From the NCBI GenBank assembly GCA_051294375.1, contig CM119271.1, forward strand, positions 7,616,162 to 7,680,161: a DNA stretch of 64,000 bases. The letters are read 5' to 3'. The DNA comes from Paraspadella gotoi. Taxonomy: Eukaryota; Animalia; Chaetognatha. Below are positions 1-64,000 of this stretch, piece after piece; positions within the stretch are counted from its first letter, which is position 1; every line of letters begins with the position of its first letter. Position numbers and translations under genes: made by a program. Below the pieces are notes generated by a model that was not told the DNA's origin, ran no database searches, and worked only from the letters and a program-made list of their open reading frames with translations.

Positions 1-4
1 CCAG

Positions 5-720
5 AGATGGCGTCGATCGTCGGCGAAGATGCTCCTCTTCGCAACCTCGTCGATTCCTCCGACAACTCTGCGGCAAACTCGGGCGACGAGGCGGAGACAG
101 CGAATCTTTCGGCCAAGTCTTCCGAAGAAAAGTTTGATGAGACGGAGACTCTTTCTCGCGGAGTCGAGTCGCCATCGTCTCTCGTCGACGCAGAAGCAGA
201 AACCGACGCCACGCCCACCGCCGAAAATCCGCCCGACTCTCATCTTCGTGAGACGCTAGTGCCAACTCCTCTTGCCGAAGAAGGCAACGACGTCGGTGGC
301 GATTTTACCGCCAACGGCGCCGTCGATCCTTTGACCCCAGTGCCTGGGCCTGCGGAAGTCGCCGCTGACGACCAAATCGCCTTTAGTCCGAAAGGCGGCG
401 TTCCAGCCGAGGCCAATGTACCCAAAGGCCTCCGCCTTTCCAATCACAAACGCAATACCGCCCATCGGCCGGCGGGGCTTCAACCGGGCCTCGCCGGTTC
501 TAAACCCTTTGGCGGTGGTTTTCGCCAGGCAGCCAAAACCTCGTCCGCTTCGTCGTCGCGACCCATCGCTGAGATTTTCGCCAAGCAAAAGGCGCAGCAA
601 GAAGGCGGAGCCGAGCGGCGCGTCGTGGACGGGGCTCGATCCGACTCGCGGACTGCGATACTGACCAACGCCAACTTCAATCTGGTCGACCGATCCAAAC
701 GCGTCATCAGCGACGATTAA
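5..720 (+). CDS. Terminal coding exon of an unidentified gene (acidic, low-complexity C-terminus); 5' part lies outside the window
   Basis: The window starts CCAG| (acceptor-like), followed by a 237-codon GC-rich open frame ending TAA at 718-720 and then AT-rich UTR-like sequence. No recognisable domain. Confidence 0.55.
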
Positions 721-1223
721 AAACCTCATTTTCTTTTATTGTTGCTAATTTTCTCGATCGTATTCAATCGATTCGAGAGCAAAAAAAAAAGGCAACTCTT
801 TTACGACAAACGAACAAACACGCGATATTTTAAACCGCACTAAATGTACACTTTTCCTCTCGCCACGCTTCTCGGCAAATAATCGTTTTCGCCGGAAGAT
901 TTTCTTTGTTCAATACTAAAATCATTCCAAGCTGAGTCGTTTCGTTTCGACGTCCGCTCGCCCTCCTCCGGCCCCCTCTCCCTTTAACTCCCATTGTTAT
1001 CCCGTTTTTACTCAAATTTCTAGTCACAAGCGGTTAAGCGCGATTACATTCTCGTTTGATTATCTCTTTTCTTTTCAAAATTTTTCGTAGGTATCTTTTG
1101 ACGACCAACTACAGCCGTTCGAACAAAATGAACATGAACGAAATTTTGCAACCAGTTCCGAGAATTACGGCTTTCAGCTACAAAGTCTGTCTGTGATAAT
1201 ATTTCAAGCTAAAATCTTTGACC

Positions 1224-4200
1224 ATGAATTTATCTAGGTAACGGAACTAATTAATTTCTTTTACTCTCGCAAGCTTTGGCTTCATTTTAGGTCTATAACT
1301 TAACAATTTCCTTTTCCTGCAGCGACCCGTCTCCCTCGGAGGATTTGGTTTGGGCCACGGCCTATTGCGGGCCGGTGGTTCCTCTGTGGAATGCGAGCTC
1401 CACGATGAGGTCGTCTTCGCCCAACCTGACTGACTGTTTTCAGAGAGCCGTTCTGGTCCCGATTCCTTGCCTCTTCTTTTTCCTCGTCCTTCCTTTCCAC
1501 GTGGTCGTCATCCGACGCAAAAATCGAGGCTACATACCCGTCGCTCTTCTCAACGCATTTAAAATGGTCGCCTTGGCATTGATGCTGCTGATGATACTGA
1601 TGGATTTTGGCATCTTGTTGTATCTACAGTACGGGCTGGATCTGTTTTTTCCTCCCGATCACTTCGCGACACCGGCGTATCTTTATCTCACGTTGTGCTT
1701 CGCGGGTGAGTCGGTGCATGGGTTATTTGGGCGATTTGATGACAACAACGACAACAACAACCTTAACGACTCTTGAACTTACCTAAATCGTGACCTACGA
1801 CTTAAGTTCAAAAAGTTAACCGACCACTTGATTCGTTTTGACTCTCATTGTTAATTGGGTTATGAGATTTACTAAAAGCAAGTTTTGTCTTTAATTAAAA
1901 AAAAATAATTATAAGCATTTATTAAAAATATCGAATTGCTCTAATTCTTAGGATGGTTGATGTACTACGAAAGACAGAAAGGATGTCAATCATCGGGATG
2001 TCTCTGGCTTTTCTGGTTCCTTCTCACTCTCGTCCTCACCGTTGCCTTTCGCTCGTACATCTTAGAACCGCAAATCGAACCGCAATACGGCAAACTCAGA
2101 TCTGTCATCTTCTTCATCTTCTTCGGCGCGGTCGTCATCGAATTCTTCCTTCATTGCTTCGCCGAAGCTACGCCTCCATCGCTCTTATCCGATCACGCCA
2201 ATCCCTGTCCCGAATCTTCTTCCTCTTTTCTTTCCCGCATAACCTTTAACTGGTTCTTCAAGATGGCCTGCCGGGGTTTCCGTAAGCCGCTTCAGGCGCA
2301 GGACATTTGGGATTTGGATCCCTACGACAGGGCCTTCAATCTCGACCAAATCTTCCGGAAAAAGTGGGAAAAGTTCGGCCATTACTGGGAAGTCCTTGCA
2401 AAGGATAGAGTCAGACTGAAAAATCTCGCCAAGTCCGAAACTCCGGAGAAGGTCGCGTTTATAAAAAAATCTCCCACAGAGAATCACGAGGAAGAATCTA
2501 AGACGAAAAATGCCGGTGGGGATGATGATGACGGCGTCGTAGTAGTCGTTCGCAACGGCCAAACCCGTGACGACGAGAACGAAACCGGCAACACCAATGA
2601 AAACGCCAAGCGCCGTCCTTTTTTCAGTCGCCGTGCCAAGGCCTCCGATAAAATCGACGATAAAAAAGAGGCCAAGGAGAAGAACCAATCCTCCTTGTGG
2701 AGCGCGCCCAGAGGTGGAAAACGCTATTTGCTCAATACTCTGTTGATCGCGTTTGGAAAGACATTTCTCTTCGCCGTGTTTTTCAAATTAATTCACGACT
2801 TGTTGCTTTTCGTCCCTCCCTACTTCTTAAACAAGCTCATCGCCTACATACGTGCCGTTCACGACGGTAAAGTGGGAACCTCGAAAAGTGAGGATTACCA
2901 ATTTTGGCACGGTTACTTTTACGCCGCCCTACTATACGTGGCGGCCATCGTGCAGACGATCATGTTGCATCAATATTTTCACCGTTGCATCTTGACGGGG
3001 ATGTGGCTTCGCTCATCCGTTATCGCTGCCATCTATCGCAAGAGTCTCAATCTAAGTTCTTTTTCCCGCCAATCGACGACCGTCGGAGAAATCGTCAATC
3101 TCATGGCCGTCGACGCGCAGAAGTTCATGGAAATCTGCACCTATCTAAACATGGTCTGGTCTGCTCCGCTGCAGATCGCCATAGGCATTTACTTGCTCTG
3201 GGGATTGCTGGGTCCTTCGACCTTGGCGGGCATCGGCGTTATGATCCTCCTCATGCCAATCAACGGCGCCTTGGCAAACTTCTACAAAGTTTATCAAATC
3301 GAACAGATGAAGTTGAAAGATGAAAGAATAAAAATGGTAAACGAGGTTCTTAACGGAATAAAGGTGCTAAAGCTCTACGGTTGGGAACCTTCCTTTCTCA
3401 GGAAAATGTCCGATATTCGAAAAAGGGAAGTCGTGTACATTCGGAAAATGGCCATTCTAAATGCCGTCTCTAGTTTGTTATGGACGTGCGCGCCAAATTT
3501 TATTTCCCTGGCCACATTCTACACTTACGTCTTGACCAATTCTAGCAAAGATCTCGATGCACAAAAAGCCTTTGTTTCCATGTCGTATTTTAACATTCTG
3601 CGTTTCCCGATGAGCGTTTTGCCGATGATGATTTCTAGTCTGGTACAGGCATACGTCTCCTTAAAGCGCATCAATAACTTTTTGCGCTTGGAAGAGTTGG
3701 ATCGGAACAACGTGGAACCGACGACGTCCGTCAACGATTCCGTGAAGATCGAGGGGGGTGCCTTCCAATGGGGCGTCGACGCTCCCATCATTCTTGACAA
3801 CGTCGATATCTCGATCAATCGGGGCTCTCTCGTCGCCGTCGTTGGCCCCGTCGGTTGCGGAAAATCTTCTCTCGTCTCTGCCATTTTAGGTAACATGCAC
3901 AAGACGCGTGGTAGAGTTACGCGCAGCTCTTCCATCGCCTTTGTCCCGCAGCAACCTTGGATCCAGAACGACACGCTTGAGTCCAACGTCCTTTTTCACG
4001 CTGCCCGTGTCGATGATCAATACGCAAAGGTCCTCTGGGCATGCGCACTCGAACCCGACCTTGCCATGTTGCCCAACGGCGACCAGACGGAGATAGGCGA
4101 GAAGGGCATCAATTTGTCAGGCGGGCAAAAGCAGCGAATCTCTCTCGCTCGCGCAGTCTACGCCGACCGAGAGGTCTATCTGTTGGACGACCCGCTCTCC

Positions 4201-6541
4201 GCCGTTGATAGCCACGTCGGCAAACACATTTTCGATCACGTGATCGGCCCGGAGGGTCTATTGTCGGGAAAGACGCGCCTTCTGGTCACTCACTCGATCG
4301 CGTTTCTGGATCGCGTTGATTACATTTACGTCGTCAACGAGGGCGTCATCACGGAGCGGGGATCCTTTGTCGAACTCATGGCCGCCGACGGAAAATTCAT
4401 GGAGTTCATAAATCTCCATTCTAAGAAGGCGGGAGAAGAAGATGACAAAGTCGTTGATTCGGAAGAGAAGGCCTTGTCCTCTCTGCAAATGAACCTGTTG
4501 ACGCCGAAGATGAGCAATGACGCGCTCTCGGTTGACGGTTCTAAAACGTCGGTACCGTCTGCCGTATTTACTACTAACGCCGAACCCGACGTAGAAACGG
4601 GCAAGAAAAGTCCCGAGGCGCAGCCGTTGTCGCCGAAACAGGCAAAATCCCCAGCGGTCAAGCTGATCCAGGAAGAAGGAGCGGAGATCGGAAACGTCAA
4701 GATGAGCGTCGTCAAGATGTACGTCTTAGCCGTGGGCACTGTCTTCGCCGTCTTCGGCAGCTTGTTTTATCTCATTCAGCAAGCCTTCGACGTTGGCATC
4801 AGCTTCTGGTTAGCCGATTGGGCCAACGAGAACGAACGATTGAAGTTGGATCCCAACGCGACGGCGACGATTGATCTCCACGAGAGACTCATCGTTTATA
4901 CGTCTTTGACCGTCATAATGGGAATCGTCGTCGTCAGCGGATCCTTCATGGTGGCTATCGGGAACATTCGCGCGAGTCGCAAGCTCCACGACGATCTCGC
5001 CTACAACATACTTCGTTCGCCCATGTCGTTTTTCGACACGGTTCCTCAGGGTCGCATCCTCAATCGTTTTTCGAAAGACATCGACACCATAGACTCCACG
5101 ATCCCTTTCTCAATCCGCGGTTTTCTCGGCACTTTTGTCCGCGTTCTCGGCACAATCATCATCGTCTGCATCAGCACCCCATTTTTTCTCGCCGTCTGTC
5201 CCTTCCTCTTTCTATTTTACTTCTTCGCCCAACGGTTCTACATCCCTGCGTCGAGGCAGTTAAAGCGATTGGAGAGCGTCACGCGATCGCCCATCTACTC
5301 TCATTTCGGCGAGTCAATCACGGGCGTCACTACCATCCGCGCCTACAATCGCCAGGACGAGTTTATCGACAAGATTTTTGAACTGGTCGACTCCAATGTT
5401 GCCTGCTACTTTCCCAACATGGTTTCCAACCGGTGGCTGGCCATTCGCCTCGAATTCGTTGGCAACTCGATCATGTTTTTCGCCGCTCTCTTTGCCGTCG
5501 TCAAGGCGAAGACGATAGAATCGGGCACGGCCGGCCTCGCCATCTCTGCCGCTATGCAGATCACTCAGACTCTAAACTGGATGGTGAGAATGACATCCGA
5601 GTTAGAAAATAACATAGTTAGCGTAGAAAGGATCAAGGAATACACGGAAACTCCCACCGAGGCGCCATGGAAAATCAAAGGGAAAAAGCCGCCCGACGAA
5701 TGGCCGCGCCTCGGCAACGTTGAGTTTTTACGCTTGGATCTTCGATACCGGGAAGGCTTGGAGCTTGTCCTCAAGGGCGTCAACATCTCCGTCAAGGACG
5801 GCGAGAAGGTCGGCATCGTTGGCCGGACAGGAGCCGGGAAATCTTCACTCACCGTGGCGCTTTTCCGCCTGGTAGAGGCGGCCGCCGGCGAAATTGACAT
5901 CGACTCTGTCGACATCGCCAAGATCGGACTCCACGACCTGAGGACCAAGCTTAGCATCATCCCGCAGGACCCCGTTCTCTTTTCGGGATCATTGAGGATG
6001 AATCTCGATCCGTTCGACGCCTACTCGGACGACGCCGTCTGGGAGGCGCTTGAGCACGCTCATCTCAAGGACTACGTCAAGGGTTTGGAAGAAGGACTGG
6101 GGCACATTTGCAGCGAAGGAGGAGAGAATCTCTCGGTAGGCCAACGTCAGTTAGTCTGCCTGGCGCGGGCGCTTCTCAGAAAATCGAAAATTCTCGTTTT
6201 GGACGAGGCCACGGCCGCCGTCGACCTGGAGACCGATCGCCTTATACAGGTGACGTTCGTTTCGATTGAAAATTTTGGAGAGAGTTATGTTTTTTTTGTC
6301 GATTGTAAATTCATTTTAATTTTTTATTGCTCCGCTCTTTACTATTTAGGCAACAGTACGATCTCAATTCTCCGCCAGCACGATCCTCACCATCGCTCAT
6401 CGTCTCAACACCGTCATGGATTACGACAAGATCCTCGTCATGGACGCCGGTCTCGTCGCTCAATACGATTCGCCACAAAACTTATTGAAAAATCAAAAGG
6501 GGATCTTCTACGGGATGGCGAAGGACGCTCACCTTGTTTAA
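1224..6541 (+). CDS. ABCC1: Multidrug resistance-associated protein 1-like ABC transporter (ABCC subfamily with TMD0); exons 1224-1237, 1323-1705, 1952-6249, 6350-6541
   Basis: Motifs include PNLTDCFQ (TMD0), [18 protein letters not shown] (L0), Walker [10 protein letters not shown] and GRTGAGKSS, signature LSGGQKQR and LSVGQRQL, and Walker B YLLDD and [12 protein letters not shown] introns join the exons in frame, and the last exon reads TILTIAHRL. Confidence 0.93.
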
Positions 6542-6825
6542 TAAAAAAAAAATACTTTGATTTAGTTTAATTTCGTGTTCGTTATTCGGGTCAAGAGGCA
6601 GCCGTTTTATTGGGTTTTCATATGCTGTGTATATGAATTCGTTTTTCCGTGTGCTATTTATTAATTTTTTTTTTCGACCACAAAAACTATCTACAAATCG
6701 AGCTATCTTTTGGAGACCAAAAATTTTGGTTTCGGGTATTTTTTTTCGTTTTTTAAATTGACAAACTCTAAATTGACTTGATCTCCAGATAAAAAAAAGT
6801 GTTTCCCGCTTTCTAAATAGTCGCG

Positions 6826-8908
6826 ATGGCCACCTCGCTTGGGGCTAACACTTACAATAGACAAAATTGGGAAGATGCCGATTTTCCCATCTTGTGTCAG
6901 ACCTGTTTGGGTGACAATCCTTACATCAGGATGACGAAGGAAAAGTACGGAAAGGAATGCAAGATTTGCGAAAGGCCCTTTACCGTTTTTCGATGGTGTC
7001 CAGGTAATTTTCCTGCTTGTTTCCCCAAGTCCCGTGATTGAGTTACCGTCTCATGTAGATGGAATTGCTTGACTTTGTCCCCTGATCTTTTCTTTTTTCT
7101 CAATTTCTTTTTTTTGGTTCATTTTTATTGTTAACGTATAAAAAGTTTTTTGCAACCATTCCCGTAATTATTTGTTTGCTCTGTTTTCTTTTCAAGAAAA
7201 AAAAATTTTATGGTTTTGCATCACAACCCACTAATCACGCTTTGCATATTACTTACCAGGAGCTAAGATGCGTTTCAAAAAGACCGAAGTGTGTCAAACG
7301 TGCTGCAAACTGAAAAACGTCTGTCAGACTTGCCTGCTTGATCTGGAATACGGCCTGCCGGTTCAAGTTCGAGATCAGGCCCTACAGATGAAAAACGAGA
7401 TGCCGAGATCCGACGTCAACAGGGAATATTACACGCAGGTACGTTGTTGGTAGGACTATGTGGGATTGTTCTTTTTTATTTTTAAAATTAATGAAAATTA
7501 ATGTATTCTTGTATTTTGCTAGAATGCCGAACGCATGCTGGATCAAGCTGGGACATCGGGCTCATTGACTGCGGTGGGCGGCGGGAAAATGTCGGCGCCG
7601 TCCGACATGCTTCTCAAACTGGCTCGAACTACTCCGTACTACAAGAGGAATCGTCCGCACATTTGCTCTTTTTGGGTCAAAGGTAAGGTTTCGGTCATGT
7701 TTACTGTATAGGATTTAGATTGTTATTGAGTGAAACTAAACCCAATTTTTCATTTGTTTTCCCGGTAATTAACTGCATTATTTTCTATTTAATTCGTTTT
7801 ATCGTTGCCAAAGGCGAATGTAAACGTGGTGAGGAATGTCCCTACCGTCACGAGAAACCGACAGATCCCGACGATCCTCTTGCTGATCAAAACATCAAGG
7901 ACAGGTTCTACGGGTCCAACGATCCCGTCGCCAACAAACTCCTCAATCGCGCCCAAGCAATGCCCGCGCTCAGGCCGCCTGAGGACCAAAGGTAAATATT
8001 AAGTTTTTCTAATTTAAATACTAAATAGAATTTTTACCATAAAAAAATAAATGAATTGATTTGTCATTTAGCGTTACAACTCTCTATGTGGGCGGCATCG
8101 TGGACGAATCGATCACGGAAAAGGACCTTCGCGATCATTTCTATCAGTTCGGCGAGATTCGCTCAATCAACTTGACTCACAAGAATCACTGCGCCTTCAT
8201 CACTTTTACCACTCGTAGTGCCTGCGAACAGGCCGCCGAAAAGTCGTTTAACAAAGTAAGTACCAGAATATTGCGTTTGTAATGTGGAGTTGTTCATCAT
8301 TAAAAAAACTTATAAGGAATTTTAAAGTGTTGGTTGTAATAATTTTGTATAACTTTTACTCTTTCCAGTTAATCGTTCACGGAAAACGATTGACGGTACG
8401 ATGGGGACGAAGCCACGGTCTCGGAGGAAGAGAAGACGAAGATGACGGTGCGCCGAACAGAGGAACGAAAACCGAACCCGTACCTAATCTTCCTGGTATG
8501 ATTATATTTATTATTTTATCAGGCCACCCTGATGTGATGAGCGGGGTTTTCCGTTTTTAAATATCATCTGCATATTTCCACATTTACACTTATTTCTCAG
8601 GCCCGGTGCCGATGCCGCCGCAAGAGCTTGTCATGGGTAACGATTTTTTCAACCTCGGTGGATCTATACCTCGCCTTCCCGCGGGATTGCCGCCGCCGCC
8701 GATGATTCCCGCCGGATGGATGCCGCCGCCACCGGGAATGGGGGCGCCCTTCCGGCTTCCCGCCGGCGCGATGCCAATGCCTGGCATGAACCTTGCGCCC
8801 GGAATGATGGCTCCGGGAATTCGTAGTTTCGCTCCGGTACATTATCCATCGCAGGATCCCACTCGCATGGGTGCCAACGACGGCGCTGGCTCTTCGAAGA
8901 ATTCTTGA
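6826..8908 (+). CDS. RBM22: Pre-mRNA splicing factor RBM22 (zinc fingers + RRM + Pro-rich tail), 7 exons
   Basis: [55 protein letters not shown] (CCCH) and the [11 protein letters not shown]...[14 protein letters not shown]. The exons join in frame. Confidence 0.96.
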
Positions 8909-9151
8909 CCATCCTTAGTGAACCAGATTCGTTCTCTGTTGCTTTTTTCCCCTTCGATTGAATGGATATGTAAATTTGTTTTCTCACCACTGAAATGTAT
9001 TCACACTACTATAATTCTTGTGCATTTCTTTTTTTTCCCTTAAACACAGCCGCTCGGATTCATGATTCTGTTTGCTTTATTTTTGTACGACATAACTTGT
9101 ATAAAGACGCAACAAATCCAAAGACCTAAAACCTAAAAATAAGCTTCTAAG

Positions 9152-12100
9152 ATGCCGACCTATTTTCAACGCCCCGAGAATGCCCTGAAAAGGGCAAACG
9201 AGTTCATCGACGTCGGAAAGAAGCAGGTAAGATATATGTGATGATTTAAAAATATTTAAACGATGAAAGTTAATTTCAACGTGGATGATTAATTCATTGT
9301 TTAATTCTCTTGTTAGCGAGCTTTGGACGCCCTGTATGACGTGATCAAGTCGAAGAAGCATCGAACATGGCAGAAGATTCACGAGCCGATCATGGAAAAG
9401 TACCTCGAGCTCTGCGTGGACCTGCGGAAGAGTCACGTGGCGAAGGAGGGCCTCTACCAGTACAAAAACATTTGCCAACAAGTCAACATCAAATCCCTCG
9501 AAGATGTCGTTCGTGGCTTCCTCAAACTGGCAGAGGAACGCACCGAAGAGGCGCGAGAATCTTCCCAGCAAACCGTCTTGGACATCGAGGATCTCGATCA
9601 GGTCTTTTCAACATTTTCTTTACAAATCATAATTACAGATAAATTATCTTTCCATTTTCCCATCCGTAGCTGACCACGCCGGAATCCCTCCTTCTGGCCG
9701 CCGTGTCTGGGGAATCCACGCAGGATCGAACGGACCGAGAGATGCTGACCCCGTGGGTCAAGTTTCTGTGGGAAGCTTACAGGCAGTGTTTGGATCTGCT
9801 CAGAAACAACGCTAGGGTCGAAAGGCTGTATCAGGTGAGCAGTGGAGGTGGCGATTAGAGTCCGTTTTATAAATGAACTTCCTTTAAATTATCATTTCAT
9901 GATAACAGGATACAGCGCAGAATGCGTTCAAGTTTTGCATCAAGTACGCGCGCAAGACTGAGTTTCGCAAGTTATGCGATAATCTTCGGATGCATCTCGG
10001 ACACGTCACTAAGCACCAACACCAAGCGTCGTCGATTAATCTCAACAATCCGGATAGTCAGGTTAGCTTTTCCATGTCCCGAGTTATTGTCGAATGTAAC
10101 AAAATTGCAACATGCCTCTTCGCAAATTAATTTTTCTTCGTTCCTGTGATTTGTCCAGGCAATGCACTTGGAAACTCGCCTTGCGCAATTGGATTCCGCG
10201 ATTACAATGGAATTGTGGCAGGAAGCGTACAAGGTCAGTCTAGGTTATCACAATTGATCTATTTGTCCCTCAATTACCTTATCTTTGTTCTACGTTGTAG
10301 GCTATCGAAGACGTTCATAACATGATGGGGCTGTCGAAAAAGCCGCCCAAGCCTCAGCTGATGGCCAATTACTATCAGAAATTGGCGCTGGTCTTCTGGA
10401 AGGCGGGCAACAAGCTTTTTCACGCCTGCGCGCTCGCACGTCTTTTTCAGCTCTCGAGAGAGCAGCGGAAGAACCTCTCAAGTCAGTGGAAGATGAATTT
10501 CACAATCACTTTCCTCTTTTTATATCTTTACTTTTTTTTCCCCCCCATTTTCAGGTGACGAGCTAGCCAAGATGGCGACGCGTCTGCTCCTTTCCACGCT
10601 GGGTATCCCGCTCCCGCCGGCCCGCGGTGAGATGGACAAGCTGCTGGACATGCAAGACAACACATTGGAAAAGCAGCGCAAACTCGCTACGCTGCTCGGC
10701 CTCAACACGCCGCCCACTCGAAGCTCGCTTCTTAAAGGTTGGAGTCGTGGAATTGTACGCAGCGACTTTAAAGATTTACGCGATATGATTTTGTGACATA
10801 TTCCGCCCCTTTTCTCCCTCATAGAACTGAACAAGATCGGCGTGATCCAGTTCGTGCCGCCGGAAATCGCGGTCCTGTTCACGCTCCTTGAAGCTGACTT
10901 CGACCCCTTGAAGCTCTGCCACCGCGTCAAGCACTCCCTCGACGCCATTGAGGCCTTCGCCACCGCCAAGGATCCCTCCATCCAGCAATATGTGGGCTCG
11001 TTGCAGGACATCGCCATCGTTCGTCTCATCAAGCAGTTGTCGCAGGTGACAAGAGCAAAGAAATTTTGAGGTTGTTAAAATTAATGTTAAATCATTAAAT
11101 AGTTTGGCTTAGCAGATAATATTTTGAATATATATGAATTTTGATCATTTGTGAATTTCCTATGAAAAAACATACATATGTGACTTAGTTTGATTTTATT
11201 TTTCCATATTCTGCGACTCCCAGGTGTACGACACCATCTCCCTGTCTCGCGTGTGCGAGCTGATCCCCTTCTCCAGCCCCCAGCACGTTGAGCTCGTGCT
11301 GATCGACGCCTCGCGCAACTTCGATCTTCAAGCGCGCGTGGATCATCGATCCGGATCCGTCGCGTTCGGGCAGGATCTGTCGGGATCGCACAGGGACGAA
11401 TTCCCCGCCGACGACGCTCCAGTGTTCCAGGTGAGAGAGAGAGAGCGAATAAAAAATATGAAGAAAAAGAAATAACGAGAGAAAAATAATAAGAGAGATC
11501 CAAAATTTATTTTTTTCCCGCACTCTAGGCTATGCCCAGCGACGTTATACGCGATCAGATTCGTAACATGTCTGACATCCTGAACAAAGCGGCGCTCAAG
11601 ATTAATCCTACGGCCCAACTACAGGGGCTGGAGGAACTGAGGCACCAACTGCTGCATGTCTACAAGAAGACCGCAAGGAACGAGCATACCCAGGTACGAT
11701 GGACAAGCAAGCTCTTTTGTTCTTAATTTTCGTATTAAATTTTATTTTCGTTCTCCCAGGTTCTCCACCGCCGTCAAATCATCGAAAACCGGAAGGAGAT
11801 GCTGGAAACGGAAAACACGCGTCGCGAGCGCGAGGAGCAGGAGGCGTTGGAGGAGCAGCGGCGCCAGGCTTACGTGCAGGAGCAGGATCGGCTCAACAAG
11901 GAGGCCGAGGAACGCGAGCGACAGAGGCAGGAGCGAGAGAGGACGGAGATCCAGAAGCAGCTCAACCGGGAACGTCTGGAGAAGCTGAAGACCACCGTGC
12001 TGGGATCGAAGATTGTCAAGGTATTAGTTCTTTAATTTAATTTTAGAAAAACCTTAAACCTTAAAATTTAACTGCAGAGCTCATCTTAATGTTTCCTTTC

Positions 12101-14297
12101 TTTTCCTTTTCTTTTTCCCCACTTTAGGACATTCTGGATAACGAGGAAGAGTTGGCCGAGCTGGACGCCGACACCATCTTGGCCAAACAAGTGGAGCAGC
12201 TCGAACGCGAAAAGAAAGAGTTGCAGGCCAAATTGAAGGCCCAGGAGAAGAAAGTGGATCATTTCGTCCGTGCCTGTCACATGGTCAGTTCGATAATTTT
12301 AACTGCGGATTTTCAGTATTTAAGATATTAAATGTTTAATGTCTTAATTGACAGGAGGAAATTCCGGTGCTGGATAAAGAGTTTGCCGAGTTCAGCAGTG
12401 AAGATCGTGAATGGTGGGCCACGCAGGAGTCGGAACGTGTTGCTCAGCTCAAACGCGAGCGGGAGGATGCGCTTAAACACCAAAAGCGCCTTGCCAGGAT
12501 GTCCGCTGTAATGAGAAATAGAGAGATGGAGAGAGAGAGCGCGTGTTTCCCAACCTTTATTTCTTTTCTTCCCTCAGGACAAGAGCGAATTCATCAAAAC
12601 CCTGAAGGAGGCTCGCAAGAACATTTACAAGCAGAAGCTTCGTGAGTACGAGGAGGAGATAAAGGACGAGCGCGTCAAGCGTCTCGCCGACCGTAAGGCC
12701 GCCCGCAAGGAAGAGCGCCGCTCCAAATACATCAAGGAGAAAGAGGAGGCCAAGCAACGCGCCGCCGAAGAACAGATGAAGAAGGACAGGGAGGATGAGA
12801 AGCGCAGGAAGGAGGCCGAGTACGAGGAGAAAATTCGCAAGCTGGAGGAAATCGAGGAGAGGAAGAGAGAGAAGGAGCGCGAGGTGGAGAGGAGGGTGGA
12901 GGAGGAGAAGAGAAGGCTCGACGAGGAGAAAGAAAAGAGGACGACGGATAGGAACGGAGGATTCGAGAGGGATAACTGGAGGGAGGGAGGAAAGAACGAG
13001 GAGGAGAAGGGAAAGTCGGAAGTCTGGCGTCCGGCTGGAAACTCGAGCTGGCGCGAACGAGAGAAGGAACGACAGGAGCGTTGGCGCCGTCCCTCGGAGA
13101 CGGAGGAACCGGGAAGAGGATCAGAGGAACGAGCGACAGACGATCGTAAGAGAGGTTGTTCGAAACTGGAATCACTGTGTTCATTTATGAAAAAGCATAT
13201 ATGGCCTCATATTTATAAAAAAAAAATTTCGTCCATTAAACAACAGCCGACGATTGGCGCGCTACTCGGGGCGGACCTCCGTCGCCGGACCGCCGTATAC
13301 CCGATCGCCGTCAAGATGATGATCGTCGTCCGCCGCCCAGAGATGAAGAAGAACGCCGTCCTGGAGGGTGGCGCGAGAGACAGGCGGCTAAGGGAGGCGA
13401 TGATTGGCGTAGCTCAAGGTATGTCCTTGAGGGGGGGATAACGATTTATAAAGATATTATTGTTAACGGAAAATAATGTACTTATTTATTTGTACAATAA
13501 CTTTGAAATACATTTTTTGTTTTCGCTTTACTTTTCTGTTGGGGAGGGTTAGACTTTAATTGTGTTGTGTGTTATTGTATCAAATTTTTGATATGAAATA
13601 AACTACTCATTATCCTTCCGAAGCCGATATGAAAATTGTTTGTTGTCCCGACAGAGACGGACCCTCGCGCGACGAAGGAGGCTGGAGAGGACGCGGCACT
13701 AGAGACGACCGTCCGGCGCAGGACGACGACAACAAATGGAGACGAGGAAATAGGGACGACCGCGGCATGAGGGACGACCGAGGAATTCGCGACGATCGAG
13801 GCCCCAGAGATGATCGCGGCCCTCGGGGAGATCGAGGACCTCGAGACGACCGCGGGCCCAGGGACGATCGTCGTCCCAGGGACGATCGCGACGATAGGGG
13901 GCCGCGAGGAGGCGGAATGTCTCGTGGCGGCGACGATAATTGGCGACGGGGAGGTGATGACGGTCCGAGGGCACCCGCTCGCAGCGGCGGCAGCGACGAC
14001 GGTCCCAAACGCGATTGGCGCGGCGCGGACCGCGACCCTCCTTCTCGCGAGGACTGGGGTCGGGGAACGAGGGACGCGCCGCCTCGTGGAGGCCCCCGAG
14101 ACGATCAGCGCGGCGGGCCCCGCGGAGGAGATGAGGGAGGATGGCGAGGTCGCGGAGGAGACGGTCCACGCGACGGACCGAGAGAGGGACCTCGAGACGA
14201 GTGGCGCAGGGACCAAAGGCCGAAGTCAGATGCGCCGCCCCGGAACACGCCGCCGCCCACCGAGGACGGCTGGAGCACGGTTTCCAAGAAGAAATAA
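9152..14297 (+). CDS. EIF3A: Eukaryotic translation initiation factor 3 subunit A, ~16 exons
   Basis: [48 protein letters not shown], a PCI region, an E/R/K coiled coil and C-terminal DDRGPR repeats ending [10 protein letters not shown]. Confidence 0.96.
13754..13905 (+). repeat. Coding tandem repeat (18-nt unit, RDDRGP) in the eIF3a C-terminus
   Basis: The translation [45 protein letters not shown] is typical of the metazoan eIF3a repeat region. Confidence 0.85.
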
Positions 14298-14766
14298 GCG
14301 GGCCAACCGCTTCACGGTTTTTTTCTCGCAAAAACGCAACTAATTAAAGACGCTATTAATTATAACAACGTAGCAGAGAATTAGCAAGCAGAATCGTCAA
14401 TCGTCATGAATTCGAATAGCGACGTGATTAGATCGACCGCGTTTACCATTTAGAGCGGGAGTTTTTGTCTGTAAAAAAAAATATAAATAAAAAACTGGAA
14501 CGTTTGTTGTGGGTCTTTCTTTCGAAAGACATCGTTTCCGAAATTTGATCGTCGATTTGTTTTGTAGATATAGTATATAAATGGAGAAAAATATTGATCG
14601 ATTAACGCCATAGCTCACTAACCTTTTATGAATCAAGAATGAAGTCTCAAATTGCTTTTTTCCGCTTTTTCCAGTTGTAATCAGTTTTAATGAGTTATTT
14701 TAATACTGTAACTATTATTGGATCAGTTTAATATAAGGCTTGTTTATTCACAGAGAAATCACGAAA

Positions 14767-15357
14767 ATGTCAAAGCGGCCAGTTCGTAGCGAGACCAAAA
14801 CTCTGTCTTCTTTCTGCGACTTTTTGAAAAACTTTCCCTCGATCGAAGAGGAGCAGGCTTCGCGGATCCGTCGCGTCCCGACTGACCGCGAGGTCGAGAT
14901 CACCCTGCACGACTGCCCGACCGACGCCTTTGCGAAAGACTTTGCCCGCCTTTTTCCCGACAACTCCGCCTTCACCCCTGCTGCCCTCTCCTTCCGCCTG
15001 GCCGTCTTCTCCTTTCGTACCGACCACGATATGTCCGGCTGGTCCGGCGCCGTTGAAACGGAGCGTGCCGCCCTCGCCGACGACTTTCTCGGAGCCGGAT
15101 TTGCCGTCTGCGGTGCTCTTCGTCGGCGCGGATTTTGGGCCGACGTTGTTGACGCCGCTACCGGAAAGCCTCAACGCGGCGGCGGGGCCAACGATGCCCT
15201 CTTCGAAATCGACGACCGACTGAGGCCTTTCGGGGTGGGAGTCGAGGACCTGGGATGCTGCAAGTGCGTCAGACATCGCGAATTCGGCACCAGAGCTTTT
15301 TTGGGATTCTTGTTTAGCGACGCGAGTTTCGAAGAGATGGAGCGACTTTTGTTGTAG
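14767..15357 (+). CDS. MMADHC: Cobalamin trafficking protein CblD/MMADHC-like (C-terminal domain only), intronless
   Basis: DFARLFP, DMSGWSGAVETER, LRRRGFWADVVD, LFEIDDRLRPFGVGVEDLGCCKCVRHREFGT match the MMADHC C-terminal motifs (GYWADFIDP, DDLGCCKVIRH). Confidence 0.85.
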   Translation: MSKRPVRSETKTLSSFCDFLKNFPSIEEEQASRIRRVPTDREVEITLHDCPTDAFAKDFARLFPDNSAFTPAALSFRLAVFSFRTDHDMSGWSGAVETERAALADDFLGAGFAVCGALRRRGFWADVVDAATGKPQRGGGANDALFEIDDRLRPFGVGVEDLGCCKCVRHREFGTRAFLGFLFSDASFEEMERLLL

Positions 15358-15951
15358 ATGCCATTAAACGTCGCCATCTGGCTGGCGTTTGGCGGTGTTG
15401 CGGGGAAAGGGAAACGCGATTGAGGGGCGTAGAAATTCGGATATCGTCGGCCGCGACTTTTGTTGTAGATGCCACAATTTTTCTTATTTTTTTATGGGGC
15501 CACTTTGTCAACTTTTTGGACATTCCTCGAATCTATTGAATTTGTTTTGAAAAAATTGATTGAAATGTTCACTTGAATTATCGTTATCATAATGAGAAAT
15601 TCTGCGATGGCAGGGAAAAATGTTTTGGCGTTTTACTCGTATAAATTTTACCCAAGTGATTTTTGATACCCGTGAAATCTTTTTTTATTATTTACCCTTT
15701 TTTATTATTGCAATCAAAAACATTTACAATGGTTATTTTTATTACAGATTATAAAAATGTGCCAAAACATTTTATCGTGGGGAGTTGATTTAAACGCCCT
15801 TATAAATCAACGGAAAAAATCAACAAATCTCTAGCGCCAACCACCGCAGATTATAATTATTATTATTATTCGTAGAATTATTTTACAAAATATATTATAT
15901 TTTAATTACATTTGCCTATTACCGACGTTTCATACTCGAGCGTCGGAAACC

Positions 15952-19305
<3,354 letters not shown>

Positions 19306-20297
19306 GACTAAAATGCTCGTCGCCCAAAAAAAAGGGGGAAAAAAACATTGGCGAGTCATCGAAACGAGTTGACAGATTGAGGTTTTTCTTTTTCATAAAT
19401 ATCGTTGAGAGTTTCTTCTGGTGCTCGCCTAAAAAGTCTGCAACGACGCGCCCTCCGCGACTACAGTTTTTAATATTTCGTTACGTTGCCTTCGTTTTTG
19501 TGTTTAGGACATCGCGTGCTTGTTGACTACATTTGCGTACTTTCATCGATTATTAATATCTTTGACTTTGCTTGGCATTCTATCATTCTAGTCGGCTAGG
19601 TTTCTTAATTTTTGTTTAGATACCCCATTTTTTTCAAAAAAAAGGAACGAATTAATAGTTTTTTTTATTCACGGGTGTGTCAATGTATTGCGAGATCCAT
19701 TAGGGGATTAGTCGATTGAAAGTGTTGATAATTTTTGACAAAATGAAACTTTTTTTCTTCCGTATGTTAACGCACCTTTTCTTTCAGCAGCCGTTTGCAT
19801 TTAAATTGTGCTTCCGCGTTGATTTTGGTTTTTCTTATTCCGATTTATAGGAAGTGAAACTTGAAAATGTCGAGCGGAGGAGCTTGCGGATCTTCGAACG
19901 GTTCCAGCGAAAAACTTGCGTTATTAAACTCATTTCGTGTTTTATTTTATGTGCTTTCTTTACCAGGTCGCTGAAAAAGGAGCAACGGGTTGGTGATTAC
20001 TGATTACGTTACGTACTAGACGAACACTTTACGATGACATTTGACCCTAAAAGAAAGGTGCCGTTTTGAAGTCGCCGTTTGGTTCGGGTTCAGTGATGTT
20101 AAATTACCGATTTTTTGCAGTAGTGAAAGTGAAAGTGAAATTGTCGGAGGTGGATTTTCATTATGAAGAATTGTTGCCGTGAGGAGATTAGAAGTTTGAG
20201 AGATGAGACGGTTAATTTTTTCGAAAGTGGTTGGAATACGAGTTGGTTTTTATGGTGTACGGAATTACGGATGATCTCCAGGACTATATACTATATA

Positions 20298-21110
20298 TAT
20301 TCATTAGTTTTTTATATTTTTTTATACTTTACGTTTAACCTTTTAATCTAATATTTTTTGTTTGATAATAGATTTTTTAATATTTTCAGATAAATATAAA
20401 AACGTTAAATAAAAAAAATAAAATCAAAAATTATTTTTTTAATCTCTTCCCAAATAAAAATAAAAAAATCATTTTTGTATTATTTTAAGATGACCACTCG
20501 GTAATAAATCTTGCTTAATGTTACGATTAATACAATTGGCGTTGGGTCCTTTTAAAAAAATAAATTTAGATAAAAATTATATAATTAATTAAAAGAGAAA
20601 TTTTAACAGAAAAATTTAAGAATTAATAAATGAAACGATGCCAATGAAATAATGACTTTAAAAGTTCGATATTGAAGCGGCTTTTAAGTATATACGAATT
20701 TTGGCTGACCTGGAGTTCAAAATGTACCGCCCGGTTACTTCATCGTAATATGAAAAAAAATCTGTCATTTGGTATTTGATAGAGATTCATTACTTTTTTA
20801 TATTATTTTATACTTTATGCTAGACGTTTTTTGTGGAATAATTTCAGTTCATTAATATTTTATTTATTATTGCAAATTACTTTGTTTGTTATGCAAATTA
20901 GCATTAATAAAAAAATAGATTTAGAATAAAAATATTCTAAATAAAAAACGTCAAACAAAAAGGACAAAATAAAATTTGTAAAAAATTATTAAATCTTTAT
21001 CCAAAGAAAAATAGAAAAATATTTTTTTTCGTAACCCTAAAGTAACCACCCGGTAATAAATATTTCTTAATATTACGATTAATACAATTGGCTTTTGGTT
21101 TTATTAGAAA
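20298..21110. repeat. Degenerate tandem duplication (~490-550 bp offset)
   Basis: 20490-20540 and 21042-21092 are near identical (CGGTAATAAAT...TTACGATTAATACAATTGGC). The blocks at ~20300 and ~20786 (TTCATTA.TTTTT.ATAT...TATACTTTA) also match. Confidence 0.75.
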
Positions 21111-21447
21111 ACAAAAATTGTAATGAATATTAGTAATATGGTGGACGGTTTTTATGCGGCGACGATGAGTTTCGAAATTTTCTAAAACTTTTACTTTTCA
21201 TAAATATAAGTACATAATGTCTTGATTTTAGAGGTGTCACGAGAAGGAAATGTGAAGCTTTATATGATGGCGAAAGGAAATTGTTTTGTCAAACATTGTT
21301 GAATGAGAGAATGAGAGACGGACGACGTAAAAGTTAAAATGTTTTTTAACTATCGTTTATTTTCTAATGTGTTGTGTACGCAATACGCATAAATATTAAA
21401 CTCAATTGTTACACCTGGTTTAATCGGCGATACGGATTACGAAAGAG

Positions 21448-21569
21448 CAAATTGTTGCACCTGTTACTGTCAATCGGAATAACGATGTAGAGAAACGGAA
21501 GGCGACAAATTGTTGCACCTGTTACTGTAAATCGGAATAACGATGTAGAGAAACGGAAGGCGACAAATT
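21448..21569. repeat. 58-bp tandem repeat, two copies plus partial copies
   Basis: CAAATTGTTGCACCTGTTACTGT(C/A)AATCGGAATAACGATGTAGAGAAACGGAAGGCGA occurs at 21448 and 21506 with one mismatch. A degenerate start lies at ~21403. Confidence 0.92.
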
Positions 21570-23545
21570 TGTATCTCATAAATAATCTGTATAAAATCTT
21601 CTTTCTTACAGCCGTTGGAAGATTGCAAAGCCCAATTTTCGTTAAAGTCACGAAATAAAAAGCGTAAAAATGTGGCAGTACATGGCCATTCTTGAGTTGG
21701 GGGACATCCGAACCTGCTTCTATGACAGCATCGTAGAGTCTCCGGAGGTCATAGTCGATGACTACTACTATGATTGCGATGATGACGATCTGCACGATGA
21801 ATAAACGTTGTTTAGCGAGTTTGGTTTTTGGCGGGCTCCGAGCGTCGCCAGAGGTTTTCTCACTTTAGACTTTAGATTTTCCCCTTCGCTTTTTTTTTCA
21901 ACCTTCAAACGTCTGCGGCAAACTGTGTAAATATGAAAAAAACTATAATGAATATCTCAAATTGGTTAACGGGGAAGTGAAATGAATTGTAGTAAGACTA
22001 AAAATAAGAAAACAAAAAACTTTGAACTCTCCAAATATAAAAAAAAACTTTATGATCGAAAAATGTCAGTGACGAGGTGAAAGAGGATGGAGATTGAGAG
22101 CGGCTGGCATCAGTTGAGCGTTACGCGAAATTGGTCGTCTGCAGGTCCTCAATACAACATCGCCGTTCGTCTCGATGGGGGATAAGAAATTAAGAGAGAG
22201 AGAAAAAAAGAACTAAAATGCAGACTAAAGACGTTTTGAAAGACGGAAAGCAAGCGGTCTTAGTTGGTCGATGTTAGTGCGGCGACTTCATTCATTCACA
22301 GGAGAGGTTGTTTTTGTCGAAGATGTGGAAGGATAGCGTGTTTTTTTACGGTCTATTTCGAAAGACAGAATCTCGACAACGGACAATTAACTTAACGAAA
22401 TTGTACAAAAATAATTTTGATAAACATTAGTTAAATTCATTTACAAAAGTGTTGCAAGTCAAACGAAGTTCTTCAAAATAATGGCAAGGAAAGATCTGAT
22501 TGGATTGAATCCAAATCGTCGTTCTTACCTCTTCCTGCAACGGACCGGGGAAAATTGTAACTTGTTGTAGCAGACGTTTTAGTTATAAGTTTAGTTTAAT
22601 CCTTTCTTAGAGTTTTATTTTATAATTTCGTTGTTTAAGATTTTTTGCTACTCTGTTGTAATTAGATTTATTGCGTGTTGAGATGATAGATGTTCGTTAA
22701 AAGATAGTTGATAAATTAAAGATTTTTTTCTTCCGGAAATTAAGCGACAAGGTAATTTATATATTACGTATCTTCCTCTGTCATCTGAGCATGCATCGCA
22801 ATGGTAATCCACAAATTTTACCCTTGTCGTTTTCTAGTCAAAGATATTAGGGGTCGCTAATATCTCACTAAATATTTACCGGTCTGTTTTTCATTATATT
22901 ACATATTTTCGTCAATGGAAGATTTTGAAATATTAAAAAAAGTTACTAATTGATGTTTTCGGAAATTCTGTTCTTAAATTGTTAATAATAAAATGAATTA
23001 TGAAGCAAATCACATCTATATTCTATAAATGTGTAGTTTTGCACGTTCCTCCCATTAATATCGAATTAACCTGGTTTGACTTCATAATAATTGAGGTTGT
23101 GTTTGGTTTGATGTTCATTCACTCTTTACATATTAAATATCCTGCTTCTTGTATTTTAGGATACAGATGAAAAGGAATGTTTAGTTGCTTTTCTTTGGTC
23201 GCTTTCAAGGTTTCACCTGAAATATTGTAATACTTTTCTAATTGCATTTATTTTTTGTAACAATTTTCTGGTTGCACTACGGAAAAGTCTGTTTTTGAAA
23301 ATACCCTAGTTATTTTTTATAGAATAATTGACTACACGTAAAGATTAAACAAGAGGACTTTTTTTTATAAATTCATAAACCAATTGTTAAAAATATAGGT
23401 AAAGTATTTTTGGAAGAATGGGAGCTTCTCTTTCCGTTCCGTGTCAAGTTAAAAGTTTAATAAATTAGTTGAATTCCAGTAATATAAAATCGAAATATTT
23501 ATTTCGCGCCAATATGCGCGCAAAGAAAATCTTTTACGTATACAC

Positions 23546-24173
23546 TAGGGTGGAGTGATGAAAAGATTGAGTGATTGAACATTATTTTTTTGCTGCTTAT
23601 GGACATATAATTAATGAATTTTAAATCCTTTTAAAAATTTTTTTAGCATAACAGTATAGCAAATTCAATTATTTATGTAGTAATATCCTTATAAAATCGT
23701 CAAATTTCAAAATAATTTATTTTTATTTTTAAGAACTGATTTGGATTCGCAATAAAAAACTAAAAAACTTTTATAAAATATGTTATATGATATTTCAATG
23801 TTTAGATCACAAAAAATGACTAAAACGTGTTAACATATATAAGTTTATACTACAGAGAATAAAAAAGTCAAGAATTTTCACCTTTTTTCTTATTTTAAAC
23901 ATTGAAGATGACAGAATTTTTGATAACATGTTTTATATTTTTGATTCAACTTTTTATGAAGAATCTGAATCTTTATTAAAAGTTTTATAAAAATTATTTT
24001 TAAAATTTACTATTTTATAAGAATATTACTATAAATATATTATATTTTACTATTCTGTTCCTGAGATAATATGAACAAAATATTTTTTGTACTAGTTAAT
24101 CATACTATCTCACATCTAAATATCATTGTTCAATCACTCAAATAAATTTTTTGTTCTTGAGTGCTCCACTCTA
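23546..24173. mobile_element. Non-autonomous hAT-type DNA transposon (MITE), 628 bp, internally palindromic
   Basis: TIRs TAGGGTGGAG (23546-23555) and CTCCACTCTA (24164-24173) differ by one mismatch. A perfect 8-bp TSD GTATACAC sits at 23538-23545 and 24174-24181. There is a subterminal inverted repeat TTGAGTGATTGAACA/TGTTCAATCACTCAA and long internal inverted arms (~23670-23800 vs ~23898-24036). No ORF. Confidence 0.85.
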
Positions 24174-24304
24174 GTATACACATCTGTTACTAATTTTTTG
24201 CTTGGGATAGTGACGCTTTGGAACCGGACAGAGCTCCTCGAGAGGTTGGATATCTGAGACTCGAGAAAAAGGCAGGGAGAATATTTAAAAGTTAAAAGTT
24301 GACC

Positions 24305-27970
<3,666 letters not shown>

Positions 27971-28423
27971 CTTTTTCGCCACCCGTTAATTGCCAATTTC
28001 CCCATCGTTTCTCCCCCCCCCCACATTTTTTAAAAATAGTACTTGTTACAGTCCAGTTTCTCATTCTGCAAAATTCGTTATGGCCTTTATATTACATTGT
28101 GCGAGCCGTGATTGTTTGGCACGAATGATTTTTTTTTTTCAAATTTCGATATATGTTTACAAACTAGTTATATGTTAGTTTTTATTACAAATTATATTTT
28201 CAATTACTTTCCTCTGAAGGTTTTATGTTTTTTTTCCTGATTCTATCCACAAATTTTGTTTGTTACGATATTGATTATTTTTGATCTCTAGTCTTGAGTA
28301 AATTTGGGTCACCTTGTGAGAGATGCCATAGAAATAAAGGTAATATTACGCTCTCCTTTGTTTTATTTGTTATTTACATTTTTTCACTTTGGCTTTTTCG
28401 TTTCGTTTCAGTTGGGATCTACC

Positions 28424-31400
28424 ATGTCACCAATCGCCGTCGATACCGAAAATTCTTCGAGAAAAAGAAAGCTCTCTAATAGTGTCAGGTAATAAGAAGT
28501 AAATTATAATGTTAAAATTTAGGTATATAGTAGTAAAGGTATCCCCATTTCAATTAACTCATCATCAAATCTACGATTCTTTCTTTCCTAATTAATTTTG
28601 TCAATCTCCAGTTCAGAGCATTCTTTCGAGAAGCGATCGCGCCTGTCCGACGCCTCGTGGACCGCGCGAGGTTCCATCGAGCGGGCCTTCTCCTGGGTGG
28701 CCAACAAGTCGAGGAGAGTCTTTTCACGAGAAACCATTTCCAGCCCCTTCGCTTATGTCCACAGGGTTTGGGACGAACTTTCCCAATCTATCGGTCAAAG
28801 CTACGAACAATATCAGGTCCATAAAGAGCCGCTGTTCCTTGAACGGTCCCTTTCGTTCTGGGTTTATTAAAATGTTTTGTTATTAAAATTCGATATTCAG
28901 GGTCCTGTCCTAGAAGGACCCGAACTCATAAGCACCGTTCCCACAATGATGCCGATGTCGACTCTGACCGCCAACGCTGCTCTGCATCCGTCGACGTTGA
29001 CGACGAGCACTACCTTCATGAATCTCGCTCCGCAGCCCTCCCTGCCTCCTCTGGGAGGCGTTTCGGCTTTGCATTCCGGTTGGTGAATGCCAATGTTAAC
29101 TTTAACAATCGTATTATTATTATCTATTATTATTCTTATTATTATTCTTATTATTATTCTTATTTTTATTATTAATTATTTAATTATTAAAAGGGTACTA
29201 AAGGTACAAATATCTACGTAATTTTTTTTCGCCATTGCTCTTTTTTTTTTTTTAGGAGGAGGGAATGCGCTTGCGCATCACCCACTGCAGTCTCTCCACG
29301 CCATGCAAGCGGGTGAGGCCTCCGGGCCAGAAATTAACGGCCATGCGGAAGCGAACGCAGCCGCTGTCGCAGCCAACGCCGCAGCTGCGGCCGCCATTGC
29401 TGCCGCGCAACATCAGCAAATTTTGCAAATATCCCTTGCGCGGTCGAGCGCTGGTCCCGAACAGGGTGAGTTCATATTTACATCATATTTTTTGGTAGAA
29501 TGGCCCCCCCCCCATTTTATTTTTACTCTCCTTTATCTTACTTCTTTTCAGGCAAATACCCTCCGCCCATGTCTCGTGGCGGGGGATTCGTCCCGGCCGG
29601 CTTCAGCACACCCATCGTGGCAGTTTCTACTTCTTCACAGGCGCGTATTGGACGACCCGTTCCTCTCCACTCGTCCGCCAACGCCGCAGATGTGTCTCAT
29701 CGATCGTCTAGTTACTTTCAGTCGCGTTGCCTCTTCAGTGCCAACCAGAACGGCACCGTCAACGGCGGCACCGCCCCCAACATCTTTGCAATGCAGGCCA
29801 AGAACCGAAAACCGATTCGACTCAAAAGGGCTTATGGCGATTCCACCCACGATAAATTGTTCCACGGAAAGTCTCCGCATAGTGAGTCGATGATGGGGAA
29901 AGCCTGTGGCATGATTTCGTCAGTGAAAGAGCTAAGGATAGTTTCGCCTTTAGTATACAGTTTGTTATATAAACGCTATTTTGTCTGTCTTTTATATTTT
30001 AAGGCCGGGTTTTTTATTGTTGGTTTTACCTTATTTTTCCACAGTCGTAAGAAAATCCAATACCAAGTTCGGCTTGTTCGGCAATGGGCTGCGCTCGCCT
30101 TCTCCGACAACTTCCCACTCCGTGTCGAATGTCATTCGTAATCTGTTCAAAGCCGTCAGACGTAAACCTTATGCCGTCACCCAAAGCGTCAATCTTCGAG
30201 AAAAACTAGAATATCAAGTAATTTATTCGATGATTACGAATTTCTATTTGTGTAAATTCCCCTCGACCGATTTCATCATTTTTCCTCCGCAGGAATTGTT
30301 GAAAGGCTATGGGATAAAATGCAACCACTCGGTTTCCCAAGGCTCATCGTCTTCTGTCTCGAGTCAAGAGGCGAGGTCACGATCCTCCTCCATCGGTTGG
30401 TTAATCTTTTCTTTTAATCATTGTTGCTTCCGTTGATACATTTGTGACTAATTATATCCAGCGTCTCCGTCCCCTTCCCACACTCCGCCGTTGTCCTCGT
30501 TACCGACCGACGTCAAATGGAATCCGCTGACGCCGACTGGAACCAAGTTGAAACCCATCAGACTCGACGACGAAGACGACGACCTCGTTTACGATGATGA
30601 CAAGCCAGTCGATCCTGACAAGACGCATGGTGGGTTTTTGCATTTTTTTAGAAAATAATAAAATAATAAAAAGTGAAACTTAAATGGAGCCCCAAAAATT
30701 TTTTACTGGCAGATGCTGCAACCGAGGACGATGTTATCGAGTTAACGTCCTCTCAAAAAACGAGCACCAACAGTGACATAAACGGGGATATTGGGGTAAG
30801 TTTATTCTCAAAATAATTCGTTTCTTCGTGAGTTTTAAAGCTGACTTCTGACAGGTTTTGAAAGATTCTTCCGATGGAGAGAGCCGTTCGTTACCACGCA
30901 TCGAAGCACTCAATGGCCAACATATTTCTGCCCCGAAGTAAGAAACGTGCTCAAAATTTAGCAAAACGTCAATTTCTTTTTGCTCGAAATGTCTCTCATT
31001 TTATTAAACAGATTGAACTCCGCCCTTATCCTGGAAAAGGAAGACCGCCCCCCGAAGTTGGTCGACCTGACGGGAGACGAAGAACGCCTGGAAATTCGGC
31101 CGACCACGATGGAGAAGAAAGTGACAGCGAGAAGGTGAGGGGCGAAGTCATTAGCTGCGGCTTTCCCCCGCCCACCCCCCTCCTCGTTGATTTATATTCT
31201 GATCCCCGCATGGGTTCGCCCCGACAGAGTCAACATCCCTTCCGAACCATCCTTCATGCGATCCGCCCGAGAATCCCCCTACGCCGACAAAACGTGGCTC
31301 GAGAACTTCAAGCATTCCGCCGAAGTCGATAAGAACAAAAACGATGAGACGATCATGGAGCAGAAGGCGAATCTCGAATTTTATCGCAAAGAACACGAGG

Positions 31401-32761
31401 AAGAGGAAAAGGTGATTTTTTGTGCGTTGGAAATTTGAGTTAAATGAAAAAGAGACAAAATATTCACTTCTACGCTAACTAACGCTTAATTTGTTTCTTC
31501 AGGAACTGTACGAATACTTCTCGACCAAGTTGAAGATCGCCCAGAGAATCAAGCCGCCCGTCGAGGAGATCTTCATCGAATCGAGCGAGGAGGAGAGCGA
31601 GGATGAAGTTGAGGAGGACAAAGAGTTCCCACCTCTCACTGCTGAAGTACGATTCATCTTAGCTTTTTTTACTAATTTAATTTATTGTTAAAACACTGCA
31701 AAACACTAAATCCCGAGAGAGGGAGAGATGAGAGAGGGAGAGAAGAGGAGGAGAGAAGGAGAACCAAAGACTCGCTGCGGCATAAACGTTTTATTTTTTG
31801 GCTTTAGATGGAAGAGCGAATAAACGAAGCGACCATCCCTCATCCTGCGATGGAAGTTCTTTCCACCGCCTTCAAACTGGACATCACCAGAAAAGATATC
31901 CGCACTCTGGTCGGCATGGAGGTCAGTTGACGCGAGTTTAGTGTCGCTCTGTCACAATGGCGGTCACTCACTTTTCATATTTTGTTTACTCAGTGGCTGA
32001 ACGACGAGATCATTAACTTTTACATGAATATGTTAGTGGATCGGTCCGAAAAGTCGGAAGGAGAATTGCCAAAGGTAAAAAAAAAAAAGAGAAAAATTCC
32101 CCTTTTTTCGTTTTGCAACTTATAATAACTAATACATCTTCCGTCAGGTCTATACCTTCAACACTTTCTTTTATCCGACGCTCGTCAAAGATGGTTACGC
32201 GCGGTTGAAAAGGTGGACGAGAAGAGTCGATCTCTTTTCCCACGACCTCATTTTGGTTCCGGTTCACCTGCAGGTCAGACGACTTTCCTTCTTTTACAGC
32301 GGTGGCTTCATTTAGTCATGATTTTTTTTTTTACGCCATTTACTCTATTTCAGATGCATTGGTGTTTGGCCGTGATCGATCTTCAGAACCAAGAAGTAAA
32401 CTACTACGATTCCATGGGCGGGAACAACCAAAAATGTCTTTCAGCTTTGAAGACTTACTTGCTTGAAGAACATCGAGGTAATTTGAGAGTTTAACTTATA
32501 AAATTTACGGTTTTTAAAGTAAATTCAAAATGGAATTTGTATTTCTCAGACAAAAAGAAAAGCGAATTCGACATGAACGGTTGGCGCTTCCAATGCGTCA
32601 GAGACATACCGCAGCAGATGAACGGGTCAGACTGCGGCATGTTCGCCTGCAAATTTGCCGAATACCTCACCAGAAGAGCGCCCATCACGTTCTCACAGGA
32701 GCATATGCCTTACTTTCGTCGAAGAATGATTTTCGAAATATTGACTCTCAAATTAATGTAG
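28424..32761 (+). CDS. Sentrin/SUMO-specific protease (SENP1/2, Ulp1-like) with a long low-complexity N-terminus
   Basis: The C48 peptidase domain reads [33 protein letters not shown] (His), YYDS (Asp) and [12 protein letters not shown] (Gln/Cys). The N-terminal exon structure is less certain. Confidence 0.88.
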
Positions 32762-33015
32762 ATAGCGCTCTTCACTTTTTCTTTTTTTTTTGGCCCCCTT
32801 TCTTTTCTAAACTTTACCCAGTTTCCCCTCATCGCTGAAAATTTTTGTGATCTAAATTTTTTTTAAAAATAAATTATTTGTTACACTGAAGTAAAAACAC
32901 AATATGATAGTTAAACGATACATCGCGATATTTTCGGCTTTATATCGCATTAACGATGATGCCATATTGATAATTTTTTTTTTCAAAGTTGAAAAAAACA
33001 AACAAGAGAGCAGCG

Positions 33016-33649
33016 ATGCCCTCTGTTCAAAACAACGACAACGGGGAGGTGGAGAAGTCGGAGCTCGACGCGGAGATAGAGGAAGAAGCACGACAATTGG
33101 TGGACAACATCGTCGAGGCCGGGGAGTCCTGGGTCCGACGGACCTGCAACGATATCGGAAAGTCTAGCGTCGCCAAACAAGTACGAGACTCGAATTGTGT
33201 GCCATCTTCTATATTTAAACTTTAATATCACTTGGTTCGCTTATCTTTTCAAGGTGGGAATTGGCGCCCTCGCCGGTTGGGCGACCGGATTCGTCTTCGG
33301 CAAGGTCGGTCGCGCCGCGGCCACCACGCTCGGAACCAGCCTCGTCCTCTTTCAACTCGCCAATCACTACGGGTAGAGAAAAAAAAATTTCGACTGCTTT
33401 TCCCCCCAACAACTCCATCGCCCTGCCGCATTCAACAACCTCCCTTTCCTTCCCCCACATCCCAGCTACATCAAAGTCGACTGGAAGAAGGTTGAGAAGA
33501 CGAAGAAAGACGTGACCAAGGATCTCAAGGCCAACGTCGGGCAGTACGTCCCGCGCTTCATCGACGAATCGAAATCCCTGGCCTCGCAGAACGTCTACTT
33601 GGCTGGCGGGTTCGCCGGAGGATTCCTACTGGGAATCGCGTCGACATGA
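33016..33649 (+). CDS. FUNDC1: FUN14 domain-containing mitochondrial outer membrane protein, 3 exons
   Basis: SVAKQVGIGALAGWATGFVFGKVGRAAATTLG...LFQLANHYGYIKVDWKKVEK and the C-terminal AGGFAGGFLLG. Confidence 0.9.
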
Positions 33650-34026
33650 GGAAGCGTTCCTTTGGGTCTTGGGGATGAGGAGGATGAGGCGTTAAAAACT
33701 GCCAAAGACAGAATTCCGGGGACTATTGCCATTCTGTCCGCGATCTTCCCTCGCAGCTCGTGATTCTTTATTACGATTTTTTTTAGACAAAAATTATTAT
33801 TGTGTTCACAGTTTCTTTGCTTTTGCCCTTTCGGAATTGTTTTTTTTGTTTCCGAAGTATCTTTTCTCGTGGGGTTTCGTGTAGACGAGGCTAAGAATCA
33901 TTCCTCTCGTAGTTTTTGATACGAAATCCACCCGCAATTTTCAATGCAACAATAATAGCGTTAGTTTTATTTTTTTTTGCTATACTTCGTTAGGTACCAG
34001 TCCTAATTAAATTAGTTTTAAAAAAA

Positions 34027-35334
34027 ATGAAGTTCAAATTTGCATCGTTGCCCCTCATGGTCGCCATTCCAGCGGTGGAGATGAACTACATCTTATCTCA
34101 ATTGGAATCCATCGACGATCGCCTCTTTCTTTGGTCCTCCTCTTTATCCGGTGCTTCCGCCGACGACGACGACGCCGCCGCCGTCGAAGAAATCCGCGAG
34201 GCACTCGGTGTCGTCGTTCGTCGATTTCATTTCGCGCTGCAACGGGAGGATTCTTCGTGCGATGCCTCGACGCCGCAGCCGCCGCCAACTACGCCGCCGC
34301 CATACGTCGACCGACGCGAGTCTCTCGATTCGGCATCGATCGTAAAGCGATCTTTACCTTCCAGTCCCTCCTCAACGGATTCCGGCTGCGATGCCGTCAC
34401 TGCCACGCCCCCGCCCCAATCTTGGGACGGCTTTGTTCCGCTGATTGACGATACTAACTCGACGCCGTTTATTCATGAGCCGGAGGGGGAGGTTTCCAGA
34501 AACCAGGCCGTCGAGACTTCGAACGAAGACTGCGCGAACGATTCTTTATTACTCGGCGTCGTCAAGCGTCCCGTGAGCCTCGTCCTTTCAATCGAAGGCC
34601 TCGACGTATCCCGATCTGACTTAAAAGCGACTCTCGCTAATCTCGGAGTTCCCGAAGCCCCCGTGACCTTCTTTGGACCGAAGACGATTATCTTTTCCGT
34701 TTCTTTCCTCAAAGCTCGTGAATTTCTAATGGATCCCAATCGAATCGTCGATCTCGCCGGTAGTCGCCTCCGTCTCGACCTCTCCTTCCAATTGACTTAT
34801 CTAAAAGTTGTCGCCGTCCCGACTCGTGGATCCTTGATCAATTTGCATCCGCGCGATGTCGCGGCGATGATTCCTCCGGAGATTGGATTGGTGCGCGTTC
34901 GTCGGTCGGCCGACACTCTTTGCTTCGTTTTTCTCGATCATTGGCTGGCCCGATGTTTCCTCGAACACCCTCCGCCCTTCTTGACGCTCTGCCGATTGTC
35001 GTTGGACATCGACTTAAGTCTCCAGTGTCGCACTCATCGGCCGTGTCCCGTATTTCCCGTCAATTTCGTCATATGCCATTTGGCGGACGTCGTTCCGCCC
35101 TCTGCCGAAGAGTTGTGGGCGATGTTCATCGACAACGGGTTCGACGTTTTCTTCTTATCCTTCTACGAGGACCCGAGGTTCGGACTCGTCTGCTTCAATG
35201 ACGTTCGTTCAGCGATGAAACTTCTCGACGGGACCGTTCGACGGCGAGACGGCGCCGTAATCGTCAGCGCTTCTCCGTCCACCGTTAATCGGTGGTACTA
35301 CGACCCGGTCTTCCAAAAACTCAATCCCGTTTGA
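34027..35334 (+). CDS. Intronless 435-aa protein of unknown identity with up to three degenerate RRM-like folds in its C-terminal half
   Basis: Long GC-rich ORF with the same codon style as neighbouring genes. The last ~90 aa (ICHLADVVPPSAEELWAMFIDNGFDV...PRFGLVCFNDVRSAMKLL) have RRM spacing. The start could also be 34057 or 34081. Confidence 0.7.
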   Translation: MKFKFASLPLMVAIPAVEMNYILSQLESIDDRLFLWSSSLSGASADDDDAAAVEEIREALGVVVRRFHFALQREDSSCDASTPQPPPTTPPPYVDRRESLDSASIVKRSLPSSPSSTDSGCDAVTATPPPQSWDGFVPLIDDTNSTPFIHEPEGEVSRNQAVETSNEDCANDSLLLGVVKRPVSLVLSIEGLDVSRSDLKATLANLGVPEAPVTFFGPKTIIFSVSFLKAREFLMDPNRIVDLAGSRLRLDLSFQLTYLKVVAVPTRGSLINLHPRDVAAMIPPEIGLVRVRRSADTLCFVFLDHWLARCFLEHPPPFLTLCRLSLDIDLSLQCRTHRPCPVFPVNFVICHLADVVPPSAEELWAMFIDNGFDVFFLSFYEDPRFGLVCFNDVRSAMKLLDGTVRRRDGAVIVSASPSTVNRWYYDPVFQKLNPV

Positions 35335-35637
35335 TTGCCATTTTGTTTTTATACTAATTTTAGAATTTAAATTTTATATCTACATTGCATGTATGAGGTG
35401 TGGGCGTTAGTGGTACAGTATGTTTTTTATGCAAAACAAAGCTCTTGTTATTTTTCCATTATATTGGAAATTCGGTTGAATTGTGTTGCATTTGAGAAAC
35501 CGGACGCCCCCACCTTAAACAAATACACATGGATCTTTTAGAATTATTTACAAACAAAGAATTTTACTTATTTTTTCGCTCGGTTTCAGAATTTCACTGT
35601 TAGATATTTTTCGTTTAAAAGACTGTAATTCGTCAAA

Positions 35638-36166
35638 ATGGTGAAAGTTAAGGCTCACGAACTTCGCGGAAAGAAGAAAGAGGAGCTTTTGAAGCAACTC
35701 GACGAGCTGAAGCAAGAGTTAGCTTCGCTCAGGGTGGCCAAGGTCACGGGTAAGTTAATCCCTGTTTCCGTAGTTTTTTGGTTTATCATATTTCATTTCC
35801 TTTTTTTGTTCGCCAGGCGGCGCAGCGTCGAAGCTTTCCAAGATTCGCGTCGTGCGAAAATCCATCGCCCGCGTGTTGACCGTCACCAATCAAAAACAAA
35901 AGGCAGAGCTGCGCAAGTTCTACAAAGTGAGTTTTGGTTTCCATAAAATCCTTACTCGCCCTAATAATATGAACGTTTTCTAAATTTAAACATCTTTCGC
36001 CCCCATATTTTCACAGAACAAGAAGAACAAGCCCCTTGATCTTCGAAAAAAGCTGACGCGCGCCAAACGCCGCGAGCTGAGCAAGAGCGAGCTTCGAATC
36101 ATCTCGAGAAAAGAGAACCAGAAGAGGCGCGTGTGGCCCGAACGCAGATTCGCCGTCAAAGTTTAA
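35638..36166 (+). CDS. RPL35: 60S ribosomal protein L35 (uL29), 3 exons
   Basis: [60 protein letters not shown]...[15 protein letters not shown]. Confidence 0.97.
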
Positions 36167-36468
36167 AAAAAAAGATGAGAAACGAAGACGATTTACGTCA
36201 TCCGCCGGAAATGGACTGAGGAAAATGGAGCCTGTCATCCGGCTCAGCTATCTCTTTCCCTTTTGCGAGTTCATTTGTTCGTAATTTTTTTCCCCGTTAC
36301 AATTCAAGAATTTGTTTTTATCGGAAATAAAGAAAGTTTTTGATCGAGAGTACGGTCTTTTCTCTTTTTTCTATAAGTTTAAAATTTTTAAAAAGGTACT
36401 TAGTTCAGTTGCTTAATACAGAGTTCGTTTGACAGTCACTGCTCGGGTCGGCTCTTTGAGGAGCGACG

Positions 36469-40526
<4,058 letters not shown>

Positions 40527-40574
40527 AGAGAAACTAGATGAAAAAAAAAAATATCGTTCGTTTTTTTATATTTA

Positions 40575-41002
40575 TTCGCGATTGTGAATGTACTCGTTTA
40601 TCGACTTGGATTTTTATGAACTAAACTTATAACGTTTAACGCTTCGATTCATGGTTCGTGTTTCTGTCGATATTTAAAAGAAATATATCACTTTTTCTGA
40701 AGGTAAAATCAATGGGAAAAAGTTTTTAGAGTGCATTCTCAATCACGAACGTTTTTTTTTTCTCTTTTACCATCGGCAATTCGTTTCGTTATCTCTCTCT
40801 CAATCGTTGAAGCGATTGTGAATGTACTCGGTGTTACTCAATCCTTTAAGACTGTTTTTTTTTTTCGCGAAGAAAATGTGACTGTTCGATCGATCATACG
40901 TTAATTCCGTGGAGTGATGATCAATTCTTCGATTTAAATAAAATTATTTTCCTAAATTTAAAAAACAAGTTTTGAAATAAAGAGTGCATTCTCAATCTTT
41001 TC
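40575..41002 (+). other. Two tandem long-loop inverted-repeat units (21-bp stems) in the LARS2-ADAR spacer
   Basis: Arm 40575-40595 pairs with 40729-40749 and arm 40809-40829 pairs with 40982-41002. The core GATTGTGAATGTACTC / GAGTGCATTCTCAATC is identical in both units. Confidence 0.75.
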
Positions 41003-41158
41003 GTAATTTTTTTTTATCGCATTGTTTAATACCAAAAAAAAAAGATTAACTCAAATTCGAGATTTTCGTTAAAACAAAAAGGGGGAAACAAAATTTGAAA
41101 ACGTTTTGGTGTTAGGAAAAGAATTCATGATTTTATGAGATGATCAAGAGTCGACAAG

Positions 41159-44088
41159 ATGCCCCGTGATAGAAGTTTATCGCCTTATTCCAAGAAACAA
41201 CGGCGACTGTCTCGCGACGCCGACTATTTCAAAGCCAGGTTTGTGAATGACGCAACTAGCATATTTCGATGTGACTTGATTGAAATTAAATCAATAACGA
41301 TATAAACTCTCAGAGGCGATCGCCGTCGAGACGACGACCACTATTATCGCGACGAGCGTGACCATTATTATCGCGAGGCGGCCGAGTGGCGCGGCGAGGA
41401 CCGCTTCGACGAAAGATACCGCGAAGACGATCGTCACCGCGGGAATCAAAATGGCCGCGGCCACCGATCCCGCTCGCCCTCCTCCAGAAAACGGCGGTCG
41501 GCGAAACGCTCGGCGGAATATGACTCTGACTCGGACGAGCGGTCGTCGCGGTCGAGGAAAGAAAGGAAGAGATCGTCGAGTCCGAGGAGAAAGGAGAAGA
41601 GGCAATCTTTGAGGTGAGGCTTTTTTTCAAGAGTTGGATAAAACAAAGTAAAAAAACAAAGTATAAAAAAGTGCGAAGCAAAAAAAACATAGAACAAAGC
41701 AATAATGGGAGCAATGACAGGGCTAGACCAAACTGAGAGAATAATTTTTCGCACGCATTGGTGGTGGTTGTTATCGTCGACGTCTTGGTTGTTGTTGCTA
41801 CATCTTTTCAATTGGCATTCCAGCCCGGCTTCTCGCCAATTTAGCGCCATGCTGGCGGCAGCGGCCTCGAACGTTCAGAAGCCTCAGGTCATCACGAAGA
41901 CGTTGACCGAATACGTTGGACCACGAATCGCCGCCATGGAGGAGACGGTGCAGATCGCCAACGTCACCTCGCAGCAGGAGACGAAGAAAGAGGAGGCGCG
42001 CGAGGAGAAGACCAAAAAGTCTGCGTCGCCGCCGCTGCACAGCTCCAAGTCTTCGACGCCTTCGATCCAGGAATCCTCGATGCTGCCGGGAATGCCTATT
42101 TCGCAGCAGCCTCTGGGTAAGAAAAATTGGCAGACAAGTTGTTTTTTATTTTCCGATGACGTATTTTCGAATTTTTTTTATTTCTCAGATCCAAGCCTTA
42201 CGGATTTCACAATGGACGCTGACTCATCGGACTTTGATTTTCCCCATGCGGACGTTGCTCCTCCGGGAACTGTCCCGCTTCAAGCTGTCGAGGTCTCCAG
42301 CATCGAAGATGCACCCCAAGCCATAGAGACTGTACCCGCCGTCAATCCCGCTGGCGTTAAAAAAGAGCACACACCCGGTCCACCTCCTATGCCGACTTTG
42401 CCCGCCACCTTAGAGACTACAGACGTTTCTTTACCCGTCCAGTTTACCCAGCCGACCCCTGCGGACCCTCCGCCGATGCAACCACCGCCAATTCAGCCTG
42501 CGTTTCTAAAGGCTGCATCCCCGTCGTCGCCGTCTATCACGGGGTCAACGCAATATTCGCAGTATTCTCAACCGCCAGTAACGTACGCGGCTCCCCAGAA
42601 GCCAATGCCGTCGAAACGCGATCGTCGTTCTAGCTCCACCGGCCCACGTCCGGTCTCGACGGCCCCGCCTCCCCCTCCAGCGGGCGCCATCGACGTGGCT
42701 GACATTAAAACCGCTTCGCCGCTTGCGCGCGTCATCCGGCCCGGCTCCATTCCAGAGGCGGCGCTTAAAAAGACGTTTACGAGGGGACCGGGGCCAGTGG
42801 CGCTACCTCCAGGAAAGAATCCCGTTCAGGTGAGTTACTGCCGACTGTTCATCCGTTATAACTGCCTGCTCTTGTGCACTTTTGTTTATTGCAAGATTTG
42901 CTGTGTCAAGGAAACGTTTTAGCCTTTTTAGTTTGCATCCTACTTTTAGTTTTTGAACGAGAAAATTCCCGGGTTACCCTACGAATGCCTTGGTCAGTTT
43001 GGACACGTCCATCAACCCCTTTTCCGCATGGTGGTGGTCTTTAACGGAAAGGTCTACCAGGGGGAAGGCTCGTCGAAGAAGTCGGCCAAACTCGACGCCG
43101 CCAACAACGCTTGTAACGATTGGTTTAAGGTCTGTCGCCAGACTGTCTCTAGTTTTAGTTTCATGAAATTATGTCTAAAAATTTACTCTTTTAGGAAAAT
43201 CGTGAGAGGTTGGAATCCAGAGGAGTGGAGGTAAAGGAGGAAAACAAAGCTTATGAGTCGGGCATCTACGGCTTCGTGAGATCGGAGGCCGAAGGAGGTC
43301 CGGCCGTAAACGCGGGTAAGGCATCGTAGGAAGCGATGACTTACTTCCCACTCTATCATCAACTAGGACCACTATCTTTTGCTTCTTCCACAATACAGCT
43401 CCGCTGCACAAGAATCCCGTTAATATACTGCACGAGCTGAGGGGAAACGTCATCTACAAGCCAGTATCTGAAACCGGGCCAAAATACAATAAAACATATG
43501 TTATTGGTAGGATAAGTTTGATTAATGTAATTGTTAATTCTTGAGAAAATTATGGGTTTTTATTTTACGGCGGCTATTCCTCTGTTATTTCATTTTTATC
43601 CTAGCCTGCGTCGTTGATGGGCAAGAGTTCGAAGGGCGGGGCAAAGATCGAAAGATCGCCAAGACTCGAGCGGCTGAGGCGGCGCTGACGACTTTGTTCG
43701 AGATGGACTTTACCAATCATCACGTCGACTCCATTCCCTACATTCCCATCGTGACTGATGATCAACAGGTTGCACTTTCCGCACTGTGATAATATGCACG
43801 TTTTGTGTATTGTTTTTCGTCAGACACAATATATCCAGTTTTTTGTCGTCACATTCATTTTATTCAACATTTTCCCAGGCTCTCGCCGATCACCTCCTCG
43901 GTTTGGTCTACGACAAATTTTTTCAACTGACCGAGGACGGACCCACCAGCATCCGCAAGGTCACGGCCGCTATTCTTATGACCTCGGAAGAGAAGGAACT
44001 TATCGGCGAGGAGAAACCCGTCACGGCCAAGACGTTTTTTCCGGAACCAGAGCCGGAACTGGAAGAGGAAGAGGAATGGGAAGGCGGC

Positions 44089-44120
<32 letters not shown>

Positions 44121-46533
44121 GGAGGAGGAAGCAGAGCAGGAAGAGGAGGGAGAAGAATGGGTAGAGGTATGACTATCCTAAATAGTAGATAAATTTCGTT
44201 TTACAAATTTACATTTTTTTAAAAACTATTTTTTCCCATGAAGGACCCAAACGACCAGTTTAACGAAGGCTACCAATGGGAGGGCGGATTCGGGGGTCAA
44301 TTTCCACCCAACCACGGATTAGGGCGAGGAATGGGTCAGCCTATGTATCGCCCGCGCCCGCCTTTTCCCGCTGGCATGGGCATGGGGCCAATGGGACCTC
44401 GGGGGCCTCACGGTCCAGGAGGATTTCCCCCTCGTGGACCCTTCCCATATCGAGGAAGGGGCATGATGCAACCGCCCCATAATCCGTATGGACGCTACTC
44501 CGTCCCTCCACGACCCAGTATGAGACTAGGACCGCCAGGCCCTCCGAGACCTCCAGTCTTCATGGGCATGCGTCCTCCTCGTCACCCGCGTATGCCCTTC
44601 ATGCCCCGTGGACTGCCCCCTCGACCAGTGCGCGGTTTCCCCAGGGGGCCTTTCCCGCCTCCCTTCCCGGGGGCGGGACCGAGGATGATGAGGCCGCCCT
44701 TTCCACCCATGATGCCGGGATTTTTCCGGCCGCCCAAACCCAAGCCGGTGAAGCGGCCGCCCAAGGTCGACTCAACCCTTAAACTACCTTCGTCCACGCC
44801 TGATCTCGAGAGGTGTATTTATGCCAAAGTGGTTTCCATAGGCACGGGCACCAAGTGCATTGGCGGTGAATTCATTTCCGGTAAGTCTTTTGACAGATTA
44901 GTGTAATACAAATTATATCAAATTTGTCTTTCGTAGTTATAAATTAAACTTAGTTTTTTATTATTTTTTATTATTATTAATTAGTTGAGACTCTAATTTT
45001 TTTGCGTAAATCAAGTCGAACTAAAATAAATTTTTTTATTCCAAAGACTGTTTCAAAACCCATTCATCGCAGATTCCGGTTTGGTGGTCAATGATTCGCA
45101 CGCTGAGATCGTGGCTCGCCGCGGCTTCATACGGTTCTGCTACGACCAGCTGCAACTGCTGCTGTCAGATAAGGACGAAGTCAGAAAATCCTCTATTTTT
45201 AAGATCAAAGGTAAACGATTGAAGAATTTGGTTCGAAGTCACTAGCGCGTCATTTCGTCCTTTATTCATTTAGGTAACGCAGGAAAGGGTGAGGCGATGT
45301 TCTCTCTAAAGCAAGGCATCAAATTTCACCTCTACATCTCATCGGCGCCCTGCGGTGACGGACGGATGTTTAATTTGCGAGAGAATTATCAAGATGACGG
45401 ATACGCGAAGATCGACGAACATCCCGAGAAGGATTCCAGGGGACTTCTCCGGTGCGAGTCTTATTTTCGACTTCAGTGAAATTATTTTTATCAACCTACC
45501 TTTTTCCTCTCAACCCCTCCTTACCCGACGCAGCTGCAAAGTAGAGCACGCTGAAGGCACTCTCCCCGTCACGCTGACGCAGGCGCCCGATGGAATCCAG
45601 ACTTGGGACGGGGTCATTCAGGGCGAACGCCTTTTGACGATGAGTTGTTCCGACAAAGTCGCTCGCTGGAACGTCCTCGGAATACAGGGTTTGTCAAAAG
45701 AGTTCTGGATTTAAAAGTTGGATGGCATTCGGCAGACAAATTCGTTTTCCTTAGGCGCTTTGCTCAGCCATTTCATCCCGCCCATTTATTTGGAATCCAT
45801 TATTTTGGGATCTCTGTTTCACGGGGACCATTTGAGTCGAGCCGTTTACGGCCGACTTGAAGTGGTGGACGACCTCAAGATCGAACTGCCCGAGGGTAAA
45901 TTTATTTTTATGCCAATTACCTTATTCCGACTGCTTTTGTTTTCGTTTTTGTTCGCAGCAATCTAATATAATTTTAAATATAATTATCTCAATAGCGTAT
46001 CGTCCGCATAAACCTCTTTTGTGCTGCAAGAGCAAGCCAGAAGCCAAGATAGTCGGAGTCACACCCAAGTATGGCGTAAATTGGACTACCGGTGATGAAG
46101 ATGTTGAAATCTTAGGTTTGTAGTAGTACAATCGTTTGACTTTCTATTTCTAGTCTCATTCCATTTAAATAATTTTGCGACTTAATTCCCAGATATGCGA
46201 AGCGGAAAAGTGGAGGTTACGAAAAAACCGTCTCGGTTATGCAAGTTCAATCTTTACAAGCGTTGGCTCGAGCTGAGCGCAAAAATGGAGATGCTGTACG
46301 CGCGTTCGACGGCCGAGGGAAAGTTGTACTCGGAAGTCAAGGTCGGTCGCTTCGACGCTGGAGTTTCTCTTCCTCACATTTTTCACGTTTCACCATTTCG
46401 TTGTTTATAGGGAGAAGCAAAGTCTTATCAGTCGGCGAAAGATACTTTTAAAAAGGCGTTCAGAAACATCGGATCCGGAAACTGGGTGAAAAAACCCATG
46501 GAACAAGACATGTTCGAAATCTCGACGGAATAA
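41159..46533 (+). CDS. ADARB1: Double-stranded RNA adenosine deaminase, ADAR2-like (2 dsRBDs + deaminase), with an RS/RD-rich N-terminus and a large insertion
   Basis: dsRBDs KNPVQFLNE...[10 protein letters not shown] and KNPVNILHE...[10 protein letters not shown]. Deaminase motifs [63 protein letters not shown] and [13 protein letters not shown]. Confidence 0.9.
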
Positions 46534-47268
46534 TCCACGTCTCTCTCAAATTTAAATAATCGCTCTCTCTCTCTTTCTCTCTTATCGCCGTTATTTCTCT
46601 TTCTTTTTAATTTACTCGTTCTACATTGCTCACCCTCTTAGGGTTTCGTTTTTTTTAGTAACGTGATAGGCATGCCGATTTTTCAATGCCCCAATTGCTG
46701 CGCTTGTTTCGATTAATTTTAGTTTTTAGATTTAACCAGGGATTAGTTTTCTTTAACATATTTTTTGTAGCTCTCATATGACTTACGAGAAATAGTGTAG
46801 AGCTTGATCCGTGACGTTCCAAACGCATGTTTTTTCTTACCAAACGTGTTTTCGAATTATTACGAGGTATGAGTGCTAGCGTCTAACGGTATTTTTTTTT
46901 TTTAATTTTTACTCTTTAGTTGATGTTTAGTCCAAAATTGCAGTTTTCTTACAGTTTGTGTACCGTCTTCAATGTACTCGTGGGAATATGGGCTGGTGGT
47001 TTCTATATGAATCTATAATGTAGCGTTTGGGTCAGTTTATTCTATCGTACCGCTCTTTCTCATAAGTTAATCGTTCAAGAGAGAATTCAAGCCCGTGTAT
47101 TCCATTTTTCGTTTTCTGACTTCACCTTCAGATAATCTTCCTCCTCGAACATTGACGTAAATGAACTCGCCGCCGCGTGACCAAAGACTTATCATTTCCT
47201 ATCTCGAAATTTTTTTATTAATTTCAAGTTTCCACCCGGGTGCACCCCCTTAAAAATTATTTAAAAAA

Positions 47269-50164
47269 ATGCTCAATTCCGTTTCGAGCGGGTCCTCGAA
47301 GGGCGAGGCCAAGCACGATGCTTCCTCCGAAACGTGGGCGCCGTCGGATCGCGTGCGGCCCAACGCCTACGTTTCCTCCATGGCCGATTATCGCGCCATG
47401 CATCGAGAGAGCGTGAACCAACCGGAGAAGTTCTGGTCGCGCGTCGCCGCCGACTTTCACTGGCATCAAGAACCCACTCTTGGTGACGGGTCGTTTTTGA
47501 AGTACAACTTTGACTACACCAAGGGTCCCATCGTCATCAAGTGGATGGAAGGCGCCGTCACGAACATTTGCTACAACGCGATAGACAGGCATATAAGTGA
47601 GCGAAGGCATTATGAAGATTCTGTCACTTTCATAATGAACTAAATTCAGTTTTTAGTCTCGTTTATTATTGGCTTTGGGACTTCATAATCGATACGATTG
47701 GAAACTGGCCAGTGACCAATTAACTTTCTCCCTTCCCTTTTTTTAGACAAAGGTCTCGGCGAAAAAGTGGCCTTTTACTGGGAGGGTAACGACCCTAACG
47801 ACACGGAGCGCGTCACATTCTCGGAGTTGAAGCGTCGAGTCTGCCGTCTGGCCAACGCGCTCAAGGCCCACGGGGTGGGGCGCGGGGACCGGGTTGCCGT
47901 CTACATGCCGATGATCGTTCAATTGCCCGTCGCGCTGCTTGCCTGCGCAAGAATCGGCGCCGTTCATTCTGGTTCGAAAAAGAAGTTGAACACGAGTTGT
48001 TATTGCGAGTTTAGTTGCGAGAATATATATCTAAAGTGGATGTATTACCACCCTTTTCAGTCGTTTTCGGCGGATATTCGGCCAAAGCTTTGGCCACGCG
48101 CATCATCGACGGCGGATGCAAGGCCGTCTTGACTGCCGACGGCAGCTTCCGCGGCACGAAGCTCATCGAGTTGAAGACTTTGGTCGACCAGGCGCTGGAA
48201 ATCTGCTCGACGGGATCGCTTGGGACTGTCTATAAAGACGTCACCAGCTGCATCGTTGTCAAGCACTTGGGCGGCAAGGACGACGACGCCGATGCGTGTG
48301 AGGAAGAATGCCCTCCGGCCAAGAGGCCCTATCGGTAACGGTGGGTGAGCGAGATCAATGCTGTGACCTTTTTGATATCGTCCTGTTTATCTAGATAATG
48401 TTGTATAGCTTGCCTTTCAAATATTAAGAGACCTTCTCCTTCGTCACTTCTCAATCATCAATTTCAGTAAAGTCTGCTGCAAAATGACGCCCGGGCGGGA
48501 CCACTGGTGGCACGATGTCGTCGACTCCTGCGATGACGACTGCAAAGTGGAGTGGGTGGACGCGGAGACTCCACTATTCATGCTCTATACCAGCGGCAGC
48601 ACCGGCAAGCCCAAGGGTGTCCTGCACACCACCGGAGGATACATGCTGTACGCGGCGACGACGTTCAAATACGTCTTTGACTATCACAAGGAAGACGTTT
48701 ACTTTTGCACGGCAGACGTCGGTTGGATCACCGGTAAGGTCCTTTTTTTTATTACTACTTTTTTATCATTCTTCCTTTTTTCTTTTCATTTCTTTTTCCC
48801 TTCCCAGGCCATTCCTACCTCGTCTACGGCCCCCTCCTCAACGGCGCCACCGGCATCGTCTTCGAGGGCGTCCCGTTCTATCCCGACGCCGGACGATTCT
48901 GGGAAATCTGCGCCAAGTACCGGGTGTCTCAGTTTTACACGGCGCCCACGGCCATTCGCGCCCTCATGAAATTCGGCGATGACTGGGTAAAGAAGCACGA
49001 TCTGAGCGACCTCAAGGTGCTCGGGTCGGTGGGAGAGCCGATCAATCCGGAGGCCTGGCTCTGGTACCACCGAGTCGTCGGTCGCGAACGATGCTCAATA
49101 GTCGACACTTTTTGGCAGACGGAGACAGGAGGCCACGTTTTAACGCCGCTGCCGGGTTAGAATCGGATTTTTTGTTTGTTTTTTTAATTGCTTTTCGACG
49201 CGGTTAGTGACGAACGCCTCTTTCCAGGCGCCACGCCTCTCAAGCCCGGCTCGGCCACTTTTCCCTTCTTCGGCGTCATTCCGGCGATTCTCGACGAATC
49301 CGGAACCGAGATCACCGGCGTCGGCGAAGGCTATTTAGTCTTCCGGCAGCCTTGGCCGGGAATCATGAGAACCGTTCACGGGAACCACGAGAGATTCGAA
49401 ACGACCTACTTTAAAAAGTTTAAGGGATTTTACTGCACGGGCGACGGAGCCAGGAGGGACAAGGACGGGTTAGTAGTTTGTTTGAACGATAAAAGAACAT
49501 AACGATAGATTAGAACATATTTAAATGTATTTCGAATCGTAATTTATATTCAAATGTCAGTCGTGACCCGAAGCAAACTTTACTTATCCAAATATTCTAA
49601 TCCTCATCGTTTTGTCCTCAGCTACATGTGGGTGACCGGTCGCATCGACGACATGATGAACTGTTCCGGTCACCTCATGTCCACCGCGGAGATGGAATCG
49701 GCCCTGATTGAACACCCGGCCGTGGCCGAGTCGGCGGTGGTGTCCCGCCCCCATCCCGTCAAGGGAGAATGCGCCTACGCCTTCGTCACCCTCAAGGAGG
49801 GCCGCGAGTTTAATGAGAAGCTCGTCAACGAGTTGAAGCAGAAGGTGCGCACAAAGATCGCTCCCTTCGCTCAGCCCGACGTCATCCAGAACGCCCCGTC
49901 GCTGCCCAAAACGAGATCGGGGAAGATCATGCGGAGGGTGCTTAGAAAGGTAAGGGAAGCAATTGAGTTTAATGGTTGATTTAACTTAAATTACGAGAGA
50001 AATAAAAAAAAAAATTGGGTCAATCCAGACATTTTTATTTTTCATCAATCCAATCGCTTCTCGCTTAGGTCGCCTTGGGAGAAAGAGACGATCTCGGCGA
50101 CATCAGCACCATGGCGGACGAATCGGTCATCGATCTCCTCTTCGAACTGAGACCGGAATGCTAA
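47269..50164 (+). CDS. ACSS2: Acetyl-CoA synthetase, cytosolic type, multi-exon
   Basis: [60 protein letters not shown] and [12 protein letters not shown], plus a PPAKRP insert like cytosolic ACSS2. Confidence 0.93.
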
Positions 50165-52222
50165 ATGCCAATTATGAAATTTTTTTAATGGGTCTCGTTC
50201 CGAAAGGCCCCGGTTTGGCTGGATTCAAAGTGCAAACTGAAACGTCGTCGTCGTCATCGGCGTCCTCATGCTTTTAGTCATAGTTTGGGGACTTTTCTTT
50301 CTACTCTGGATTTTACTTCATACAGTCTGTCGTCATATAAACTCTGGAAACTCGCAAGAATAAATGTTTTTTTTACTCGTTTACCCGTGAGACTTTATTT
50401 GCATTCCAGTAAATTTTAAACAAAATATTTTTTTGTGTTTAATTACTATTTAACCTTGAATCTGCGTTTTTTTTTCTTGTTTTTTTTCCCGGCCGATGCA
50501 CCACTAGGAGTGGGACTGAGGTTATGAATTATATATTATTTGTTACTTGCATCTTCAGTGATAGTGCTCGCGCTGCCTTTCTAGTTTACCTGAGATTTAT
50601 TACAATAGCTAAATAACTAAATAGTAAATACAAATAGAAATATAATTTATCTTTATTATTATAATTATTATTTATTGAATACAACTATTCAACCCTTAAT
50701 ACATTGAGCAATGACTTCAGAGATATGGGACTCTAACACCTTTGAATAATAAAGTATTTATGAGTTATAAAAAGGTCAGCCAGGATAGAGATAAACTCTC
50801 AATCATTAATGACATAATTATTCTATCAAATTATCACAAAATTATCTACGAATCAATTACAGTACAAAAATCAATTGGACTTAAAGTGATTAACTACTAT
50901 ATGCTAGATAGACAAGTTACCTGGTCGTTTGTTATTTTAAATATTTTTACATTTACTGATAGGAAATGATGTCAATATTGTTGATGCAATATTTCAAATC
51001 AATAGATTCACGCATTGAAAAGTAATCTACAAAAAATGGTCATTTTTCACCCCCAATTTTTAAAACAAACTTGAGTTCGATAAATTTTATTTTTGGTTAC
51101 ACTTAAATTTTTAGCTTCGGCCGAGTGACTTAATTTGTAATACAAAAACTGATTTTCTTTGATATCTTTTGAACCAAAAATGATAGAACGATGAGACTGG
51201 TATCATATTAAAGCCATGATTATGGGGCATCTTGTCCATATAATTTTTCTCAAACGTTTCAAAGGATTTTTCTTTGAAATTAAATTAAACATACTTGGCC
51301 GTATTTAAAAAATATAGATTCTGAAAGAGAAAAGATTGAATTATGTTTCTGATGTAATCAAAGATTTTCTATACCTAAATTATCATTTTGTTGAAAAGAA
51401 ATATAAGTAAAAAATCATGAAGCAACCTTAAGAAACATATGATTTAAATATGAAAATTTAGGAGTTCAAACTTTGTTCCCCCTGATTTAAAAACTACTGA
51501 CATAGGGCTAAAAGACTGTATTATCAGATTTTTAAATTGTGGTCATCTTCAGGTGCAAATTAAAACCTTTGCATATTGCCCATTAGCTATATTAATATAA
51601 ACAATTTTTATTAAAAAAACCACTACAATCTTTCAATAATACGCTAATGCATGTAGCTGTATGTTTAAATTGTTGTTTTCATTTTTTATTATAATACAAG
51701 ACCTTTATCAATAAAGGGGTCAATAACGAGGAAAATGAGGTATTTCAAGGCTCCATATCGAGACTAAGACAATTCGGGCAACGAAATGTACCTAAGACAT
51801 TGTAGTTTCATTAGCTAATCTTTATTTTTATAATTCTAAAGGGCATGTTTGGCAAAAACAGTAAGAAACAAAAATGATGATAAATTTTGAGAAAGAAATG
51901 TTGATTAATTGCTATAATTTCTTACCATGACGTCAATTCATTTTTTTCGTTATGTTCTTGAAAGATAGGCTAAACCCAACAGAATCGGAATCAGTACATG
52001 ACCGCTGTATATTTATTTAACTTATGCAGTACTGGTGCAAAAATTGCTAGGAAACAAAATTATCAGAAACCGCTTCGTTATTTCGGATTTTTTTCTAAGC
52101 GCGGAGCGACATATCTATATATGCAAATGAGATTGATGAAATCTCAAACTCATTTAGTTTTATTCTAAGAATCTATCTCTTACATTTACTTCTTTTCTTT
52201 TGCAATTTTTACACGAAGAACT

Positions 52223-55200
52223 ATGGAGGCTGTTACAAATGCCTCTCCCCGTAGTGCGGACCCTTTAGATGTCGCACCAGTGGATGCGACGAAGGGTCAC
52301 GCCGCGGGCGACACTTCGCTCGATTCGGAGATTACCAACGATCCTAAAAATTCAAACGGCCTCCCGACCACGGTGTTTCTGCCTCGATCCGATGTCACCA
52401 ACGGCGAATCGACTCTGGACGAAGAAAACGATCCCGAGTACCGCTGCGGCTGGTGCGGCGCCTCCTGTCGCTGTCTTTGGTCCTTCCGGTCGCCCAAGTG
52501 GGCGCTGGCTCTTCTTTGCCTCTCCTCGGTCATGCAGGGTTTCATCGTCAACGGGTTGCTCAACGTGGTCATTTCAACGATCGAGAAGGTCGTGAGAAAA
52601 TGGGAGAGGGGGTGAGGACAACCTGTTGCAGCAGGACTTAATTTCTTTTTTTTTATTCCGCAGAGATTCCACCTGACGTCGAAAGAATCGGGAATGATTC
52701 GCGCCACAAATAGCGTCTCCCAAATGATCTGCACTTTTCCCGTCAGTTACTTCGGGGGCAAGGGGCGCAAGCCGAAATATCTTGGGATCGGCGTCATGTG
52801 CATCGGTTTAGGTCACTTGAATATTCGACTTTTGTGCCTTATTAAAATTCTCATAGTTGTAGTAGTGACAAATATTTTTCTCCATTTTCTCTTTTTAGGC
52901 GCATTCATCTTTTCCCTGCCTCATTTCATATCAGAGGTGTACCAGCCTAATCCATCCAGCGCTTATCATGCTACTTCATCTAGTTTATGTTCCGACAATT
53001 TGGCGCTTAATCGCTTAAAGGCGCTTAGCAATTATCACGACAATAAAACTGTGATCGGGTTAGTTCCATTTTTTGGTTTTTTTTTGTTTTTTACGAAATA
53101 ATTTTGTTTTTCTTTTTCAGTCCCTCCAAGTCGTACGAGGGCCACTCGCTTAACTCTCTCAAATACTTCTTTTTCCTCGGACAAATATTTCATGGCGCGG
53201 GGTCATGCCCACTCTGGACCCTTGGCGTCACTTACCTCGATGAAAACTTACCCACGAAGACGAGCTCCTTGTACGTGGGGATATTTTACGCTTTTGCCGT
53301 TTTGGGCCCAGCGTTGGGCTACATCGGCGGCGGTCGGCTTTTGAAGGTCCTTGCTGCTAGTGTTAACTTAAAACTCGTTGTATTTGCCTTCAATGTTGTT
53401 ATTGATTGGCCTTTGACAGATTTACACTGATTTTGCGGCTGTGCCTGAATCCGATCTGCATGGCTTAAATCCAAATCACCCAAACTGGGTTGGCCTCTGG
53501 TGGATTGGATTCGTTCTTGCTTCCTTCGTCAGTCTGACCGTCGGGTAATGAAAAAAAGATTGACATCGCACGATCGATAGAGAGAAAAATTTCAAATCGT
53601 TCAACCCTGTCAACCAGATTCATCCTTTTCGCTTTTCCCGCCAAACTCCCCGGATGGAAGCGCATCCAAGCGCTGCGCATTAACGAGAGCATCGACGTTC
53701 GCAAGCGATCCGCCGATGACCGACGCTCGCCCTCTCCGGAGAACGGGAATGGGCGAGGCTTCGCTCGCCACTTCCGCCCCGTCCTCCGCGACATCCGCGC
53801 TTTAAGCCTCAACTGGCCCTTTATTTGCGTGACGCTTAATCAAACGGCCGAGGGGTTCCTTCTCGCCATCTACTCGGCCTTCATGCCCAAGTTTCTCGAA
53901 TCGCAGTTCCGCGCTTCGGCCTCTGACGGGGCCTTCTTCGTGGGCATTATCATCGGTGAGTGATTGACAGAAAGATGGACAAACGGACGGACAGATAAGC
54001 GGACAAATAGACTTAGAGCGGCGAATAAAATGGAAAACAAAGAAAGGGGGAAAAAATGTCTGAAATGTCAAATTAATTTAGTGTTTTGCGGCGCGACGGG
54101 AATGATCTTCGGTGGTTGGGTCATAAAGAAGTTTGACATGAGTTGTTACTCTATTATGGTCGCGGTCACTATCGCTACAATGCTTCAACTTCCGCAGGTT
54201 TTGGGAAATTTGTTGCGAATTTTGAAGGATTAATTACGTATCGTCAGTTTTTTTAATTGAAATTTTCTCTTCAGAATTTCGCCTTTTTATCGATGTCATG
54301 TGACCGCAGTTCTTTTTCTGGAATCGATTACCCACCTAATATCCAAAACACGGTAAGTCGTCGAGCATGTATTGACATCATCGACAATGACGTGTTTACC
54401 GTTCCAATTCAGAGCCCGCTTCTTACTCAAAGCTGCAACTCAAACTGTTCTTGCGCTGGAGCGAACTACGATCCCGTATGCGGAACCGACCTGATGATGT
54501 ACTTCAGCCCCTGTCACGCAGGCTGCAGCTCGGCCGACGACGGTAAAGTGCCTCTTTTTTCGACCTTCACCCTAATAATCTTGTCATTATCTTAAACCAA
54601 CAAAGCCTATCCACTGAGTGTCCAGTGTCCAGCCTCTCCACCAAAGCCTGTCCGGTGTCCAAAGTCNNNNNNNNNNGTGTCCAGCCTATCCACCAAAGCC
54701 TCTCCGGTGTCCAAAGTCAGGGGCAAGATAGCTTATTTATTAAATGAATGGATAATTTTTTTTATTAGTTGTACCAATTTCATAAAAAAGAATATTTTCT
54801 CTTAGTCTTACCTTCGATCTTCACCCTTTACCCTTTAGGCGGCATCGGAAAAATAACCTACTCCAATTGCAGCTGCGTGAACAACACCTCTTCCGCTGGA
54901 ACGAACGCCTCGTTCGGCGGCGCCATCGGCGGCGGATGTCCGCCCGACGCTTCCTGTCGCAACTGGATAATGTACCCCTTCCTCCTCATCTTCGCCTCGC
55001 TTCTCTTTCCCATGATCGCCACGACGTCTCCAGCGATGCAGGCGACGCTAAGGACGGTTCCCTCTGAGCTCAAGTCGGTCGCTCTGGGGATTCAGGTCGG
55101 TGGGCGGCTTGATACGAAGCTTGAACGTATTCAAAATTATTGAACTTATGTTGTTTCTGTTCACAGTTGGTGATGTCGCGACTGTTTGGCGCTGTTCCGG

Positions 55201-55592
55201 GACCGCCTACCTTTGGCTTCATTTTTGATTCCGCCTGTTTGCTATGGCAGAACGAGGCATCCGGCGGAAGTGAGTTTCTTCTTGAAATGTCATCGCCGCT
55301 GGCTATCGTGAATTTTACCTAGTTAGGGACTAAGTGCCATTTACCGGCTGTTACTTATTTCGTCTCGATATCTAGGAGGAGCGTGCGTCGTTTACGATCA
55401 AAAATATTTATCGCTCGCAATGTTTTCGGTTGGTCTCATTTGGAAGATACTGTCTACGGCGTTCATCTTGGCATCTTGCCTCTTCTATCGCTCGTACATG
55501 AGGTGAGCTTTTCGGGAAGTACTTACCTCGAATGAAAGAATTATCCCACTTTTTTTGATCATTTTTATCTCGCCAGACGGGCGAATGCCTGA
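52223..55592 (+). CDS. Solute carrier organic anion transporter (SLCO/OATP family), multi-exon
   Basis: VNGLLNVVISTIEKRF, PVSYFGG, LGVTYLDEN, GPALGYIGGG, WVGLWWIGF, the Kazal-like CNSNCSC...YDPVCG...YFSPCHAGC and GFIFDSACLLW. Confidence 0.9.
54625..54718. repeat. 42-bp direct repeat on both sides of a 10-N assembly gap inside an SLCO intron
   Basis: 54625-54666 and 54677-54718 differ at 2 positions. The Ns occupy 54667-54676. Confidence 0.85.
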
Positions 55593-55849
55593 CTTGGGCG
55601 AGATGTTAATTCGTTTCTGCTTCTTTTAACCATCAGCATGATCTTTTATATTCAAATGTTTCATATTCCTACACTCATTTGTTTGTTTTATTTACAAAAC
55701 AATTTATATATATATATAGACAAGTTAAGCTCTGCAGATATCTCTTTTAAATATCTGTCGCTCTCTCTCTTTTTTATTATGTCACTCTTTTTTTTCTGTC
55801 GCCGCTTCTTCTGATTCGTTTAAAAACGAATTAAGCTCTGCAGCGGCAC

Positions 55850-56410
55850 ACCAGTAAGACAGGCCAAAATTAAACACTTTTTATAACTTTTCTGAAAAAA
55901 AAATATTTTTTTTTTATACTAAATCGATTTTTAATGCAACTTTATAAATTAGTTCATTGGGTTGTTGCATTGAAGCTTTTAAATTTTTATTAATATATAA
56001 CAGATAATAAATTTTTTTTTAAATTTTATTTTTTAAAAACAAATTCTTATAAAGCTTGAAAAGTTTAATTAAAATTAGTATTATAATTTTTTAAAATTTT
56101 AATAATAAATTAGTTAAAAGAAAAAACTTTAAAAAATCATTATCATCATTGGCTGAATTTTAATTTTTTTAAAAATTTTTATTAATAAAACAAAAGAATT
56201 TTAAAAAGTTGTATTAATAACCTTTATCTAACTTTTAAAGCTTTATCAGAATTTATTTAAACAAAATAAAAAAAAAATTTAAATTTTATATTGCAATAAA
56301 ATTATCAATAAGCTAAATTTTAAAAATTATTTTCTTATTTTTTAATAGTTACTTTACTATTATTTATTTGAGAGAACTTGTAGTTTTCAACCTGTTCCGG
56401 CTTACTGTCC
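55850..56410. mobile_element. AT-rich fold-back/MITE-like remnant (imperfect long palindrome)
   Basis: 56027-56065 (TATTTTTTAAAAACAAATTCTTATAAAGCTTGAAAAGTT) is the imperfect reverse complement of 56230-56268. Possible ends are CAGTAAG/CTTACTG. No TSD found. Confidence 0.45.
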
Positions 56411-56483
56411 AGCGGCTGTCCAGTTTCTTTCTTTCTCTCTGTCTTTCTCTTACTCATACACACATTTGTTTATTTTATTTAGG

Positions 56484-56811
56484 ATGATTATCATCGCATC
56501 AATGAATAATTATCATCGGATCAATGAATGATTGTCATCGCATCAATGAATGATTATCTTCGCATCAATGAATGATTATTATCGCATCCATAATTTGGTT
56601 ATCATTACATCAATTTCTTTGGTTATCATTGAATCAATTCTTTGGTTATAATCGCATTAATAATAGGTTAATGGTTATCATTGTATCAATAATCAATTAC
56701 TATTACATCAATCTATTATTATTACATCAATCAATTATTATTACATTAATCAATCATTTATTATTACATCAATCAATTATTATTATATTAATAATTTGTT
56801 ATCGCATCAAT
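56484..56811. repeat. 22-bp minisatellite ATGATTATCATCGCATCAATGA, decaying towards the 3' end
   Basis: Four near-perfect units at 56484, 56506, 56528 and 56550 are followed by about ten progressively degenerate units. Confidence 0.88.
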
Positions 56812-57684
56812 CTTTTTTTTTCGGATTTTTTTATTAATTTTCTGGCGAGATCACAATACTTTTACGATTTTTTTCTTCAAGACGTTCGAACAAAGACGAT
56901 TTGCCTGAGCAGGCAGCCCGACTGACAAGTGATGTTCCGCTCTCGCAACAAATTGAGGAAAATGAAGAAACTGAAAAGGTTTCCCAAAAAGTGTCTTCCC
57001 TTTAGCGCTTTTTCAAGTTTTTTTGGAAAAAAATATCTTTTTTTTTGCCGCTGTCATTTATTTCGTGATTTTACGTCGGTACATTTTGATTTTTTTTTTT
57101 AACTTTTTCTCGTTTTGAGGAATTTTTTTTTCTTTTTGCCTGTCAGCTCAGTATTTATTTTATTTTATTCTTATTTAAAAACTTGGTGTTTTGTTAATCT
57201 GTAGACGTACGATGTTATAATATTGTTATAGATGGAATTGCTCATCCATAGCTGCCTCGATAGGCGTCATTTCACGTATTCGTGCCTTTTCCCTACAACA
57301 TTTTTAGCTATTTTCATCGTGAAAGTAGACAATATTTTGAAAATAATTGTGAAAGAAATGCACATCGTCATCGAATCTCCTGTTCAAATAAGCGTCAGTA
57401 GAAAATAGCATCTCTTATGACTGAACGACTTTGCAGCTGAAAAAAATGTTTCAAGATTTAACTTCATGCAGAAAGTATTATGAATACAATATTATTCAAG
57501 TGCTATATTTTTTGAACAAGCTCACCTGCGATATACTTGTCATAAGCCAGTTATATCATTGTCTCATATTTACTCCAATCAATTTTTAATTATAATAGGT
57601 TTTTTAAGTTGAACAGAATGACAATATATAAGTCTTGTTGATAAACTCAGCATCGCGTTTGAACATTTAGTTGTGCGGTGCAAC

Positions 57685-59459
57685 ATGGAGTATTACGAGA
57701 TAGAGGAGGATAAAATGGGGATGCGAGTCACGTCGGGAGCCGTGAAAATACGGTAGGACATGTCGTACTTGCGCCCTTTTTTTCGCGTCCCGTTTACGAT
57801 TCATCTTTGTTCTTCGCAGAAAAGACACCAATAACTTGATCGGCATCAGCATTGGTGGCGGATCTCCTTTGTGCCCGTGCCTTTATATCGTTCAAGTAAG
57901 ACGAGCCATGTTCATTGTCTAATATTAGTTAAACACAATCTGTGGTCATTGGATAATCTGATAGGTTTTCGACAACACCCCCGCCGCTAAAGACGGCACC
58001 CTCGCATCTGGCGACGAGATAACCTCCGTCAACGGGTCCAGCGTTAAGGGCAAAACCAAGGTCATGTCTGCTATTTGCTAATGGATGAAGCGCCATTTGC
58101 TATTCTTTAACTTTGTCTTTATCTCCAGGTGGAAGTCGCCAGAATGATCCAGGGTGTTTCCCAAGACGTCACCATCCACTATAACAAACTTCACGCCGAC
58201 CCGAAGCAGGGGAAATCCCTCGACATCGTACTCAAGAAGATGAAGGCGAGTGATCCGATTCGGATGAACTCGATTTTTCACATTTGCCTTATTTTTATTT
58301 ATGATGAAAAACTCGCAGCACAAAGTGGTGGAGAACATGTCATCGTCGACGGCGGACGCGCTTGGTCTCAGCCGCGCCATCCTTTGCAACGACGGCCTGG
58401 TCAAAAAGCTGGAGGAGCTCGAGTCCAACGCGGGGATGTATCGCGGCCTCGTCGAGCACGTGAGGAAGCTCCTTCGCGCCTTCTACGACCTCTCGCGGGT
58501 CCACAAGGCCTTTGGCGAAGTTTTCGCCGCCATCGGCGTCCGCGAACCTTTGCCCAACGCTTCCGAGTCCTTCACCAAGTTCGGAGAGACTCATCGCGAG
58601 ATCGAAAAGTTTGCCATCAAGATGCTCAAGCAGGTCAAGCCCATCATAAGCGATCTGGGCACCTTCCTCTCCAAGGCGGTGCCCGACACGAGACTCACCA
58701 TCAAGAAGTACGCCGACTGCAAGTTCGAGTACCTCTCCTACTGTTTGAAGGCGAGTTTGGCGTTGGTTGGGTTAAGAATGGGTTGAACACGCCAAGATCT
58801 TTTCAAATTCATCCTAGGTGAAAGAGATGGACGACGAGGAATACTCTTACGCGGCGATCCACGAACCACTCTACAGAGTCGAAACCGGGAACTATGAGTA
58901 CCGACTCGTACTACGATGTCGCCAACTCTCGCGTGAAAAGTATGTTCGTCGTCGGTTTCGTTTGTTTTTAAACAAAAAAAATTTCGAATCAACTCGATGT
59001 TCAGATTCGCCAAGATGCGGTCGGACGTGCTTGTTAAGATGGAGCTGCTTGATCAGAAGCACGTGCAGGACACGGTTAACCAACTCCAGCGCCTCATCAC
59101 CGCCTTGCAGACTTTTTACGACGATTGCGCCCGCGCGCTCAAGGAATCCCAACACGTTTTTCCCATTGAAGTCGATCTCTCCTCCTCCATGCTGGGTATG
59201 TAATTGGACGTGATGTCACGAAAATGTAGCGTCTTATTTTTTTGGCTAAAATTAAATGTATTATTAAACTCATTAATCAGGCCTTTCCGTGACCGACCCG
59301 ATGCGAGTTTTTCACGACGAAGCCGAAGACAACGAGGATGATGACGAAGAAGCCGGTTCCCCATCGCGCGTGAATCAGCAAGGCGGGGATCAAGGCGGCC
59401 GGAAAGAGGCAGCGCTCATCGATTGGAACGCCGACGCCCCCATTATAGATTTAAATTAG
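57685..59459 (+). CDS. PICK1: PRKCA-binding protein PICK1 (PDZ + BAR/arfaptin), multi-exon
   Basis: YEIEEDKMG, NLIGISIGGGSPLCPCLYIVQVFDNTPA, ENMSSSTADALGLSRAILCNDGLVK, KFEYLSYCLKVKEMDDEEY and EPLYRVETGNYEYRL. Confidence 0.96.
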
Positions 59460-60401
59460 TTCGTTTGTGACCATGGGTTCGATTCTTGACCAGAGCTTTT
59501 TTTTATCAGGTCCTTGAATTCTAACAACCTCAAAATCTCAAATAGTTTTCTATCGATTTATAAATACGGAGATTTTCGTAACAATCGCTTTTTTTGTGTT
59601 GTTCTCCTTCTCTCTTGCCCTCTGTCAATTTCGTAGTAGCTAAAACGAAGAGTGTCCGCGTTCGTGGCGGAGAATTATTCTAGTCGGGCGTTGTGTCGGA
59701 CAATTGGCGAGACTGGCATGGGGGAAAAAAAAATCAATCGAAATACTAAATGTCAAGTGTATGGCTCTATGTTACATTGTGAATTTTGCATTGTGCAATG
59801 TTTTTTTCTCAAGCAAACGATCAAATGAAACCGGTTGTCAGTCAATTGTCTGTAACCCCGCCGTTTAGTCGTAGGTGAACGTTTTAATCATTTATTCCGC
59901 TAATCGTTCCATACTTTTTGTGATCTACCTAATAGTCATTATTATTTTTGATTCATTTTTTGAAATACATTCCTCGTCGCCAAGAATTTGCTAAGCTTTG
60001 TTTCCGTTATTTCCAGCCATGTATGACTTGAAAAGGAAGACCTAAACTGAGTTAGGAAAGAAAGTTTATCAGTCAATACGTAGGAGTTTCTTCCTTGGAT
60101 AGAAAGTTAAAATTTCTGAACAAGACGAAGTGAAACATCGATTATAATTAACACTTTACAAAGCGTTATAAGTTACAACTAATGGATTTAGAATGTCAAC
60201 CAGAAACACCTTTTGTTCCTTCTTCGCCGCCAGCTTGCGAGAAAACGAGAAGAAAATTGAACTCAACAGTGAATTGCTCTTTTGTTTCGCTGTCGTTATC
60301 TTTTATGACAGACTGTGATCCACCTTTCTCCTCTTCCTTTCCTCGTCGCCCCCCGATGCTCCACGTCTACGTCTTTCTCTCTGACGCCGCCGTCGACGAC
60401 G

Positions 60402-62512
60402 ATGGCGGAGAAGCCTTGGACGAGCATCGACCCCGTCGCCGTCATTCTCGTCTCCTCAGGAAGTCGCGGTGACAAACTTCTCTTCCGTTATCCCGTCGAC
60501 GACGACCGCGACGACGATTCTGAGGGCGCCCAAAGGCCCGAAGCCTCGACGAATCCCGGTCCGGCCGGTTCCACCCTCTCGGCGCCTCCTCCGCCCGCGG
60601 ACTCCAAGCGCGCTCCTCCCACCTCTCGTCAGCGTCCCACCGTCGTTCTCAACCAAAACCCTTACGCCGTTCCCATCGTCGAGGACTACGGAGCTTCCAT
60701 TCGGCCCCTCAAGGTGCCCAAGACCTGCGTGGGGCCTCGCGGGACTCTCGTCGGCTTCTCCGACAAAATCCTGGCCACCCTTTTGGCCGTCAAGCAAGAA
60801 CTCTGCGGAGGAAAGTTCGAGCTCAAGATCAACGACGTTGTCTTTGTCGGGCATCCCAAGCTGCTCGAGCACGCCGGCGCGGGTCCGCCGGCTCAGCCTT
60901 CCACGTCTGCGGCTTCGATGGAGACGCAGCCGGCAAATAAGAAGGAAGCGTCGACGCTCATCCTCTTCAACGTCGTCTTCGCTTTGGCGGCGGAAGCGAG
61001 TTTCGAAATCCGCAACTGCATCCACCAATTAGCGCTTTCCTTCGCTGCCGCCCTCGCTCACGAAGAGCACCGCTGCGGATTCTTGACGCACCAGGCGAAA
61101 CGCATGATCGCCGTCCTCGACGAATCGGCCGGAACGTCGGCGTCCTCGTCCGGAAGCGGCGCCGGCGCCGGTTCGACCCCCGGCGGCGTCAACGAGACGG
61201 ATTCGCCGTCGCGAGCGTCGCCGTTCAAGTCGATGTTAAGTCAGTGTTTGTTGGCGAGGAACTTGGCCGACGCACTCGACAGCCTTAAGGAGAATGGAGT
61301 CGTGCAGCTTCACGTCAACCGGTGGATTCCCATCTCCTTCTGCCTGCCGCACAAGGTGCACCTCCAACGGGCTTCGCGATCCTACGGACGAAACTCCCTT
61401 CTTCCCAAACAGCTCGTCCGACCCTTTCGACTCACGAGCGTTCTTAAGGCGCTTTCATCGCTGCAGCCTTATCACGGGTTGCTGCTTCTGGAGGAGTCGC
61501 GCGCCATCTTGGAACGGTTGCCGGTGGACTGTAGTCCGGCCCTGGTCCGCGTCATCAAAACGGTGTCGCCGCTGAAAAAGTTGGAGACGATCGCCGTGGA
61601 CTCTGACCTCGCCCTTGCTCAGGTCTTTCAGATCGCCTCTCACCTTGTCTACTGGGGAAAGGCCTCCGTCGTCTACCCGCTCTGCGAGAACAACGTTTAC
61701 GTCGTCTCACCCAAGATTCACCGCGATGCCGTTCACGACGGATCCAAACTCTGTCGGGATTTCGACAAAAACTTTAACCGAAGTCTTCAAGTCACGCTGG
61801 CTGAATTTTCCCTACCCGTACCGCTTGGTTAGTAAATTGTTTTGTTTGTTGTTTTGTTTTGTCTGTTTTTGGCCGACTTTGTTATTGCTAAACCGCAACC
61901 CCTTTTTTCTCATTTTCTTTCCTTTAACTGGGTCCAACTTTTTTTTCATCCCCCCAAAAAGGCGATCACCAAGCTCCATACGCTCGCCCTCAGGAATACA
62001 ACGATCGAGTCAAGCTGCTCATGTGGCTTTTGCAACGAAACCTTCTCCAACAACTGCACACCTACGTCTACCTCCTCGTCGAGGATCTCGCCGACCCACC
62101 CACGCCCAAGTCGCGCGGGGTGTTTTCGAAGGAAACTACGACCACGACGACGGCGTCGGCTGCGTTCGGCTCCGTCGACGCCACGTCGCGATCGGAGGAA
62201 ATTCCGACGACCGACTCGACTCCAGCGTCGTGGCGCGCCTCCGCCTCCTCTAAGACGCAGGAGTTGCTCACGGCGGAACTCTCGAGCGCCGAGCGGCGCG
62301 CCGTCTTCCGACTCGACGCCGCCAACAACTCGGACGATCTCAAACTCTTTGCTCGTCTCGTCAAGTATTTTCGCGGGCGGCAGCACCTCGAAGAAATCAT
62401 GTTCTACGAAAACATTTCTCGATCGCAGATCCTCATCATCGTCGACAAATTCCGGGAGGTGCTGGTGGCCACGATGCATCCCGATCCCGTCACTTCAGTT
62501 TTTCTCGAATGA
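60402..62512 (+). CDS. NPRL3: GATOR1 complex subunit NPRL3; exons 60402-61827 and 61962-62512
   Basis: VILVSSGSRGDKLLFRYP, FSDKILATLLAVK...KFELKINDVVFVGHP, HEEHRCGFL, HLVYWGKASVVYPLCENNVY, WLLQRNLLQQLHTY and YFRGRQHLEEIMFYENISRSQ. Confidence 0.95.
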
Positions 62513-63431
62513 TTACCGTTACGTTTAAATTTTTTTTATAAAAAAAGTAAACGAATACGTTGCCCGTTTCAGTTTTTGAATTTTGTTATTCTAGTCATTT
62601 ATTTGATACCCGCCGGTCGAATCTACAAAAGTTAGCTATTAAATTCAAAATAGTTTTAACGTTTCTCGTTTTGTATTTTTAAATATCGAGAAAAAAAAAT
62701 TACAGTTAATATTAAAAATAAAACTTCTCTAGCCTAATGTTTAATGACTTTTTAGTTTTGTCCGTTATATCAGCTTTGTCTCAGGTCGACCTTAATCCCT
62801 TGTCCTTTTGTTTCTGCCATCAATGTCCTCCATCTTCTCTCCTTGCGATTTCAGTCGGCTTTCGTGAGTCAAAGGGAGAGAAAAAAATTTTTTTTCTCAA
62901 CCTCTCGTTTGGACGATGCAAACCTGAGACAGAGATAAAAAAAAACAAACGAAAGGAGACAAAGAGAGAAAAACGTAATCTCGTTGCGTGTCGAAACATC
63001 ATCATCGCCGCCTCGGACACTGGCATCTCGCACGCAAACGCCCGCGTTATATGTCGCTTAGCCTTGCGGTCCAGTTTGTCATTAGATGTATGAATGCGCA
63101 GGAAACTCGCGAATTCAGCAAAAATTTCTCCCCTTTTTTTTCCCTTTCAAATCCGATTCTCTCTTTGGGGAATTTCCGTCGCGAACCCTTGTTTGTTTTG
63201 GCGTCTACCAGTCGCCTTTTTTTCTATTGCAAATCTTCTTTTTTTTAATTTAACTTAGGAGATTTCGTTCGAATTTCGTCGCAGTTTCGATTCCGATATA
63301 TTTTGGAAAAAGATCTCCCTCTCAACGTAAAAACCCAGAACGATGATTCATCACTGAATCGAAAATTGTTTAGATACAAACTTAAGTTAACGAGACTCAA
63401 AGAGAAAGAAAGAAAAAAAAAACCCACAAAA

Positions 63432-64000
63432 ATGTCGGGGCCTCCTTACTTGCCGCCCTTTTACCAACATCAGGGCATGGGAGGCTTTTACCCGCCTGGT
63501 GCGGCTCCGCAATTTCAGGGCCTCACTTATCCTCAGCAATTTCCGCACCAGCAGTCGCCACCCGCCGCGTTTCCGGTCTCCCTGGCGCAAGCTCCGCCTC
63601 CTCATCCGTTCCAGCAACCGCCGCCGCCCCACTCCGCCCATTTTCCTCCCCAGCAAATGCCTTCCCCGCAAGCCCGGCCGTCCTACCCCGCCAGTCAGGC
63701 GAATCACGTCAATCATCACAATCAGGCGTCGCATCCTCACGGACAGTCGAATTACGCCCCGGCCAATCACCAAGCCAACCACCAGAGCGGCGGCGGTGGT
63801 GGTCATGCGTCCAATCAACGGTCGCAACATCATCAGCCGCATCATCAACAGCAGAATCAACAACAGCCATCCCGTCATCAAAAGAAACACAACGAATCTC
63901 ACCAAAATTTCCAGTCGTCGTCTTCGTCCGCGCACCCGCCGCGCGGGCCCCAGCAGGCTTGGGGCGAGGACGCTCGCGGGTCGCAGCCCCGATTCGAAAA
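63432..64000 (+). CDS. 5' end of an unidentified gene with a Pro/Gln/His/Asn-rich low-complexity N-terminus (runs off the window)
   Basis: AAAATG at 63432 opens a stop-free + frame to the window end (MSGPPYLPPFYQHQGMGGFYPPGAAPQF...HHQQQNQQQ). It is GC-rich like other exons and has an upstream TTTAG at 63369-63373. Confidence 0.7.
   Translation, partial: MSGPPYLPPFYQHQGMGGFYPPGAAPQFQGLTYPQQFPHQQSPPAAFPVSLAQAPPPHPFQQPPPPHSAHFPPQQMPSPQARPSYPASQANHVNHHNQASHPHGQSNYAPANHQANHQSGGGGGHASNQRSQHHQPHHQQQNQQQPSRHQKKHNESHQNFQSSSSSAHPPRGPQQAWGEDARGSQPRFE

What the first reader, a model, noticed from the sequence alone, without database searches (positions are those of the whole stretch)
1..64000. All 18 genes are co-oriented in tight runs: candidate eukaryotic operons
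Seen: every recognisable gene is on the + strand (chance 2^-17 if orientations were independent). Stop-to-start gaps are 503, 284, 243, 469 and 594 bp in the first run, 453, 254, 377, 303, 302, 632 and 735 bp in the 8-gene SUZ12-ACSS2 run, and 942 and 919 bp in the last run. Only the three larger gaps (~5, 2 and 2 kb) hold repeats or transposon debris. Known: this layout marks polycistronic units resolved by spliced-leader trans-splicing in nematodes, tunicates, flatworms and chaetognaths, typically enriched for growth, RNA and mitochondrial housekeeping genes as here. Inference: operons of at least 6, 8 and at least 3 genes, which would be long for an animal and could be undescribed in this lineage.
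Basis: partly seen in the sequence, partly recalled or inferred. Interest (0 to 1): 0.85.

Follow-up and report, generated by a model that had tools for sequence, protein, structure and literature searches.

The report
Arrow-worm operons with spliced leaders
Eighteen genes lie on one strand of arrow-worm DNA and matching RNA carries arrow-worm-type spliced leaders on two internal genes, so the tight runs are likely operons, a mechanism already described in arrow worms.

Summary
None of 244 minus-strand ORFs passes a Pfam cut-off. The organism is a chaetognath: RPL35 exon 3 is 84% identical to Spadella cephaloptera. RNA contigs of one public run carry two different non-genomic leaders, both ending GTTTAAA like published chaetognath spliced leaders (PMC2481426), joined at the AG acceptors of eIF3a and an orphan gene (2 of 10 starts examined). 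Spliced contigs cross four spacers unbroken, and a LARS2 donor splices in cis onto the ADAR acceptor. Three of five upstream RNA ends fall on the AG before the next gene (one shown, two calculated), as in Ciona operons without intercistronic DNA. So the runs are likely leader-resolved operons. They are not undescribed: chaetognath operons are published (18% of genes, up to nine genes; PMC12460157), and this scan noted a nine-gene case elsewhere in this genome. Promoters, single-molecule precursors and transcription across the three large gaps were not tested. The 2^-17 figure overstates the case; four independent blocks give 1/8.

The parts
1..720 (+). Gene 1, cut by the window start; no known family
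   Evidence: 239-codon open frame; RNA record 1 covers 1-1235 and has 1287 letters before the window; no Pfam hit
1224..6541 (+). ABCC1/MRP1-like ABC transporter
   Evidence: Pfam; about 53-55% identity to full-length bilaterian MRP1/ABCC3 hits; same RNA record as gene 1; calculated RNA end 6788 on a CAG 37 nt before the RBM22 ATG if all remaining letters align
6826..8908 (+). RBM22/Slt11-like splicing factor
   Evidence: Pfam STL11_N and RRM_1; gene name by inference from these domains
9047..9050 (+). Trans-splice acceptor of eIF3a (pyrimidine tract, CAG|C); leader A joined at 9050
   Evidence: 29-nt loose 5' end ending TTGTTTAAA; absent from the window with up to 3 mismatches
9152..14297 (+). 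eIF3a
   Evidence: Pfam; 15 GT..AG joints in RNA
14767..15357 (+). MMADHC/CblD-like gene, single coding exon
   Evidence: Pfam, homologs; RNA record 3 starts at 14752 by the CAG at 14751-14753 with 42 unaligned, unprinted letters and runs unbroken to PAK exon 1
15952..19305 (+). PAK-family kinase
   Evidence: Pfam PBD and Pkinase
19306..24304 (.). 5-kb AT-rich gap with tandem repeats; likely boundary between runs
24305..27970 (+). SUZ12
   Evidence: Pfam Zn_SUZ12 and VEFS-Box
28424..32761 (+). SENP/Ulp1 protease; RNA end calculated at 32988, the G of a T10-CAAAG acceptor-like site
   Evidence: Pfam Peptidase_C48; bin-depth reconstruction
33016..33649 (+). FUNDC1/FUN14; RNA record starts at 33014 directly after a CAG and ends at 33993, the G of the next acceptor
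   Evidence: Pfam FUN14
33991..33994 (+). Trans-splice acceptor of the orphan ORF (pyrimidine tract, TAG|G); leader B joined at 33994
   Evidence: 37-nt loose 5' end, last 30 printed, ending GTTTAAA; absent from the window with up to 3 mismatches
34027..35334 (+). Intronless 435-aa orphan ORF
   Evidence: leader-bearing RNA record; no Pfam hit; 0 hits among 1.84 billion representatives; weak RRM-like look-alikes under 0.8
35638..36166 (+). RPL35 (uL29)
   Evidence: Pfam; exon 3 is 41 of 49 identical to Spadella cephaloptera uL29
36469..40526 (+). Leucyl-tRNA synthetase, LARS2-like
   Evidence: Pfam tRNA-synt_1 and Anticodon_1; 10 introns spliced in RNA; mitochondrial assignment is inference
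40418..41149 (+). Cross-gene cis-splice: donor inside the last LARS2 coding exon joined to an AG 10 nt before the ADAR ATG
   Evidence: joint skipping 730 nt, GT..AG, 29 letters on the short side; out of frame with ADAR
41159..46533 (+). ADAR-family deaminase
   Evidence: Pfam dsrm and A_deamin; HAE, PCGD and SCSD stretches present (their catalytic role is recalled)
47269..50164 (+). Acetyl-CoA synthetase, ACSS2-like
   Evidence: Pfam ACAS_N and AMP-binding
52223..55629 (+). SLCO/OATP transporter, flanked by 2-kb gaps; not shown to be operonic
   Evidence: Pfam OATP
57685..59459 (+). PICK1-like gene
   Evidence: Pfam Arfaptin; name by inference
60402..62512 (+). NPRL3
   Evidence: Pfam NPR3
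63432..64000 (+). Gene 18, cut by the window end; Pro/Gln/His-rich, no known family
   Evidence: open frame; no Pfam hit; RNA not tested

Best explanation
The tight runs of co-oriented genes in this chaetognath DNA are likely operons: each run is likely transcribed as one precursor and cut into single mRNAs by spliced-leader trans-splicing at the AG before each downstream gene. Shown: one strand, short spacers, two GTTTAAA-ending leaders on internal genes, RNA contigs across four spacers, one cross-gene cis-splice. Inferred: at several junctions the upstream mRNA ends at the very AG used as the next acceptor, with no AATAAA nearby, so its 3' end would be made by or at the trans-splicing cut, as proposed for Ciona. 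Inferred: one promoter per run, upstream of the window, near SUZ12 and near PICK1, with SLCO on its own. Several leader forms are likely used interchangeably.
For: Lineage: RPL35 exon 3 has 3 hits among 8 candidates from 5.8 billion proteins; the top and only named one is Spadella cephaloptera at 84%. Leaders: of 5 printed X1 5' loose ends (3, 2), 2 end in GTTTAAA and both sit right after a pyrimidine tract plus AG, 102 and 33 nt before an ATG; the other 3 lie inside introns. 25 of the 26 leader forms in Table 3 of PMC2481426 end in GTTTAAA, and leader A shares its last 10 letters with two F. enflata form-3 leaders. Neither leader is in the window. Bridging: unbroken pieces 1-1235, 14752-15992, 33994-35748 and 36017-36653 belong to records that are spliced elsewhere. 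The depth of 22 of 25 bins checked is fully explained by the spliced records, so introns are empty and DNA carry-over does not explain the bridges (the other 3 are the SENP record and one intron). LARS2-to-ADAR joint. RNA ends on an AG: 33993 shown, 32988 from bin depth, 6788 from record length; 4.1% of spacer positions are the G of an AG and 0.6% follow a pyrimidine tract. No A[AT]TAAA within 60 nt before these ends. Published: trans-splicing in 10,197 of 21,072 genes and operons for 18% in P. gotoi; 3 nt between poly(A) site and acceptor in S. cephaloptera.
Against: A leader was seen at only 2 of 10 gene starts inside the two laid stretches. At ABCC1, PAK, RPL35 and LARS2 the contigs pass the start with no leader branch; for RPL35 and LARS2 the bin depths leave no room for a separate leader record. 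MMADHC's 42 unaligned letters were not printed, and hid 47 loose ends and 116 pieces. Contigs are not molecules, so a bridge shows no single transcript. All RNA comes from one run of one study, whose RNA status is the tool's guess (its spliced joints support it). Two of five upstream ends (14717, 41043) are not on an AG. About half of chaetognath genes are trans-spliced but only 18% are operonic, so a leader alone does not prove an operon. Stop-to-start gaps of 632-942 nt leave room for internal promoters.
Confidence: 0.85

Rival explanations
1. Hybrid arrangement: the runs are strings of shorter operons of two to four genes, and some genes (ADAR, ACSS2, PAK, NPRL3) have their own promoters in the longer spacers or inside the upstream gene.
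For: Spacers of 594-942 nt at five junctions. The LARS2-ADAR joint links only 29-30 LARS2 letters to ADAR, which also fits an ADAR promoter inside LARS2. P. gotoi averages about 2.4 genes per validated operon (3,565 genes in 1,470).
Against: From SENP to ADAR every junction laid shows a bridge, an end on the next AG, or a cis-splice. This rival keeps the operon mechanism and only shortens the units.
Confidence: 0.35
2. No operons: each gene has its own promoter and a trans-spliced outron, and the bridges come from overlapping UTRs or read-through.
For: Many chaetognath trans-spliced genes are not operonic. Assembly can join overlapping transcripts.
Against: FUNDC1 RNA ends on the AG that receives the leader of the next gene, so that gene's outron lies in the FUNDC1 transcript. 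The same geometry is the argument for operons in Ciona (PMC1488885 passages). Independent genes would not be expected to share one strand 18 times.
Confidence: 0.08
3. The whole 64 kb belongs to one or two long directional transcription units that also cross the 5-kb and 2-kb gaps.
For: No minus-strand gene anywhere, including the large gaps.
Against: Four blocks share a strand by chance 1 time in 8. The large gaps are AT-rich, hold at least 7 A[AT]TAAA motifs each and tandem repeats in two of them. No RNA was laid across them.
Confidence: 0.07

Closest known systems
Chaetognath operons: Spadella cephaloptera RPS14-PCNA (PMC2481426; sections 12 and 13 read) and Paraspadella gotoi genome-wide operons (PMC12460157; passages read)
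   Same: Same phylum; leaders ending GTTTAAA; several leader forms; almost no distance between upstream RNA end and downstream acceptor; housekeeping genes; runs up to about nine genes.
   Different: The middles of both leaders seen here match none of the 26 forms in Table 3 of PMC2481426. P. gotoi's three leader sequences could not be seen (spreadsheet too large; not in the three readable supplements), so they may be these. Whether this window is P. gotoi and these runs are in its operon list could not be tested.
Ciona intestinalis operons without intercistronic DNA and C. elegans SL1-type operons (PMC1488885 passages; PMC7986045 passages)
   Same: Upstream 3' end abuts the downstream trans-splice acceptor; no AATAAA close upstream (Ciona 16 of 18); no operon-specific leader in Ciona.
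   Different: Ciona operons are mostly two genes (up to six or seven) with one leader; here runs reach eight genes with at least two leaders. The leader sequences are of the chaetognath type.
C. elegans SL2 operons (PMC7986045 passages)
   Same: Co-oriented, closely spaced genes resolved by trans-splicing.
   Different: About 100-nt intercistronic DNA and a dedicated SL2. Here two internal genes carry different leaders; both chaetognath papers report no position-specific leader.

Membership tests
SL-resolved operon (chaetognath type) | Adjacent genes on one strand with short spacers | tested here: met
   18 of 18 on +; 14 gaps of 243-942 nt, median 461
SL-resolved operon (chaetognath type) | Downstream genes carry a non-genomic 5' leader joined at an AG acceptor | tested here: met
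   2 of 10 starts examined (9050, 33994); leaders absent from the window. Not shown for the other 8.
SL-resolved operon (chaetognath type) | Leader of the chaetognath family (3' end GTTTAAA, 5' end GGAAGC) | tested here: inconclusive
   3' end met for both leaders. 5' end not seen: leader A begins GCTT, which fits positions 5-8 of forms 2 and 4; the first 7 letters of leader B were not printed.
SL-resolved operon (chaetognath type) | Organism is a chaetognath | tested here: met
   RPL35 exon 3 84% to Spadella cephaloptera; exon 1 36 of 38; leader type
SL-resolved operon (chaetognath type) | Polycistronic precursor RNA | tested here: inconclusive
   Contigs cross 4 spacers and one cis-splice links two genes, introns empty; contigs are not single molecules
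SL-resolved operon (chaetognath type) | One promoter per run, none in the spacers | not testable with these tools
   Needs CAGE, nascent RNA or chromatin data
SL-resolved operon (chaetognath type) | SL RNA gene elsewhere in the genome with splice donor and Sm site | not testable with these tools
   No genome held. One 22-nt match in metagenome contigs (L001) has no GT donor and is taken as chance.
P. gotoi operon criterion (PMC12460157) | Gene models, UTRs included, less than 250 nt apart with at least one leader-bearing gene | tested here: inconclusive
   Transcript distance 0 nt at FUNDC1-orphan and about 36 nt at eIF3a-MMADHC; UTR ends unknown at most other junctions
Ciona-type operon without intercistronic DNA | Upstream 3' end coincides with the downstream acceptor AG, without nearby AATAAA | tested here: inconclusive
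   3 of 5 ends on an AG: 1 shown with the leader at the next base, 2 calculated; poly(A) letters not printed
Nematode SL2 operon | Leader dedicated to downstream genes | not testable with these tools

The most novel reading that the evidence does not exclude
Chaetognath operons are much longer than the published nine-gene maximum: this 64 kb is one or two directional units of 14 to 18 or more genes, in which upstream 3' ends are made by the trans-splicing cut itself, and the LARS2-ADAR junction is a regulated switch between cis-splicing (truncated synthetase fused to the ADAR message) and trans-splicing.
Probability: 0.1. Interest if true: 0.7.

Novelty: new member of a known kind. Interest (0 to 1): 0.33.

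Why it matters
It adds two long, well-marked examples (6 or more and 8 genes) to a kind of operon already known in arrow worms, plus two leader forms not found in the papers searched. The useful new detail is the junction geometry: if upstream mRNAs end on the next acceptor, chaetognaths would share with Ciona the unsolved problem of how one precursor yields both mRNAs, and these junctions give exact sites to test it. The LARS2-ADAR joint is a direct place to study competition between cis- and trans-splicing.

Tried and rejected
Whole-genome strand-run statistics: no genome is held. Sequencing runs: 3 listed, none on record as RNA; X1 holds 0.60 of the words and shows spliced joints; X2 and X3 gave only short matches of 18-41 letters and were not used. 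Leaders in print: full-text searches for a 17-letter part of each leader found 0 papers; the P. gotoi spreadsheet supplement could not be read and may hold them. SL RNA gene: the single metagenome match L001 lies in unrelated AT-rich DNA without a donor and without an Rfam hit; rejected as chance. Rfam on the window: 1 match far below its cut-off. Simple splice-motif counts by strand were mixed (donors 24 vs 40, 42 vs 40, 12 vs 9; acceptors 42 vs 29, 32 vs 25) and are not used. ABCC1 and MMADHC searches did not place the lineage. Xenoturbella was considered as the source; the paper search gave nothing relevant and RPL35 pointed to chaetognaths. Transposon proteins in the large gaps: none at cut-off among 147 ORFs. 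Orphan ORF: no homologs, Atlas scores 0.82 or less; a single-sequence fold was submitted but had not finished after six collections, so there is no structure result. A search for cross-gene cis-splicing in operons gave 2 papers, seen as listings only, neither on leader-resolved operons. DNA carry-over as the cause of the bridges: rejected for 32600-41300 because introns are empty. No leader at RPL35, LARS2, ABCC1 or PAK in contigs: absence in contigs proves nothing.
Full report
Observation. I rebuilt the gene map from six-frame ORFs, the sequence and Pfam. Fifteen of 18 genes have Pfam support on +. None of 244 minus-strand ORFs of 55 aa or more reaches a curated cut-off, nor any of 147 ORFs of 30 aa or more in the three large gaps. 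The chance figure of 2^-17 holds only for independent genes; with four blocks as units it is 1/8. Repeats occur in the large gaps and also in introns; transposon proteins were not found.

Lineage. ABCC1 is about 53-55% identical to full-length proteins of molluscs, annelids, insects and vertebrates alike, and MMADHC 36-44% to its four hits, which places nothing. The third exon of RPL35 drew 8 candidates and 3 hits; the best and only named one is uL29 of the chaetognath Spadella cephaloptera at 41 of 49 residues, and exon 1 matches it at 36 of 38. The window is chaetognath DNA; the species was not determined. Two earlier notes of this scan reach the same lineage for this genome; I saw them after my own test.

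Leaders. One public run, X1, holds the region as contigs with GT..AG joints, so it behaves as RNA. The eIF3a record begins at 9050, directly after a pyrimidine tract and CAG, with the loose end GCTTCTGTATTTTCTAGAGCTTGTTTAAA. The record of the orphan ORF begins at 33994, after a pyrimidine tract and TAG, with 37 loose letters whose last 30 are GCAGTTGACGCAACTCGACGCGGGTTTAAA. Neither occurs in the window. Published chaetognath leaders start GGAAGC, and 25 of 26 forms end GTTTAAA, not AG (PMC2481426, section 12 read whole). Both ends here share that tail, and the first shares ten letters with F. enflata form 3. The other 3 printed 5' loose ends of X1 lie inside introns. Of 10 gene starts in the laid stretches, 2 show a leader, 1 (MMADHC) has 42 unprinted unaligned letters, 1 (FUNDC1) starts exactly after a CAG, 4 are passed by contigs without a leader, 1 (ADAR) is entered by a cis-splice and 1 (RBM22) was hidden by the cut tables.

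RNA across spacers. Records that are spliced elsewhere run unbroken over gene 1-ABCC1 (1-1235), MMADHC-PAK (14752-15992), orphan-RPL35 (33994-35748) and RPL35-LARS2 (36017-36653); one 5046-nt record holds the leader, the orphan, RPL35 and LARS2. Rebuilding the depth table shows no cover in introns in 22 of 25 bins, the rest being the SENP record and one intron, so DNA carry-over does not explain the bridges. A joint skips 730 nt from a GT inside the last LARS2 coding exon to an AG 10 nt before the ADAR ATG; it drops the last 35 LARS2 codons and is out of frame with ADAR. It is the only assembled ADAR 5' end in this run. It shows RNA that starts at or before LARS2 and reaches ADAR, but not where that RNA starts. 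Contigs are not molecules, and all of this is one run.

Junction geometry. The FUNDC1 record ends at 33993, the G of the AG that receives the next leader. The SENP record ends at 32988 by bin depth and the ABCC1 record at 6788 if all its remaining letters align; both are the G of an AG, 27 and 37 nt before the next ATG. Two other ends (14717, 41043) are not on an AG. Only 4.1% of spacer positions are such a G. No A[AT]TAAA lies within 60 nt before the three ends. This matches S. cephaloptera, with three bases between poly(A) site and acceptor, and Ciona operons without intercistronic DNA (PMC1488885, passages).

Mechanism. Shown: one strand, short spacers, two chaetognath-type leaders on internal genes, bridged spacers, one cross-gene splice. 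Inferred: one precursor per run, resolved by trans-splicing with interchangeable leaders, and upstream 3' ends formed at the next acceptor. Untested: promoter number, the junctions SUZ12-SENP and ADAR-ACSS2, the last run and the large gaps. The main rival keeps operons but breaks the runs into shorter units with internal promoters.

Comparison and verdict. In Paraspadella gotoi 10,197 of 21,072 genes are trans-spliced, 18% are in operons, the longest has nine genes, and three leaders are used without operon specificity (PMC12460157, passages). Its spreadsheet supplement could not be read, so these runs and leaders may already be listed there. PMC7986045 was seen as outline and passages. Interest 0.33.

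Noticed in passing
window 40418-41149: A cryptic donor in the last LARS2 coding exon is spliced to the ADAR acceptor; this is the only assembled ADAR 5' end in run X1. It truncates LARS2 by 35 codons and its stop overlaps the start of the ADAR frame. By-product of read-through, an ADAR promoter inside LARS2, or a regulated switch.
   Followed up: partly
window 34027-35334: Intronless 435-aa orphan with a spliced leader, no Pfam hit, no homolog among 1.84 billion representatives, weak RRM-like look-alikes in its C-terminal part by inference from the Atlas list.
   Followed up: partly
window 1951-6249: ABCC1 is encoded mostly by one 4.3-kb exon, while neighbouring genes have many short introns (29 joints of 64-325 nt, median 87).
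   Followed up: no
window 14717: The eIF3a RNA record ends 36 nt before the MMADHC acceptor with 25 loose letters that are not poly(A); allele difference or assembly chimera.
   Followed up: no
window 54625-54718: A 10-N gap sits between two copies of a 42-nt repeat in an SLCO intron, likely an assembly join.
   Followed up: no
window 38250-38419 and 7012-7207: Intron stretches of LARS2 and RBM22 draw extra contigs with loose ends, likely short dispersed repeats.
   Followed up: no
window 21412-21864: A 151-codon minus-strand ORF in the 5-kb gap overlaps a 58-nt tandem duplication; no Pfam hit.
   Followed up: partly
whole window: CpG observed/expected is 1.36, in line with the reported lack of gene-body methylation in P. 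gotoi.
   Followed up: no

Follow-up and report, generated by a model that had tools for sequence, protein, structure and literature searches.

The window (the whole 64-kb stretch of DNA analysed) contains one ADAR locus, an ADAR2-like gene (Table 1) in which an insert of 254 aa is located between the first and second strands of the deaminase domain, and both halves of this insert are retained in spliced RNA. Judging by sequence comparison, an acidic block followed by a basic one is conserved in the insert, while the poly-Glu run is not. The preferred reading, with a probability of roughly 0.4, is that of an enzyme with weakened RNA contacts that is probably an active editor and whose disordered loop would neutralise itself as in G3BP and be opened by RNA.

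Table 1. Features of the ADAR2-like gene, in window coordinates
Feature	Position	Strand	Details
ADAR2-like gene	41159..46533	+	17 coding exons, 1271 aa; open exon model and RNA-contig joints
N-terminal Arg/Asp/Ser mixed-charge region, aa 1-126	41159..41613	+	R 26%, D 13%, S 15%, net +16
dsRNA-binding domain 1 (exons 4-5)	42815..43126	+	Pfam dsrm E 1.4e-12, exon 5
dsRNA-binding domain 2 (exons 7-8)	43410..43702	+	P0124 counterpart matches ADAR2 dsRBD2
Deaminase first helix and first strand	43879..43983	+	strand-1 profile score, P0124 identity
Insert, acidic half	43984..44166	+	15-aa anchor (conserved) followed by Glu-rich tract; GAA/GAG repeat 44061-44157
Intron inside insert	44167..44243	+	77 nt, phase 0; RNA joint
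Insert, aromatic/Gly switch, then Pro/Gly/Arg/Met block	44244..44735	+	164 aa; single RNA contig, 0 differences
Insert, conserved C-terminal anchor	44736..44822	+	29 aa; identity to P0124, P0128
Deaminase second strand, T375/K376 equivalents	44823..44880	+	sequence comparison
HAE, zinc ligand and catalytic Glu (H394/E396 equivalents)	45099..45107	+	aa 947-949
SAPCG, zinc ligand C451 equivalent	45342..45356	+	PCG = aa 1009-1011
Base-flipping loop EHAEGT	45544..45561	+	S486H, G487A; E488, G489 kept
SCSDK, zinc ligand C516 and IP6 residue K519 equivalents	45643..45657	+	Cys = aa 1081

Position of the insert and its retention in spliced RNA

According to the open model, the insert comprises aa 665-918 (43984-44822), in agreement with the sequence-only reading, which had placed an insertion of ~250 aa inside the ADAR deaminase. 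The strand-1 profile gives 24.7 bits for the N-terminal segment (native mean 28.6) versus −8.7 for the C-terminal look-alike, which rules out the C-terminal anchor as the true strand 1. The 29-aa tail of the insert is encoded on exon 10, and the conserved second-strand motif (44823-44858) shares an exon with the Pro-rich part, as had been stated. Frame 0 of exon 10 is free of stops while its two alternative frames contain 8 and 4, GC content is 0.54-0.63 in the insert versus 0.33 in the introns, and the same insert occurs in relatives; its reading frame is therefore not due to chance.

Regarding the remaining domains, Pfam reports two dsrm matches and A_deamin (E 9e-101) in the relative P0124 and dsrm on window exon 5, with no match on exon 2. 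Compared with P0124, the window protein has 59/65 identical residues in dsRBD1, 50/66 in dsRBD2, 33/39 at the deaminase start (aa 626-664), and 291/350 in the deaminase domain outside the insert. A similar Arg/Asp/Ser-rich N-terminus is present in the short-loop relatives P0007 and P0132.

As for splicing, the contigs come from one public run (X1, Logan contigs) whose RNA status is guessed, none of the listed runs with this sequence being recorded as RNA; gene-wide, they show 15 listed GT..AG joints and 1 unlisted one (16 introns). Two further runs, X2 and X3, gave no matching contigs. The intron inside the insert is among these: it is real and in frame, and it starts at 44167, one position before the earlier call (44168-44243). 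The short side of its joint has 27 matched letters, below the 31-letter bar, with 43 further letters in the skipped repeat. The stretch 44242-44879 lies in one contig that has 0 differences and runs on into exon 11, and a second spans 43876-44039; contig matching passed over 44040-44137 as repeat, which leaves the Glu tract without a single contig seen to bridge it. Both insert halves are retained and no joint skipping the insert occurs among the X1 contigs, which speaks against its being spliced out, although minor isoforms could escape contigs of a single run.

Composition, charge pattern and relatives

The exon-9 part of the insert consists of 61 acidic-block aa with a net charge of −32 and a longest Glu run of 14; beyond the intron comes the 164-aa block (Pro 30%, Gly 18%, Arg 13%, Met 10%, and Phe 9%, net +17). 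P0124 carries an insert of 324 aa at the identical site within one ORF, and the insert end is also present in P0128 and P0003; the insert is thus kept in at least three sequences (window, P0124, and P0128/P0003), at 83-89% domain identity. The N-side anchor is identical to that of P0124 at 11/15 positions, and the C-terminal anchor matches P0124 and P0128 at 18/29 positions each.

According to the charge metrics, the two full inserts (window and P0124), on which the conservation of the pattern is based, are both strongly blocky: SCD is −21.4 versus 0.8 ± 0.7 for shuffled sequences in the window and −8.7 versus −1.0 ± 0.6 in P0124, with 0/1000 shuffles in either case. The basic block has a net charge of +25 in both (R:K 23:5 and 26:6, respectively) with poor sequence alignment, and the whole-insert net charge is −11 in the window versus +3 in P0124. 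The earlier proposal of a poly-Glu RNA mimic is weakened, since Glu runs in P0124 do not exceed 2 residues, although a diffuse acidic block is present there; the insert's own Arg-rich half offers the acidic block a nearer partner. The proposal of WW binding is partly supported: each insert has 5 PPR motifs, but no PPxY is found in the insert, and the GMRPP and MMRPP of the window insert have no MRPP-type counterpart in P0124, where RG and His are abundant in their place. The Pro/Gly/Arg/Met block matches no Pfam, PDB-sequence, or Atlas family, nor any PDB chain even at E 10. Blocky low-complexity tracts can, as a separate observation, arise from repeat slippage, which counts against a charge-switch reading.

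Loop length between strands 1 and 2 is 6-38 aa in 325 of 328 measurable ADARs, so the insertion is not widespread among the ADARs measured. The loop has about 9 aa in primate ADAR2 and extends to 20-38 aa in a number of further ADARs and to some 50 aa in P0269; the 108-aa loop of the ADAR3-like P0189 was set aside by eye as a probable gene-model error. Among relatives with the insert or with a short loop, the genomic fragments P0123 and P0125 and the short-loop P0130 end inside the loop, breaks that would fit a phase-0 intron there. A metagenome scan yielded 19 ADAR loci, 15 with the conventional SGEG loop and 4 not showing SGEG, and 0 of the 19 belong to the insert clade. A region search with P0124 165-420 gave no scored match among 1558 candidates and was treated as uninformative. 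P0278-P0282, considered as possible conventional paralogues, fall into a clade of their own that lacks any supported link. The insert is not described in the literature covered, which included two ADAR reviews and few subscription papers.

AlphaFold prediction of P0124 as a stand-in gave a mean pLDDT of 58 with nearly all of the insert below 50; in its input alignment, strand 1 of the relatives sat at the wrong end of the insert. A second prediction on P0124 with a 9-row alignment had a mean pLDDT of 34, and three more alignments misplaced strand 1 alike.

Catalytic core, RNA contacts and family placement

In comparison with primate ADAR2 (P0133), all 5 zinc and catalytic positions are identical, as are the TWDG dimerisation helix (501-504) and 15/17 positions of the IP6 pocket; the two exceptions, S531A and E689K, are both also found in conventional invertebrate ADAR2s. 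The window protein, like three of its relatives, retains H394, E396, C451, C516, T375, K376, R455, E488, G489, R481, and R510, and HAE (45099), PCG (45348), EHAEGT (45544), and SCSDK (45643) were confirmed as previously described. Seven RNA-contact or flipping-loop positions differ from primate ADAR2 (R348I, N473E, R474K, K475D, S486H, G487A, and K594V); in the 5' binding loop, N473E and R474K are changed, while R455, R477, and R481 are kept. In the human ADAR2 scan (PMC8809894 supplement 1), G487A (0.58/0.86 of wild type), S486H (0.77/0.80), and R348I (0.80/1.56) are tolerated, whereas N473E (0.47/0.31), K475D (0.34/0.60), and K594V (0.38/0.62) are weakened, figures that refer to single mutants of the human enzyme with R2 of 0.69 between replicates; the combined effect could be far worse. 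Mutability of human ADAR2 is 0.42-0.89 in loop 359-365 versus 0.04-0.21 in the strand cores 351-357 and 368-376.

According to a review, Gly-Glu-Gly is strictly conserved in the ADAR flipping loop; the window protein has Ala-Glu-Gly instead, and Ala at 487 occurs in 8 of 340 matched proteins, all of the insert clade. The C. elegans ADR-2 mutant G274S, at the position equivalent to G487, behaves as loss of function (PMC11879458, partial text). The AEG loop does not exclude membership in the family, as active ADR-2 also departs from GEG. N473E and a deaminase-core net charge of −1 to 0 are also found in short-loop sister proteins, which lack the insert; it is therefore not needed for contacts to be weakened. 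With the catalytic and IP6 residues kept, an active enzyme is plausible despite its changed RNA contacts.

Of the features that define the ADAR family, the following are present: a dsRBD N-terminal to A_deamin, the zinc/catalytic signature (HxE-X~55-PC-X~65-C according to PMC11334849), the IP6 residues, and TWDG. As regards A-to-I activity on dsRNA, the RNA contigs do not differ from the window sequence. Contrary to inactive ADAR-like proteins (ADAD and, in PMC10278661, available part, squid ADAR/D-like), there is no loss of zinc ligands or catalytic Glu. A 54-row quick tree places the clade on the ADAR2 side of a branch with support 100, outside the core ADAR2 group (87); in an 82-row tree it joins ADAR1-type rows with support 90, these labels being assigned by motif and not by name. 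The best solved-structure match of P0124 is ADAR2 (E 3e-123, versus 2e-75 for ADAR1), the window protein has GTKC and not the GNRC-type motif of ADAR1, and no Z-alpha match was found in P0124, P0007, or 5 window exon pieces (exons 1 and 3 left out). Because of N473E and R474K in the 5' binding loop, the gene is classed as ADAR2-like and not as a typical ADAR2. Its sister clade consists of the short-loop kin P0006, P0007, and P0043 (support 98-99), from which it is separated by a long stem branch (0.47).

Possible roles of the insert and comparison with known systems

In the preferred reading the insert would be a disordered closed loop, with both ends adjacent on the strand-1/strand-2 hairpin and, as judged from contact residues, away from the active site. 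Without RNA, the acidic half would bind the Arg-rich half, as the acidic and RG regions of G3BP do in an autoinhibition relieved by RNA (PMC7181197, partial text). RNA on the two dsRBDs could then outcompete the acid/Arg pairing, leaving ~25 Arg and many aromatics free for RNA or protein contacts, and the enzyme would gather on nuclear RNA, aided by its N-terminal Arg/Asp/Ser region; domains of mixed Arg/Asp charge localise to speckles (bioRxiv 10.1101/771592, available part). Such gathering might offset the lost contacts N473E, K475D, and K594V, and editing by C. elegans ADR-2-ADBP-1 is raised by condensates (PMC11879458, available part). The fullest form of this idea, an ADAR of an unstudied animal lineage with a built-in RNA-sensing switch, is unlikely as a whole: the closed acidic/arginine loop would stay compact and quiet until RNA is present and then enter splicing-linked condensates, with rewired flipping and 5' loops changing the choice of adenosine.

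It is improbable that the Pro/Gly/Arg/Met block is instead mainly a site where splicing-machinery proteins that read proline (WW, GYF) or methyl-arginine (Tudor) dock, tethering an active ADAR to nascent RNA, with the acidic block as a spacer. The block presumably resembles the tails of SmB and U1C, and the PPR motifs, the GMRPP and MMRPP of the window protein, and the RS/RD-rich N-terminal region all fit docking. So does the binding of PGM motifs to Tudor domains, along with the methylation of SmB, U1C, and SAP49 by CARM1 (PMC5859524, partial text); the missing PPxY, the absence of MRP motifs from P0124, and the failure to match any PDB chain speak against it, and docking leaves the conserved acid-then-base order unexplained. 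Relatives share that order together with the +25 basic block, the aromatic switch region, and both anchors, which also makes it doubtful that the insert is a tolerated expansion of a permissive surface loop, grown to either side of an old intron through repeat slippage or a lengthened exon, in which only frame, solubility, and anchors are under selection. At least three sequences keep the insert at a locus where introns have only 63-210 nt. Expansion would nevertheless suit a mutation-tolerant part of the hairpin that is enlarged in several other ADARs, a Glu tract made of a GAA repeat, an insert that varies in length and sequence (254 versus 324 aa) within an otherwise largely identical domain, and fragments whose breaks in the loop would fit a phase-0 intron.

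It appears rather improbable that the protein acts as a regulator that edits weakly or not at all, in the manner of ADAR3 or C. elegans ADR-1, with its acidic tract imitating RNA to mask the basic RNA-binding face: neither it nor three relatives have lost any of the catalytic, zinc, or listed contact residues, in contrast to the inactive squid protein, and the Glu run is not conserved. Consistent with such a role are the seven changes, three of which reduce human ADAR2 to between a third and a half, the long stem branch, which fits an altered role after duplication, and the reach of a 250-aa loop, which could extend to the active site; ADAR3, moreover, is inactive despite keeping its IP6 residues. 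Splicing that mostly removes the insert through cryptic sites, or an assembly or annotation artefact, is very improbable: the RNA contigs contain both halves with 0 differences and no skipping joint, and a single ORF of P0124 encodes the complete insert, the end of which also occurs in P0128 and P0003. What favours it is an in-frame cryptic acceptor at 44744, whose score (−0.4) is near that of the weakest true acceptor (−0.5) and whose use would remove the Pro-rich block, together with the unbridged Glu repeat and the minor isoforms that contigs may hide.

The Pfam A_deamin model begins after the loop (P0124 residue 738), so domain surveys would take the insert for a linker and miss it. A whole catalytic core combined with 250-330 disordered residues and an AEG loop offers a clean with/without test of condensate or charge-switch control of editing, and the strand-1/strand-2 turn is a candidate internal fusion site for engineered ADAR2 editors. 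If true, the switch reading would mark this turn as a natural site accepting >250 residues in ADAR2 editors.

Among known systems, primate ADAR2 (ADARB1; PDB 1zy7, 6vff) has two dsRBDs and the deaminase in common with the window protein, at 52.6% domain identity, but combines a ~9-aa loop with GEG, in contrast to a 254-aa loop, AEG, N473E, K475D, K594V, and R348I; it also lacks the long Arg/Asp/Ser-rich and Pro-rich N-terminus. The short-loop kin (P0006, P0007, and P0043) share the dsRBD linker motif, a likely loop intron, and, in P0007, the Arg/Asp/Ser-rich N-terminus, and differ in their 14-aa loop and intact GEG (57-58% domain identity). ADAR2L likewise has a natural insertion in the ADAR2 deaminase, in that case a 40-aa Alu exon, or 10 aa in rodents (PMC9479739, partial text). 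The Ser-rich domain of squid ADAR1 is a large lineage-specific disordered region proposed to tune RNA binding or phase partitioning (PMC10278661, available part); it is N-terminal, outside the catalytic domain, and Ser/basic, whereas the window insert lies inside the deaminase. C. elegans ADR-2-ADBP-1 is a divergent ADAR with an altered flipping loop and condensate-raised editing, but it relies on a separate partner protein, is changed at 488 (Met) and not at 487, and no such insert is seen in the available part of PMC11879458. G3BP1/2, with acidic and Arg-rich disordered blocks opened by RNA (PMC7181197, partial text), is alike in its working only, with no homology: its blocks flank an RRM, while in the window protein both are placed in one loop of an enzyme.

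The ADAR gene and its transcripts

The window contains a single ADAR locus, whose genomic surroundings are those of a compact-genome animal and which we take, by recognition of the translations, to be flanked by a LARS2-like gene on one side and an ACSS2-like gene on the other. The ADAR protein starts with a region rich in Arg, Asp, and Ser, followed by a Pro-rich linker, two dsRBDs, and a deaminase domain with an insert that agrees with the sequence-only reading in size (about 250 aa) and in being acidic and then Pro/Gly/Arg/Met-rich. The mixed-charge N-terminus (41159-41613) and a short TEY-x-GP motif downstream of it also occur in P0007, P0131, and P0132, relatives with a short strand-1/strand-2 loop, and are absent from the named ADAR2s compared. 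Elsewhere in this intron-rich region, a nearly intronless ORF of ~1540 aa (1945-6570) is presumably MRP1/ABCC-like, a name given by recognition.

Positions of the ADAR gene and the parts of its insert
Feature	Position	Length	Remarks
ADAR gene	41159-46533	17 exons, 1271 aa	open; boundaries corrected from RNA joints
Insert	43984-44822	254 aa	between [10 protein letters not shown] and [12 protein letters not shown]
Acidic part of insert	exon 9	61 aa	
Intron in insert	44167-44243	77 nt	phase 0
Pro/Gly/Arg/Met-rich part of insert	exon 10	164 aa	
Tail of insert	exon 10	29 aa	

Retention of the insert in spliced RNA was checked with Logan contigs of the public sequencing run X1 (guessed to be RNA; 62% of sampled words), for which 15 GT..AG joints are listed in the gene, with 1 more outside the list. 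The contig through exon 9 stops at 44039, and a second one runs from 44138 over the 77-nt intron and all of exon 10 (0 differences) into exon 11, covering both sides of the intron; 44040-44137 is masked as repeat, and the Glu tract is spanned by none of the X1 contigs displayed. No joint skipping the insert appears in the X1 contigs across the ADAR gene, a form of data in which a minor short isoform could escape detection. One weak in-frame acceptor does exist at 44744, scoring −0.4 (16 true acceptors range from −0.5 to 13.5), but the contigs keep the exon-9 start of the insert and the whole of exon 10, and removal by splicing, or an artefact, is very improbable.

The single X1 contig that opens with 29 nt of the LARS2-like last coding exon (40390-40419), joined to 41149 (GT at 40420, AG at 41147-41148, directly before the ADAR start), represents read-through transcription in which the upstream part does not share the ADAR frame. 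A 4946-nt contig with the ADAR 3′ half (46409-47200) extends ~2.5 kb past 47200 towards the ACSS2-like gene (start near 47270). Together, they hint at read-through or polycistronic transcription, although a two-gene contig need not equal one transcript. Another contig (depth 46) covers the gap between the LARS2-like gene and ADAR; in it, 40830 is joined backwards to 40600, at a short local sequence repeat.

Distribution and origin of the insert

According to a survey of 375 proteins (a redundant set in which vertebrates, molluscs, and arthropods are over-represented), the strand-1/strand-2 loop has 6-38 aa in 325 of the 328 measurable ones, so the insert is not widespread in ADARs. The exceptions are an ADAR3-like model, the window protein, and its relative P0124 (108, 256, and 326 aa, respectively, by the survey measure). 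Among the 47 unmeasured proteins, 17 inspected by eye have loops of at most ~50 aa, and the other 30, including the clade's own fragments, lack one side or match too weakly. No further insert-bearing protein was found among the best 150 HMMER matches (1.84 billion representatives), and 0 of 19 loci in a metagenome scan belong to the insert clade. Literature searches and the available text portions of PMC5558901, PMC11120146, and PMC9989829 yielded no report of such an insert. As for position, aligners frequently match the C-terminal edge of the insert to strand 1; since a strand-1 profile (87 segments) gives this edge −8.7 bits vs 24.7 for the N-terminal segment, the insert truly lies between strands 1 and 2.

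A search with exon 13 returned three clusters at 88-96% identity. One member, P0124 (1082 aa, encoded on a 3667-nt contig), contains 324 additional residues at the site of the window insert within a single ORF; P0128 and P0003 start within a Pro/Met/Arg tail finishing in the same C-terminal anchor. The genomic-looking P0121-P0123 and P0125 end at intron positions of the window gene, and P0124 is thus probably derived from spliced RNA. The window protein and P0124 share 59/65 residues in dsRBD1, 291/350 in the post-insert domain, and 11/15 and 18/29 in the insert anchors; the insert core aligns poorly. The order acid, aromatic/Gly, Arg/Pro is conserved, the basic block has a net charge of +25 in both, and the charge-patterning score SCD (−21.4 and −8.7, respectively) is as low in 0 of 1000 shuffles each. 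The poly-Glu run of the suggested acidic RNA-mimic tract is not conserved (longest 14 vs 2 in P0124). Judged from these sequences, the insert is real, conserved in a small ADAR clade, and a new variant of ADAR architecture, with a putative function.

In a quick tree of 54 chosen rows (SH-aLRT only), the 6 rows of the insert clade group together with support 100, on a stem of 0.47 and with short crown branches, and are sister to the short-loop P0006, P0007, and P0043 (support 99). An 82-row tree gives the same pairing with short-loop proteins (support 98); the two trees disagree on the position relative to ADAR1, and solved-structure scores favour ADAR2. The short-loop fragment P0130 also ends in the strand-1/strand-2 loop, which suggests that the insert expanded on both sides of a pre-existing intron. 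P0278, P0279, P0280, and P0282 (JGI and Logan sources) form a third, well-supported ADAR2 clade with a 13-15-aa loop and SGEG; the N-terminus of P0279 is Pro/Gly/Met/Tyr-rich.

Catalytic residues

All zinc and catalytic residues are identical to those of primate ADAR2 (P0133, used for numbering), in line with the intact motifs of the sequence-only reading, together with T375, K376, R455, E488, G489, T490, TWDG, and 15/17 IP6 positions. The changes are R348I, N473E, R474K, K475D, S486H, G487A, S495A, and K594V, of which S486H and G487A bear out the altered base-flipping loop. Ala at 487 occurs in 8/340 matched proteins, exclusively in the insert clade; GEG is termed strictly conserved in the part of PMC11334849 available. 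In the human ADAR2 scan, as far as the accessible part of PMC8809894 goes, G487A retains 0.58/0.86 of wild type, S486H 0.77/0.80, R348I 0.80/1.56, and N473E, K475D, and K594V 0.31-0.62, values of single mutants from which the combined effect is not derivable. A further point against activity is worm ADR-2 G274S, at the position equivalent to 487, which behaves as loss of function (PMC11879458, portion available). Some editing activity is predicted, by judgement, to be quite likely.

Possible roles and known systems

The ends of the insert would have to adjoin each other on the strand-1/strand-2 hairpin, whose turn should be directed away from the active site, since the RNA-contact residues are found where strand 1 begins and where strand 2 finishes. 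What is conserved between the two inserts is a closed loop that carries two blocks of opposite charge. As the simplest function, proposed tentatively (roughly 40%), the acid and base blocks would bind each other until RNA relieves this self-binding, leaving Arg and aromatic residues available to contact RNA and protein.

A docking site of the proline/methyl-Arg type (cf. the part of PMC5859524 seen) would suit the Arg/Pro part and leave the acidic block aside; it is unlikely. An equally doubtful reading is a tolerated expansion, with which the poorly aligning core and the tolerance of human ADAR2 loop 359-365 (0.42-0.89, flanking strands intolerant; PMC8809894, in part) are consistent, and against which the conserved block order argues. 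Slightly less probable still is a regulator that edits weakly or not at all and has a tract mimicking RNA; the intact catalytic residues speak against it.

For the preferred self-binding reading, the excerpt of PMC7181197 shows such self-binding relieved by RNA in G3BP. Condensates raise worm ADR-2 editing, according to the part of PMC11879458 at hand, and the N-terminus of the window ADAR resembles Arg/Asp regions that direct other proteins to speckles (bioRxiv 10.1101/771592, partial text). Known ADAR additions lie elsewhere than the strand-1/strand-2 loop: as described in the sections available, the 40-aa Alu exon of ADAR2L is in the 5′ binding loop (PMC9479739), and the serine-rich domain of squid ADAR1 is N-terminal (PMC10278661).
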